A stretch of DNA of 53,062 nt, taken from Tubulanus polymorphus. Taxonomy: Eukaryota; Animalia; Nemertea. The position numbers and the translations under genes were made by a program. The first letter of the stretch is position 1. The number at the start of each line of letters is the position of its first letter. The notes beneath the pieces are model-generated. The model was not told the origin of the DNA and did no database searches. It was given only the letters and a program-made list of their open reading frames with translations. The stretch is from the NCBI RefSeq assembly GCF_964204645.1, contig NW_027437480.1:1-53062 (forward strand), given 5' to 3'. Below are positions 1 through 53,062 of this stretch, one piece after another.

Positions 1-58
1 CTAGTGAAATGTTCGATATAAACGACTACGATGCCCCCTGGTGGCGGTCGTCGCTATT

Positions 59-1207
59 ATGGATCATTACGGAAAAACTCGCGATGACGTCATCATCGAT
101 CAGCCGTCGCAGCCGACGACAGTTGAAGATAACGCTGTCGCCATAGTGATTAAACTGACTTCCCTGTTGGTGATTATTTTGATAAGTGTTGCCGGTAACA
201 CGTGGATTATCTTTATAATTGTTCGCAATATCAAGTTTCGCCGTCTGCCATATTACTACGCCATCAATTTGGCCATTGCCGATTCCATGCGCGCCGTTTT
301 CTGTCTACCGGTTTCCATGGCAACTATAATGGAAGGCTCAACGTGGAAGTACGGTGTAATTGGTTGTCGATTATTTGCGTCTGTAAACGTGTTATTCACG
401 TTCTGTTGTATTTATACTTTATTCGCGCTTTCTGTTGATCGCTATACCTGTAATATCTACCATAGATATTACACTCGCACTATGACGTCACCGATCGCTA
501 GTTCTATATCTATTACTGTCATCTGGTGCAGCGCTTTCTTCACCGCACTGCCACCTATATTCGGGGTGGGAACCTATAGTTATATACCCCTGGAAGCGCA
601 ATGTACACTGGAGTATCGATACTACAGGAATAACGATACTCTTGGATTTATGTTGATTTCTGTGATTACACTCGGAACTATCTTAACGGTTTATTCGAGG
701 GTTTTTGTTTTTATGCGCGCGCATCGCAGAATGAGACCGGTACTATACACCCCTGCATCGAGTAGAGACTGGACATTTTTTGGACCGGGAGCCACCGGTC
801 AGGCTTTAGCTAATTGGATGAACGGGTTCGCTTCCGGTCCACCACATCCAGCTGTATTAGGACTCAGGAGCCAATCAAATCTCTCCAGTCGACTTCATAG
901 TTTAAACAAACACCACCAGGGGGAGCGACTTACCCGATTATTTTTAGTAATCACGTTATGTTACGTAGTTTTATGGACTCCTTACGTCATCATGCAATTC
1001 TGGAATATGTTCGATATACAGAGACTAACGCCACCTATATTAGTCACATGTTCCACGTGGTTGACGTACATACAATTAATGTGTAACCCTGTTATACATG
1101 TTTTATTGAATAGCGCTTTCAGACAAGTCGCGCTTCCCTTTCGCAGGCGGCGCCACCGTCGCCGTCAAAATCAGCGTTACATTCTCGAAAAAACAATACG
1201 CGACTGA
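59..1207 (+). CDS. Class A GPCR, SREB family (GPR27/GPR85/GPR173-like), intronless
   Basis: Seven hydrophobic segments with GN in TM1, LAIAD in TM2, DRY, WTP and NPVIH. The ICL3 motif DWTFFGPGATGQALANW closely matches the SREB signature WTFHGPGA(S/T)GQAAANW. First ATG is at 59; the ORF track starts at GTG 41. Confidence 0.9.
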   Translation: MDHYGKTRDDVIIDQPSQPTTVEDNAVAIVIKLTSLLVIILISVAGNTWIIFIIVRNIKFRRLPYYYAINLAIADSMRAVFCLPVSMATIMEGSTWKYGVIGCRLFASVNVLFTFCCIYTLFALSVDRYTCNIYHRYYTRTMTSPIASSISITVIWCSAFFTALPPIFGVGTYSYIPLEAQCTLEYRYYRNNDTLGFMLISVITLGTILTVYSRVFVFMRAHRRMRPVLYTPASSRDWTFFGPGATGQALANWMNGFASGPPHPAVLGLRSQSNLSSRLHSLNKHHQGERLTRLFLVITLCYVVLWTPYVIMQFWNMFDIQRLTPPILVTCSTWLTYIQLMCNPVIHVLLNSAFRQVALPFRRRRHRRRQNQRYILEKTIRD

Positions 1208-2339
1208 TCAGAGAAATAATTATCGATAACTGATTAATTTTACAATTTTACTGATCAGAGAAATAATTATCGATAACTGATTAATTCTACAATTTTACTG
1301 GTCAGTGAAATAATTATCGATAACTGTATTGTATAGTAATTTGTTGGACACCCTGTAGAATTACAACAGATTACTAGATTTTGCGGTGCTGGGTTAATCA
1401 TTTATACGTGTCGCCATTTTGTGGTTTTATAAATCGTTGTCAGTGCGAAATAAAGAAACAAGATCTAAATGGCTCGTTATTGCATCTTATCAAACTCGGA
1501 GTTGGGGAGTGTAGGGGAGAATGATTCCTCAAGTTCCACAAAAACAATCAGTAAAACAGAAAATAAATCTCACAGTTAATTATTTAGACAATTTTGTGAA
1601 AGTGGGCACCTGACTGGTCACCTGTCACCGCGAAGGGTCACCAAACAAACTGACAAACTCAGTCAGTCACAACTGATCTATTGTCTAGTGGTTAGCATGC
1701 TCTGCTCGTAGGTTTCTAGTCTTGGCTAGGTTAAGGGTTAGCATCTTAGGGTTAGATATTCATGCACTCTTCATTTCCATAGGGGCCGCCATTTAGAATT
1801 CATTTAAAAAAACTTGAAGGTTATCATATCTGCCACCAGATGTCACCATAGTATGCCCATATGTCTCCCTATGAGCTTTCTGAGTGACTTTTTAAATTTG
1901 TCCGTGATACTGAATGGTGTCAGGGGGTCAAAGTGGCTGGGACAAATATGACCCCATGATTCTCTTGGGTAATAATAAAATATAGACTCATTATTATTAA
2001 CATATTTTACATCTTTCTTTCCTGAATTCAATAGAGAGACCTAATTATCATTTGTTTTTAAAGTCTAGTCACCTGAAACCACCACTAGTTCACTGATATA
2101 GCGTGACTCAAATATACAAAGTTCTACTATTTCTCGCATATACAAATCTATTCTATTGGAGACTAGTGAATAAAAAGTATTTCAGAAAGTTTCTTGCATG
2201 ACAATTTCCTGAACAGTGTAGATGGGTGTTACCACATGTAGATAGATAATAGCAGGCTAGCGTATCACATGCGTTATTGCACCATTGAAGAGAGTTGAAC
2301 GCGGTCTGAAGTATCTCTTGTTATTTCACTGGGAGCTGA

Positions 2340-2536
<197 letters not shown>

Positions 2537-2593
2537 AAATGCTATGAATTTCACATCTCAACTCACATCCACCACCACGACTGAGTCTCATCA

Positions 2594-3573
2594 ATGTGTT
2601 TTACCACCAGATCGATGGGATCACGTGTTTCTATTGTTATATTCAGAAGGATCGGTCGTTCCACTTATCAAACTATTATAATTCTTGCCTGGTTTGATTT
2701 ACTGTTTCTTGTTTCAGTGTTTCTTCTTTATCCGTTTCGTATACTTGTTATCCAGATCACCAGGACCACTGAATTAAGCACACTCTGGCTTATTGATGAT
2801 TGGTATTTTGGATACGAAATCATAATATGGGTGCTACCATTATTCTATACATTTCAAACTGCCAGAAATTGGACCGTTGTGATTGTTACTGGCCGCATTA
2901 TTTTCCACTTTATTTACCCGGAAGGGCCACACATCCTTGCGCAAGGGATTATTCACAATGGGAGCTTTTGGAGCCACAACAACTAGAACTCCGTTTAAAT
3001 ATAATTCTGCTCTTGCGGATTACATCACTTTTAATACCCACATCTTCTTGACTGTAATTGTTCCTTTTAGTGTCTTGATAGTGTTAAATCTGACTTTATT
3101 TGGAGTCATGATATACAGAAAACGAAATCAAAAGAAACAATTTCACACGGACACAGCGGCGACCAGTGAGAAAACTCAAAATACATCCGCTGAATTTAAA
3201 ATATTAAGAATGGTTCTCATGATTGTATTGATGTATTTTATATTTGAAATACCGGCATCTTTAGATCGTGTCTCGCAAATCGATATATGACGTCATGCGC
3301 AACAGCGCCAGTAATGAAATCACGCTTCGTGAGGCCAGGGGGCTAGGGTGGAAGCGAGTTCGGGAGTGATACCGGACCCCTGGCAACCGAGGATGATACG
3401 GATTACGCTTTGGTTTATCTGAAGATGAAAAAATGGTCATGCGTAAAGTAGGAATTCTGCTCAGTGTTTTTGACTCATCCGCAAATTTCTTTATTTATTG
3501 CGCAACGAATAAAACATTTAGAAAAACAGCTAAACAAGTTTTACTTATCAATTATTTGTGTGATTCACAGTAG
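2594..3573 (+). pseudogene. Disrupted class A peptide-receptor GPCR (FMRFamide/sex-peptide receptor-like)
   Basis: TM2-TM3 (LAWFDLLFL...FYTFQTARNWTVV), TM5-TM6 (VIVPFSVLIVLN...ILRMVLMIVLMYFIFEIP) and TM7 (DSSANFFIYCATNKTFRK, stop 3571-3573) are split by a frameshift and a stop at 3288-3290. The DRY/TM4 region is missing. No convincing splice sites rescue it. Confidence 0.65.
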
Positions 3574-4325
3574 AATTATCATATGCTGGGACAATAAAGA
3601 TAAAAGAATTTCGCTGTGACGACCAGTCTTTCCATAAGCGGCTTGTGATCACTTCAACACTTTGATTCAAAAATAAAACAAATATGTGTCGAGAAAATGG
3701 AAATAAATCAGTTTACGGTGGAACCTCGCAGTGACGACCTCACGGAACTCGTCAATATCGCTTCTTACAAACGCAATAAATGCAGCTAAAATACCTCTAA
3801 TAACCGACATATTTAGTTACTTAATATGAACCGGGGCGACCTTGACCGGATCACAACATTTGCCGGTCATGTTTCATTTTTTGACGTAATATAGTAAATA
3901 TCATGCTAAATTTCCTATTCAAACTAGTATCATCTTGGCGTCTTGGTGTGTTTCTCCTTCCGCCGGCACTGCTTATAATCGTGGAGCTTGGGGTCCTCTC
4001 CAGAAAATTTCTCGTGCAAGCAGGCCCGTTCTGGTGCAATCTGAGGCCGATAGGTAGACTGGGCCTAATTTGGATGTATCGATGTTATTTTGCTATGCAG
4101 ACCATGTGCTGACGCTTCGTCGTCGTTTGAAAATTCAAGAGGAGGTTGCGTTCCGAACTACCGTACCAAACGCAACCCCCCCCCCGTATATGGTTCCACG
4201 GCGCACAAAAGCCCAGTGGTGGTTAACGTGAAACAAGCAGAAAAAGTATAATTTACCCGAAATAATAAGACGCGCGCGGTTGTAAATATTGCGGCTTCTC
4301 TCAAGAACGCAAACCCGATAATGCG

Positions 4326-4577
4326 TAGACTGGTTCCCTGTCGTGTGCCGGTAACCAGTCTACGGTGCCTCCTTTTTCAAACGGGTTTCAAACCTGAAAT
4401 GAGATTTTTTATAGGGCCTTTGTAAATGTTAGCAATTTATTCAGGGTTTTGTGATGAATATACCTTCTATTTCGTTTCTTTCATAGAATTTGTTTGTAGA
4501 AATATTAGACTGGTTGCCGGTCTCTACCGTCTGACTGCGAATGCAGGTGGCGCAGAATTTGACAGGCGACCAGTCTA
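4326..4577. repeat. Two short palindromic (MITE-like) elements TAGACTGG...CCAGTCTA
   Basis: 4326-4362 and 4506-4577 both have inverted terminal arms with shared subterminal CCGG/GACAGG motifs. Confidence 0.6.
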
Positions 4578-4689
4578 TAGAAATATATGTCATCATCAAT
4601 TTTGATTCGCGCGACTTCGCAAGGTCGTCAATATCGGGGATTCCCTAAAAATGCGGGAATACCCCTCAGCTTAAAAGAAAGCGAACGAA

Positions 4690-7600
4690 ATGGCGACCAC
4701 AAAGTCAGATTTCCTGACAGTAAAGAAGAAATTAAAGGACTGGGAAAATAAATTCTCTTTAGAAAATAAAGTTAAACCAAGAAAAGTATGAAAAACATCG
4801 ATTTTAAAACCGGTTTTTGATTCCATCTTTAGATTTGTAGTACTTAGTAGTAGTACTGTTGTAGAAATCGCTCCTTTTTCAGCTACTTACTACTACCCCT
4901 CACTGTTGTCAAAACCCCCTGTCCATCATCTTCTCAGACCCTGTCCCTTAATCTGTCTCTCAGTCTCATCTGACCTGCCCTCAGTCACGTTGTCTACCCA
5001 CACCCTGCATCACCACACTACTCTCCGCATTGCTGCAGCTGTAACCCTCTCACATTTACTGTTTTCATTTTATTCAGGAGGACATAAAAAATGCACCAAC
5101 AGATATAAAAGGTGTGTACCATTATGTATTTGTAGGGTATATATTAGGGAGGGGTGATATTGGCAGCATAGAGGGTGTCATCAGGAGTGGGGCGGCGAGA
5201 GGGGGGGGGTGGGGGATATAAAGAGAGAGGAGAGTGTTTAATGTGTTTTGATGTTATTTTGTTGTAGATTTGTACCGTCGTTTTAATGAGTTAAAGAAAT
5301 CTCATGAACAAATACAGCAAAAACAGCAGGTACAACAAACCTGGGTCTAATGAGAGGTCACTAACCTCCTCCTGGGTCTAATGAGGAGAGGTCAATGACC
5401 TCCTCCTGGGTCTAATGAGAGGTCACTGACCTCCCCTTGGGTCTAATGAGGAGAGGTCACTGATCTCCTGGGTCTAATGAGGAGAGGTCACTGACCTCCT
5501 CCTGGTTCTAAATTGAAATAATTTTGATTTATATTTTAGGATGATTTGTGGAATTCAGCGAATCAAAAACAATCTCCAGTCACAGCCACAGGAGCAGCTC
5601 ACACAGGAGCAGCAGCTCGAGGAGCAGCTCGAGGAGCAGCTCGAGGAGCAGCTCGAGGAGCAGCAGCTGCAGCTTCATTCTCTGAAAAACTACGCAAAAA
5701 TCTCATGAAAGTATCACTGGCTAATTCTACTGGGAAGGTGTGATATTTTTACAATCCAGGGGCCAGTTGCACAGTTGTGACTTAAGTCCAAAAGTGGTCT
5801 TAAATCTTGAGACTGGTCTTAAGTTGTTAGATTGGCTATAGAACTAAGTTGGTCTTAGACTGGTCTTAAGTCTAAGCCATGACTATGGAACCAGCCACAG
5901 GGGTCGGTTGCATAGTCAGGGCTTAGACTTAAGACCAACTTAGTTCTAACCCTAGGACCAATCTAAAGATTTAAGACCACTTTTGGTCTTAAGTCTTGAT
6001 TATGTAACCGGCCCCAGAGGTCTCTAGTGTGGTGGTGATGGTTTGAATAAAATGATCTCTTGTTTTTTTTCAGATAAAGAAAACTTGCATGAAATTATCG
6101 AAAAAAGAGAATGAGGAGAATAAAGATGAAATGGAGAATGATTTCGCTGCAGAGGCAACACTGAAAAGTAATGATGATATTTTTAAGAAAGCTCTAAGTT
6201 TAAGTAAAAAGACTGAAATCCATCAAAAAATTGCAACTCAAGAGAAAGATGTGATCAGTTACAAACGCAATGAGGCTGATCAACTTTTAAAAACTATTCA
6301 AATTATTTCTGGTAATAAAACAGAAGTTTGTGTTCCGAGCAGTTTAACACAACACTGTGACATACAACTTATACCACCGCAAACTGAGAGTACACGAGTA
6401 CCACCGCAAACTGAGAGTACACGAGTACCACCGCAAACTGAGAGTACACGAGTACCACCGCAAACTGAGAGTACACGAGTACCACAGCAAACTGAGAGTA
6501 CACGAGTACCACAGCAAACTGAGAGTACACGAGTACCACAGCAAACTGAGAGTACACGAGTACCACCGCAAACTGAGAGTACACGAGTACCACAGCAAAC
6601 TGAGAGTACACGAGTACCACAGCAAACTGAGAGTACACGAGTACCACAGCAAACTGAGAGTACACGAGTACCACCGCAAACTGAGAGTACACGAGTACCA
6701 CAGCAAACTGAGAGTACACGAGTACCACCGCAAACTGAGAGTACACGAGTACCACAGCAAACTGAGAGTACACGAGTACCACCGCAAACTGAGAGTACAC
6801 GAGTACCACAGCAAACTGACAGAGTACCACCGCAAAGTGAGAGTTTAAGTGAATCTAAAAGTACAATCAGTGAAATTCTGTCCATTGAATCAAGCCAACC
6901 AGGAAATTGTCATACTAATTATGAAATAAATCAGTTAAAAACACAGGTAGATGATTACGACGTTCCTGATGGATTCTGGGAAGATGAATTCCCAGCCGCG
7001 AGTTCAGAAAATAAACAGAAAACTTTCCTGGCAGAACAGCTCATAAACAGCATGAAACTAGATACTAAAACTGACAATGAGAGGAAGGAGGAAAGCTTTA
7101 TTAAACGTGGTCAGAGAAAGAGGAAAGCTGTGAGTGGAAGTAAAGAGGAAAGAGTTCAGAAAAGACAACGGAAGAGAACGTTAGATGAAAGTGAAGATGA
7201 TCAACAGGAAGTTGTCTGGAATAATGAGGTAAAATTGTCATTTGTATTTTCAGATTTTTCATCCATTGTTGGTAATTAATCAATAACTCTTTGCTGCTGC
7301 TGCTGCTGCTGCTGCTATTTACAGGAGATGGAATATGAAACGGAGGAGGAGTCATTAGCTGTCAATCATATTGATTCATCTGCCAATCAAATGACTTCAT
7401 CAAATACAAGCAGAAAATCGAACAATAAAAAGTCAGTATTTGTTGACATTTTATTTGATTTCAGGTTTTAGTTGTTTTAATAAGTTGTTTATTTTAGGAT
7501 GAATGATAATTTTGTGCGTTTAAATATGAAACTGAAAACGTATCGAAGGAAAGGTCAATCAATAACTGGATCGAAATATAAACGACAACAATGGAAGAAT

Positions 7601-10600
7601 CGTATGAAAGCAAGAAGTAATGATTTCGGTCGCGATAAATGTTTTAAATGCGGTGAATCGGGACATTGGGCGAATAAATGTACGAATCAACGTAAAAAAC
7701 AGAAAGAGGAAGATGAGGAGGATTTAGAGAATGAACAGCCGTTTAAAGATGAAGATTTCCTTTCATTAAGAGATACTGCTTTAATGGTCGCAGGAGTTCA
7801 ATCTGCTTCAGGATCAGGAGTTCAAACAACTACTGGAGCTACATCAGGAGTTCAATCAGGTAATTCTTTATTTGTGATGAAAAAAATTATTAAAAAATTG
7901 GATTAATTTTTGAATTCATTAGAAATTGATTTTACCAGAAGAAAACAAAAAACCAGGGACTGATGCGGAATCAGCTGATGTGGAACCTTCTGTTGTGGAA
8001 CCTGCTGTTGTGGAACGAGGTGATGTGGAACTGGATGAAGATGACATTGAAGATTATATTATTAGAACAAAGTTCATAAATCAGAAACCACCGGAGCCTG
8101 TAAAACCACTTTATCCACTTAATGAGCTCGGAGAAATACAAGGTACAATTTACATCATCACTTAACTAATTACAATGTTATTCAACTAGATTCGATGTAA
8201 TTTAACTAGATTCGATGTAATTTAACTAGATTCGATGTAATTTAACTATTTTCAGTTCCTATGAAAGAAGTGAAGCGAGTATTGAATCAGTTTGGATTTG
8301 ATTCATTCCGTCCCGGTCAGGAAGAGGCAGTTAAGAGAATCCTATCAGGTTTATCCACCCTCGTTGTTTTATCCACTGGAGCGGGTAAATCACTGTGTTA
8401 TCAGTTACCCGCCTACATGTACGCCACCTATACACAATCTATTACACTAGTCATTTCACCACTAGTTTCATTGATGGAGGATCAGGTAATTCACCTGCAC
8501 GCCACCTGGTGGTCGACATTCATATTCATATATTTGATTCTTATATGTATGTTTATATATACTATAGGTGACAGGTCTGCCCCCTGGTGTTAACGGCGCG
8601 TGTTTACACACTAATATGACTCCCGCTCAACGTGAGAAAGTAGTGAATAATCTAAAAGAAGGAAATATCCATTTTTTACTGTTATCCCCGGAGGCGCTAG
8701 TCGGAGGAGGAAGTCGTAGTTCTGGATGTTTACCTCCGTTCTCTCAGTTACCTCCGATTGCATTCGCTTGTATCGATGAAGCTCATTGCGTGTCTGAATG
8801 GTCGCATCATTTCCGTCCGTCTTATCTAAGAGTGTGTCGGGTAATTACTTACACAACGGTTCCACAGTTCCACAGTTTTCCACTCTTCTCTTTCTAATGT
8901 ATTATTATATTACAGGTATTGAAGGAAAGATTAGGCGTGAATTGTATTCTAGGATTAACTGCTACTGCTACGTTAACTACCGCCGCTAGTGTCGCTCAAC
9001 ATTTAGGAATAGTTAATTATGAACGGTCTATGATTCGAGGGGCTCCGGTTCCGTTAAATCTGACTCTATCGGTTTCTAGAGACGAGGATAAAGAACAGGT
9101 AACTACACCATCACATCTTTAACTGTTACTAGGGTCGTGGTCAGATTTATAAATAGTGTTTATTTATTACAGGCTTTATTAAATCTGTTACAAGGTGAAA
9201 GATTTACGTCATGTGACTCAATAATTATATATTGTACACGAAGAGAACAGACGGAGCGCCTAGCAACCGTTATTAGAACGTGTTTAAAAGATCTTCCATC
9301 TACACAGAAAGAAATGGACGTTAAAACTAAAACCAAAACTAAGAACAAGAAAAGTAAGAATAATAGTGAATTTACACTGATTCACCGCTGCTGCTGCTGC
9401 TGCTGTTGTAGGTAGCTGCTGCTGCTGCTATAGGTAGCTGTAATGTTTGTATTGTTTTATATAATCAGGTAAAGGTGACTGGTACGCTGAGAGTTATCAC
9501 GCTGGAATGCCAGCCCCTCGCAGACGACGCATTCAAAATTCATTCATGTCCGGTAAATTACGTATCGTCGTGGCAACAGTAGCGTTTGGAATGGGTTTAG
9601 ATAAACCGGATGTTCGAGCCGTTATTCATTACAACATGCCGAAAAGTTTTGAAAGTTACGTTCAAGAGATCGGTCGCGCCGGTCGTGATGGTAACACTTC
9701 TCATTGTCACGTATTCTTAGATCCGCAGGTAATTATTGATTCGAGTCTCTACGGTATTAAACTGATTGCGATGTTATTAAACTGATTGTGAGATTGTGAT
9801 TGTTATTTATAGGGTGATGATATGTGTGAATTGAAGCGTCATACATATGCTAACACTGTCGATAGATACACGATTAAAAAACTACTGAAACACGTTTTTC
9901 CACCTTGTTCCTGCCATCGCAAACATTCTACTGCCGATACTGAAAGGTCGTGTCAAGGTCATGAAAGAGCTATACCTATTGATAAAACAGTTCAACAGTT
10001 AGATATGAAATCAGAAGGTGAATAAGAATCTATCTTCAGTATGCTGTTGTGTTATTTTAGAAGTTTTACGGTATAATCGTTTGATTTATTAGGTATCAGT
10101 ACGCTGTTGTGTTATTTTAGAAGTTTTACGGTATAATCGTTTGATTTATTAGGTATCAGTACGCTGTTGTGTTATTTAGAATTACATTCTAAACAATGGA
10201 TCGATAATCTACAACCTGTTTACGGTATTTGTTCTTTAAAGTGTTACGGAGGAGTTCAACTTTTCCGTCAAATCGCTAAAAAGGTTTGTTATCAAAATAT
10301 ATCACTGTTGTCTTTATGAATGTGAGTATGTATATATGAGACTGTAGTCGCCCCCTGGTGTTGTATATTTGTAGTGTCCCCCGGTTGCTGCGGCGATAGC
10401 TATAGATAAGAAACGAGGAGTCAGCCACGTTAAGAGCAGCGGAATAGAATTTGAAGTGGTTCGAGTCAGTGATAAAATGGGTTGGGATTCAGGATTAGTG
10501 AAACGACAACTGAAAAACTTACAGTGGAATCAAACTGGTAAAATATCCATCAATATTCATCAATATCCATCAATATTGGTGAATATCTTTCAATATCCAT

Positions 10601-11478
10601 CGATATTCATCAGTATTCATAAATATTCTTTGATATTGATGAATATCTTTCGATATTAATCAATATCCTTCAATATCTACTGATACTAGTTTTGAAGTGG
10701 TTGTTATAACAAAAACTGGTATAATGATTAATTGGATAAAACCAATTTTATCTCAAGACAATTAATTATCTTCATACCAGATATAACGAGTAACCCTGAC
10801 CCTAACGAGTAACCCTAACTCTAAAGAGTAACCCTAACGAGTAACCCTGATCCTAACGAGTAACCCTGACCCTAACGAGTAACCCTGACCCCAACGAGCT
10901 ATCATCCGACATAACAAACTATGTAGTGTAATAGTGGTTTAACAACTTTGTATTTTATAGAATCTGGATATCGTAAAAGTGGAGTGATAGTTGAATTCAC
11001 TGATCTCAGCTATCACCTACGTTCACCGGGAGATTTAAACGATGATGAGTTAGATGAAATATTACAGTTTCTCGACGGTCGAGTTCAAATGCAAGAAAAA
11101 ACTGAAATCGATCAATTACAAAAAATACACGCAGCGTTCAAAAGGTATTTTGACTCACCTGCAGCAGGTCGCTTCATATTTATCTCCTCACATGTCGCAG
11201 GTCGCTTCATCTTTACCTCCTCACATGCCGCAGGTCGCTTCATCTTTACTGAAATAATGAAATGAATTGTATTTTACAGCATTTCATTTAAGAATTATTG
11301 GTTGTGTTCGGAAGATGTTGATATAAGTCGAAGCGATAAATTAAAACAGATTCTCATCGAATATTTCGAGAAACAGCCGGATATCGATATTTCACAAATC
11401 ACTAAATTATCATTCGCTCGAGAAATTGATGATTCACAACATACAAATATTTTAGATGAAAAGGTAATAATAATTTCA

Positions 11479-11514
<36 letters not shown>

Positions 11515-11795
11515 GAACGATTCAGTATAATTAAAACGGTTGTATTTATGTATTTCAGGTTGAATGTTGTAATGAATCTCAGATTCGTGCTGATATTCGA
11601 GGATTTATAAACCTATATTCGAATGATCACACATTTACTGGCAGGTCAATCGCTCGGATATTTCATGGAATCGCTAGTCCGTGTTTCCCTGCTGAAATCT
11701 GGGGTCGCGTTCGTCGCTATTGGAGATCACATCTCAACACTGACTTCAATATTCTCCGTAAAATCGCCACTCAGGAATGTGTTCGAATGAAATAA
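4690..11795 (+). CDS. RECQL4: RecQ4 helicase, multi-exon
   Basis: Sld2-like N-terminus across exons 4690-4785, 5078-5111, 5268-5329 (LKDWENKF...KPRKEDI...[10 protein letters not shown]), then exons 5540-5737 and 6074-7228. Further motifs: [10 protein letters not shown], Zn knuckle [14 protein letters not shown], helicase motifs [56 protein letters not shown], and C-terminal [19 protein letters not shown] with stop at 11793-11795. Examined introns are GT-AG; internal exon ends were not all resolved. Confidence 0.96.
5338..5510. repeat. Intronic ~30-35-bp tandem repeat (CCTGGGTCTAATGAGGAGAGGTCACTGACCT core)
   Basis: About five imperfect copies in RECQL4 intron 3. Confidence 0.85.
5759..6015. 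mobile_element. MITE-like foldback element in RECQL4 intron 4
   Basis: Long imperfect inverted termini GGGGCCAGTTGCACAG...ACTTAAGTCCAAAAGTGGTCTTAAATCT / AGATTTAAGACCACTTTTGGTCTTAAGT...TGTAACCGGCCCC; no coding capacity. Confidence 0.75.
6373..6843 (+). repeat. 27-bp coding minisatellite in RECQL4 encoding P(P/Q)QTESTRV
   Basis: 16 full units plus two degenerate units, in frame in the 6074-7228 exon. Confidence 0.95.
10783..10898. repeat. Intronic ~19-bp tandem repeat (CTAACGAGTAACCCTGACC)
   Basis: About six imperfect copies. Confidence 0.8.
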
Positions 11796-12233
11796 TCTCC
11801 ACTTCAGGAATGTGACGTTTAAATTCATTACTATTTATATTCATGAAAGAAGTTTGCAATAAATATACTATCATATTGTTCCTTAGCTACATGTGTCTAT
11901 GTCATGTTATTCTATAAGTCAACTCACATTCAGCGAGAAGTGGCTGGTCATGTGGTCCACCTAGGGTTACGAGTAATGGCTGTTGCCCCACCGAGGGTTA
12001 GAGTTACGGCAACTGTTGTGTCACTAATTTCCGATATCTATTTCATAATACAGACCTGCAACCTTTCAGTAAATCATTCCTCCAATATTTGATAATTTGC
12101 AGTTAATGATATGTTCAGTCAGATGTCAACAGAGATATCTGTGGCAAATGAATAGGAGAAACAATTATTTACACTTCAAACTAATAGAATAAACAATATA
12201 TATGTAGGAAATGTTAAGTTTATTGATTATATT

Positions 12234-13000
12234 TCATCCAATCATTGTTCTTTTTCTTCCTCTCATTCGAACTTCATTGAGTTTTTTAATGACTTCATTT
12301 GCAGTTTGAGGATTATATGAGATATAACTGTTTAAAATACAATCGAATATTTCTTCAGTGTTTGGATGAGTGCTTAAAAATGCACGTTCTAATACGTATA
12401 AATCGACACCTTTATCTTCTGTTAGATTTTCAATATAACTCAAACCAAAATCTATAAATACTACATCGATATTATTAGACTTGAGTAAAATGTTTGATGT
12501 TGTAAGATCTCCGTGAATGATGTTGTTTTCGTGCATTTTCGCGATATTTCGTCCTATATTTTCTGCGATTGGTTTCAGTTTATCGATAAATTGCGGCGAC
12601 TTCAACTGTTTTCGTATAAAATCTCGAACTGTCATCGAATCCGAGATGAATTCCATATAAATCTTGTAAGATTGAAGATCGACCAAGTATAAAGCCGGCG
12701 TGGGAATACCTGCAATAATCACATCGGTTACAAGATGTAAATATAAAAAACACGACTGATTGAAGAGTTTAATTTACCGTGAGCTCTGCATCTCATCATT
12801 GATCTAATTTCTGATCTAGTTCGAGTTAAAGTTAAAGTTTTATCCAACGTTGGATGTCGATACGTTTTAGAAAATCTTTCTTTGATTATCACGGCATTCC
12901 CATAGAATGAACCGGAGTAAATCTTAGCTTCGGCTCCTTGTTTCATCAATACACCACCGGTAACCTGCTGCTGCTGCTGCTGCTGCTGTACTGAACACAT
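12234..13000 (-). CDS. TP53RK: EKC/KEOPS kinase TP53RK/Bud32; exons 13000-12778 and 12709-12234
   Basis: KQGAEA, KERFSKTYRHP, HGDLTTSN, IDFGL, EDKGVDLYVLERAF, C-terminal VRMRGRKRTMIG. A phase-1 GT-AG intron joins AH-G-IPTP. Start codon is tentative. Confidence 0.95.
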
Positions 13001-13663
13001 CTCTTCTAGCTGCTGCTGCTGCTGCTGTTAGAAATATGAAGACATAGTGTGAGTGGAACACTTCCGGGCCGTCACTTTCACAGGCTGAAGGGACACATTT
13101 AGGGCCTAGTTCAAGTTTTATCCAGATGTTGATGTTATAGAAAATCTTCCTTAAACTCAGTCTGCTTACGAGCAGTAGATAGAAAGATGGATGTTTCAAC
13201 AAAACAGATCAATAAAGTTTAAATTGAATTGAACATAACTTTTAGGCTTAACTGGGTCACGGGCAGCTGGGTTTGCGGAATATTACACATATTCTGCATC
13301 TATAAGTGCGTATTTTAGATAAGGTCTCATTGTCTCTATATTACGCATCAATTCATACCTAGAAGTTTGTTAAAAACCGCGGTGTTAATGGGTAGAATTT
13401 CTGAATTGCATTGAATTGAATCAGGAAGTAGGATTTCAGTCGATTGTAAACCGAACGCAGATATATCCCTACATCGACGGTAAACAGTCACATTAATATC
13501 CATGCACTGCTATATAGATCCACACGTTCTGTATAATATTCACAAACAAATGTTCTCCGTTTACCATAATTTATTTTCTCTATTCTTTCGATTTTGATTT
13601 ATTTATTTGCTTGTTGCTGTAAATATTTTATGTTTTCTATTTAAATTGAATTGAATTTACAAT

Positions 13664-15422
13664 ATGGCGACTGCTATGCATTTTGCGGGTGACTCCGCAT
13701 CGAACACTGTGAAATACGTTCAATTAGCTGATTTTTCCATACATTATCAACCTTTTGATGTCGATTCTCAAAAGGTTTGAACCATATTTTATTTTTCTCT
13801 TAAATCGTTTTTCAGTAAAAAGTGAAAAAACGATGTTTAAACTTCGATATTGAGAAGTCGTGTTATTTAGCGACTGAAACCGATTGATAATTGTACTGGT
13901 ATAATGTTATTGTAGGTACTACTCGGTTTAGAAGAGCTCGGGTTACTGTGTGGTCATATGAATATTATACACGGTTGGAGTCGCTATGATTGTGATTATT
14001 TGAGTTTTGTAACTGATGGTAAAATTCCCGTGTTATTTGACGGAGCTCATCTTATATCAGATACTCAAACTATTCTACATCACATTGATAATACTGCAGC
14101 TGCCTGTAATAGTGCAGGTACTGAAATACGGGTGTCTGTGATGTCATAGGGGGATTGTGGAGGTGACCGACATTTCTGTATTTATTTTCTATATTTCAGA
14201 GGCAAGCTATCAACAGCAGCAACAGCAGATACAGCAGGTGCAGCGTAGATTATTTCCAGAAAGTCACACAATCGAAGGTCAAAGAGTGAAACATTTCACT
14301 GAATTATTAGAGAATATTTCATTAGAATTAATACAATATGGATCAATAAAACACCCTTCAGCAGGTGCGCAATCAGGTGCAGAACGAAAGCAGCTGCGTA
14401 GACTGATGTCAAACTGTGCATTTAAAAAAATCAAAGGTTTGTTTCTCCCTAAATTATCAATTGGTGATTCGTAAATAATCAGTAAATCTTAACGAATTCT
14501 GTATAATTAGTGTTTATTTTTATTTCAGGTTTTTACGACAATCGACGACAGAAATTAGAATTTTATCGCGAAAAGAATCCGGAATTTGAACAAATTTACG
14601 AAAAACTCATTAAAAACGTGAAAAAAATCAACGGCGATTGCGAAAATTGTGATAAACTTTTAAAACATCTAGAAATTCTACAAAAAGTTTTCGATGAAAT
14701 AGAAAAGGAATTACAACATAGACAAAAAGGTTTGTTTTGAGAATCAGGTTTAATGAATCCCTAACCCTGTATTCACTTGCCAGAACTAGTCAACAACGCA
14801 TCTGATTGGCTTAATACATAGACTGGTGGGCGCTGAGTGGCAACCTGTCTGCCCGAGAAATCTTGTGCGGTGTAATGGACCAATGAAAGGCGTGTTGGTG
14901 TGAGCAATGAAGAACCGGCACACACCAGCTATCCCATCAGATGGCGCCACTGAGATCCCCAGAACTCTGAGCTGTAGAACTGTTATTGATGATTATTGAT
15001 TGATATTTTTTTGTAGAGTTTGAAGATCGTGAATTTTGGTTAATCACTGGTTTTATCACAAACGCTGATTTATCTCTTGCCGTTGTTTTATCAACTCTTC
15101 ATTTATTCGGATTTTCATCGAATTTTTGGTCGCGGGAAAAACGACCGTTTCTGAATAGATATTTCAACAAGGTACGAATTCAATTCTTCTCCCTCCTCCT
15201 TCTTTTCATCAGACAATAACTAAAAACTGTTTTGTATGTTTGTATATTTTCTAGTTGTATAAACGCAGGTCGTTCTATAACTCATGTATTTGGCCTTATA
15301 CTCGTCGCGGTGCTGTTCTGATGTTTATACGGAGAAGGCCGACTATTGTTATTTCATTGTTTACTGGTTTCACTATTCTATCTACTATCGCTATTACTTA
15401 TTTATGGTATTATTCTAGTTGA
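13664..15422 (+). CDS. GDAP1-like glutathione S-transferase-fold, tail-anchored protein, multi-exon
   Basis: DSQK|VLLGLEE, GKIPVLFDG...ISDTQTILHHID, long helical insert, FWLITGFITNADLSLAVVL...FWSREKRPFLNRYFNK|LYKRRSF, then a C-terminal hydrophobic helix; stop TGA at 15420-15422. Matches GDAP1 architecture but is divergent. Confidence 0.8.
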
Positions 15423-15556
15423 GATTCATAGAAACTGTAGACTTGTATCTAGTCATTTGATACTCACTTGCCAGTGTAGTTTTTAATATATATTATGAAC
15501 AATTTTATGTACGAATAAAGATGGGTCAATAGTTGAATGTTTTATCTGATGTTTCT

Positions 15557-16077
15557 CTCCATCCCGGAAGACACCCCCTGTAATAAACCATCAGCTCCCA
15601 TCCCGGAAGACACCCGTAGCTGTAGACACCTCCTGTAATAAACCATCAGCTAGATCCCGGAAGACACCCCCTGTAATAAACCATCAGCTCCCATCCCGGA
15701 AGACACCCGTAGCTGTAGACACCTCCTGTAATAAACCATCAGCTCCATCCCGGAAGACACCCGTAGCTGTAGACACCCCCAGTTATAAACCATCAGCTCC
15801 ATCCCGGAAGACACCCGTAGCTGTAGACACCCCCAGTTATAAACCATCAGCTCCATCCCGGAAGACACCCGTAGCTGTAGACACCCCCTGTAATAAACCA
15901 TCAGCTCCATCCCGGAAGACACCCGTAGCTGTAGACACCCCCAGTTATAAACCATCAGCTCCATCCCGGAAGACACCCGTAGCTGTAGACACCCCCAGTT
16001 ATAAACCATCAGCTCCATCCCGGAAGACACCCGTAGCTGTAGACACCCCCTGTAATAAACCATCAGCTCCATCCCCG
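15557..16077. repeat. 54-bp minisatellite, ~9 copies
   Basis: Unit CCATCCCGGAAGACACCCGTAGCTGTAGACACCCCCTGTAATAAACCATCAGCT, between convergent GDAP1-like and FITM2 3' ends. Confidence 0.95.
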
Positions 16078-16327
16078 GCCGATACACATCCAGTCCTTTG
16101 AACAACTGTAGACAATAGAAATTGAAAAGTGAATTCCATTGAACCTTATATTTATTTTTATGAAATCCATTGTAAAATTACAAGTTACAGATTTTTATAA
16201 AGGCTTAAAAACATTCCAGAAATAGATTTCAGTATTTATAGAGTGATATAGCGAGAGGAGGAGGGGTGAACTAATAAAACACAACTTATTTAACCACAAA
16301 CCAAAATCATCGAGACAAGAATTAGAA

Positions 16328-17284
16328 TTATTTGATATGTTGATATCTGATGCCTAAATCACCGGGACGACCGGGAGATAGGTCGCAATAAAACCAAATG
16401 TGATATGTAATGAACCAATTACAAACAGCGATTAAAGCAGCGATCAATTTCTGAGGCATATTGTGAAAATATACAACCGTAGCAATTAACATTAATTCCC
16501 ATAGTAACAATAACAACGTCAATATTATAAACAATATTCTGATATAAATAGTGAATTGATTGAATGAATCTTTGAGTACAATCAACTCTGACTCATTCAA
16601 ATTCTTCATTTCTTTCTCTTCTTCAAATATAAAGTTTCTGATTTTGTCCCATTTTTTCAGCGGTTTTACTTCCTCTGATATTATCAATAAACAGTGAATC
16701 AGTAAAAATGTGTGTCCCGATAAATCGAAACCGAACCAGTTAAATTTACTTTTAACGCATAAAATCTTGTTGGTGATTTGTGTATTTGAGCACATTCCTG
16801 TGGCTTGTTCCACTTTATGAAATACGATTTGAGTCCAGAAATACCAGGACGCCGTTCCGACTAATAGTCTCGACAGATGACGCGTTATTTTGTAAACATT
16901 TCCGCAACAATAAACGAAACTGGTCAAATAGATGAAGATCGCTACTAGGATACTCGTCCAGCCCCAACTCAACTTCACGAAATACTGATTTAACGCGTTA
17001 TTTTTATCGGAAAAGTAAGTTTTCGGGAATCGAAATACGTCGAATACAACTGAACCACAACAAACTAATATCAGATAAATTCCCAGTTTTACAGATGTTT
17101 CCATAAACAGCGACTTTTTGCATAAATAGAATATAAACATCGTAATAAAACTGTAAATATTCCACGGTTCTGCTCCGCCTACAATACGCTTTTTCTTCTC
17201 TTCGTTTCCAGTCGCATTCTCGCGCTGATTTTCTCGTAAATTTGTCGATTTTCTCAAAGAAAACTTTCTCACGGGCCCAGACAT
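16328..17284 (-). CDS. FITM2: Fat storage-inducing transmembrane protein / acyl-CoA diphosphatase
   Basis: YFSDKNNALNQYFVKLSWGWT, GFDLSGHTFLL (FIT signature), TVVYFH; single coding exon. A TTGCAG acceptor just upstream of ATG 17284 suggests a 5'-UTR intron. Confidence 0.92.
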   Translation of the reverse strand: MSGPVRKFSLRKSTNLRENQRENATGNEEKKKRIVGGAEPWNIYSFITMFIFYLCKKSLFMETSVKLGIYLILVCCGSVVFDVFRFPKTYFSDKNNALNQYFVKLSWGWTSILVAIFIYLTSFVYCCGNVYKITRHLSRLLVGTASWYFWTQIVFHKVEQATGMCSNTQITNKILCVKSKFNWFGFDLSGHTFLLIHCLLIISEEVKPLKKWDKIRNFIFEEEKEMKNLNESELIVLKDSFNQFTIYIRILFIILTLLLLLWELMLIATVVYFHNMPQKLIAALIAVCNWFITYHIWFYCDLSPGRPGDLGIRYQHIK

Positions 17285-19152
17285 TTTCGCCGCTAGTGCC
17301 ACCTGCAATCAATACAATTCAAATTCAAATGACTTTATTGAACCTTTATGCAACAAAACATCATCGGGAGACGAGAAGATACACAATCTATCCGTGTATG
17401 ATGATAACGAAAGAAATCCCACAATAACGAAGTTAAAACGAGAAACTTAAATATGTATATCAGGCTGAGAACTGAGAACAGGAGAATATTACAAGATATT
17501 TATAAAAGACCAAAAATAATAGAAACAGAGTGAGTGATTCAAATATTGAAAGGGGAATAGATTAACGTAATGACATAACAGCTGGAAAACAATGGTAAAG
17601 TAAGCAAAGACAAACTAAATATAGATTAAAGTAATGTATTAACAAAAGACACAAACTGAATTGATAAAAACGTAAGGACAAGCTAAGGGTTACTATCAGA
17701 TGAAAACAACGAGGAGGAACATGAAAGGCGATAATCAGTGCGTGAGTGGAAACAACAAAGCAAACAATGGAGGGAATTAATATAACGGGGATACATCGAT
17801 ATCCTCGATATATCATATATCATCGATACGTATAAGTACTTAAGTTCACAATGAGGGAAATAGAAACTTTTTTAAATAGTTTATTGTTAATTGTTATTTT
17901 TTTTAATTAATTAATTGAGGGACTGTGTGTCAATTAATTAATTGGGGGACTGTGTTGCAATCACACTCGCCATCTGGTAATTACTGGGTTCGAACCCGGG
18001 ACACCCCTGTAAATCCTCTATTCAGTATCAAGACCACTCTGAACCAATATCATTAATCAATGGGTTCGAACCAGGGACAGCCCTGTAAATCCTCCATTCA
18101 GCATCGACCATGAAAACTTTAGGTCTCCTCGGTGCACGGCATTTCGTTGGCCGGGGGTCAACTTGGACCCAGGCCCTCGGAGCCATCGGGCACGGTAGGA
18201 CCTCGAAACTCGCTGGCCCCGTAGAACTCCTCGTATACTACGGGCAGGGGTAATTCAGAGGTTCCAAGTCGACCGGAAGCGCGCCAGTAGCCCTCGGAAA
18301 TGGCTCCCTCGAGAGGTTTTTCTCGCCCGAAAAAATGACTAAGTCGATACATTTTTATAAAATTTGGCCTCGAACCGTTCTTAACGGGATTAAAAATGAA
18401 GTAAATCTATGCTGGAACGCGATAAAAATAGTTTCGTATCGATCGGATTTACCGGAAGCTATTTATAGCCGTTTGATTCCACTAACGAGATTGGCCTTGG
18501 GGCACGACCTTAACGCCACCTATTATCGAAATTCGACCACCACCACGACGTAGTCCGGATAGCCCTACCCCTAGAGTTCGGCGTGGGAGCGCTGAAAAAT
18601 GACCGGAAGTAGGGGAAGTAGGTGATACTCACCTTTACCTCATTTTTTGGCTGATTCAGGGCAGACCTGGGCTATTTTTGGGCGTCTATAAACCGGATTT
18701 TCCGGTAGTACAGGTCTTTCTAGACGTTTTGGCCTAGGTAACTCAAAAATCGGTCCAGGGGTTTAGGAGCGGTGACCCCCGAAAGGTGGGGGGTCGATGT
18801 GCGTAAGGGCCAAATCGGTTTCTCGAAAAAGCTCTTACGCCGGAAGTGTTGGGTGTGGAGATTTGAACTTCCGGTCACGCGTTAAGGGTCCCACAGGGAA
18901 TCTATACACGAAAAATTGGGCGTCGTCGGACGTATCCTTCCGGAGTTATTTCGTTTATTTTACAGCCCTGAATATTGTTTGACCCCTCAAAACGGTACCC
19001 GGCCTATTCATGAGACCCAGCTCACGTTAGTAGCGGACGAGGCATCTAGACGCCGCTCGAGGTCGTCAGGAGTCCGCGCATGCGCGGCACGACGCGTTAG
19101 ACCCCAGGGTTCGGCTCCGGGACCGGGTACTCGAAAAAGGCTTTTGAAATAG

Positions 19153-19540
19153 AGTGTGCGTAAAAGCCATCCTATTAGAGGTATCCCTATACTGACAGCC
19201 TCAAAGTAGAATGTGCGTAAAGTCCATCCTATTAGAAGTATCCCTATACAATCATGTTCGAATCCCGAATTAAATTATTAGCGTGTGCGTAAAGTCCATA
19301 TTATCAGAAGTATCCCTATACAATCAGGTTCGAATCCCGAATTAAATTATGAGCGTGTGCGTAAAGTCCATCCTATTAGAAGTATCCCTATACAATCAGG
19401 TTCGAATCCCGAATAAAGTAATTGCCGTGTGTCTCAATGCCATTCTTCCCAGCAGTAGCCCTTTTCAATCAAGTTCGAACCCCTAATTAAGTAACTGCCG
19501 TGTGCACATAAGCCATCTCCGATTAGAAGCATCCCTAAAA
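19153..19540. repeat. 72-bp tandem repeat containing B-box-like GGTTCGAATCCC
   Basis: About five imperfect copies, e.g. units at 19281 and 19353. Confidence 0.85.
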
Positions 19541-20379
19541 TGGCGTCGAGTACCCCAGAAAGTGAATTTTTTTTAATTTTTTTTTCTTCAAAAATTCATT
19601 TCAGAGCATTATATTCAGGGTATTTTGTGTGCGTAGGATCGCCTCGTGCCATCGGTTTGTCGGGAACATAGTTCTCGAACTAGAAGCTTGTCGGTCTACT
19701 TGGGGAGTAAAGAAAGGACCGTTTGGGCATATCTCAAGGAACAAGATTGGGCCAATAAGTTCGAAATGAGGATATCATCATATCATTATGCCAATGGTGC
19801 CTGGCTCTAAACTGCAAAACAAACAATGGATATGCGTATCTCGAGGAACAAGCTAGAACCATTAAAACACCAAAATGTTTATCCTCTATTAGTTTAAAAT
19901 GAGGATATAATTTCGGCGTTTCAATGTTGCCTGGCTCTAAACTGCAAAAGAATAGGCGTATCTCGTGGAACAAGCCGTGGCCATGAGGCCCTAACCAAAC
20001 CGCTATGAATATCCTCTATTAATTCAGAATGAGAATATCATATCGGTATGGCCGTGGTGCATGGCTCTAAACTTTAATACAACAATGACTAAACAGTGCA
20101 CAGGTTAGCAGTTGCAGTGCAAGTAGAATGTGCACAAACGCCGGGAATTAATATCAGTATACGGTGCCCAAGGTTAGGGAGTTAGGGCTAAAAGGTGCGC
20201 AAAGTCAACCGAGTGTGAGTTCAACTGAGTGTGCTCAAGGTTAGGGTTAGTAGTTTTAACGGAGTGTGCACAAGGTTAGGGAAAGTAGTTTAAGTTCAAG
20301 TAGAATGTGCACAAACACCGGGAGCTAATACCAGTATACAATGCACAAGGGATTTTATATGGCATTTGTGGTATTTTTC

Positions 20380-20556
20380 TACGTAGGTGATATCATATTT
20401 TGGAAAGACGTTTTCTTATACGAGGGTGATATCACTCTATGGGAAGCCAGTTTATAATACGTGGGTGATTTCACTCTATGGGAAGCCGGTTTCTTATACG
20501 TGGGTGATTTCACTCTATGGGAAGCCGGTTTCTTATACGTGGGTGATTTCACACTA
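20380..20556. repeat. 39-bp tandem repeat
   Basis: GTGGGTGATTTCACTCTATGGGAAGCCGGTTTCTTATAC, ~4.5 copies. Confidence 0.9.
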
Positions 20557-20696
20557 TGTACTGTATTCTTTCTGTTGTTGATTCAATTAGAAGATAAACA
20601 TGTTCTAACATTACACCAGTTTTTCATGAACAATTTTACGAAGTTGAATGTCACAAAAGCTAAAAGGAAATCCAAGTAGTGGAATTTTCAAAAGGA

Positions 20697-21172
20697 AAGA
20701 CTCTAATTATTGCTTTAAATTGGTGATTCGACTAGAATGTAGACTTTTCATACTTTTTCACTCTTTTCACGAGTTTTCCCCGGGGTGAAAAAGTGTGAAA
20801 AGCCAAACTTGTGTCCAAGTGGTTGGTGATTCGACTAGAATATAGACTTTTCATACTTTTTCACTCTTTTCATTAGTTTTCACCGGGGTGAAAAGGTGTG
20901 AATTCACCCAGAGTGAAAAGTGTGAATTCACCCGGAGAGAAAAGTGTGAATTCACCCGGAAAAAGTGTGAATTCCCACCAGAATGCAGACTTTTCATACT
21001 TTTTCACTCTTTTCACGAGTTTTCCCCGGGGTGAAAAAGTGTGAAAAGCCAAACTTGTGTCCAAGTGGTTGGTGATTCGACTAGAATGTAGACTTTTCAT
21101 ACTTTTTCACTCTTTTCACGAGTTTTCCCCGGGGTGAAAAAGTGTGAAAAGACTCTAATTATTGCTTTAAAT
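20697..21172. repeat. Complex subtelomeric repeat (~100-bp units plus GAAAAGTGTGAATTCACCC subrepeats)
   Basis: Four copies of GACTTTTCATACTTTTTCACTCTTTTCA...CGGGGTGAAAA. Confidence 0.85.
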
Positions 21173-21509
21173 TTTCTAAATTAAATACAATTCATTCTTA
21201 ATTAATTCTATTTATTTTAACAACGACACAGTTTGTACCACTCTATTCTTTTGCGTTTTATGACGAAACTCACGTTTCACTCGATGTACGTGTTTGATTT
21301 AATTGACCGAAACGGCTAATTGTAAAACACAATGCCTGTAATAAATTCCCTTTTTGTCGTTCAATGTGTGTGAAATAACATTTGAATCTAACCCGTCTCT
21401 CTCTCGATGATCTCCGTTCAATCTATCGCGCTGGTTGTCATGGGCTACAATTTCGTAAATCAAAGTCATTGAAAAATCTCAGTTCGTTAAGAGATATTTC
21501 ACAAAAACT

Positions 21510-22983
21510 AATTTGACAACTCGCGAATGCAATGTGCATTTTCTACTTTCCCTTCTAAGACAACTTGCGAATGCAATGTGTAATTTCTACGTTACTTTCT
21601 AAGAAGATTTTGACAACTCTTTGCTACAATATGCAATTTCTACGTTTCACTTCTAAGGAGATTTTGCCAAGTTGCGACTGCTGACCATGATCGACGGTCC
21701 GATGTTGGAGAAAAAAAGTTTAGTATGATCTCCTTTCAATCTATCTCGCTGGTTGTCATGGGCTACATTTTTGTAATTCAAAGTCATTGAAAAATCTCAG
21801 TTCGTGAGGGGATATTTCACAAAAACCAATTTGACAACCACTCGCAACTACAATATGCAATTTCTACTTTCCCTTCTAAGTAGATTTCGACGACTTGCAC
21901 CTGCAATGTGTAATTTCTACTTTCCCTTTTAAAAGATTTTGACAACTTGCACCTGCAATAATCAATTTCTACTTTCCCTTCTAAGTAGATTTCGACAATT
22001 TGCATCTGCAATATGTAATTTCTACAAAAAAATACTGTGAAAATATTCCGGTGATGTAAAATGTTTTCTCCTCTAAGTAGATTTCGACGACTTGCATCTG
22101 CAATGTGTAATTTCTACTTTCTCCTCTAAGTAGATTTTGATAATTTGCATCTGCAATGTGTAATTTTTACTTTCCCTTCTAAGTAGATTTCGACAACTTG
22201 CACCTGCAATAATCAATTTCTACTTTCCCATCTAAGTAGATTTCGACAATTTGCATCTGCAATGTGTAATTTTTACTTTCCCTTCTAAGTAGATTTCGAC
22301 AACTTGCACCTGCAATAAGCAATTTCTACTTTCCCTTCTAAGTAGATTTCGACAATTTGCACCTGCAATAAGCAATTTCTACTTTCCCATCTAAGTAGAT
22401 TTCGACAATTTGCACCTGCAATAAGCAATTTCTACTTTCCCTTCTAAGTAGATTTCGACAACTTGCAGCTGCAATAAGCAATTTCTACTTTCCCATCTAA
22501 GTAGATTTCGACAATTTGCACCTGCAATAAGCAATTTCTACTTTCCCTTCTAAGTAGATTTCGACAACTTGCAGCTGCAATAAGCAATTTCTACTTTCCC
22601 ATCTAAGTAGATTTCGACAATTTGCACCTGCAATAAGCAATTTCTACTTTCCCATCTAAGTAGATTTCGACAATTTGCACCTGCAATAAGCAATTTCTAC
22701 TTTCCCTTCTAAGTAGATTTCGACAACTTGCACCTGCAATATGTAATTTCTACAAAAAAATACTGTGAAAATATTCCGGTGATGTAAAATGTTTTCTCCT
22801 CTAAGTAGATTTCGACGACTTGCATCTGCAATGTGTAATTTCTACTTTCTCCTCTAAGTAGATTTTGATAATTTGCATCTGCAATGTGTAATTTTTACTT
22901 TCCCTTCTAAGTAGATTTCGACAACTTGCACCTGCAATAATCAATTTCTACTTTCCCTTCTAAGTAGATTTCGACAATTTGCA
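21510..22983. repeat. 53-bp subtelomeric satellite
   Basis: Unit CTAAGTAGATTTCGACAACTTGCACCTGCAATAAGCAATTTCTACTTTCCCTT (starts at 22391, 22444, 22497). Degenerate on the left, homogeneous on the right, cut mid-unit at 22983. Confidence 0.95.
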
Positions 22984-23001
22984 GGGTTAGGGTTAGGGTT
23001 A
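22984..23001 (+). repeat. Telomeric repeat seed (GGGTTA)3
   Basis: Perfect TTAGGG-type repeats between the satellite and the retroelement. G-rich strand is +, implying that any chromosome end lies to the right. Confidence 0.85.
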
Positions 23002-23224
23002 GGTTTAGAGATAGAGGTTAGGGGACCAAACCGAAGGTTTGGAGACCCCACTAGTGCACGGGCAGCGGGTTATCCCTGTAAAAAAGTAGTGAGAGTTAAT
23101 TGTTGTAGTGAGGCGGTCTACGGGACGTTCATGCCTCGGGGCGTGTTCGTGTCGAGTCGTCGTATCCAGTCTTGTTCGGCTGCTTCGCGGATCGGTCTCG
23201 TGGAGCCTGGTAGGTGTTGGAGAC
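22997..23224 (-). mobile_element. 5'-truncated 228-bp 3'-terminal fragment of the PLE
   Basis: Same sequence as 23228-23455 (offset 231); includes the last ORF2 codons and stop. Confidence 0.95.
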
Positions 23225-23348
23225 TAGGGTTAGGTTTAGAGATAGAGGTTAGGGGACCAAACCGAAGGTTTGGAGACCCCACTAGTGCACGGGCAGCGGG
23301 TTATCCCTGTAAAAAAGTAGTGAGAGTTAATTGTTGTAGTGAGGCGGT

Positions 23349-25814
23349 CTACGGGACGTTCATGCCTCGGGGCGTGTTCGTGTCGAGTCGTCGTATCCAG
23401 TCTTGTTCGGCTGCTTCGCGGATCGGTCTCGTGGAGCCTGGTAGGTGTTGGAGACCGTACACCCGAAAGTGTTCGCGGGTGTGGTCGACTTGGTTGAAGT
23501 GGTCCGAGACTGGAGTCGAATTCTTCGTTCTGATGCGTGAGACGTGATGAGTGACGCGTTCTCGTAGAGACATTCCGGTTTGGCCGACGTACAGCATGTT
23601 GCACTTGGTGCATTCGATGCAGTATACAATTTCACGGGTCGCGCAATTAATTGTGCTGCGGATCGCGTGCATTTTGTTGTGGCTGCGGCAAACGGTTGTT
23701 TCTCGGACGAGTGGACACGTACGACATCTCGGTGTTCTGCATTTCTCGGTGCCTCGACGTCGGGTTGACGGAGTTCTTTGAGTAGACCTGGAAATAGAAG
23801 AATTGGAAACAACGGAAGTATTTCTGTTACGATGCGGTGAAGAGGGGACTCGGGGTGGGGGTGGCTCCGTGGGTTTGAGCTGCGACGAAGTTAGGAGATC
23901 TTTGAGACTCTTGTGCTTGGTGTAGGCGGTGACCGTGGTTACCTCGTCAGACCGGCCGGTGGCCGTAGCCAGTTCCGTAAATCTGGTTCGGATGTTACGG
24001 GCTAGGGTTCGGTTGGCTTCGGAGTGAGGTAAGATAAGCGGTAAACGCTTTTTCGGCGGTTCGTCGGCCCGTTGTTGTTCTCGTAGATCTCGTTCGGCGT
24101 GGTGCCGTAGAGCTTGGCTTTTGATGTGTCGCAGTTCGCGGTCTTTGTAGCCACGACCTCTGAGTACTTTAAGGACGGTTCCGGACGCTGCGTGTAAGTC
24201 CGAATCGTTATTGCAGATGCGCCGGAACCGGAGAATTTGACTTTTAACTATACCGGAAAATGTGTGTTTAGGGTGAAACGAGGATCGATGTAGTAATTGA
24301 TGCGAATCGGTTGGTTTGAAGTAGACTTTGGTGTCTACTGTGCCACTTGTCTCGAATCGCGGGCCTTTGAAAGTGGTTACGTCCAGGAAGTTGACGCTGG
24401 TGTCGCTGATTTCGAACTTGAGTTTGATGGATCGGCTCACTGTTTGTAGGACGTCGATGAATTGCATCAACGTTTCGCGGCCGTGTTCCCAAACTATGTA
24501 GATGTCGTCGATGAACCGAGCGTATAGCGATGGTTGGAGTTCGCTTCTGGACAGACCTTCTTTTTCCCATTCGGCTACAAAGATATTGGCATAAGAAGGA
24601 GCAAAACGCTTACCCATTGCGGTACCTTTTACCTGTAAATATGTGTTATCGTTAAAGTTAAAGTCATTTTTCTTCAGGCTGATTTCGAGTAGTTTCAGCA
24701 GCTCGGCATCCGGGCGTCCCGGGTTTGGGTTATCTCGGAGAGCTTGTCGGATGCTGGCGATACCCTCTTCGTGGGGGATGTTGGTGTAGAGCGAATCGAT
24801 GTCCATGGTGACGAGTAACGCATCGGCGCTAAATTGTTTACCGGCCAAAATATCTAGAAAGTGGTTGGTATCTTTGACGTACGACGGGTGACCGCGGGCG
24901 ATCGGCTGCAAATAGTAGTCGATCCATTCCGAAATTTCGTAGGTTTCGGAGCCGCAGTCGGAGACGATCGGTCTCCCCGGCGGTACGCGATCGGGTACCG
25001 TCCACTTCTCGCGTTCTTTATGGATTTTGGGAAGCAGATAGAACTGCCTCTGTTTCGGATTATCGGGCGGTAATAGATATTCGGCGGTTTTTAGCGGGAT
25101 GATTTTTCGTCGAGCCATATTTTCGATGATTTCGCGAATTTCTTCCCCGGTCTGTTCGAAGATCGGTTGCTGCAGCGGCTGATAATACTCGAGATCGGCT
25201 AGTTGGCGCATGGCTTCGTGGACGTAGTCGTCGCGGTCCATGATAACCGTAGCGGAACCCTTATCGGCGGCTTTGATGACAATATTAGTGTTGTCACGCA
25301 GCTGCTGGAGGGCTTCGCGTTCCTGTTTAGTGAGGTTATCATTTACGCGACGCGTATCCCTGGTTTGTTGAGCCAATTCGTGCGCGTCGTTGCAGAACCC
25401 GGCGATTACTGGTTCTATTTCATCCGGAGCCCAACTGCTGGGCAGACGGAAACGCGGAGCCTCGCGGTCCGGTTTGTCTCGGAAGTGATGGTCGAGTTTC
25501 ACTAGCCGGTTGAATCGGCACACTCCCTTGGTGCGCTCGGTCGCGGCGGCATCAGAACCGATTTTTGGAGTCGGGCAATAAGTGAGGCCCTTTCGGAGTA
25601 GCTGATGTTGCGCCGGACTTAGGCGGAGTGAACGTGTGAGGTTGACCACCGGGCTCCCGAGAGCGGTGACCGGATCGCGTCGCGCTTGGTTTGGTGCCGG
25701 TTCTTCGTGTTCGTCGGACCTGGAAATGGAAGAAATCAGAGAAGCATTGGTTAATTCCGGTTGATTTAACTCACCAATAGTGGACCCGTTGGTCTCACTA
25801 ATACTTAGTTTAAA
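23349..25814 (-). CDS. PLE ORF2: reverse transcriptase + Cys-rich linker + GIY-YIG endonuclease (unit 1); frame open from the slippery site
   Basis: ADKG, FYLLPKIHK, PGRPIVS, LVTMDIDSLYTNIP, GTAMG...APSYANIF, RFIDD, FLDV, linker CRTPRCRTC, IVYCIECTKCNMLYVGQT...R...HF...H...E...GMN. The track start (25649) is GTG; the frame has no stop back to 25814. Confidence 0.95.
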   Translation of the reverse strand, partial: FKLSISETNGSTIGELNQPELTNASLISSISRSDEHEEPAPNQARRDPVTALGSPVVNLTRSLRLSPAQHQLLRKGLTYCPTPKIGSDAAATERTKGVCRFNRLVKLDHHFRDKPDREAPRFRLPSSWAPDEIEPVIAGFCNDAHELAQQTRDTRRVNDNLTKQEREALQQLRDNTNIVIKAADKGSATVIMDRDDYVHEAMRQLADLEYYQPLQQPIFEQTGEEIREIIENMARRKIIPLKTAEYLLPPDNPKQRQFYLLPKIHKEREKWTVPDRVPPGRPIVSDCGSETYEISEWIDYYLQPIARGHPSYVKDTNHFLDILAGKQFSADALLVTMDIDSLYTNIPHEEGIASIRQALRDNPNPGRPDAELLKLLEISLKKNDFNFNDNTYLQVKGTAMGKRFAPSYANIFVAEWEKEGLSRSELQPSLYARFIDDIYIVWEHGRETLMQFIDVLQTVSRSIKLKFEISDTSVNFLDVTTFKGPRFETSGTVDTKVYFKPTDSHQLLHRSSFHPKHTFSGIVKSQILRFRRICNNDSDLHAASGTVLKVLRGRGYKDRELRHIKSQALRHHAERDLREQQRADEPPKKRLPLILPHSEANRTLARNIRTRFTELATATGRSDEVTTVTAYTKHKSLKDLLTSSQLKPTEPPPPRVPSSPHRNRNTSVVSNSSISRSTQRTPSTRRRGTEKCRTPRCRTCPLVRETTVCRSHNKMHAIRSTINCATREIVYCIECTKCNMLYVGQTGMSLRERVTHHVSRIRTKNSTPVSDHFNQVDHTREHFRVYGLQHLPGSTRPIREAAEQDWIRRLDTNTPRGMNVP
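25778..25814 (-). other. Candidate -1 programmed ribosomal frameshift signal (heptamer also at 32153-32159, 38495-38501, 44837-44843, 51179-51185)
   Basis: T_TTA_AAC (25814-25808) in the correct ORF1 phase, immediately followed by the ORF1 TAA; 7-nt spacer, then hairpin TAGTG-A-GACC-AACG-GGTC-CACTA. The -1 frame is ORF2. Confidence 0.8.
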
Positions 25815-27316
25815 CCACTGAGCCAGTGGTCCAGCAGGGTGTTAGCTGTACCACGGTTCCAGTGGATCCCGTCTCCAACAACTCTGAAGCGTCGATCATC
25901 GATGGGTGGTATCGCGGTGACGTCGTCGTTATTCTCGAGGAATTCGTTGAACTTCCGGGCGAACTGCTGGTGTTCGCGGGTCGTGTTGAGTTGAACGAAG
26001 TGGACGAACGAGTGCTGATACTTCTTGACTGCGGCGTTGATCAGGCGCTGTGTGGTCTTCCTGGCGGTCGCTTCGAAGTTGTTGTCGCGGTTGTTGATTC
26101 CGACGCTGATGATCACCGTATCCGGGCGATCTCGGCGCTCCGGTACAGCATCGATCAGGTCGGCGAGATGAGCTATCTTGCAGCCGGGGAAGCTCTCGAT
26201 CTGGACGTCATCCGGACGGCGGCTTAATGTGATGTTACTCAGATTTGAGTCACCAATCACCAGAATGGGTCGCCGGGTTGGTGGCAGACTCCAATCCTGT
26301 TTCTTCCGACCCGTATTCGGATGACGGCGAACTTCCTGGGGCGCCATCGGTCTCGGTGTTGGCGTCGGACTTCGCGCTGGCAGTAGGCGCCCTGGTGACC
26401 TGTAATGAGACGGAGAGCTGGAAAGAGAAGAAGAGAGAGACGGCGTCGGACTGCTGGTTGGTGCGGTCGGCGTTCTCTGCGGCGGCGGCGGCGGCGTCGG
26501 GTTTCGAGGCGGCGGCGTCGGACTTCTCGGTGGCGTCGGACTTCTTGGTGGCGGCGGCGGCGTCGGCATCGGATTTCTCGGTGGTGGCGCCATTCTGGGT
26601 GGTGGCGTCCTGGTGACATCCGCGTAGCTTCTCGGTGACCTGGAATCAGAAAAAGAAGGAGGCGCTGTGGGCGCGGCGGGCGCGGCTGCGGTTGGTGCAG
26701 GCGTCCTCGGCGTCGCGGGCTTTCGAATCTTCCGGCTCGGTCTCGGCGGCGGACGAATCTTCGGCTCCGTGGGTGCCTCCTGGTGGTGTGACCTGAAATG
26801 AGAAGGGGAAGAAGGTGGGTTAGATAGGACATTTCTGAGTTTGTCAGACAGAGCCTGACCGCGGAATTTCGACCGCAAATCCAGCGCGATGTTGAAAAGC
26901 CGGATCGTTCCGGGGCTCAGACGGGAGCCGAAATTCCTCCGGGCCCATGTCAGGGCGACATCCTGTGCTGATAGACAGTCCGGCAGAGGATCACCCATTA
27001 GCTCAACAAATGTGGCAGCGTAATGGATGGTCAGCTCTTTCGAAACTGTCTCCATCCAGACGTCCGCGGCAGCGTGCAGCTGCACCGTTACTGCTTCGGT
27101 GCAAGCCGCCGGCCGCAGGAACATCTTCAGATGGTCCTTCTTCCTCCGAATCGCTTTCGGACCAGAGCTCAACTGGGCAAGGTGGTGCGCCACTTGAAGA
27201 GCTCTATAATAGGTTTTCGGCGACATCCCGGGTTGCTGGTGTCGCTCAGGGCGTCCTCCGCCCTTGCTGGTCTTCTCAGCTGGTGGTCGTTTCTTCTTTC
27301 GAGTAGATCGCTCCAT
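25805..27316 (-). CDS. PLE ORF1: basic N-terminus, helical domain, Pro/Ser/Thr-rich linker, SGNH/GDSL hydrolase (unit 1)
   Basis: SGNH blocks VIGDSNL, SFPG, ISVGINN, DGIHW; NLS-like RKKKRP. ATG 27316 is preferred because ATG 27367 lies at the predicted transcription start and upstream of the ribozyme. Confidence 0.88.
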   Translation of the reverse strand: MERSTRKKKRPPAEKTSKGGGRPERHQQPGMSPKTYYRALQVAHHLAQLSSGPKAIRRKKDHLKMFLRPAACTEAVTVQLHAAADVWMETVSKELTIHYAATFVELMGDPLPDCLSAQDVALTWARRNFGSRLSPGTIRLFNIALDLRSKFRGQALSDKLRNVLSNPPSSPSHFRSHHQEAPTEPKIRPPPRPSRKIRKPATPRTPAPTAAAPAAPTAPPSFSDSRSPRSYADVTRTPPPRMAPPPRNPMPTPPPPPRSPTPPRSPTPPPRNPTPPPPPQRTPTAPTSSPTPSLSSSLSSSPSHYRSPGRLLPARSPTPTPRPMAPQEVRRHPNTGRKKQDWSLPPTRRPILVIGDSNLSNITLSRRPDDVQIESFPGCKIAHLADLIDAVPERRDRPDTVIISVGINNRDNNFEATARKTTQRLINAAVKKYQHSFVHFVQLNTTREHQQFARKFNEFLENNDDVTAIPPIDDRRFRVVGDGIHWNRGTANTLLDHWLSGLN

Positions 27317-27354
27317 TGACAGATATTTCGGCGAGGTTGCCTTCGTCAGTGTCA
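27317..27354 (-). ncRNA. Minimal type I hammerhead ribozyme (unit 1)
   Basis: UGACA-CUGACGA-A-GGC-AACCUC-GCC-GAAA-UA-UC^UGUCA: 5-bp stem I, complete core, 3-bp stem II, palindromic AUAU in place of stem III. Confidence 0.8.
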
Positions 27355-27364
27355 GTGCAGGAAT

Positions 27365-27398
27365 CATGCTGAACTAGGATTAGACACGGGTTTTTATA
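27365..27398 (-). promoter_or_regulatory. TATA box (TATAAAAA 27398-27391) with Inr-like TTCAGC about 28 nt downstream; TATA repeated at 33733-33740, 40075-40082, 46417-46424, 52759-52766
   Basis: Canonical TATA-Inr spacing directly upstream of the ribozyme and ORF1. Confidence 0.65.
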
Positions 27399-28739
27399 CA
27401 CGCAGCGCGCAACAAGTGAACAGTATTCGAGTTAGAAGTTAAGTGACCATATGAGACCTTGTGATCTAGACTAATTGTACTTCTGTGATCAAGCTAATAG
27501 ACAAACTAGGGGTCTGACTAATTATGCCTTTGATCCAGAGTGACTAGAAAACAGCACTAATTATAGCCCTTGATCTAGCTGTTGAATAGTTTGCTTTGAT
27601 GTATAGTTCTAAAGATCTAAAGAGCGGCGTGTCTAATATAGAATTGAAAAGTTTATTTCGATATAACCTAATAAATACTCAAAGTGTTTTCTATAAAGAG
27701 AAATCTAGAATATGTATTATTAATATACGTGAACCGGAATGTTCGAAATATGTCCGAGTTCAGTTTCAAAATTGCTTAATTCCTAATTAGTTTAGACGCG
27801 TTAATTAGCGGTGCGCGGCCGAGGCGTATTCCGATATACGCGTGTTTACTAGATAGTCGTAAATGGTGAAATCCGGTTCTTAGTTAATCGAGTTTTCTCC
27901 GTATTCTAAAGCTTTTAAGAGCGGATTTTGAAATATCTACGCGGTATTCTACCGAAAATTGGATGAATTAGACAGCGCGGCGTCGGCGATTTAGTAGGAA
28001 GTTATAACCCGTAAGATCTAAATTACTGAGTGAGCGCGGGTGGTTAATTAGCCCTAATTATGGGTGACGAGTTTTGATAGAAATGTCTTACTAATACGTC
28101 TGTTTTAATTCTACGTTCTTAAATATAATTCTATTAGATAAACTACGCTTATTTAGAGTTATTAGGATCGAGTAAAGCTATGTGAACTTAAACATGTCAC
28201 AAATATATTCAGACCGGAGCGCGGGTATTCAGTCAATCGGTTTAAGCTTGCGTAGTTTGAGTGGTTCAAAAACACTATGATCTCTTCTTTAATCCGAAGG
28301 TTGAAATATATACGTGATATAAAACTCTTTTTGAATCGGGAATATTGGGCTGTGTTCTTTGAAAAAAACTGATGAGTTTGAAGGCGTCGTAACTGCGATT
28401 TTGTATAGAATTGAGTCGGATAATTAGTCAAGAGGCGCAGGTGGCCGATCGGTCACTAATTATGAGTGACTTGTAAACAGTGATTGATGTCCGTGGACTA
28501 TTATTTATCCTATAAACTTCTTATACTTCTACAACCTATAGTGCGGTTTTTGAATATAGCTACTAATACTTTTGAGCGATCTCATTAGAATTGTTATCCG
28601 AAAATAAACTGTCTGTTTTAGAGAAATTTGAAACTTGACACCCGGATCTATATAGAGTATGTTCCAAGAGTTGGCGCGTAGATACGATAATAGTTAATTA
28701 GGACGTAGCGGGTTAGGTCCCCGACCGAACGTAATAGAT

Positions 28740-29296
28740 TAAACGGAGGTTAATTAGGGTGCCGCGGGTTCGAGTCCCGACCAGGCGCCGTTTAGTAATT
28801 GAATAGTTCTATTCTAAATGTTTTTTACCTATTCTGGATTCCTTTTAATTCTGAATCTTTGACGGATACAATAGTACTTTTCAGATGTTTCTACGATATA
28901 ATCTTAGTGCCGACGCATATTTTCAAAATAAATAAGAGCGGTGGACTGGTTACCGGTATCTAACGCGGGGCACCGGCAACCCGTCAGTACTAGCGGTTAA
29001 TTTCGGAGCGGCGGGTACGGTTCCCGAGTATTCTCCGGAGCTTAATTCGGGTGCCGCGGGTTCGAGTCCCGATCAGGCGCGCCGTTTTAGTAATTGAGTA
29101 TATTCTTACCTATTCTAGATTCCCTTTCTTTCTAAATTTATAATAGATTAATTAATACTTTTCGGGTGTTTCTATGATATAATCTCAGTGCTGACGCATA
29201 TTTTCGAAATAGATAATAGCGGTGGACTGGTTACCGGTTTCTATCGTCCTGGGACAGGCAACCAGTCTGTACTAGCGGTTAGGGTTCGGTTCCCGA
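28740..29296. repeat. Diverged ~292-bp internal duplication in the PLE spacer, each copy with GCGGGTTCGAGTCCCGA
   Basis: B-box cores at 28767 and 29059; flanking blocks align by eye. Confidence 0.85.
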
Positions 29297-29693
29297 TATC
29301 GCGCTTTTGTTTATTTTTCTAACTGTTTCTGATATTTGATCTGTCTTCTTACTTACTGAATTTCGATTGAGTTTTCAAAGTAAAGCAGAGAGAACTAATT
29401 AAAAGATAAAAGGTTAATGATTCCTGTGGAGCTTGTGATCTTGGAGTTTGTTTTGTACTCTGTCTCTGAGCGGGTTTCTGCTTCAGGCGACGGAGGATGA
29501 TTCTGCAAATAGATTGATGATTAATAATTAATCAGTTAAGATAATTTACGAGGGAAACCTGGCACGGGCTAAGGTTAGGTTTAGAGATAGAGGTTAGGGG
29601 ACCAAACCGAAGGTTTGGAGACCCCACTAGTGCACGGGCAGCGGGTTATCCCTGTAAAAAAGTAGTGAGAGTTAATTGTTGTAGTGAGGCGGT

Positions 29694-32159
29694 CTACGGG
29701 ACGTTCATGCCTCGGGGCGTGTTCGTGTCGAGTCGTCGTATCCAGTCTTGTTCGGCTGCTTCGCGGATCGGTCTCGTGGAGCCTGGTAGGTGTTGGAGAC
29801 CGTACACCCGAAAGTGTTCGCGGGTGTGGTCGACTTGGTTGAAGTGGTCCGAGACTGGAGTCGAATTCTTCGTTCTGATGCGTGAGACGTGATGAGTGAC
29901 GCGTTCTCGTAGAGACATTCCGGTTTGGCCGACGTACAGCATGTTGCACTTGGTGCATTCGATGCAGTATACAATTTCACGGGTCGCGCAATTAATTGTG
30001 CTGCGGATCGCGTGCATTTTGTTGTGGCTGCGGCAAACGGTTGTTTCTCGGACGAGTGGACACGTACGACATCTCGGTGTTCTGCATTTCTCGGTGCCTC
30101 GACGTCGGGTTGACGGAGTTCTTTGAGTAGACCTGGAAATAGAAGAATTGGAAACAACGGAAGTATTTCTGTTACGATGCGGTGAAGAGGGGACTCGGGG
30201 AGGGGGTGGCTCCGTGGGTTTGAGCTGCGACGAAGTTAGGAGATCTTTGAGACTCTTGTGCTTGGTGTAGGCGGTGACCGTGGTTACCTCGTCCGACCGG
30301 CCGGTGGCCGTAGCCAGTTCCGTAAATCTGGTTCGGATGTTACGGGCTAGGGTTCGGTTGGCTTCGGAGTGAGGTAAGATAAGCGGTAAACGCTTTTTCG
30401 GCGGTTCGTCGGCCCGTTGTTGTTCTCGTAGATCTCGTTCGGCGTGGTGCCGTAGAGCTTGACTTTTGATGTGTCGCAGTTCGCGGTCTTTGTAGCCACG
30501 ACCTCTGAGTACTTTAAGGACGGTTCCGGACGCTGCGTGTAAGTCCGAATCGTTATTGCAGATGCGCCGGAACCGGAGAATTTGACTTTTAACTATACCG
30601 GAAAATGTGTGTTTAGGGTGAAACGAGGATCGATGTAGTAATTGATGCGAATCGGTTGGTTTGAAGTAGACTTTGGTGTCTACTGTGCCACTTGTCTCGA
30701 ATCGCGGGCCTTTGAAAGTGGTTACGTCCAGGAAGTTGACGCTGGTGTCGCTGATTTCGAACTTGAGTTTGATGGATCGGCTCACTGTTTGTAGGACGTC
30801 GATGAATTGCATCAACGTTTCGCGGCCGTGTTCCCAAACTATGTAGATGTCGTCGATGAACCGAGCGTATAGCGATGGTTGGAGTTCGCTTCTGGACAGA
30901 CCTTCTTTTTCCCATTCGGCTACAAAGATATTGGCATAAGAAGGAGCAAAACGCTTACCCATTGCGGTACCTTTTACCTGTAAATATGTGTTTTCGTTAA
31001 AGTTAAAGTCATTTTTCTTCAGGCTGATTTCGAGTAGTTTCAGCAGCTCGGCATCCGGGCGTCCCGGGTTCGGGTTATCTCGGAGAGCTTGTCGGATGCT
31101 GGCGATACCCTCTTCGTGGGGGATGTTGGTGTAGAGCGAATCGATGTCCATGGTGACGAGTAACGCATCGGCGCTAAATTGTTTACCGGCCAAAATATCT
31201 AGAAAGTGGTTGGTATCTTTGACGTACGACGGGTGACCGCGGGCGATCGGCTGCAAATAGTAGTCGATCCATTCCGAAATTTCGTAGGTTTCGGAGCCGC
31301 AGTCGGAGACGATCGGTCTCCCCGGCGGTACGCGATCGGGTACCGTCCACTTCTCGCGTTCTTTATGGATTTTGGGAAGCAGATAGAACTGCCTCTGTTT
31401 CGGATTATCGGGCGGTAATAGATATTCGGCGGTTTTTAGCGGGATGATTTTTCGTCGAGCCATATTTTCGATGATTTCGCGAATTTCTTCCCCGGTCTGT
31501 TCGAAGATCGGTTGCTGCAGCGGCTGATAATACTCGAGATCGGCTAGTTGGCGCATGGCTTCGAGGACGTAGTCGTCGCGGTCCATGATAACCGTAGCGG
31601 AACCCTTATCGGCGGCTTTGATGACAATATTAGTGTTGTCACGCAGCTGCTGGAGGGCTTCGCGTTCCTGTTTAGTGAGGTTATCATTTACGCGACGCGT
31701 ATCCCTGGTTTGTTGAGCCAATTCGTGCGCGTCGTTGCAGAACCCGGCGATTACTGGTTCTATTTCATCCGGAGCCCAACTGCTGGGCAGACGGAAACGC
31801 GGAGCCTCGCGGTCCGGTTTGTCTCGGAAGTGATGGTCGAGTTTCACTAGCCGGTTGAATCGGCACACTCCCTTGGTGCGCTCGGTCGCGGCGGCATCAG
31901 AACCGATTTTTGGAGTCGGGCAATAAGTGAGGCCCTTTCGGAGTAGCTGATGTTGCGCCGGACTTAGGCGGAGTGAACGTGTGAGGTTGACCACCGGGCT
32001 CCCGAGAGCGGTGACCGGATCGCGTCGCGCTTGGTTTGGTGCCGGTTCTTCGTGTTCGTCGGACCTGGAAACGGAAGAAATCAGAGAAGCATTGGTTAAT
32101 TCCGGTTGATTTAACTCACCAATAGTGGACCCGTTGGTCTCACTAATACTTAGTTTAAA
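29694..32159 (-). CDS. PLE ORF2 RT-GIY-YIG (unit 2)
   Basis: Intact; same motifs as unit 1. Confidence 0.95.
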   Translation of the reverse strand, partial: FKLSISETNGSTIGELNQPELTNASLISSVSRSDEHEEPAPNQARRDPVTALGSPVVNLTRSLRLSPAQHQLLRKGLTYCPTPKIGSDAAATERTKGVCRFNRLVKLDHHFRDKPDREAPRFRLPSSWAPDEIEPVIAGFCNDAHELAQQTRDTRRVNDNLTKQEREALQQLRDNTNIVIKAADKGSATVIMDRDDYVLEAMRQLADLEYYQPLQQPIFEQTGEEIREIIENMARRKIIPLKTAEYLLPPDNPKQRQFYLLPKIHKEREKWTVPDRVPPGRPIVSDCGSETYEISEWIDYYLQPIARGHPSYVKDTNHFLDILAGKQFSADALLVTMDIDSLYTNIPHEEGIASIRQALRDNPNPGRPDAELLKLLEISLKKNDFNFNENTYLQVKGTAMGKRFAPSYANIFVAEWEKEGLSRSELQPSLYARFIDDIYIVWEHGRETLMQFIDVLQTVSRSIKLKFEISDTSVNFLDVTTFKGPRFETSGTVDTKVYFKPTDSHQLLHRSSFHPKHTFSGIVKSQILRFRRICNNDSDLHAASGTVLKVLRGRGYKDRELRHIKSQALRHHAERDLREQQRADEPPKKRLPLILPHSEANRTLARNIRTRFTELATATGRSDEVTTVTAYTKHKSLKDLLTSSQLKPTEPPPPRVPSSPHRNRNTSVVSNSSISRSTQRTPSTRRRGTEKCRTPRCRTCPLVRETTVCRSHNKMHAIRSTINCATREIVYCIECTKCNMLYVGQTGMSLRERVTHHVSRIRTKNSTPVSDHFNQVDHTREHFRVYGLQHLPGSTRPIREAAEQDWIRRLDTNTPRGMNVP

Positions 32160-33658
32160 CCACTGAGCCAGTGGTCCAGCAGGGTGTTAGCTGTACCACG
32201 GTTCCAGTGGATCCCGTCTCCAACAACTCTGAAGCGTCGATCATCGATGGGTGGTATCGCGGTGACGTCGTCGTTATTCTCGAGGAATTCGTTGAACTTC
32301 CGGGCGAACTGCTGGTGTTCGCGGGTCGTGTTGAGTTGAACGAAGTGGACGAACGAGTGCTGATACTTCTTGACTGCGGCGTTGATCAGGCGCTGTGTGG
32401 TCTTCCTGGCGGTCGCTTCGAAGTTGTTGTCGCGGTTGTTGATTCCGACGCTGATGATCACCGTATCCGGGCGATCTCGGCGCTCCGGTACAGCATCGAT
32501 CAGGTCGGCGAGATGAGCTATCTTGCAGCCGGGGAAGCTCTCGATCTGGACGTCATCCGGACGGCGGCTTGATGTGATGTTACTCAGATTTGAGTCACCA
32601 ATCACCAGAATGGGTCGCCGGGTTGGTGGCAGACTCCAATCCTGTTTCTTCCGACCCGTATTCGGATGACGGCGAACTTCCTGGGGCGCCATCGGTCTCG
32701 GTGTTGGCGTCGGACTTCGCGCTGGCAGTAGGCGCCCTGGTGACCTGTAATGAGACGGAGAGCTGGAAAGAGAAGAAGAGAGAGACGGCGTCGGACTGCT
32801 GGTTGGTGCGGTCGGCGTTCTCTGCGGCGGCGGCGGCGTCGGGTTTCGAGGCGGCGGCGTCGGACTTCTCGGTGGCGTCGGACTTCTTGGTGGCGGCGGC
32901 GGCGTCGGCATCGGACTTCTCGGTGGTGGCGCCATTCTGGTTGGTGGCGTCCTGGTGACATCCGCGTAGCTTCTCGGTGACCTGGAATCAGAAAAAGAAG
33001 GAGGCGCTGTGGGCGCGGCGGGCGCGGCTGCGGTTGGTGCAGGCGTCCTCGGCGTCGCGGGCTTTCGAATCTTCCGGCTCGGTCTCGGCGGCGGACGAAT
33101 CTTCGGCTCCGTGGGTGCCTCCTGGTGGTGTGACCTGAAATGAGAAGGGGAAGAAGGTGGGTTAGATAGGACATTTCTGAGTTTGTCAGACAGAGCCTGA
33201 CCGCGGAATTTCGACCGCAAATCCAGCGCGATGTTGAAAAGCCGGATCGTTCCGGGGCTCAGACGGGAGCCGAAATTCCTCCGGGCCCATGTCAGGGCGA
33301 CATCCTGTGCTGATAGACAGTCCGGCAGAGGATCACCCATTAGCTCAACAAATGTGGCAGCGTAATGGATGGTCAGCTCTTTCGAAACTGTCTCCATCCA
33401 GACGTCCGCGGCAGCGTGCAGCTGCACCGTTACTGCTTCGGTGCAAGCCGCCGGCCGCAGGAACATCTTCAGATGGTCCTTCTTCCTCCGAATCGCTTTC
33501 GGACCAGAGCTCAACTGGGCAAGGTGGTGCGCCACTTGAAGAGCTCTATAATAGGTTTTCGGCGACATCCCGGGTTGCTGGTGTCGCTCAGGGCGTCCTC
33601 CGCCCTTGCTGGTCTTCTCAGCTGGTGGTCGTTTCTTCTTTCGAGTAGATCGCTCCAT
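32150..33658 (-). CDS. PLE ORF1 with SGNH hydrolase (unit 2)
   Basis: Intact; one Pro codon shorter than unit 1. Confidence 0.88.
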   Translation of the reverse strand: MERSTRKKKRPPAEKTSKGGGRPERHQQPGMSPKTYYRALQVAHHLAQLSSGPKAIRRKKDHLKMFLRPAACTEAVTVQLHAAADVWMETVSKELTIHYAATFVELMGDPLPDCLSAQDVALTWARRNFGSRLSPGTIRLFNIALDLRSKFRGQALSDKLRNVLSNPPSSPSHFRSHHQEAPTEPKIRPPPRPSRKIRKPATPRTPAPTAAAPAAPTAPPSFSDSRSPRSYADVTRTPPTRMAPPPRSPMPTPPPPPRSPTPPRSPTPPPRNPTPPPPQRTPTAPTSSPTPSLSSSLSSSPSHYRSPGRLLPARSPTPTPRPMAPQEVRRHPNTGRKKQDWSLPPTRRPILVIGDSNLSNITSSRRPDDVQIESFPGCKIAHLADLIDAVPERRDRPDTVIISVGINNRDNNFEATARKTTQRLINAAVKKYQHSFVHFVQLNTTREHQQFARKFNEFLENNDDVTAIPPIDDRRFRVVGDGIHWNRGTANTLLDHWLSGLN

Positions 33659-33696
33659 TGACAGATATTTCGGCGAGGTTGCCTTCGTCAGTGTCA
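33659..33696 (-). ncRNA. Minimal hammerhead ribozyme (unit 2)
   Basis: Same sequence as 27317-27354. Confidence 0.8.
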
Positions 33697-36035
33697 GTGC
33701 AGGAATCATGCTGAACTAGGATTAGACACGGGTTTTTATACACGCAGCGCGCAACAAGTGAACAGTATTCGAGTTAGAAGTTAAGTGACCATATGAGACC
33801 TTGTGATCTAGACTAATTGTACTTCTGTGATCAAGCTAATAGACAAACTAGGGGTCTGACTAATTATGCCTTTGATCCAGAGTGACTAGAAAACAGCACT
33901 AATTATAGCCCTTGATCTAGCTGTTGAATAGTTTGCTTTGATGTATAGTTCTAAAGATCTAAAGAGCGGCGTGTCTAATATAGAATTGAAAAGTTTATTT
34001 CGATATAACCTAATAAATACTCAAAGTGTTTTCTATAAAGAGAAATCTAGAATATGTATTATTAATATACGTGAACCGGAATGTTCGAAATATGTCCGAG
34101 TTCAGTTTCAAAATTGCTTAATTCCTAATTAGTTTAGACGCGTTAATTAGCGGTGCGCGGCCGAGGCGTATTCCGATATACGCGTGTTTACTAGATAGTC
34201 GTAAATGGTGAAATCCGGTTCTTAGTTAATCGAGTTTTCTCCGTATTCTAAAGCTTTTAAGAGCGGATTTTGAAATATCTACGCGGTATTCTACCGAAAA
34301 TTGGATGAATTAGACAGCGCGGCGTCGGCGATTTAGTAGGAAGTTATAACCCGTAAGATCTAAATTACTGAGTGAGCGCGGGTGGTTAATTAGCCCTAAT
34401 TATGGGTGACGAGTTTTGATAGAAATGTCTTACTAATACGTCTGTTTTAATTCTACGTTCTTAAATATAATTCTATTAGATAAACTACGCTTATTTAGAG
34501 TTATTAGGATCGAGTAAAGCTATGTGAACTTAAACATGTCACAAATATATTCAGACCGGAGCGCGGGTATTCAGTCAATCGGTTTAAGCTTGCGTAGTTT
34601 GAGTGGTTCAAAAACACTATGATCTCTTCTTTAATCCGAAGGTTGAAATATATACGTGATATAAAACTCTTTTTGAATCGGGAATATTGGGCTGTGTTCT
34701 TTGAAAAAAACTGATGAGTTTGAAGGCGTCGTAACTGCGATTTTGTATAGAATTGAGTCGGATAATTAGTCAAGAGGCGCAGGTGGCCGATCGGTCACTA
34801 ATTATGAGTGACTTGTAAACAGTGATTGATGTCCGTGGACTATTATTTATCCTATAAACTTCTTATACTTCTACAACCTATAGTGCGGTTTTTGAATATA
34901 GCTACTAATACTTTTGAGCGATCTCATTAGAATTGTTATCCGAAAATAAACTGTCTGTTTTAGAGAAATTTGAAACTTGACACCCGGATCTATATAGAGT
35001 ATGTTCCAAGAGTTGGCGCGTAGATACGATAATAGTTAATTAGGACGTAGCGGGTTAGGTCCCCGACCGAACGTAATAGATTAAACGGAGGTTAATTAGG
35101 GTGCCGCGGGTTCGAGTCCCGACCAGGCGCCGTTTAGTAATTGAATAGTTCTATTCTAAATGTTTTTTACCTATTCTGGATTCCTTTTAATTCTGAATCT
35201 TTGACGGATACAATAGTACTTTTCAGATGTTTCTACGATATAATCTTAGTGCCGACGCATATTTTCAAAATAAATAAGAGCGGTGGACTGGTTACCGGTA
35301 TCTAACGCGGGGCACCGGCAACCCGTCAGTACTAGCGGTTAATTTCGGAGCGGCGGGTACGGTTCCCGAGTATTCTCCGGAGCTTAATTCGGGTGCCGCG
35401 GGTTCGAGTCCCGATCAGGCGCGCCGTTTTAGTAATTGAGTATATTCTTACCTATTCTAGATTCCCTTTCTTTCTAAATTTATAATAGATTAATTAATAC
35501 TTTTCGGGTGTTTCTATGATATAATCTCAGTGCTGACGCATATTTTCGAAATAGATAATAGCGGTGGACTGGTTACCGGTTTCTATCGTCCTGGGACAGG
35601 CAACCAGTCTGTACTAGCGGTTAGGGTTCGGTTCCCGATATCGCGCTTTTGTTTATTTTTCTAACTGTTTCTGATATTTGATCTGTCTTCTTACTTACTG
35701 AATTTCGATTGAGTTTTCAAAGTAAAGCAGAGAGAACTAATTAAAAGATAAAAGGTTAATGATTCCTGTGGAGCTTGTGATCTTGGAGTTTGTTTTGTAC
35801 TCTGTCTCTGAGCGGGTTTCTGCTTCAGGCGACGGAGGATGATTCTGCAAATAGATTGATGATTAATAATTAATCAGTTAAGATAATTTACGAGGGAAAC
35901 CTGGCACGGGCTAAGGTTAGGTTTAGAGATAGAGGTTAGGGGACCAAACCGAAGGTTTGGAGACCCCACTAGTGCACGGGCAGCGGGTTATCCCTGTAAA
36001 AAAGTAGTGAGAGTTAATTGTTGTAGTGAGGCGGT

Positions 36036-38501
36036 CTACGGGACGTTCATGCCTCGGGGCGTGTTCGTGTCGAGTCGTCGTATCCAGTCTTGTTCGGCTG
36101 CTTCGCGGATCGGTCTCGTGGAGCCTGGTAGGTGTTGGAGACCGTACACCCGAAAGTGTTCGCGGGTGTGGTCGACTTGGTTGAAGTGGTCCGAGACTGG
36201 AGTCGAATTCTTCGTTCTGATGCGTGAGACGTGATGAGTGACGCGTTCTCGTAGAGACATTCCGGTTTGGCCGACGTACAGCATGTTGCACTTGGTGCAT
36301 TCGATGCAGTATACAATTTCACGGGTCGCGCAATTAATTGTGCTGCGGATCGCGTGCATTTTGTTGTGGCTGCGGCAAACGGTTGTTTCTCGGACGAGTG
36401 GACACGTACGACATCTCGGTGTTCTGCATTTCTCGGTGCCTCGACGTCGGGTTGACGGAGTTCTTTGAGTAGACCTGGAAATAGAAGAATTGGAAACAAC
36501 GGAAGTATTTCTGTTACGATGCGGTGAAGAGGGGACTCGGGGAGGGGGTGGCTCCGTGGGTTTGAGCTGCGACGAAGTTAGGAGATCTTTGAGACTCTTG
36601 TGCTTGGTGTAGGCGGTGACCGTGGTTACCTCGTCCGACCGGCCGGTGGCCGTAGCCAGTTCCGTAAATCTGGTTCGGATGTTACGGGCTAGGGTTCGGT
36701 TGGCTTCGGAGTGAGGTAAGATAAGCGGTAAACGCTTTTTCGGCGGTTCGTCGGCCCGTTGTTGTTCTCGTAGATCTCGTTCGGCGTGGTGCCGTAGAGC
36801 TTGACTTTTGATGTGTCGCAGTTCGCGGTCTTTGTAGCCACGACCTCTGAGTACTTTAAGGACGGTTCCGGACGCTGCGTGTAAGTCCGAATCGTTATTG
36901 CAGATGCGCCGGAACCGGAGAATTTGACTTTTAACTATACCGGAAAATGTGTGTTTAGGGTGAAACGAGGATCGATGTAGTAATTGATGCGAATCGGTTG
37001 GTTTGAAGTAGACTTTGGTGTCTACTGTGCCACTTGTCTCGAATCGCGGGCCTTTGAAAGTGGTTACGTCCAGGAAGTTGACGCTGGTGTCGCTGATTTC
37101 GAACTTGAGTTTGATGGATCGGCTCACTGTTTGTAGGACGTCGATGAATTGCATCAACGTTTCGCGGCCGTGTTCCCAAACTATGTAGATGTCGTCGATG
37201 AACCGAGCGTATAGCGATGGTTGGAGTTCGCTTCTGGACAGACCTTCTTTTTCCCATTCGGCTACAAAGATATTGGCATAAGAAGGAGCAAAACGCTTAC
37301 CCATTGCGGTACCTTTTACCTGTAAATATGTGTTTTCGTTAAAGTTAAAGTCATTTTTCTTCAGGCTGATTTCGAGTAGTTTCAGCAGCTCGGCATCCGG
37401 GCGTCCCGGGTTCGGGTTATCTCGGAGAGCTTGTCGGATGCTGGCGATACCCTCTTCGTGGGGGATGTTGGTGTAGAGCGAATCGATGTCCATGGTGACG
37501 AGTAACGCATCGGCGCTAAATTGTTTACCGGCCAAAATATCTAGAAAGTGGTTGGTATCTTTGACGTACGACGGGTGACCGCGGGCGATCGGCTGCAAAT
37601 AGTAGTCGATCCATTCCGAAATTTCGTAGGTTTCGGAGCCGCAGTCGGAGACGATCGGTCTCCCCGGCGGTACGCGATCGGGTACCGTCCACTTCTCGCG
37701 TTCTTTATGGATTTTGGGAAGCAGATAGAACTGCCTCTGTTTCGGATTATCGGGCGGTAATAGATATTCGGCGGTTTTTAGCGGGATGATTTTTCGTCGA
37801 GCCATATTTTCGATGATTTCGCGAATTTCTTCCCCGGTCTGTTCGAAGATCGGTTGCTGCAGCGGCTGATAATACTCGAGATCGGCTAGTTGGCGCATGG
37901 CTTCGAGGACGTAGTCGTCGCGGTCCATGATAACCGTAGCGGAACCCTTATCGGCGGCTTTGATGACAATATTAGTGTTGTCACGCAGCTGCTGGAGGGC
38001 TTCGCGTTCCTGTTTAGTGAGGTTATCATTTACGCGACGCGTATCCCTGGTTTGTTGAGCCAATTCGTGCGCGTCGTTGCAGAACCCGGCGATTACTGGT
38101 TCTATTTCATCCGGAGCCCAACTGCTGGGCAGACGGAAACGCGGAGCCTCGCGGTCCGGTTTGTCTCGGAAGTGATGGTCGAGTTTCACTAGCCGGTTGA
38201 ATCGGCACACTCCCTTGGTGCGCTCGGTCGCGGCGGCATCAGAACCGATTTTTGGAGTCGGGCAATAAGTGAGGCCCTTTCGGAGTAGCTGATGTTGCGC
38301 CGGACTTAGGCGGAGTGAACGTGTGAGGTTGACCACCGGGCTCCCGAGAGCGGTGACCGGATCGCGTCGCGCTTGGTTTGGTGCCGGTTCTTCGTGTTCG
38401 TCGGACCTGGAAACGGAAGAAATCAGAGAAGCATTGGTTAATTCCGGTTGATTTAACTCACCAATAGTGGACCCGTTGGTCTCACTAATACTTAGTTTAA
38501 A
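36036..38501 (-). CDS. PLE ORF2 RT-GIY-YIG (unit 3)
   Basis: Intact. Confidence 0.95.
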   Translation of the reverse strand, partial: FKLSISETNGSTIGELNQPELTNASLISSVSRSDEHEEPAPNQARRDPVTALGSPVVNLTRSLRLSPAQHQLLRKGLTYCPTPKIGSDAAATERTKGVCRFNRLVKLDHHFRDKPDREAPRFRLPSSWAPDEIEPVIAGFCNDAHELAQQTRDTRRVNDNLTKQEREALQQLRDNTNIVIKAADKGSATVIMDRDDYVLEAMRQLADLEYYQPLQQPIFEQTGEEIREIIENMARRKIIPLKTAEYLLPPDNPKQRQFYLLPKIHKEREKWTVPDRVPPGRPIVSDCGSETYEISEWIDYYLQPIARGHPSYVKDTNHFLDILAGKQFSADALLVTMDIDSLYTNIPHEEGIASIRQALRDNPNPGRPDAELLKLLEISLKKNDFNFNENTYLQVKGTAMGKRFAPSYANIFVAEWEKEGLSRSELQPSLYARFIDDIYIVWEHGRETLMQFIDVLQTVSRSIKLKFEISDTSVNFLDVTTFKGPRFETSGTVDTKVYFKPTDSHQLLHRSSFHPKHTFSGIVKSQILRFRRICNNDSDLHAASGTVLKVLRGRGYKDRELRHIKSQALRHHAERDLREQQRADEPPKKRLPLILPHSEANRTLARNIRTRFTELATATGRSDEVTTVTAYTKHKSLKDLLTSSQLKPTEPPPPRVPSSPHRNRNTSVVSNSSISRSTQRTPSTRRRGTEKCRTPRCRTCPLVRETTVCRSHNKMHAIRSTINCATREIVYCIECTKCNMLYVGQTGMSLRERVTHHVSRIRTKNSTPVSDHFNQVDHTREHFRVYGLQHLPGSTRPIREAAEQDWIRRLDTNTPRGMNVP

Positions 38502-40000
38502 CCACTGAGCCAGTGGTCCAGCAGGGTGTTAGCTGTACCACGGTTCCAGTGGATCCCGTCTCCAACAACTCTGAAGCGTCGATCATCGATGGGTGGTATC
38601 GCGGTGACGTCGTCGTTATTCTCGAGGAATTCGTTGAACTTCCGGGCGAACTGCTGGTGTTCGCGGGTCGTGTTGAGTTGAACGAAGTGGACGAACGAGT
38701 GCTGATACTTCTTGACTGCGGCGTTGATCAGGCGCTGTGTGGTCTTCCTGGCGGTCGCTTCGAAGTTGTTGTCGCGGTTGTTGATTCCGACGCTGATGAT
38801 CACCGTATCCGGGCGATCTCGGCGCTCCGGTACAGCATCGATCAGGTCGGCGAGATGAGCTATCTTGCAGCCGGGGAAGCTCTCGATCTGGACGTCATCC
38901 GGACGGCGGCTTGATGTGATGTTACTCAGATTTGAGTCACCAATCACCAGAATGGGTCGCCGGGTTGGTGGCAGACTCCAATCCTGTTTCTTCCGACCCG
39001 TATTCGGATGACGGCGAACTTCCTGGGGCGCCATCGGTCTCGGTGTTGGCGTCGGACTTCGCGCTGGCAGTAGGCGCCCTGGTGACCTGTAATGAGACGG
39101 AGAGCTGGAAAGAGAAGAAGAGAGAGACGGCGTCGGACTGCTGGTTGGTGCGGTCGGCGTTCTCTGCGGCGGCGGCGGCGTCGGGTTTCGAGGCGGCGGC
39201 GTCGGACTTCTCGGTGGCGTCGGACTTCTTGGTGGCGGCGGCGGCGTCGGCATCGGACTTCTCGGTGGTGGCGCCATTCTGGTTGGTGGCGTCCTGGTGA
39301 CATCCGCGTAGCTTCTCGGTGACCTGGAATCAGAAAAAGAAGGAGGCGCTGTGGGCGCGGCGGGCGCGGCTGCGGTTGGTGCAGGCGTCCTCGGCGTCGC
39401 GGGCTTTCGAATCTTCCGGCTCGGTCTCGGCGGCGGACGAATCTTCGGCTCCGTGGGTGCCTCCTGGTGGTGTGACCTGAAATGAGAAGGGGAAGAAGGT
39501 GGGTTAGATAGGACATTTCTGAGTTTGTCAGACAGAGCCTGACCGCGGAATTTCGACCGCAAATCCAGCGCGATGTTGAAAAGCCGGATCGTTCCGGGGC
39601 TCAGACGGGAGCCGAAATTCCTCCGGGCCCATGTCAGGGCGACATCCTGTGCTGATAGACAGTCCGGCAGAGGATCACCCATTAGCTCAACAAATGTGGC
39701 AGCGTAATGGATGGTCAGCTCTTTCGAAACTGTCTCCATCCAGACGTCCGCGGCAGCGTGCAGCTGCACCGTTACTGCTTCGGTGCAAGCCGCCGGCCGC
39801 AGGAACATCTTCAGATGGTCCTTCTTCCTCCGAATCGCTTTCGGACCAGAGCTCAACTGGGCAAGGTGGTGCGCCACTTGAAGAGCTCTATAATAGGTTT
39901 TCGGCGACATCCCGGGTTGCTGGTGTCGCTCAGGGCGTCCTCCGCCCTTGCTGGTCTTCTCAGCTGGTGGTCGTTTCTTCTTTCGAGTAGATCGCTCCAT
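38492..40000 (-). CDS. PLE ORF1 with SGNH hydrolase (unit 3)
   Basis: Intact. Confidence 0.88.
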   Translation of the reverse strand: MERSTRKKKRPPAEKTSKGGGRPERHQQPGMSPKTYYRALQVAHHLAQLSSGPKAIRRKKDHLKMFLRPAACTEAVTVQLHAAADVWMETVSKELTIHYAATFVELMGDPLPDCLSAQDVALTWARRNFGSRLSPGTIRLFNIALDLRSKFRGQALSDKLRNVLSNPPSSPSHFRSHHQEAPTEPKIRPPPRPSRKIRKPATPRTPAPTAAAPAAPTAPPSFSDSRSPRSYADVTRTPPTRMAPPPRSPMPTPPPPPRSPTPPRSPTPPPRNPTPPPPQRTPTAPTSSPTPSLSSSLSSSPSHYRSPGRLLPARSPTPTPRPMAPQEVRRHPNTGRKKQDWSLPPTRRPILVIGDSNLSNITSSRRPDDVQIESFPGCKIAHLADLIDAVPERRDRPDTVIISVGINNRDNNFEATARKTTQRLINAAVKKYQHSFVHFVQLNTTREHQQFARKFNEFLENNDDVTAIPPIDDRRFRVVGDGIHWNRGTANTLLDHWLSGLN

Positions 40001-40038
40001 TGACAGATATTTCGGCGAGGTTGCCTTCGTCAGTGTCA
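40001..40038 (-). ncRNA. Minimal hammerhead ribozyme (unit 3)
   Basis: Same sequence as unit 1. Confidence 0.8.
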
Positions 40039-42377
40039 GTGCAGGAATCATGCTGAACTAGGATTAGACACGGGTTTTTATACACGCAGCGCGCAACAAG
40101 TGAACAGTATTCGAGTTAGAAGTTAAGTGACCATATGAGACCTTGTGATCTAGACTAATTGTACTTCTGTGATCAAGCTAATAGACAAACTAGGGGTCTG
40201 ACTAATTATGCCTTTGATCCAGAGTGACTAGAAAACAGCACTAATTATAGCCCTTGATCTAGCTGTTGAATAGTTTGCTTTGATGTATAGTTCTAAAGAT
40301 CTAAAGAGCGGCGTGTCTAATATAGAATTGAAAAGTTTATTTCGATATAACCTAATAAATACTCAAAGTGTTTTCTATAAAGAGAAATCTAGAATATGTA
40401 TTATTAATATACGTGAACCGGAATGTTCGAAATATGTCCGAGTTCAGTTTCAAAATTGCTTAATTCCTAATTAGTTTAGACGCGTTAATTAGCGGTGCGC
40501 GGCCGAGGCGTATTCCGATATACGCGTGTTTACTAGATAGTCGTAAATGGTGAAATCCGGTTCTTAGTTAATCGAGTTTTCTCCGTATTCTAAAGCTTTT
40601 AAGAGCGGATTTTGAAATATCTACGCGGTATTCTACCGAAAATTGGATGAATTAGACAGCGCGGCGTCGGCGATTTAGTAGGAAGTTATAACCCGTAAGA
40701 TCTAAATTACTGAGTGAGCGCGGGTGGTTAATTAGCCCTAATTATGGGTGACGAGTTTTGATAGAAATGTCTTACTAATACGTCTGTTTTAATTCTACGT
40801 TCTTAAATATAATTCTATTAGATAAACTACGCTTATTTAGAGTTATTAGGATCGAGTAAAGCTATGTGAACTTAAACATGTCACAAATATATTCAGACCG
40901 GAGCGCGGGTATTCAGTCAATCGGTTTAAGCTTGCGTAGTTTGAGTGGTTCAAAAACACTATGATCTCTTCTTTAATCCGAAGGTTGAAATATATACGTG
41001 ATATAAAACTCTTTTTGAATCGGGAATATTGGGCTGTGTTCTTTGAAAAAAACTGATGAGTTTGAAGGCGTCGTAACTGCGATTTTGTATAGAATTGAGT
41101 CGGATAATTAGTCAAGAGGCGCAGGTGGCCGATCGGTCACTAATTATGAGTGACTTGTAAACAGTGATTGATGTCCGTGGACTATTATTTATCCTATAAA
41201 CTTCTTATACTTCTACAACCTATAGTGCGGTTTTTGAATATAGCTACTAATACTTTTGAGCGATCTCATTAGAATTGTTATCCGAAAATAAACTGTCTGT
41301 TTTAGAGAAATTTGAAACTTGACACCCGGATCTATATAGAGTATGTTCCAAGAGTTGGCGCGTAGATACGATAATAGTTAATTAGGACGTAGCGGGTTAG
41401 GTCCCCGACCGAACGTAATAGATTAAACGGAGGTTAATTAGGGTGCCGCGGGTTCGAGTCCCGACCAGGCGCCGTTTAGTAATTGAATAGTTCTATTCTA
41501 AATGTTTTTTACCTATTCTGGATTCCTTTTAATTCTGAATCTTTGACGGATACAATAGTACTTTTCAGATGTTTCTACGATATAATCTTAGTGCCGACGC
41601 ATATTTTCAAAATAAATAAGAGCGGTGGACTGGTTACCGGTATCTAACGCGGGGCACCGGCAACCCGTCAGTACTAGCGGTTAATTTCGGAGCGGCGGGT
41701 ACGGTTCCCGAGTATTCTCCGGAGCTTAATTCGGGTGCCGCGGGTTCGAGTCCCGATCAGGCGCGCCGTTTTAGTAATTGAGTATATTCTTACCTATTCT
41801 AGATTCCCTTTCTTTCTAAATTTATAATAGATTAATTAATACTTTTCGGGTGTTTCTATGATATAATCTCAGTGCTGACGCATATTTTCGAAATAGATAA
41901 TAGCGGTGGACTGGTTACCGGTTTCTATCGTCCTGGGACAGGCAACCAGTCTGTACTAGCGGTTAGGGTTCGGTTCCCGATATCGCGCTTTTGTTTATTT
42001 TTCTAACTGTTTCTGATATTTGATCTGTCTTCTTACTTACTGAATTTCGATTGAGTTTTCAAAGTAAAGCAGAGAGAACTAATTAAAAGATAAAAGGTTA
42101 ATGATTCCTGTGGAGCTTGTGATCTTGGAGTTTGTTTTGTACTCTGTCTCTGAGCGGGTTTCTGCTTCAGGCGACGGAGGATGATTCTGCAAATAGATTG
42201 ATGATTAATAATTAATCAGTTAAGATAATTTACGAGGGAAACCTGGCACGGGCTAAGGTTAGGTTTAGAGATAGAGGTTAGGGGACCAAACCGAAGGTTT
42301 GGAGACCCCACTAGTGCACGGGCAGCGGGTTATCCCTGTAAAAAAGTAGTGAGAGTTAATTGTTGTAGTGAGGCGGT

Positions 42378-44843
42378 CTACGGGACGTTCATGCCTCGGG
42401 GCGTGTTCGTGTCGAGTCGTCGTATCCAGTCTTGTTCGGCTGCTTCGCGGATCGGTCTCGTGGAGCCTGGTAGGTGTTGGAGACCGTACACCCGAAAGTG
42501 TTCGCGGGTGTGGTCGACTTGGTTGAAGTGGTCCGAGACTGGAGTCGAATTCTTCGTTCTGATGCGTGAGACGTGATGAGTGACGCGTTCTCGTAGAGAC
42601 ATTCCGGTTTGGCCGACGTACAGCATGTTGCACTTGGTGCATTCGATGCAGTATACAATTTCACGGGTCGCGCAATTAATTGTGCTGCGGATCGCGTGCA
42701 TTTTGTTGTGGCTGCGGCAAACGGTTGTTTCTCGGACGAGTGGACACGTACGACATCTCGGTGTTCTGCATTTCTCGGTGCCTCGACGTCGGGTTGACGG
42801 AGTTCTTTGAGTAGACCTGGAAATAGAAGAATTGGAAACAACGGAAGTATTTCTGTTACGATGCGGTGAAGAGGGGACTCGGGGAGGGGGTGGCTCCGTG
42901 GGTTTGAGCTGCGACGAAGTTAGGAGATCTTTGAGACTCTTGTGCTTGGTGTAGGCGGTGACCGTGGTTACCTCGTCCGACCGGCCGGTGGCCGTAGCCA
43001 GTTCCGTAAATCTGGTTCGGATGTTACGGGCTAGGGTTCGGTTGGCTTCGGAGTGAGGTAAGATAAGCGGTAAACGCTTTTTCGGCGGTTCGTCGGCCCG
43101 TTGTTGTTCTCGTAGATCTCGTTCGGCGTGGTGCCGTAGAGCTTGACTTTTGATGTGTCGCAGTTCGCGGTCTTTGTAGCCACGACCTCTGAGTACTTTA
43201 AGGACGGTTCCGGACGCTGCGTGTAAGTCCGAATCGTTATTGCAGATGCGCCGGAACCGGAGAATTTGACTTTTAACTATACCGGAAAATGTGTGTTTAG
43301 GGTGAAACGAGGATCGATGTAGTAATTGATGCGAATCGGTTGGTTTGAAGTAGACTTTGGTGTCTACTGTGCCACTTGTCTCGAATCGCGGGCCTTTGAA
43401 AGTGGTTACGTCCAGGAAGTTGACGCTGGTGTCGCTGATTTCGAACTTGAGTTTGATGGATCGGCTCACTGTTTGTAGGACGTCGATGAATTGCATCAAC
43501 GTTTCGCGGCCGTGTTCCCAAACTATGTAGATGTCGTCGATGAACCGAGCGTATAGCGATGGTTGGAGTTCGCTTCTGGACAGACCTTCTTTTTCCCATT
43601 CGGCTACAAAGATATTGGCATAAGAAGGAGCAAAACGCTTACCCATTGCGGTACCTTTTACCTGTAAATATGTGTTTTCGTTAAAGTTAAAGTCATTTTT
43701 CTTCAGGCTGATTTCGAGTAGTTTCAGCAGCTCGGCATCCGGGCGTCCCGGGTTCGGGTTATCTCGGAGAGCTTGTCGGATGCTGGCGATACCCTCTTCG
43801 TGGGGGATGTTGGTGTAGAGCGAATCGATGTCCATGGTGACGAGTAACGCATCGGCGCTAAATTGTTTACCGGCCAAAATATCTAGAAAGTGGTTGGTAT
43901 CTTTGACGTACGACGGGTGACCGCGGGCGATCGGCTGCAAATAGTAGTCGATCCATTCCGAAATTTCGTAGGTTTCGGAGCCGCAGTCGGAGACGATCGG
44001 TCTCCCCGGCGGTACGCGATCGGGTACCGTCCACTTCTCGCGTTCTTTATGGATTTTGGGAAGCAGATAGAACTGCCTCTGTTTCGGATTATCGGGCGGT
44101 AATAGATATTCGGCGGTTTTTAGCGGGATGATTTTTCGTCGAGCCATATTTTCGATGATTTCGCGAATTTCTTCCCCGGTCTGTTCGAAGATCGGTTGCT
44201 GCAGCGGCTGATAATACTCGAGATCGGCTAGTTGGCGCATGGCTTCGAGGACGTAGTCGTCGCGGTCCATGATAACCGTAGCGGAACCCTTATCGGCGGC
44301 TTTGATGACAATATTAGTGTTGTCACGCAGCTGCTGGAGGGCTTCGCGTTCCTGTTTAGTGAGGTTATCATTTACGCGACGCGTATCCCTGGTTTGTTGA
44401 GCCAATTCGTGCGCGTCGTTGCAGAACCCGGCGATTACTGGTTCTATTTCATCCGGAGCCCAACTGCTGGGCAGACGGAAACGCGGAGCCTCGCGGTCCG
44501 GTTTGTCTCGGAAGTGATGGTCGAGTTTCACTAGCCGGTTGAATCGGCACACTCCCTTGGTGCGCTCGGTCGCGGCGGCATCAGAACCGATTTTTGGAGT
44601 CGGGCAATAAGTGAGGCCCTTTCGGAGTAGCTGATGTTGCGCCGGACTTAGGCGGAGTGAACGTGTGAGGTTGACCACCGGGCTCCCGAGAGCGGTGACC
44701 GGATCGCGTCGCGCTTGGTTTGGTGCCGGTTCTTCGTGTTCGTCGGACCTGGAAACGGAAGAAATCAGAGAAGCATTGGTTAATTCCGGTTGATTTAACT
44801 CACCAATAGTGGACCCGTTGGTCTCACTAATACTTAGTTTAAA
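42378..44843 (-). CDS. PLE ORF2 RT-GIY-YIG (unit 4)
   Basis: Intact. Confidence 0.95.
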   Translation of the reverse strand, partial: FKLSISETNGSTIGELNQPELTNASLISSVSRSDEHEEPAPNQARRDPVTALGSPVVNLTRSLRLSPAQHQLLRKGLTYCPTPKIGSDAAATERTKGVCRFNRLVKLDHHFRDKPDREAPRFRLPSSWAPDEIEPVIAGFCNDAHELAQQTRDTRRVNDNLTKQEREALQQLRDNTNIVIKAADKGSATVIMDRDDYVLEAMRQLADLEYYQPLQQPIFEQTGEEIREIIENMARRKIIPLKTAEYLLPPDNPKQRQFYLLPKIHKEREKWTVPDRVPPGRPIVSDCGSETYEISEWIDYYLQPIARGHPSYVKDTNHFLDILAGKQFSADALLVTMDIDSLYTNIPHEEGIASIRQALRDNPNPGRPDAELLKLLEISLKKNDFNFNENTYLQVKGTAMGKRFAPSYANIFVAEWEKEGLSRSELQPSLYARFIDDIYIVWEHGRETLMQFIDVLQTVSRSIKLKFEISDTSVNFLDVTTFKGPRFETSGTVDTKVYFKPTDSHQLLHRSSFHPKHTFSGIVKSQILRFRRICNNDSDLHAASGTVLKVLRGRGYKDRELRHIKSQALRHHAERDLREQQRADEPPKKRLPLILPHSEANRTLARNIRTRFTELATATGRSDEVTTVTAYTKHKSLKDLLTSSQLKPTEPPPPRVPSSPHRNRNTSVVSNSSISRSTQRTPSTRRRGTEKCRTPRCRTCPLVRETTVCRSHNKMHAIRSTINCATREIVYCIECTKCNMLYVGQTGMSLRERVTHHVSRIRTKNSTPVSDHFNQVDHTREHFRVYGLQHLPGSTRPIREAAEQDWIRRLDTNTPRGMNVP

Positions 44844-46342
44844 CCACTGAGCCAGTGGTCCAGCAGGGTGTTAGCTGTACCACGGTTCCAGTGGATCCCG
44901 TCTCCAACAACTCTGAAGCGTCGATCATCGATGGGTGGTATCGCGGTGACGTCGTCGTTATTCTCGAGGAATTCGTTGAACTTCCGGGCGAACTGCTGGT
45001 GTTCGCGGGTCGTGTTGAGTTGAACGAAGTGGACGAACGAGTGCTGATACTTCTTGACTGCGGCGTTGATCAGGCGCTGTGTGGTCTTCCTGGCGGTCGC
45101 TTCGAAGTTGTTGTCGCGGTTGTTGATTCCGACGCTGATGATCACCGTATCCGGGCGATCTCGGCGCTCCGGTACAGCATCGATCAGGTCGGCGAGATGA
45201 GCTATCTTGCAGCCGGGGAAGCTCTCGATCTGGACGTCATCCGGACGGCGGCTTGATGTGATGTTACTCAGATTTGAGTCACCAATCACCAGAATGGGTC
45301 GCCGGGTTGGTGGCAGACTCCAATCCTGTTTCTTCCGACCCGTATTCGGATGACGGCGAACTTCCTGGGGCGCCATCGGTCTCGGTGTTGGCGTCGGACT
45401 TCGCGCTGGCAGTAGGCGCCCTGGTGACCTGTAATGAGACGGAGAGCTGGAAAGAGAAGAAGAGAGAGACGGCGTCGGACTGCTGGTTGGTGCGGTCGGC
45501 GTTCTCTGCGGCGGCGGCGGCGTCGGGTTTCGAGGCGGCGGCGTCGGACTTCTCGGTGGCGTCGGACTTCTTGGTGGCGGCGGCGGCGTCGGCATCGGAC
45601 TTCTCGGTGGTGGCGCCATTCTGGTTGGTGGCGTCCTGGTGACATCCGCGTAGCTTCTCGGTGACCTGGAATCAGAAAAAGAAGGAGGCGCTGTGGGCGC
45701 GGCGGGCGCGGCTGCGGTTGGTGCAGGCGTCCTCGGCGTCGCGGGCTTTCGAATCTTCCGGCTCGGTCTCGGCGGCGGACGAATCTTCGGCTCCGTGGGT
45801 GCCTCCTGGTGGTGTGACCTGAAATGAGAAGGGGAAGAAGGTGGGTTAGATAGGACATTTCTGAGTTTGTCAGACAGAGCCTGACCGCGGAATTTCGACC
45901 GCAAATCCAGCGCGATGTTGAAAAGCCGGATCGTTCCGGGGCTCAGACGGGAGCCGAAATTCCTCCGGGCCCATGTCAGGGCGACATCCTGTGCTGATAG
46001 ACAGTCCGGCAGAGGATCACCCATTAGCTCAACAAATGTGGCAGCGTAATGGATGGTCAGCTCTTTCGAAACTGTCTCCATCCAGACGTCCGCGGCAGCG
46101 TGCAGCTGCACCGTTACTGCTTCGGTGCAAGCCGCCGGCCGCAGGAACATCTTCAGATGGTCCTTCTTCCTCCGAATCGCTTTCGGACCAGAGCTCAACT
46201 GGGCAAGGTGGTGCGCCACTTGAAGAGCTCTATAATAGGTTTTCGGCGACATCCCGGGTTGCTGGTGTCGCTCAGGGCGTCCTCCGCCCTTGCTGGTCTT
46301 CTCAGCTGGTGGTCGTTTCTTCTTTCGAGTAGATCGCTCCAT
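44834..46342 (-). CDS. PLE ORF1 with SGNH hydrolase (unit 4)
   Basis: Intact. Confidence 0.88.
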   Translation of the reverse strand: MERSTRKKKRPPAEKTSKGGGRPERHQQPGMSPKTYYRALQVAHHLAQLSSGPKAIRRKKDHLKMFLRPAACTEAVTVQLHAAADVWMETVSKELTIHYAATFVELMGDPLPDCLSAQDVALTWARRNFGSRLSPGTIRLFNIALDLRSKFRGQALSDKLRNVLSNPPSSPSHFRSHHQEAPTEPKIRPPPRPSRKIRKPATPRTPAPTAAAPAAPTAPPSFSDSRSPRSYADVTRTPPTRMAPPPRSPMPTPPPPPRSPTPPRSPTPPPRNPTPPPPQRTPTAPTSSPTPSLSSSLSSSPSHYRSPGRLLPARSPTPTPRPMAPQEVRRHPNTGRKKQDWSLPPTRRPILVIGDSNLSNITSSRRPDDVQIESFPGCKIAHLADLIDAVPERRDRPDTVIISVGINNRDNNFEATARKTTQRLINAAVKKYQHSFVHFVQLNTTREHQQFARKFNEFLENNDDVTAIPPIDDRRFRVVGDGIHWNRGTANTLLDHWLSGLN

Positions 46343-46380
46343 TGACAGATATTTCGGCGAGGTTGCCTTCGTCAGTGTCA
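46343..46380 (-). ncRNA. Minimal hammerhead ribozyme (unit 4)
   Basis: Same sequence as unit 1. Confidence 0.8.
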
Positions 46381-48719
46381 GTGCAGGAATCATGCTGAAC
46401 TAGGATTAGACACGGGTTTTTATACACGCAGCGCGCAACAAGTGAACAGTATTCGAGTTAGAAGTTAAGTGACCATATGAGACCTTGTGATCTAGACTAA
46501 TTGTACTTCTGTGATCAAGCTAATAGACAAACTAGGGGTCTGACTAATTATGCCTTTGATCCAGAGTGACTAGAAAACAGCACTAATTATAGCCCTTGAT
46601 CTAGCTGTTGAATAGTTTGCTTTGATGTATAGTTCTAAAGATCTAAAGAGCGGCGTGTCTAATATAGAATTGAAAAGTTTATTTCGATATAACCTAATAA
46701 ATACTCAAAGTGTTTTCTATAAAGAGAAATCTAGAATATGTATTATTAATATACGTGAACCGGAATGTTCGAAATATGTCCGAGTTCAGTTTCAAAATTG
46801 CTTAATTCCTAATTAGTTTAGACGCGTTAATTAGCGGTGCGCGGCCGAGGCGTATTCCGATATACGCGTGTTTACTAGATAGTCGTAAATGGTGAAATCC
46901 GGTTCTTAGTTAATCGAGTTTTCTCCGTATTCTAAAGCTTTTAAGAGCGGATTTTGAAATATCTACGCGGTATTCTACCGAAAATTGGATGAATTAGACA
47001 GCGCGGCGTCGGCGATTTAGTAGGAAGTTATAACCCGTAAGATCTAAATTACTGAGTGAGCGCGGGTGGTTAATTAGCCCTAATTATGGGTGACGAGTTT
47101 TGATAGAAATGTCTTACTAATACGTCTGTTTTAATTCTACGTTCTTAAATATAATTCTATTAGATAAACTACGCTTATTTAGAGTTATTAGGATCGAGTA
47201 AAGCTATGTGAACTTAAACATGTCACAAATATATTCAGACCGGAGCGCGGGTATTCAGTCAATCGGTTTAAGCTTGCGTAGTTTGAGTGGTTCAAAAACA
47301 CTATGATCTCTTCTTTAATCCGAAGGTTGAAATATATACGTGATATAAAACTCTTTTTGAATCGGGAATATTGGGCTGTGTTCTTTGAAAAAAACTGATG
47401 AGTTTGAAGGCGTCGTAACTGCGATTTTGTATAGAATTGAGTCGGATAATTAGTCAAGAGGCGCAGGTGGCCGATCGGTCACTAATTATGAGTGACTTGT
47501 AAACAGTGATTGATGTCCGTGGACTATTATTTATCCTATAAACTTCTTATACTTCTACAACCTATAGTGCGGTTTTTGAATATAGCTACTAATACTTTTG
47601 AGCGATCTCATTAGAATTGTTATCCGAAAATAAACTGTCTGTTTTAGAGAAATTTGAAACTTGACACCCGGATCTATATAGAGTATGTTCCAAGAGTTGG
47701 CGCGTAGATACGATAATAGTTAATTAGGACGTAGCGGGTTAGGTCCCCGACCGAACGTAATAGATTAAACGGAGGTTAATTAGGGTGCCGCGGGTTCGAG
47801 TCCCGACCAGGCGCCGTTTAGTAATTGAATAGTTCTATTCTAAATGTTTTTTACCTATTCTGGATTCCTTTTAATTCTGAATCTTTGACGGATACAATAG
47901 TACTTTTCAGATGTTTCTACGATATAATCTTAGTGCCGACGCATATTTTCAAAATAAATAAGAGCGGTGGACTGGTTACCGGTATCTAACGCGGGGCACC
48001 GGCAACCCGTCAGTACTAGCGGTTAATTTCGGAGCGGCGGGTACGGTTCCCGAGTATTCTCCGGAGCTTAATTCGGGTGCCGCGGGTTCGAGTCCCGATC
48101 AGGCGCGCCGTTTTAGTAATTGAGTATATTCTTACCTATTCTAGATTCCCTTTCTTTCTAAATTTATAATAGATTAATTAATACTTTTCGGGTGTTTCTA
48201 TGATATAATCTCAGTGCTGACGCATATTTTCGAAATAGATAATAGCGGTGGACTGGTTACCGGTTTCTATCGTCCTGGGACAGGCAACCAGTCTGTACTA
48301 GCGGTTAGGGTTCGGTTCCCGATATCGCGCTTTTGTTTATTTTTCTAACTGTTTCTGATATTTGATCTGTCTTCTTACTTACTGAATTTCGATTGAGTTT
48401 TCAAAGTAAAGCAGAGAGAACTAATTAAAAGATAAAAGGTTAATGATTCCTGTGGAGCTTGTGATCTTGGAGTTTGTTTTGTACTCTGTCTCTGAGCGGG
48501 TTTCTGCTTCAGGCGACGGAGGATGATTCTGCAAATAGATTGATGATTAATAATTAATCAGTTAAGATAATTTACGAGGGAAACCTGGCACGGGCTAAGG
48601 TTAGGTTTAGAGATAGAGGTTAGGGGACCAAACCGAAGGTTTGGAGACCCCACTAGTGCACGGGCAGCGGGTTATCCCTGTAAAAAAGTAGTGAGAGTTA
48701 ATTGTTGTAGTGAGGCGGT

Positions 48720-51185
48720 CTACGGGACGTTCATGCCTCGGGGCGTGTTCGTGTCGAGTCGTCGTATCCAGTCTTGTTCGGCTGCTTCGCGGATCGGTCT
48801 CGTGGAGCCTGGTAGGTGTTGGAGACCGTACACCCGAAAGTGTTCGCGGGTGTGGTCGACTTGGTTGAAGTGGTCCGAGACTGGAGTCGAATTCTTCGTT
48901 CTGATGCGTGAGACGTGATGAGTGACGCGTTCTCGTAGAGACATTCCGGTTTGGCCGACGTACAGCATGTTGCACTTGGTGCATTCGATGCAGTATACAA
49001 TTTCACGGGTCGCGCAATTAATTGTGCTGCGGATCGCGTGCATTTTGTTGTGGCTGCGGCAAACGGTTGTTTCTCGGACGAGTGGACACGTACGACATCT
49101 CGGTGTTCTGCATTTCTCGGTGCCTCGACGTCGGGTTGACGGAGTTCTTTGAGTAGACCTGGAAATAGAAGAATTGGAAACAACGGAAGTATTTCTGTTA
49201 CGATGCGGTGAAGAGGGGACTCGGGGAGGGGGTGGCTCCGTGGGTTTGAGCTGCGACGAAGTTAGGAGATCTTTGAGACTCTTGTGCTTGGTGTAGGCGG
49301 TGACCGTGGTTACCTCGTCCGACCGGCCGGTGGCCGTAGCCAGTTCCGTAAATCTGGTTCGGATGTTACGGGCTAGGGTTCGGTTGGCTTCGGAGTGAGG
49401 TAAGATAAGCGGTAAACGCTTTTTCGGCGGTTCGTCGGCCCGTTGTTGTTCTCGTAGATCTCGTTCGGCGTGGTGCCGTAGAGCTTGACTTTTGATGTGT
49501 CGCAGTTCGCGGTCTTTGTAGCCACGACCTCTGAGTACTTTAAGGACGGTTCCGGACGCTGCGTGTAAGTCCGAATCGTTATTGCAGATGCGCCGGAACC
49601 GGAGAATTTGACTTTTAACTATACCGGAAAATGTGTGTTTAGGGTGAAACGAGGATCGATGTAGTAATTGATGCGAATCGGTTGGTTTGAAGTAGACTTT
49701 GGTGTCTACTGTGCCACTTGTCTCGAATCGCGGGCCTTTGAAAGTGGTTACGTCCAGGAAGTTGACGCTGGTGTCGCTGATTTCGAACTTGAGTTTGATG
49801 GATCGGCTCACTGTTTGTAGGACGTCGATGAATTGCATCAACGTTTCGCGGCCGTGTTCCCAAACTATGTAGATGTCGTCGATGAACCGAGCGTATAGCG
49901 ATGGTTGGAGTTCGCTTCTGGACAGACCTTCTTTTTCCCATTCGGCTACAAAGATATTGGCATAAGAAGGAGCAAAACGCTTACCCATTGCGGTACCTTT
50001 TACCTGTAAATATGTGTTTTCGTTAAAGTTAAAGTCATTTTTCTTCAGGCTGATTTCGAGTAGTTTCAGCAGCTCGGCATCCGGGCGTCCCGGGTTCGGG
50101 TTATCTCGGAGAGCTTGTCGGATGCTGGCGATACCCTCTTCGTGGGGGATGTTGGTGTAGAGCGAATCGATGTCCATGGTGACGAGTAACGCATCGGCGC
50201 TAAATTGTTTACCGGCCAAAATATCTAGAAAGTGGTTGGTATCTTTGACGTACGACGGGTGACCGCGGGCGATCGGCTGCAAATAGTAGTCGATCCATTC
50301 CGAAATTTCGTAGGTTTCGGAGCCGCAGTCGGAGACGATCGGTCTCCCCGGCGGTACGCGATCGGGTACCGTCCACTTCTCGCGTTCTTTATGGATTTTG
50401 GGAAGCAGATAGAACTGCCTCTGTTTCGGATTATCGGGCGGTAATAGATATTCGGCGGTTTTTAGCGGGATGATTTTTCGTCGAGCCATATTTTCGATGA
50501 TTTCGCGAATTTCTTCCCCGGTCTGTTCGAAGATCGGTTGCTGCAGCGGCTGATAATACTCGAGATCGGCTAGTTGGCGCATGGCTTCGTGGACGTAGTC
50601 GTCGCGGTCCATGATAACCGTAGCGGAACCCTTATCGGCGGCTTTGATGACAATATTAGTGTTGTCACGCAGCTGCTGGAGGGCTTCGCGTTCCTGTTTA
50701 GTGAGGTTATCATTTACGCGACGCGTATCCCTGGTTTGTTGAGCCAATTCGTGCGCGTCGTTGCAGAACCCGGCGATTACTGGTTCTATTTCATCCGGAG
50801 CCCAACTGCTGGGCAGACGGAAACGCGGAGCCTCGCGGTCCGGTTTGTCTCGGAAGTGATGGTCGAGTTTCACTAGCCGGTTGAATCGGCACACTCCCTT
50901 GGTGCGCTCGGTCGCGGCGGCATCAGAACCGATTTTTGGAGTCGGGCAATAAGTGAGGCCCTTTCGGAGTAGCTGATGTTGCGCCGGACTTAGGCGGAGT
51001 GAACGTGTGAGGTTGACCACCGGGCTCCCGAGAGCGGTGACCGGATCGCGTCGCGCTTGGTTTGGTGCCGGTTCTTCGTGTTCGTCGGACCTGGAAATGG
51101 AAGAAATCAGAGAAGCATTGGTTAATTCCGGTTGATTTAACTCACCAATAGTGGACCCGTTGGTCTCACTAATACTTAGTTTAAA
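48720..51185 (-). CDS. PLE ORF2 RT-GIY-YIG (unit 5)
   Basis: Intact. Confidence 0.95.
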   Translation of the reverse strand, partial: FKLSISETNGSTIGELNQPELTNASLISSISRSDEHEEPAPNQARRDPVTALGSPVVNLTRSLRLSPAQHQLLRKGLTYCPTPKIGSDAAATERTKGVCRFNRLVKLDHHFRDKPDREAPRFRLPSSWAPDEIEPVIAGFCNDAHELAQQTRDTRRVNDNLTKQEREALQQLRDNTNIVIKAADKGSATVIMDRDDYVHEAMRQLADLEYYQPLQQPIFEQTGEEIREIIENMARRKIIPLKTAEYLLPPDNPKQRQFYLLPKIHKEREKWTVPDRVPPGRPIVSDCGSETYEISEWIDYYLQPIARGHPSYVKDTNHFLDILAGKQFSADALLVTMDIDSLYTNIPHEEGIASIRQALRDNPNPGRPDAELLKLLEISLKKNDFNFNENTYLQVKGTAMGKRFAPSYANIFVAEWEKEGLSRSELQPSLYARFIDDIYIVWEHGRETLMQFIDVLQTVSRSIKLKFEISDTSVNFLDVTTFKGPRFETSGTVDTKVYFKPTDSHQLLHRSSFHPKHTFSGIVKSQILRFRRICNNDSDLHAASGTVLKVLRGRGYKDRELRHIKSQALRHHAERDLREQQRADEPPKKRLPLILPHSEANRTLARNIRTRFTELATATGRSDEVTTVTAYTKHKSLKDLLTSSQLKPTEPPPPRVPSSPHRNRNTSVVSNSSISRSTQRTPSTRRRGTEKCRTPRCRTCPLVRETTVCRSHNKMHAIRSTINCATREIVYCIECTKCNMLYVGQTGMSLRERVTHHVSRIRTKNSTPVSDHFNQVDHTREHFRVYGLQHLPGSTRPIREAAEQDWIRRLDTNTPRGMNVP

Positions 51186-52684
51186 CCACTGAGCCAGTGG
51201 TCCAGCAGGGTGTTAGCTGTACCACGGTTCCAGTGGATCCCGTCTCCAACAACTCTGAAGCGTCGATCATCGATGGGTGGTATCGCGGTGACGTCGTCGT
51301 GAATCTCGAGGAATTCGTTGAACTTCCGGGCGAACTGCTGGTGTTCGCGGGTCGTGTTGAGTTGAACGAAGTGGACGAACGAGTGCTGATACTTCTTGAC
51401 TGCGGCGTTGATCAGGCGCTGTGTGGTCTTCTTGGCGGTCGCTTCGAAGTTGTTGTCGCGGTTGTTGATTCCGACGCTGATGATCACCGTATCCGGGCGA
51501 TCTCGGCGCTCCGGTACAGCATCGATCAGGTCGGCGAGATGAGCTATCTTGCAGCCGGGGAAGCTCTCGATCTGGACGTCATCCGGACGGCGGCTTGATG
51601 TGATGTTACTCAGATTTGAGTCACCAATCACCAGAATGGGTCGCCGGGTTGGTGGCAGACTCCAATCCTGTTTCTTCCGACCAGTATTCGGATGACGGCG
51701 AACTTCCTGGGGCGCCATCGGTCTCGGTGTTGGCGTCGGACTTCGCGCTGGCAGTAGGCGCCCTGGTGACCTGTAATGAGACGGAGAGCTGGAAAGAGAA
51801 GAAGAGAGAGACGGCGTCGGACTGCTGGTTGGTGCGGTCGGCGTTCTCTGCGGCGGCGGCGGCGTCGGGTTTCGAGGCGGCGGCGTCGGACTTCTCGGTG
51901 GCGTCGGACTTCTTGGTGGCGGCGGCGGCGTCGGCATCGGACTTCTCGGTGGTGGCGCCATTCTGGTTGGTGGCGTCCTGGTGACATCCGCGTAGCTTCT
52001 CGGTGACCTGGAATCAGAAAAAGAAGGAGGCGCTGTGGGCGCGGCGGGCGCGGCTGCGGTTGGTGCAGGCGTCCTCGGCGTCGCGGGCTTTCGAATCTTC
52101 CGGCTCGGTCTCGGCGGCGGACGAATCTTCGGCTCCGTGGGTGCCTCCTGGTGGTGTGACCTGAAATGAGAAGGGGAAGAAGGTGGGTTAGATAGGACAT
52201 TTCTGAGTTTGTCAGACAGAGCCTGACCGCGGAATTTCGACCGCAAATCCAGCGCGATGTTGAAAAGCCGGATCGTTCCGGGGCTCAGACGGGAGCCGAA
52301 ATTCCTCCGGGCCCATGTCAGGGCGACATCCTGTGCTGATAGACAGTCCGGCAGAGGATCACCCATTAGCTCAACAAATGTGGCAGCGTAATGGATGGTC
52401 AGCTCTTTCGAAACTGTCTCCATCCAGACGTCCGCGGCAGCGTGCAGCCGCACCGTTACTGCTTCGGTGCAAGCCGCCGGCCGCAGGAACATCTTCAGAT
52501 GGTCCTTCTTCCTCCGAATCGCTTTCGGACCAGAGCTCAACTGGGCAAGGTGGTGCGCCACTTGAAGAGCTCTATAGTAATTTTTCGGCGACATCCCGGG
52601 TTGCTGGTGTCGCTCAGGGCGTCCTCCGCCCTTGCTGGTCTTCTCAGCTGGTGGTCGTTTCTTCTTTCGAGTAGATCGCTCCAT
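51176..52684 (-). CDS. PLE ORF1 with SGNH hydrolase (unit 5)
   Basis: Intact; variants KNYY, TVRLH, TAKKT, EIHDD. Confidence 0.88.
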   Translation of the reverse strand: MERSTRKKKRPPAEKTSKGGGRPERHQQPGMSPKNYYRALQVAHHLAQLSSGPKAIRRKKDHLKMFLRPAACTEAVTVRLHAAADVWMETVSKELTIHYAATFVELMGDPLPDCLSAQDVALTWARRNFGSRLSPGTIRLFNIALDLRSKFRGQALSDKLRNVLSNPPSSPSHFRSHHQEAPTEPKIRPPPRPSRKIRKPATPRTPAPTAAAPAAPTAPPSFSDSRSPRSYADVTRTPPTRMAPPPRSPMPTPPPPPRSPTPPRSPTPPPRNPTPPPPQRTPTAPTSSPTPSLSSSLSSSPSHYRSPGRLLPARSPTPTPRPMAPQEVRRHPNTGRKKQDWSLPPTRRPILVIGDSNLSNITSSRRPDDVQIESFPGCKIAHLADLIDAVPERRDRPDTVIISVGINNRDNNFEATAKKTTQRLINAAVKKYQHSFVHFVQLNTTREHQQFARKFNEFLEIHDDVTAIPPIDDRRFRVVGDGIHWNRGTANTLLDHWLSGLN

Positions 52685-52722
52685 TGACAGATATTTCGGC
52701 GAGGTTGCCTTCGTCAGTGTCA
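52685..52722 (-). ncRNA. Minimal hammerhead ribozyme (unit 5)
   Basis: Same sequence as unit 1. Confidence 0.8.
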
Positions 52723-53062
52723 GTGCAGGAATCATGCTGAACTAGGATTAGACACGGGTTTTTATACACGCAGCGCGCAACAAGTGAACAGTATTTGAGT
52801 TAGAAGTTAAGTGACCATATGAGACCTTGTGATCTAGACTAATTGTACTTCTGTGATCAAGCTAATAGACAAACTAGGGGTCTGACTAATTATGCCTTTG
52901 ATCCAGAGTGACTAGAAAACAGCACTAATTATGGCCCTTGATCTAGCTGTTGAATAGTTTGCTTTGATGTATAGTTCTAAAGATCTAAAGAACGGCGTGT
53001 CTAATATAGAATTGAAAAGTTTATTTCGATATAACCTGATAAATACTCAAAGTGTTTGCTAT

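Follow-up and report, generated by a model that had tools for sequence, protein, structure and literature searches.

The reverse transcriptases (RTs) of Penelope-like elements (PLEs) form the sister group of telomerase. PLEs have been described as two kinds, single-ORF elements that carry an endonuclease (EN+) and are dispersed, and two-ORF elements that lack the endonuclease and are bound to telomeres (PMC6431247; PMC8557442). A CX2-5CxxC linker upstream of the endonuclease marks the canonical EN+ PLEs and has been associated with microsatellite targeting (PMC8557442). In Terminons a hammerhead abuts the telomere-like tract (PMC6431247), and PLEs of Repbase with an esterase-bearing ORF1 were listed by Schneider et al. 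(2013; PMC3905857). The division into two kinds would become less clear with an EN+ element that has two ORFs, a tail complementary to telomere repeats and chains seeded on such repeats.

The stretch of DNA analysed here (53,062 nucleotides, in the following the window) covers all of the unplaced scaffold CAXNRA020000051.1 of Tubulanus polymorphus (GCA_964204645.2). Along the window genes are followed by satellites, a telomere repeat and a chain of PLE units, and the scaffold ends within unit 5 of this chain (Table 1). The first-pass annotation had proposed the order genes, satellites, (GGGTTA)3 and 30 kb of co-oriented intact PLE units, with the G-strand running outward and the 3' ends of the elements facing the genes. 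Sequence and tandem-repeat analysis bore out both the order and the polarity. The G/T richness that it had seen on the + strand of the coding segments was likewise recovered between 23 and 53 kb (GC skew +0.06 to +0.28, AT skew -0.03 to -0.22), and the left part of the window is free of this pattern. No terminal (TTAGGG)n is visible in the window, whose contig stops within unit 5. The satellite-rich flank of the array looks subtelomeric. Its last 53-bp satellite monomer is broken mid-unit after ...CAATTTGCA, and the portion missing beyond the break is CCTGCAATAAG... An origin of the satellites as decayed PLE copies was ruled out, because BLAST of the PLE unit against the left 23 kb of the window returned no older fragments.

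Table 1. Features of the window. Positions are those of the whole window; unit 2 serves as the reference unit.
Feature	Position	Strand	Basis
53-bp satellite array, ~21 units	21840..22983	.	TRF and sequence
Telomeric G-strand seed, perfect (GGGTTA)3 + GG; (GGGTTA)3 proper 22984-23001	22984..23003	+	sequence
5'-truncated copy, 221 nt from the 3' end of the element (3' UTR and last ~35 ORF2 codons)	23004..23224	-	tandem-repeat and sequence comparison
10-nt TAGGGTTAGG, link between truncated copy and unit 1	23225..23234	+	sequence
Full-length unit 1, 6345 bp	23225..29569	-	unit alignment
Unit 1, ORF2	23349-25808	-	
Unit 1, slip site	25808-25814	-	
Unit 1, ORF1	25805-27367	-	
Unit 1, candidate hammerhead	27322-27349	-	
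Unit 1, leader	27368-29569	-	
Full-length unit 2, 6342 bp	29570..35911	-	unit alignment
RNA 3' end (unit 2): hairpin CCAAACC-UUC-GGUUUGG 29602-29618, then tract CCCCUAACCUCUAUCUCUAAACCUAACC 29573-29600	29573..29618	-	folding and sequence
ORF2 frame, 819 codons from slip site	29694..32153	-	Pfam hits, alignment
ORF1, 519 aa	32150..33709	-	profile and Pfam searches
-1 frameshift heptamer U_UUA_AAC (TTTAAAC), ORF1 phase	32153..32159	-	sequence, relatives
Candidate minimal type-I hammerhead motif	33664..33691	-	descriptor, folding, covariation
AT-rich non-coding leader, 2.2 kb	33710..35911	-	sequence
Full-length unit 3	35912..42253	-	100% identical to unit 2
Full-length unit 4	42254..48595	-	100% identical to unit 2
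Partial unit 5, cut in its leader by the contig end	48596..53062	-	unit alignment

The array begins with one 5'-truncated copy; 4.7 full-length copies follow head-to-tail with a period of 6342 bp, all on the minus strand. The PLE units are 99.7-100% identical to each other, and the truncated copy matches the corresponding part of unit 1 without any difference (100%; detected by TRF as a 231-bp tandem of 2 copies). Compared with unit 2, unit 1 shows 11 differing sites and a 3-bp indel, and unit 5 shows 15 substitutions at positions other than those of unit 1. Both reading frames are open in all five copies (ORF1, 519/520 aa; ORF2, 766 aa as listed or 819 codons counted from the slip site). Units 2-4 probably go back to a single amplification, and part of their 100% identity could be an effect of assembly or polishing. 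A pure artefact, in which long-read mis-assembly inflated one or two PLE copies to 4.7 units, would fit the complete identity of these three units over 6342 bp and a small, unplaced scaffold that terminates in a repeat. However, the private substitutions of units 1 and 5 mean that at least three distinct units exist, and multi-unit arrays are also present in independent assemblies of relatives; we regard such an artefact as very improbable. PLE arrays of this type break assemblies, and RefSeq leaves them unannotated.

The telomere-complementary tract that had been claimed was found at the 3' end of the element. It spans CCCCUAACC...CUAAACCUAACC, which are short reverse-complement telomeric repeats. 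In the predicted fold the tract is single-stranded at the RNA 3' end, adjoins a 7-bp hairpin and ends in CCUAACC, which pairs with GGTTAGG. The layout of hairpin plus tract is also seen in three related families (L004, L024 and L025), and the reverse-complement telomeric repeats in these three and in L013. For GGGTTAGGGTTA-like matches, 15 were observed against 0.36 expected by chance.

Four types of junction were compared, and these show one fixed initiation point, TTTAGAG..., and four differing tails. At the first junction the (GGGTTA)3GG seed follows the satellite and passes directly into the 3' tract of the element. Between the truncated copy (...GGAGAC) and unit 1 lies TAGGGTTAGG, a perfect telomere repeat, as against TAAGGTTAGG, which follows ...GGGC at the junctions between units; position 23227 is accordingly G in unit 1 and A at the matching site of units 2-5. 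The unit-unit junctions are identical to each other and contain no true telomere repeat. The fourth type, ...TTGGGTTTAGG followed by TTTAGAG..., belongs to an interstitial copy described below. Perfect G3 repeats are confined to junctions for which the element offers no possible template, and the seed cannot have been templated by the element because the element's own tract reads CCUAACCUUA. The seed is the putative primer of the first reverse transcription, and, as judged from their sequences, the proximal junctions are consistent with telomeric G-strand 3' ends having primed reverse transcription. Two target junctions are independent of each other, satellite with (GGGTTA)3 and unique AT-rich DNA; both differ from a (TA)n microsatellite, which with n=2 says little. 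The exact 6342-bp period together with the identical inter-unit junctions indicates that most units are not independent additions to an end, and since these junctions lack a true telomere repeat, most units need no chromosome end.

The same regularity would be expected if the array had arisen by ordinary endonuclease-mediated insertion, in which GIY-YIG nicks either the satellite or a very small telomere-like site within a chromosome, a PLE tandem is formed and unequal crossing-over expands it, all away from a chromosome end. Such a nick, made in the satellite or within a brief run of interstitial telomeric repeats, could have given rise to an interstitial array. Long identical arrays interrupt assemblies at any genomic position, and the end of the scaffold in a PLE unit fits this explanation too. 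Tandem and pLTR structures are standard for PLEs (PMC8557442). On the other hand, the three perfect GGGTTA repeats and TAGGGTTAGG are not encoded by the element tract, which has CCUUA, and the truncated copy stands at the first-synthesised end, whereas classical partial tandems have it at the last-synthesised end. The polarity with the G-strand outward and the resemblance of the satellite-rich flank to a subtelomere also argue against it.

The coding capacity was analysed using ORF1 and ORF2 as separate queries in the homology searches. ORF1 ends in an SGNH esterase (aa ~340-519) with the motifs GDSN, FPG, GINN and DGIH, which a Pro-rich linker separates from an N-terminal part for which no family match was obtained. 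With full-length ORF1 as query only 6 matches were returned, dominated by Pro-rich words, and the esterase domain was used instead; a representative search with this domain alone yielded more than 1000 clusters of ORF1 esterases. In all 31 sequences compared, the catalytic residues S34, G55, N85, D159 and H162 are kept unchanged. Against the PDB, the esterase profile found 4C1B, the esterase of ZfL2-1 ORF1p, as best match (E=1.5e-10), followed by PAF-AH Ib (1.5e-3), and Pfam Lipase_GDSL_2 scored 16.9 bits, under its cut-off. The invariant residues and the 4C1B match confirm the SGNH ORF1 that had been proposed; its combination with a two-ORF PLE is, however, not unprecedented, as esterase ORF1s of PLEs have been known since 2013 (PMC3905857).

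The frameshift signal of the first-pass annotation was confirmed as well. The heptamer forms the final two codons of ORF1, with the stop codon TAA (32150-32152) directly after it; ORF1 homologues terminate in ..LN, the ORF2 frame stays open across the ORF1 stop, and ORF2 conservation begins upstream of every start codon. An in-phase heptamer at the end of ORF1 is kept in five other families (L003, L006, L007, L011 and L024) and is absent in phase from L004 and L025, and the layout of two ORFs with a frameshift is common to about ten related families. In pseudoknot-free folding no stimulatory RNA structure was detected downstream of the slip site, where the MFE was no better than that of shuffles (z = -0.18), and a candidate hairpin in this place was dropped as not significant. 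Behind the slip site, a 55-nt stretch resembles an intron (GTGAGT...CAG); this reading was dropped as well, because its removal would disrupt the frame.

The ORF2 frame, whose first ATG does not occur before codon ~190, contains a PLE RT (DKG, FIDD) and a GIY-YIG domain, with a CX4CX2C linker between them. In the GIY-YIG domain two Cys residues lie between the GIY and the YIG motif, and the residues R, H, H, E and N are present too. RVT_1 matched with E=1e-7 in a translation holding AADKGSA and FIDD, and the GIY-YIG match of 21.3 bits lies slightly below the Pfam cut-off of 22.6. In an alignment of 7 sequences the linker cysteines (C171, C176 and C179 of C-RTPR-C-RT-C) are invariant, as are Y210, C214, C217, Y221, G223, R230, H236, H251, E282 and N298 of GIY-YIG/CCHH. 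These matches and residues support the claim of an RT fused to an intact Cys linker and GIY-YIG. Homologues of ORF2 are numerous (3299, most with the same precomputed set of RT and EN Pfam domains). A PDB sequence search with ORF2 gave no match, and in a search with the C-terminal 300 aa for short annotated T. polymorphus fragments none passed the E cut-off of 1e-30.

A hammerhead had also been claimed. By a relaxed regular expression and comparison with relatives, a candidate motif was found in every unit (CUGACGA-A-GGC(loop)GCC-GAAA-UAU-C, helix I UGACA/UGUCA), with a predicted cut 5 nt upstream of Met18 of ORF1. The MFE structure of the motif is the hammerhead fold, and such a motif was contained in 1 of 1000 shuffles. 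The core is invariant in five families and has an additional A after A9; in helix II three pairs are changed on both sides, giving a covariation score that 2 of 500 shuffles reached, and the helix I duplexes range across families from -12.7 to -18.7 kcal/mol with unrelated sequences. A strict descriptor gave no match because of the extra A, and Rfam returned no hammerhead at the gathering threshold in the window and none at E<=10 in the UTRs, the whole unit and four relatives. The candidate is upheld by shuffles, fold and covariation, but not by an Rfam match. It lies 4.1 kb upstream of the telomere-like tract, at the start of ORF1. A hammerhead-like relic, CCUGAAGCAGAAAC, located 75 nt downstream of the tract, was dropped as it has no helix II. 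The leader holds a 260-bp internal repeat with antisense tRNA-like T-arm motifs, despite which ARAGORN reported no tRNA, and the full-length 5' end of the element is GCCCGUGCCAGG.

The element was also found outside the array. A 5'-truncated copy that is 97.9% identical lies at 12.15 Mb of the 32-Mb chromosome OZ123226.1 of T. polymorphus, between ordinary genes and without a TTAGGG array at its 3' junction. The first-pass annotation had held that copies dispersed without TTAGGG at their 3' junctions would refute its proposal, which this one copy does in part. Between array copy and interstitial copy dN/dS is 0.39, which we count in favour of activity. In another relative a near-identical full-length tandem array lies 400 kb inside a 4.8-Mb contig; no CCCTAA runs were found in it, and its first unit is 5'-truncated, which recalls the partial tandems of classical PLEs. 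Full-length tandem arrays of near-identical units recur in the family. The interstitial copy, this internal array and the intact endonuclease all fit ordinary insertion. Against it stands a distant EN+ relative from another organism (ERZ25069859, 46% identical): its Athena-like chains occur at the ends of five contigs and share one polarity, the 5' end always outward (at the ends of ctg22068, ctg22218, ctg21889 and ctg19501, and filling the 19-kb ctg8282). With the junctions of the window taken into account, we consider ordinary insertion possible but rather doubtful.

In the ERZ25069859 family 28 distinct 3' junctions were collected, most with (CCCTAA)n tails of up to 246 nt; (CCCTAA)2-40 separates variably 5'-truncated copies, and one exact full-length junction, its tail a single repeat, recurs as well. 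It is in this relative alone that the Terminon-like pattern of 5'-truncated copies capped by telomeric repeats is strong. All 28 junctions share one orientation relative to (CCCTAA)n, as would result if the endonuclease directed sequence-specific insertion into (TTAGGG)n arrays, like TRAS/SART of Bombyx, and the chains lay inside telomeres or interstitial telomeric arrays and not at free ends. The endonuclease is conserved among the telomere-associated family members, and the linker type has been tied to microsatellite targeting (PMC8557442). However, the telomere tracts between elements are short (6-246 bp), the target of the interstitial copy in T. polymorphus is not a telomere repeat, and the chain in the window is preceded by just 20 nt of repeat. 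Targeting of this kind therefore appears unlikely to us.

We consider it probable, without being certain, that the array is formed, head-to-tail, by units of an autonomous and apparently active PLE whose RNA tail anneals to the telomeric G-strand, and that this element is telomere-philic and not telomere-restricted. The anatomy, the junction sequences, the conservation in relatives and the interstitial copy were observed directly; the mode of priming, the part of telomerase and the origin of the exact tandems, as set out next, we infer. ORF1 would encode an SGNH-esterase ORF1p, and -1 frameshifting at U_UUA_AAC would give an ORF1-ORF2 fusion with RT, Cys linker and GIY-YIG. A DNA 3' end would anneal to CCUAACC of the RNA tract and prime reverse transcription; an end in ...GGGTTAGG-3' would be favoured as primer, although microhomology may suffice. 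The chain may have started at a DNA end within the 53-bp satellite that bore three telomerase-made repeats. This end would have primed a first copy that was aborted after 231 nt, and the aborted end, having gained 1.6 more telomere repeats, would have primed a full-length copy. Later full-length units would have been fused exactly, the 5' end of one meeting the 3' tract of the next. Candidate routes are template switching, later unequal crossing-over, and the copying of RNA that the hammerhead has processed and that is multimeric or circular. The endonuclease would also allow insertion inside chromosomes.

The first-pass annotation had gone further and proposed an EN+ lineage with Terminon-like telomere addition. 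Anatomy, polarity, the telomere-seeded proximal junctions and the ERZ25069859 chains agree with this, but independent end-addition of most units does not hold. A bolder version can be offered only tentatively. The scaffold would then be a true chromosome terminus, and widespread two-ORF EN+ PLEs of marine invertebrates would add via their tail to telomerase-made G-strand ends, alternating with telomerase, as a living intermediate of Neptune-like and Athena/Coprina elements; hammerhead-processed RNA, of unit length or circular, might have given rise to the exact tandems by rolling-circle reverse transcription. If true, this would open a route for a genome-wide retrotransposon toward chromosome ends, or back. 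A role of the element in telomere maintenance is hypothetical. The lineage is common in marine assemblies, and these ideas can thus be tested in many chromosome-level genomes.

Among known systems, the EN+ PLEs Neptune and Nematis share with the element the RT (DKG, YxDD), the CX2-5CxxC linker and a GIY-YIG with CCHH, as well as head-to-tail tandems, 5' truncation, a minimal type-I hammerhead and intrachromosomal insertion. They have a single ORF, whereas here two ORFs are joined by a -1 frameshift, with an SGNH esterase in ORF1 and a 3' tail complementary to telomeric repeats, and neither of the two observed targets is a (TA)n microsatellite. The earlier label 'Neptune-type' draws on a single character, the linker motif. 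With Athena/Terminons of bdelloid rotifers and with Coprina the element shares the two-ORF layout, a reverse-complement telomeric 3' tract, chains with 3' ends toward the centromere and 5'-truncated copies capped by short telomeric repeats (20+ cases in the ERZ25069859 family against 1 in the window), and some Terminons also have a GDSL/SGNH esterase. Those elements are EN-deficient, whereas here the RT ORF has a fused intact GIY-YIG; in contrast to Terminons, a plain hairpin lies beside the tract, and the candidate hammerhead stands where ORF1 begins, ~4 kb further upstream. The TTAGGG host repeat, the interstitial copy and the unplaced state of this scaffold are further differences.

Outside the PLEs, TRAS1 and SART1 of Bombyx mori are likewise EN-positive autonomous retrotransposons with fixed orientation in the telomeric repeats of a telomerase-positive animal. 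They are, however, LINEs with an APE-type endonuclease and poly(A), whereas the present element belongs to the PLEs, has GIY-YIG and carries a tail complementary to telomere repeats; the resemblance is functional only. HeT-A, TART and TAHRE of Drosophila, like the array described here, form 5'-outward head-to-tail chains of strand-biased composition, which in their case lie at chromosome ends; they are LINEs that replace telomerase, whereas here telomerase-type repeats coexist with the element. The C-terminal SGNH esterase with intact S-G-N-D/H is shared with the ORF1p of CR1/L2-like LINEs (ZfL2-1, 4C1B), although here it is attached to a PLE and not to a LINE. Carrying both an endonuclease and a telomere-matching tail, the element may bridge the two known lifestyles of PLEs.

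The window is the complete 53,062-bp WGS scaffold CAXNRA020000051.1 (GCA_964204645.2) and none of the OZ chromosome records; since it is the whole record, the scaffold end falls inside the array. The left 17 kb carry ordinary metazoan genes (a GPCR, a RecQ-type helicase, a Bud32/TP53RK-like kinase and FIT), followed from about 17.9 kb by several satellites. The last 53-bp monomer is broken after ...CAATTTGCA, and (GGGTTA)3 runs on from there (22984-23001). The array of Penelope-like elements (PLEs), entirely on the minus strand, comprises a 3'-terminal fragment of 231 bp, four full units and a partial unit of 4467 bp; successive starts are 231, 6345, 6342, 6342 and 6342 bp apart. The direct-repeat scan and positional comparison thereby bear out the layout in the first-pass annotation (genes, satellites, telomere repeat, co-oriented PLE chain), and base composition agrees with its G- and T-rich plus strand. 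Units 2-4 are identical to each other; unit 1 differs from them by 11 substitutions and a 3-bp indel and unit 5 by 15 substitutions, at non-overlapping sites. Given these private differences, at least three distinct units are real. The ORFs are open throughout in every unit.

Features of the window and of related copies, with the 3' junctions read on the cDNA (G-rich) strand
Feature	Position	Strand	Remark
FIT-like gene	16331-17284	minus	
53-bp satellite	21840-22983		last of the satellites
Leader	unit 2, 35911 to 33710	minus	2.2 kb, AT-rich, non-coding
Antisense T-arm-like motif, window	28766-28778, 29058-29070		+6342 per unit
Antisense T-arm-like motif, relatives	L011 468, 4961, 5776...; L020 7641, 15784; L022 282, 8361		
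Minimal type-I hammerhead motif	unit 2, 33691-33664	minus	
ORF1	unit 2, 33709-32150	minus	519 aa
ORF2			819 codons counted from slip site
(G)CCCGUGCC, window	29552-29569, 29630-29650	minus	
(G)CCCGUGCC, relative	L004 5270-5320		
Interstitial copy	OZ123226.1, 12.14-12.17 Mb of 32.06 Mb; L001 10215-12995		between sugar-transporter gene and NDUFV3
Junction 1	satellite		...TTTGCA / GGGTTAGGGTTAGGGTTAGG / TTTAGAGATAGAGG...
Junction 2	truncated copy		...GGAGAC / TAGGGTTAGG / TTTAGAG...
Junction 3	full-length 5' end		...GGGC / TAAGGTTAGG / TTTAGAG...; four occurrences in array
Junction 4	interstitial copy		...CATTATATTGGGTTTAGG / TTTAGAG...

Other repeats were seen in the flank. A 72-bp satellite (3.9 copies, 19212-19490) has a sense tRNA T-arm-like GGTTCGAATCCCGA in its unit and showed no similarity to the PLE unit by BLAST. 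Degenerate telomere-like repeats (TAACCCTGACCC/TAACCCTAACCC with GAG spacers) lie in the RecQ-like gene region at 10784-10898, in C-strand orientation on the plus strand, opposite to the seed at 22984. A 27-bp minisatellite (16.6 copies, 6372-6819) codes in frame for PPQTESTRV repeats within the ORF 6089-7279, and a (TGC)64 microsatellite is found at 2341-2533.

ORF1 and ORF2 were each searched on their own. ORF1 indeed carries the SGNH hydrolase proposed for it, as its C-terminal 180 residues. The single sequence gave weak matches to Pfam Lipase_GDSL_2 and the zebrafish ZfL2-1 ORF1p esterase (PDB 4C1B), and a full-library search returned 1050 representative relatives with the domain nearly always C-terminal. 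Across 31 aligned ORF1 esterase relatives the catalytic residues S, G, N, D and H do not vary, and the resulting profile matches 4C1B with E=1.5e-10. The frameshift signal is present as well: the in-phase -1 slippery heptamer U_UUA_AAC, formed by a U and the last two ORF1 codons UUA AAC, is directly followed by TAA. ORF2 lies in the -1 frame relative to ORF1, is open across the ORF1 stop and has no ATG until deep in the conserved region; the similarity to relatives sets in before the first codon at which translation of ORF2 could start. The in-phase heptamer also stands at the ORF1 end of the related loci L003, L006, L007, L011 and L024, and most ORF1 homologues terminate in ..LN. Among pseudoknot-free folds, no significant hairpin was predicted downstream of the slip site. 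Just 3' of this site, the 55-nt stretch 32065-32119 (minus) looks intron-like, with a GTGAGT donor, a polypyrimidine tract and AG; as its excision would disrupt the ORF2 frame, it is probably no intron.

The GIY-YIG endonuclease (EN) of ORF2 is intact as described, its catalytic R, H, H, E and N being invariant in all seven family members compared. The element is an autonomous EN-bearing (EN+) PLE with a Neptune/Nematis-type linker. Two types of ORF2 collinearity were seen, one in the window, L004 and the related proteins P0002 and P0019, the other in L006, L007, L011 and L013. The types differ in where a segment of ~100 aa (AYxKxKNLxDLL...) stands, ahead of both the Cys linker and EN or else behind EN, a domain permutation within the lineage.

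The leader holds a 260-bp internal repeat, whose copies are 80% identical and bear an antisense tRNA T-arm-like motif. This motif, GGGAyTCGAACCC on the sense strand of the element, was seen in the non-coding leader of three independent two-ORF PLE families; ARAGORN called no tRNA despite these motifs. The hammerhead motif announced by the first-pass annotation was found with every core position present and one additional A following A9. Its helix I is UGACA/UGUCA and its helix II GGC/GCC, and the predicted cut lies 5 nt upstream of Met18 of ORF1. The hammerhead fold is the predicted minimum-energy fold, and an Rfam search did not detect the motif. When the unit was dinucleotide-shuffled 1000 times, such a motif turned up once, using a descriptor composed after the motif was seen. 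The same variant is found in four further families (L003, L004, L024, L025), 72-212 nt upstream of ORF1; across the families helices I and II are unrelated in sequence and keep their pairing.

At the RNA 3' end, a 125-nt 3' UTR is followed by a 7-bp hairpin and the single-stranded tract CCCCUAACCUCUAUCUCUAAACCUAACC(U/C)UA. The T. polymorphus family offers four independent 3' junctions; in all of them the copied part starts at one fixed point, and the preceding tail is different in each. The element's own template would yield TAAGG, as at junction 3, so the perfect G3 at junctions 1 and 2 is best read as pre-existing telomerase-type DNA. These G3 repeats would have annealed to CCUAACC and acted as primer. 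We think that priming of reverse transcription by annealing to G-strand-type 3' ends would be the most likely mechanism, with the endonuclease giving an extra, intrachromosomal entry.

Since junction 3 is identical each of the four times it occurs, full-length units were not added singly with fresh priming; they would have arisen together or through later amplification. Such precise full-length tandems could stem from template switching, from unequal crossing-over or from the copying of hammerhead-processed RNA in multimeric or circular form, and more than one process is suggested by the identity of units 2-4 together with the 0.2-0.3% divergence of units 1 and 5. Two places in the full-length unit share the motif (G)CCCGUGCC, its extreme 5' end and the 3' UTR immediately ahead of the hairpin, and the 40%-identical L004 element likewise has it at both; the motif may be a terminal redundancy serving template switching.

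An ORF1 esterase paired with an RT-EN ORF2 is found in numerous assemblies of marine metagenomes and sequencing runs, where full-length units are as a rule arrayed head to tail: a Tara scaffold contains two units with a period of 6256, a Logan contig closes on itself and locus L026 is tandem. Telomere-like 3' tracts also follow ORF2 in L004, L024 and L025, whose ORF2s are collinear with that of the window. In the assembly ERZ25069859, copies of a family with 46% identical ORF2 and intact EN residues lie within 0-50 kb of the end on four long contigs and take up the whole of a 19-kb contig. Their 5' ends face the contig end on all long contigs; by chance, four contigs would agree in polarity with a probability of ~0.06, or 0.03 with the window added. 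Most of the 28 distinct 3' junctions have (CCCTAA)n tails of up to 246 nt, always in sense orientation, and the units after these tails are truncated at varied 5' positions. There, too, a precise full-length junction recurs with a tail of one repeat, alongside exact tandems of period 8143. The telomeric chain of the relative, in L013, has a perfect-looking palindrome of ~470 bp at its inner end (18250-18720), followed by degenerate (TTAGGG)n in opposite orientation (19170-19230).

The chances that the window's array truly lies at a chromosome terminus are about evenly balanced. In its favour are the polarity, the telomerase-type seed where the satellite breaks off, a flank resembling a subtelomere and the way the ERZ25069859 relative behaves; against it stand the unplaced scaffold, the interstitial copy and an interstitial array in a further relative. 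In ERZ26052378, an array with a period of 5308, units 99.8-100% identical and a 5'-truncated first unit lies ~399 kb into a 4.8-Mb contig, contains no CCCTAA runs and is interstitial. In T. polymorphus itself one further copy was reached through a 96% identical protein annotated 'uncharacterized protein' (P0001). This copy is 5'-truncated (unit positions 3560-6336), 97.9% identical to the array and has an in-frame TGA insertion (dN/dS 0.39 vs the array copy). Its 3' end is the same tract as in the array units and adjoins no TTAGGG array; this single copy is thus of the dispersed kind that the first-pass annotation had held to speak against its reading. As it lies at ~12.15 Mb of OZ123226.1, the family is not restricted to chromosome ends. 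The copy corresponds to the RefSeq protein-coding gene LOC141902624 and has a 9-nt inverted repeat at its 5' junction. The earlier interpretation is partly supported: the EN+ two-ORF anatomy stands, and the proximal junctions read as telomere-type priming; a telomere-maintenance role is supported by no result.

Canonical EN+ PLEs have been described as single-ORF and intrachromosomal, and EN- PLEs as terminal (PMC8557442). Esterase ORF1s in Repbase PLEs were mentioned by Schneider et al. 2013 (PMC3905857), and the PLE domain scheme of Craig et al. includes a frameshift-separated ORF1. Full-text searches that covered few subscription papers and not Repbase turned up no EN+ PLEs in telomere-repeat-interleaved chains; the family may have been catalogued before. 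Neptune is paraphyletic with the telomeric Coprina, and EN- families emerge inside EN+ clades (PMC8557442), which makes an EN+ intermediate plausible. In the classical PLE partial tandem the truncated copy precedes the full one (PMC8557442); the chain of the window is the opposite, with the truncated copy at its first-synthesised end. With the EN-deficient telomeric PLEs, the window element has in common its two ORFs, the esterase and the telomere-complementary tail.

Follow-up and report, generated by a model that had tools for sequence, protein, structure and literature searches.

A programmed −1 ribosomal frameshift at the slippery heptamer U_UUA_AAC very probably joins the two reading frames of an intact Penelope-like retroelement (PLE) present in the window analysed here, a stretch of 53,062 nt from Tubulanus polymorphus (contig NW_027437480.1). 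The upstream frame, ORF1, ends in a predicted SGNH esterase, and the downstream frame, ORF2, encodes a PLE reverse transcriptase (RT) followed by a GIY-YIG endonuclease (EN). In −1 frameshifting the tRNAs shift back by one base on a slippery heptamer while an RNA structure holds the ribosome; coronavirus ORF1a/1b and retroviral gag-pol use such a heptamer with a spacer of 5–9 nt and a downstream structure.

An intact Penelope-like element with overlapping frames

Five units, each about 6342 bp long, lie head-to-tail on the minus strand and make up the right half of the window. An intronless GPCR frame, located at the left end of the window, marks the host as an animal, and the best protein match (97%), labelled in its source as a Tubulanus polymorphus protein, suggests a ribbon worm. 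Units 2–4 (6342 bp) show no differences between them, 10 substitutions and one 3-nt indel distinguish unit 1 from unit 2, and the partial unit 5 carries 15 substitutions over 4343 bp. The initial annotation had noted the conservation of the signal in all five units, and the heptamer is indeed found in each of them (minus strand, 25808–25814, 32153–32159, 38495–38501, 44837–44843, and 51179–51185 in units 1 to 5, respectively); however, the units are 99.5–100% identical and therefore constitute one observation rather than five, their agreement providing no independent evidence.

In unit 1, ORF1 (25805–27316, minus strand) encodes 503 amino acids, or 520 if translation starts at an upstream AUG at 27367, and a TATAAAAA box upstream of it (27391–27398, minus strand) is a candidate promoter. 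Its 3′ end reads T TTA AAC TAA (25814–25805, minus strand), with the heptamer in the X_XXY_YYZ phase of ORF1 and the TAA stop (25805–25807) immediately downstream. ORF2 (23349–25841, minus strand, 830 codons) overlaps ORF1 by 37 nt; its −1 frame runs through the heptamer uninterrupted and has no start codon of its own at this position. Its first methionine is residue 201, beyond the ADKG motif at residues 192–195, and a start there would cost the DKG region. The predicted ORF1–RT–GIY-YIG fusion comprises 1322 amino acids. The heptamer in exact phase just before the stop, the −1 frame running without a stop into an ORF2 whose first methionine lies past ADKG, and product sizes of about 503 and 1320 residues, as initially annotated, were thus all recovered.

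ORF1 consists of an N-terminal domain (residues ~34–145), a proline-rich linker, and a C-terminal domain predicted to be an SGNH hydrolase on the basis of its conserved residue blocks and modelled alpha/beta fold. The residues expected for SGNH enzymes are in place (S357, G378, N408, D482, and H485, including the Asp-x-x-His arrangement), and the structure model of the last 165 residues (pLDDT 95) matches the SGNH hydrolases OatA and PAF acetylhydrolase with TM scores of up to 0.77. Pfam alone gave a weak hit (E 0.051), while a profile built from 40 family members found the ORF1 esterase of ZfL2-1 (PDB 4C1B, E 1.5e-9) as the top match among solved structures. The N-terminal domain is common to many relatives; it had no named match, and an ESM Atlas search with residues 1–175 returned no usable one.

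ORF2 comprises a linker, an RT with the DKG, GTAMG, and FIDD motifs, a CX4CxxC finger, and the GIY-YIG domain, with motifs positioned at residues 192 (DKG), 442, and 739 and the finger at residue 701. In the domain search, RVT_1 (E 2e-7) scored above the cut-off and GIY-YIG (E 3.8e-4) just under it. The combination of a DKG-type RT plus a C-terminal GIY-YIG domain, in which two cysteines lie between the GIY and the YIG, is that of the EN+ PLEs, and the element shares with them a partial tandem repeat (pLTR): 231 bp of the 3′ end are duplicated exactly and in tandem (22994–23455, minus strand), with CCCTAA-like tracts at the end of the duplicate. The CX2-5CxxC finger between RT and EN, judged by eye against the Neptune and Nematis rows of the PMC8557442 supplement, and a full-length linker unlike that of Nematis, are Neptune features. 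Since DKG, GTAMG, and FIDD are accompanied by the finger before the endonuclease and the exact 231-bp duplicate, the element is assigned to the Neptune type, an assignment by anatomy in sequence, the tree in which it was placed containing no named reference elements.

At the 3′ junction of the array, a (TTAGGG)n telomere-type repeat (22983–23000, plus strand) adjoins a 53-bp satellite. No hammerhead core (CUGANGA..GAAA) was detected in the 3′ end of the element, where Rfam gave no match either; the sole core-like match sits at the 5′ end of ORF1.

Conservation of the junction and its predicted downstream structure

Relatives of the element were collected from metagenome loci by RT motifs alone, so the junction had no role in their selection. 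The search matched 605 stretches, yielding 318 relatives, of which the best 80 were taken; these gave 79 loci from 35 of the 64 parts of the metagenome collection. Eight loci lacked a junction, and the other 71 formed 56 families at 70% RT identity, the window being excluded. The median pairwise RT identity over the families was 37%, and silent sites should therefore be saturated. Viral contigs produced 22 pattern matches with no relative among them.

In 50 of the 56 families a long ORF1 overlaps the RT in the −1 frame by 10–283 nt. Of the remaining six, five (L008, L035, L037, L061, and L073) seem on visual inspection to have this same junction in damaged or wrongly windowed copies; L065 genuinely departs from the pattern, having an in-frame UGA and lacking an esterase. 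TTTAAAC occurs in phase in 33 of the 50 families, against 0.07 expected by chance from base composition and overlap length, so that the heptamer, which in the window alone could have been fortuitous, is not a chance occurrence. Another canonical heptamer is found in 11 families (AAATTTC and TTTTTTA in three each, TTTAAAT in two, AAAAAAC, AAATTTA, and CCCAAAA in one each), raising the number with any canonical heptamer to 44 of 50 versus 1.8 expected on the same basis. Three families have near-canonical heptamers (GTTAAAC twice, GGATTTT once; L006 was moved by hand between two near-canonical candidates), and three retain the last four letters only (GGTAAAC, GCTAAAA, and GTCAAAC). Where TTTAAAC has been replaced, it is mostly by another slippery type at the same spot, and this happened in several parts of the relatives' tree, a quick version containing only unnamed relatives and omitting four families with short RT frames. 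In a separate protein set, 16 of the 31 proteins with at least 20 residues ahead of the first conserved RT motif, among the 120 matches listed, contain F-K-[LPHQR], which is what the heptamer encodes in the −1 frame, and one natural protein, P0092, has esterase, RT, and EN in a single frame. Conservation of heptamer and phase in homologous elements had been named initially as a check on the frameshift, and the relatives pass it.

The esterase C-terminus tends to be Leu-Asn, and a protein constraint of this kind could mimic a conserved signal. Of the 42 ORF1s that terminate in Leu-Asn, that of the window among them, however, 41 use TTA for leucine, with 7.7 expected from the codon use of the elements themselves, 36 use AAC for asparagine (21.8 expected on the same basis), and 37 have a T just before (16.9 expected). 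Leu-Asn pairs elsewhere in the same ORFs spell TTTAAAC in only 5 of 247 cases. The synonymous choice at the end of ORF1, as read from these sequences, shows selection on the nucleotides that protein constraint does not explain.

The 7-nt spacer and the 9-bp bulged hairpin described initially were found in the window (25778–25800, minus strand; bulged A on the 5′ side), within the distance of 5–9 nt typical for stimulatory structures, and the stem-loop is the predicted stimulator. Its energy is −9.9 kcal/mol, and its z-score depends on the piece folded: −3.10 for a 27-nt piece cut around the hairpin and −2.23 for one of 38 nt, with four longer pieces ranging from −1.73 to +0.43. Over 51 sequences compared with shuffles, 36-nt folding windows downstream of the heptamer had mean z-scores of −0.84 to −1.00 at offsets 0–7 and −0.54 at offset 9, versus −0.24 to +0.33 at 14 other offsets. 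The hairpin is weak or missing in many families.

A structural alignment was prepared for 25 of the 51 sequences, namely the window, 22 loci of its major clade (one 8-locus subclade being left out), L026, and L041; it is practically gap-free. A stem model with the bulged A, based on visual inspection of L002 and L022, gave 53.0% paired cells versus 43.3 ± 2.4 in shuffles and a covariation of 0.259 versus 0.152, neither value being reached in 500 shuffles, and it outperformed all six slid versions of itself (best 45.5% and 0.220). Two-sided pair changes within this stem were at chance level (6 versus 6.3 expected), and RNAalifold proposed no consensus pairs on the same alignment. The loop of the window stem is shorter by 3 nt, a register shared by L038. 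Together, these comparisons provide moderate support for a downstream hairpin, predicted from sequence, in part of the group.

A scan for simple H-type pseudoknots was positive in 20 of the 51 sequences versus 20.6 expected, and the score of the window was attained by 5 of 10 shuffles. The alternative ACCAA/UUGGU pairing suggested in the initial annotation can be read in the sequence, but it would have no connecting loop, and its formation competes with that of the upper stem. Rfam returned only a chance tmRNA T-arm and no frameshift element over 22900–29800. The description of the signal as coronavirus-type consequently holds for the heptamer only. Coronavirus ORF1a/1b and retroviral gag-pol have U_UUA_AAC, the spacer range, a downstream structure, and a polymerase in the −1 frame in common with this element, while its stimulator resembles a simple stem-loop, with neither a supported pseudoknot nor an Rfam match, and the element is not viral. 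The likeness is one of working rather than of kinship.

Routes to the reverse transcriptase

In the proposed mechanism, the majority of ribosomes would stop at TAA and release the 503-residue ORF1 protein. In a minority, held up by the hairpin and perhaps also because the adjacent stop is decoded slowly, the Leu and Asn tRNAs on UUA AAC would move back by one base and pair anew with UUU AAA, and translation would continue into the predicted 1322-residue esterase–RT–GIY-YIG fusion. The ORF1 protein could then serve as the plentiful partner that builds the RNP, in a stoichiometry resembling that of gag and gag-pol.

The RT–EN part could instead be a separate protein, made by termination-coupled reinitiation or from a non-AUG start immediately after the ORF1 stop and aided by the heptamer and hairpin; such a route has been described for the ORF2 of some non-LTR elements (L1, SART1). 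In 34 of 50 families the stop adjoins the heptamer and in 42 it is at most one codon away, with the hairpin following, a layout that would suit such a scheme. However, no RT-frame AUG overlaps the stop in the window or in the 44 families in which this frame offers no AUG ahead of the first conserved RT motif (an AUG close to the junction occurs in the other six), and in 8 of 50 families the stop comes 2–11 codons past the heptamer. Moreover, the replacements remain of slippery type (AAATTTC, TTTTTTA, AAAAAAC, and others), a property that reinitiation would not need. We regard this route as improbable.

An equally slim chance is given to the synthesis of the RT from a spliced mRNA. Intron retention has been reported in PLEs (PMC8557442, as far as this source was available), and GT-AG intron-like signals do occur near the junction (25720–25798, minus strand), with positions 25798 and 25774 as donor-like sites and an acceptor, rich in pyrimidines, that ends at 25720, in addition to acceptor-like tracts inside ORF1 at 26792, 26639, and 26417 and donor-like sites at 29356 and 29109. 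Yet both donors near the junction lie 3′ of the stop, and removal of 55 or 79 nt would join the RT to the +1 frame of ORF1, which, read by hand, is closed by a TAG at the join or just before it. A donor-plus-acceptor pair was present in this region in only 6 of 50 relatives, at scattered positions, and splicing would leave the selection on the heptamer unexplained. No minus-strand splice-type joint was found among the joints listed for four contig sets of unspecified kind from one study, a result that carries no weight for or against expression or splicing. If used at all, the 55- or 79-nt GT-AG piece would produce an RT-off message.

An assembly error or the decay of a single ORF is least likely of all and is largely refuted as the cause of the frame break: an in-frame natural SGNH–RT–EN protein exists (P0092) and the perfect identity of units 2–4 can stem from a collapsed assembly, but neither ORF is disrupted in any of the five units, the −1 geometry recurs in 50 of 56 families, and the separately assembled piece X4 (25683–25890; three other letters and one gap at 25737) bridges the junction. 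The pieces X2 and X3, ending at 25842, show no differences, yet they reach just 28 nt past the heptamer, and under a 31-nt rule X4 alone bridges it; X2–X4 all come from one study and possibly from the same sample. Transcriptional slippage was also considered and rejected, TTTAAAC not being a long homopolymer. Programmed −1 frameshifting thus remains the strongly favoured reading of the junction.

Relation to known elements and implications

Frameshifting has been noted before in PLEs. The legend of Figure 1 in Craig et al. (2021; PMC8557442) mentions that a frameshift, accompanied by a pseudoknot, can set ORF1 apart in PLEs, whereas the abstract of the same paper calls canonical EN+ PLEs single-ORF. 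As far as that source was available, its two-ORF PLEs likewise have a PLE RT located 3′ of ORF1 and joined to it by a frameshift; the element in the window differs in having an endonuclease and an ORF1 that ends in an SGNH domain, and in its defined U_UUA_AAC–stop–hairpin signal, for which a pseudoknot is unsupported.

Esterases of PLEs are also known: Penelope esterases were listed by Schneider et al. (2013; PMC3905857), and Rodriguez et al. (2017; PMC5408684) mentioned fish and mollusc PLEs of Neptune-like type that carry esterases. These Neptune-like elements, in the parts of the two papers available, resemble the present one in having an SGNH esterase 5′ of the RT and a CX2-5CxxC finger before a C-terminal GIY-YIG; in those parts the word 'frameshift' is absent from PMC3905857 and appears once in PMC5408684, for LTR gag-pol. 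The ORF1p esterase of ZfL2-1, CR1, and RTEX (PDB 4C1B) has the same catalytic set as the ORF1 analysed here. ZfL2-1, CR1, and RTEX are, however, APE LINEs, another class of retroelements, and the N-terminal domain of our ORF1 lacks a named match.

The genomic setting has parallels as well. Telomere-attached Terminons with esterase cargo have been reported (PMC6431247, available in part), and Athena/Terminons, Coprina, and the shrimp MjPLE01 likewise carry reverse-complement telomeric repeats at the 3′ end and form head-to-tail arrays with GDSL esterase cargo (PMC8557442 and PMC6431247, to the extent accessible). According to the same sources they have no fused endonuclease, while in the present element GIY-YIG is fused to the RT. 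A scan for longer SGNH fusions gave one match in 103 candidates, an AlkB–SGNH ORF1 without RT.

A literature search, which left key Arkhipova papers outside its range, returned no description of this heptamer in PLEs and no experiment on the slip. A frameshifted ORF1 in some PLE types (PMC8557442) and PLE esterases (PMC3905857) are thus known already, as far as these sources extend, and with the principle known for PLEs the surprise is limited; what is added here is the definition of the signal, the evidence that it is widely conserved, including a test at the codon level, and an intact copy suited to a reporter assay.

Taking these data together, we lean towards the view that the U_UUA_AAC–stop–hairpin arrangement is the ancestral and general gag-pol-like route to the RT in the esterase-bearing EN+ PLEs, the sister lineage of telomerase, with ORF1 acting as a modular polyprotein that gains NADAR or AlkB repair cargo and with some members forming arrays on telomeric repeats. 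The copies in the window, intact and near-identical across units, offer a ready substrate for testing. Gene callers begin the RT of EN+ PLEs at an arbitrary internal codon; if the ribosome does slip here, the working enzyme would be a scarce esterase–RT–endonuclease fusion made beside an abundant ORF1 protein, both the annotation and the biochemical expression of EN+ PLEs would change, and animal genomes would hold a widespread set of natural frameshift signals.

ORF1 domains and candidate splice signals

A NADAR domain was detected within 11 of the 34 related ORF1s scanned (those of loci L002, L014, L015, L020, L021, L024, L028, L032, L033, L038, and L039), with 10 exceeding the Pfam cut-off, while a proline-rich linker stands at the corresponding place in ORF1 of the window. 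P0121, an ORF1 protein recovered in the search for longer SGNH fusions, carries a 2OG-Fe(II) AlkB-like domain. The NADAR and AlkB-like domains could possibly represent counter-defence or nucleic-acid repair cargo. In metagenome locus L065 (1322–1360), a non-esterase ORF1 is followed in the same frame by a related RT, with one UGA between them; the possible stem 3' of this UGA is not significant (z −0.91). This locus could be either a readthrough variant or a single decayed copy.

The proline-rich part of the window ORF1 contains three strong, repeated splice-acceptor-like tracts on the minus strand (26792, 26639, and 26417), and donor-like sites are located far upstream of them (29356 and 29109); both are candidate splice signals.

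Sequences flanking and separating the units

To the left of the array, frames of two host genes, a rhodopsin-family GPCR (8–1207, plus strand) and a fat storage-inducing transmembrane (FIT) protein (16328–17308, minus strand), are surrounded by many satellites, and TAACCC-containing repeats occur at 10784–10898. The AT-rich inter-unit spacer harbours a 260-bp duplication (28744–28999 versus 29036–29281, 80% identical), one copy of which includes a tRNA T-arm-like hairpin (28765–28779, plus strand).

A recurrent motif in the 3' tails

Of 34 tails, 14 (L002, L003, L016, L058, L077, and others) carry the motif GCC[ACT]GT[GA]C no more than 250 nt past the stop codon of RT-EN, against 0.25 expected, a count inflated by the choice of the motif by eye from the very tails counted; no occurrence was found on the opposite strand of the same 34 tails. 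The window copies lie on the minus strand at 23294–23286, 23063–23055, 29639–29631, and 29569–29561. Frequently, two copies are placed either side of a hairpin and CCCTAA-like tracts, a pair occupying the place of the hammerhead in other PLEs. The motif is a candidate RT-recognition or template-boundary element.

Telomere-type repeats and array formation

Units 2, 3, and 4 (29694–48719) do not differ at any of 6342 bases, which reflects either very recent amplification or assembly homogenisation. Telomere-type repeats (22983–23023) adjoin the 3' end of the array (22994–53062), and a contig from public sequencing run X1 contains a further element copy, terminating at 23225 on telomere-type repeats. 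Several relatives also carry CCCTAA tracts in their tails, and in several a second ORF1 start was found downstream. This endonuclease-bearing PLE seems to target TTAGGG repeats and to stack head to tail.
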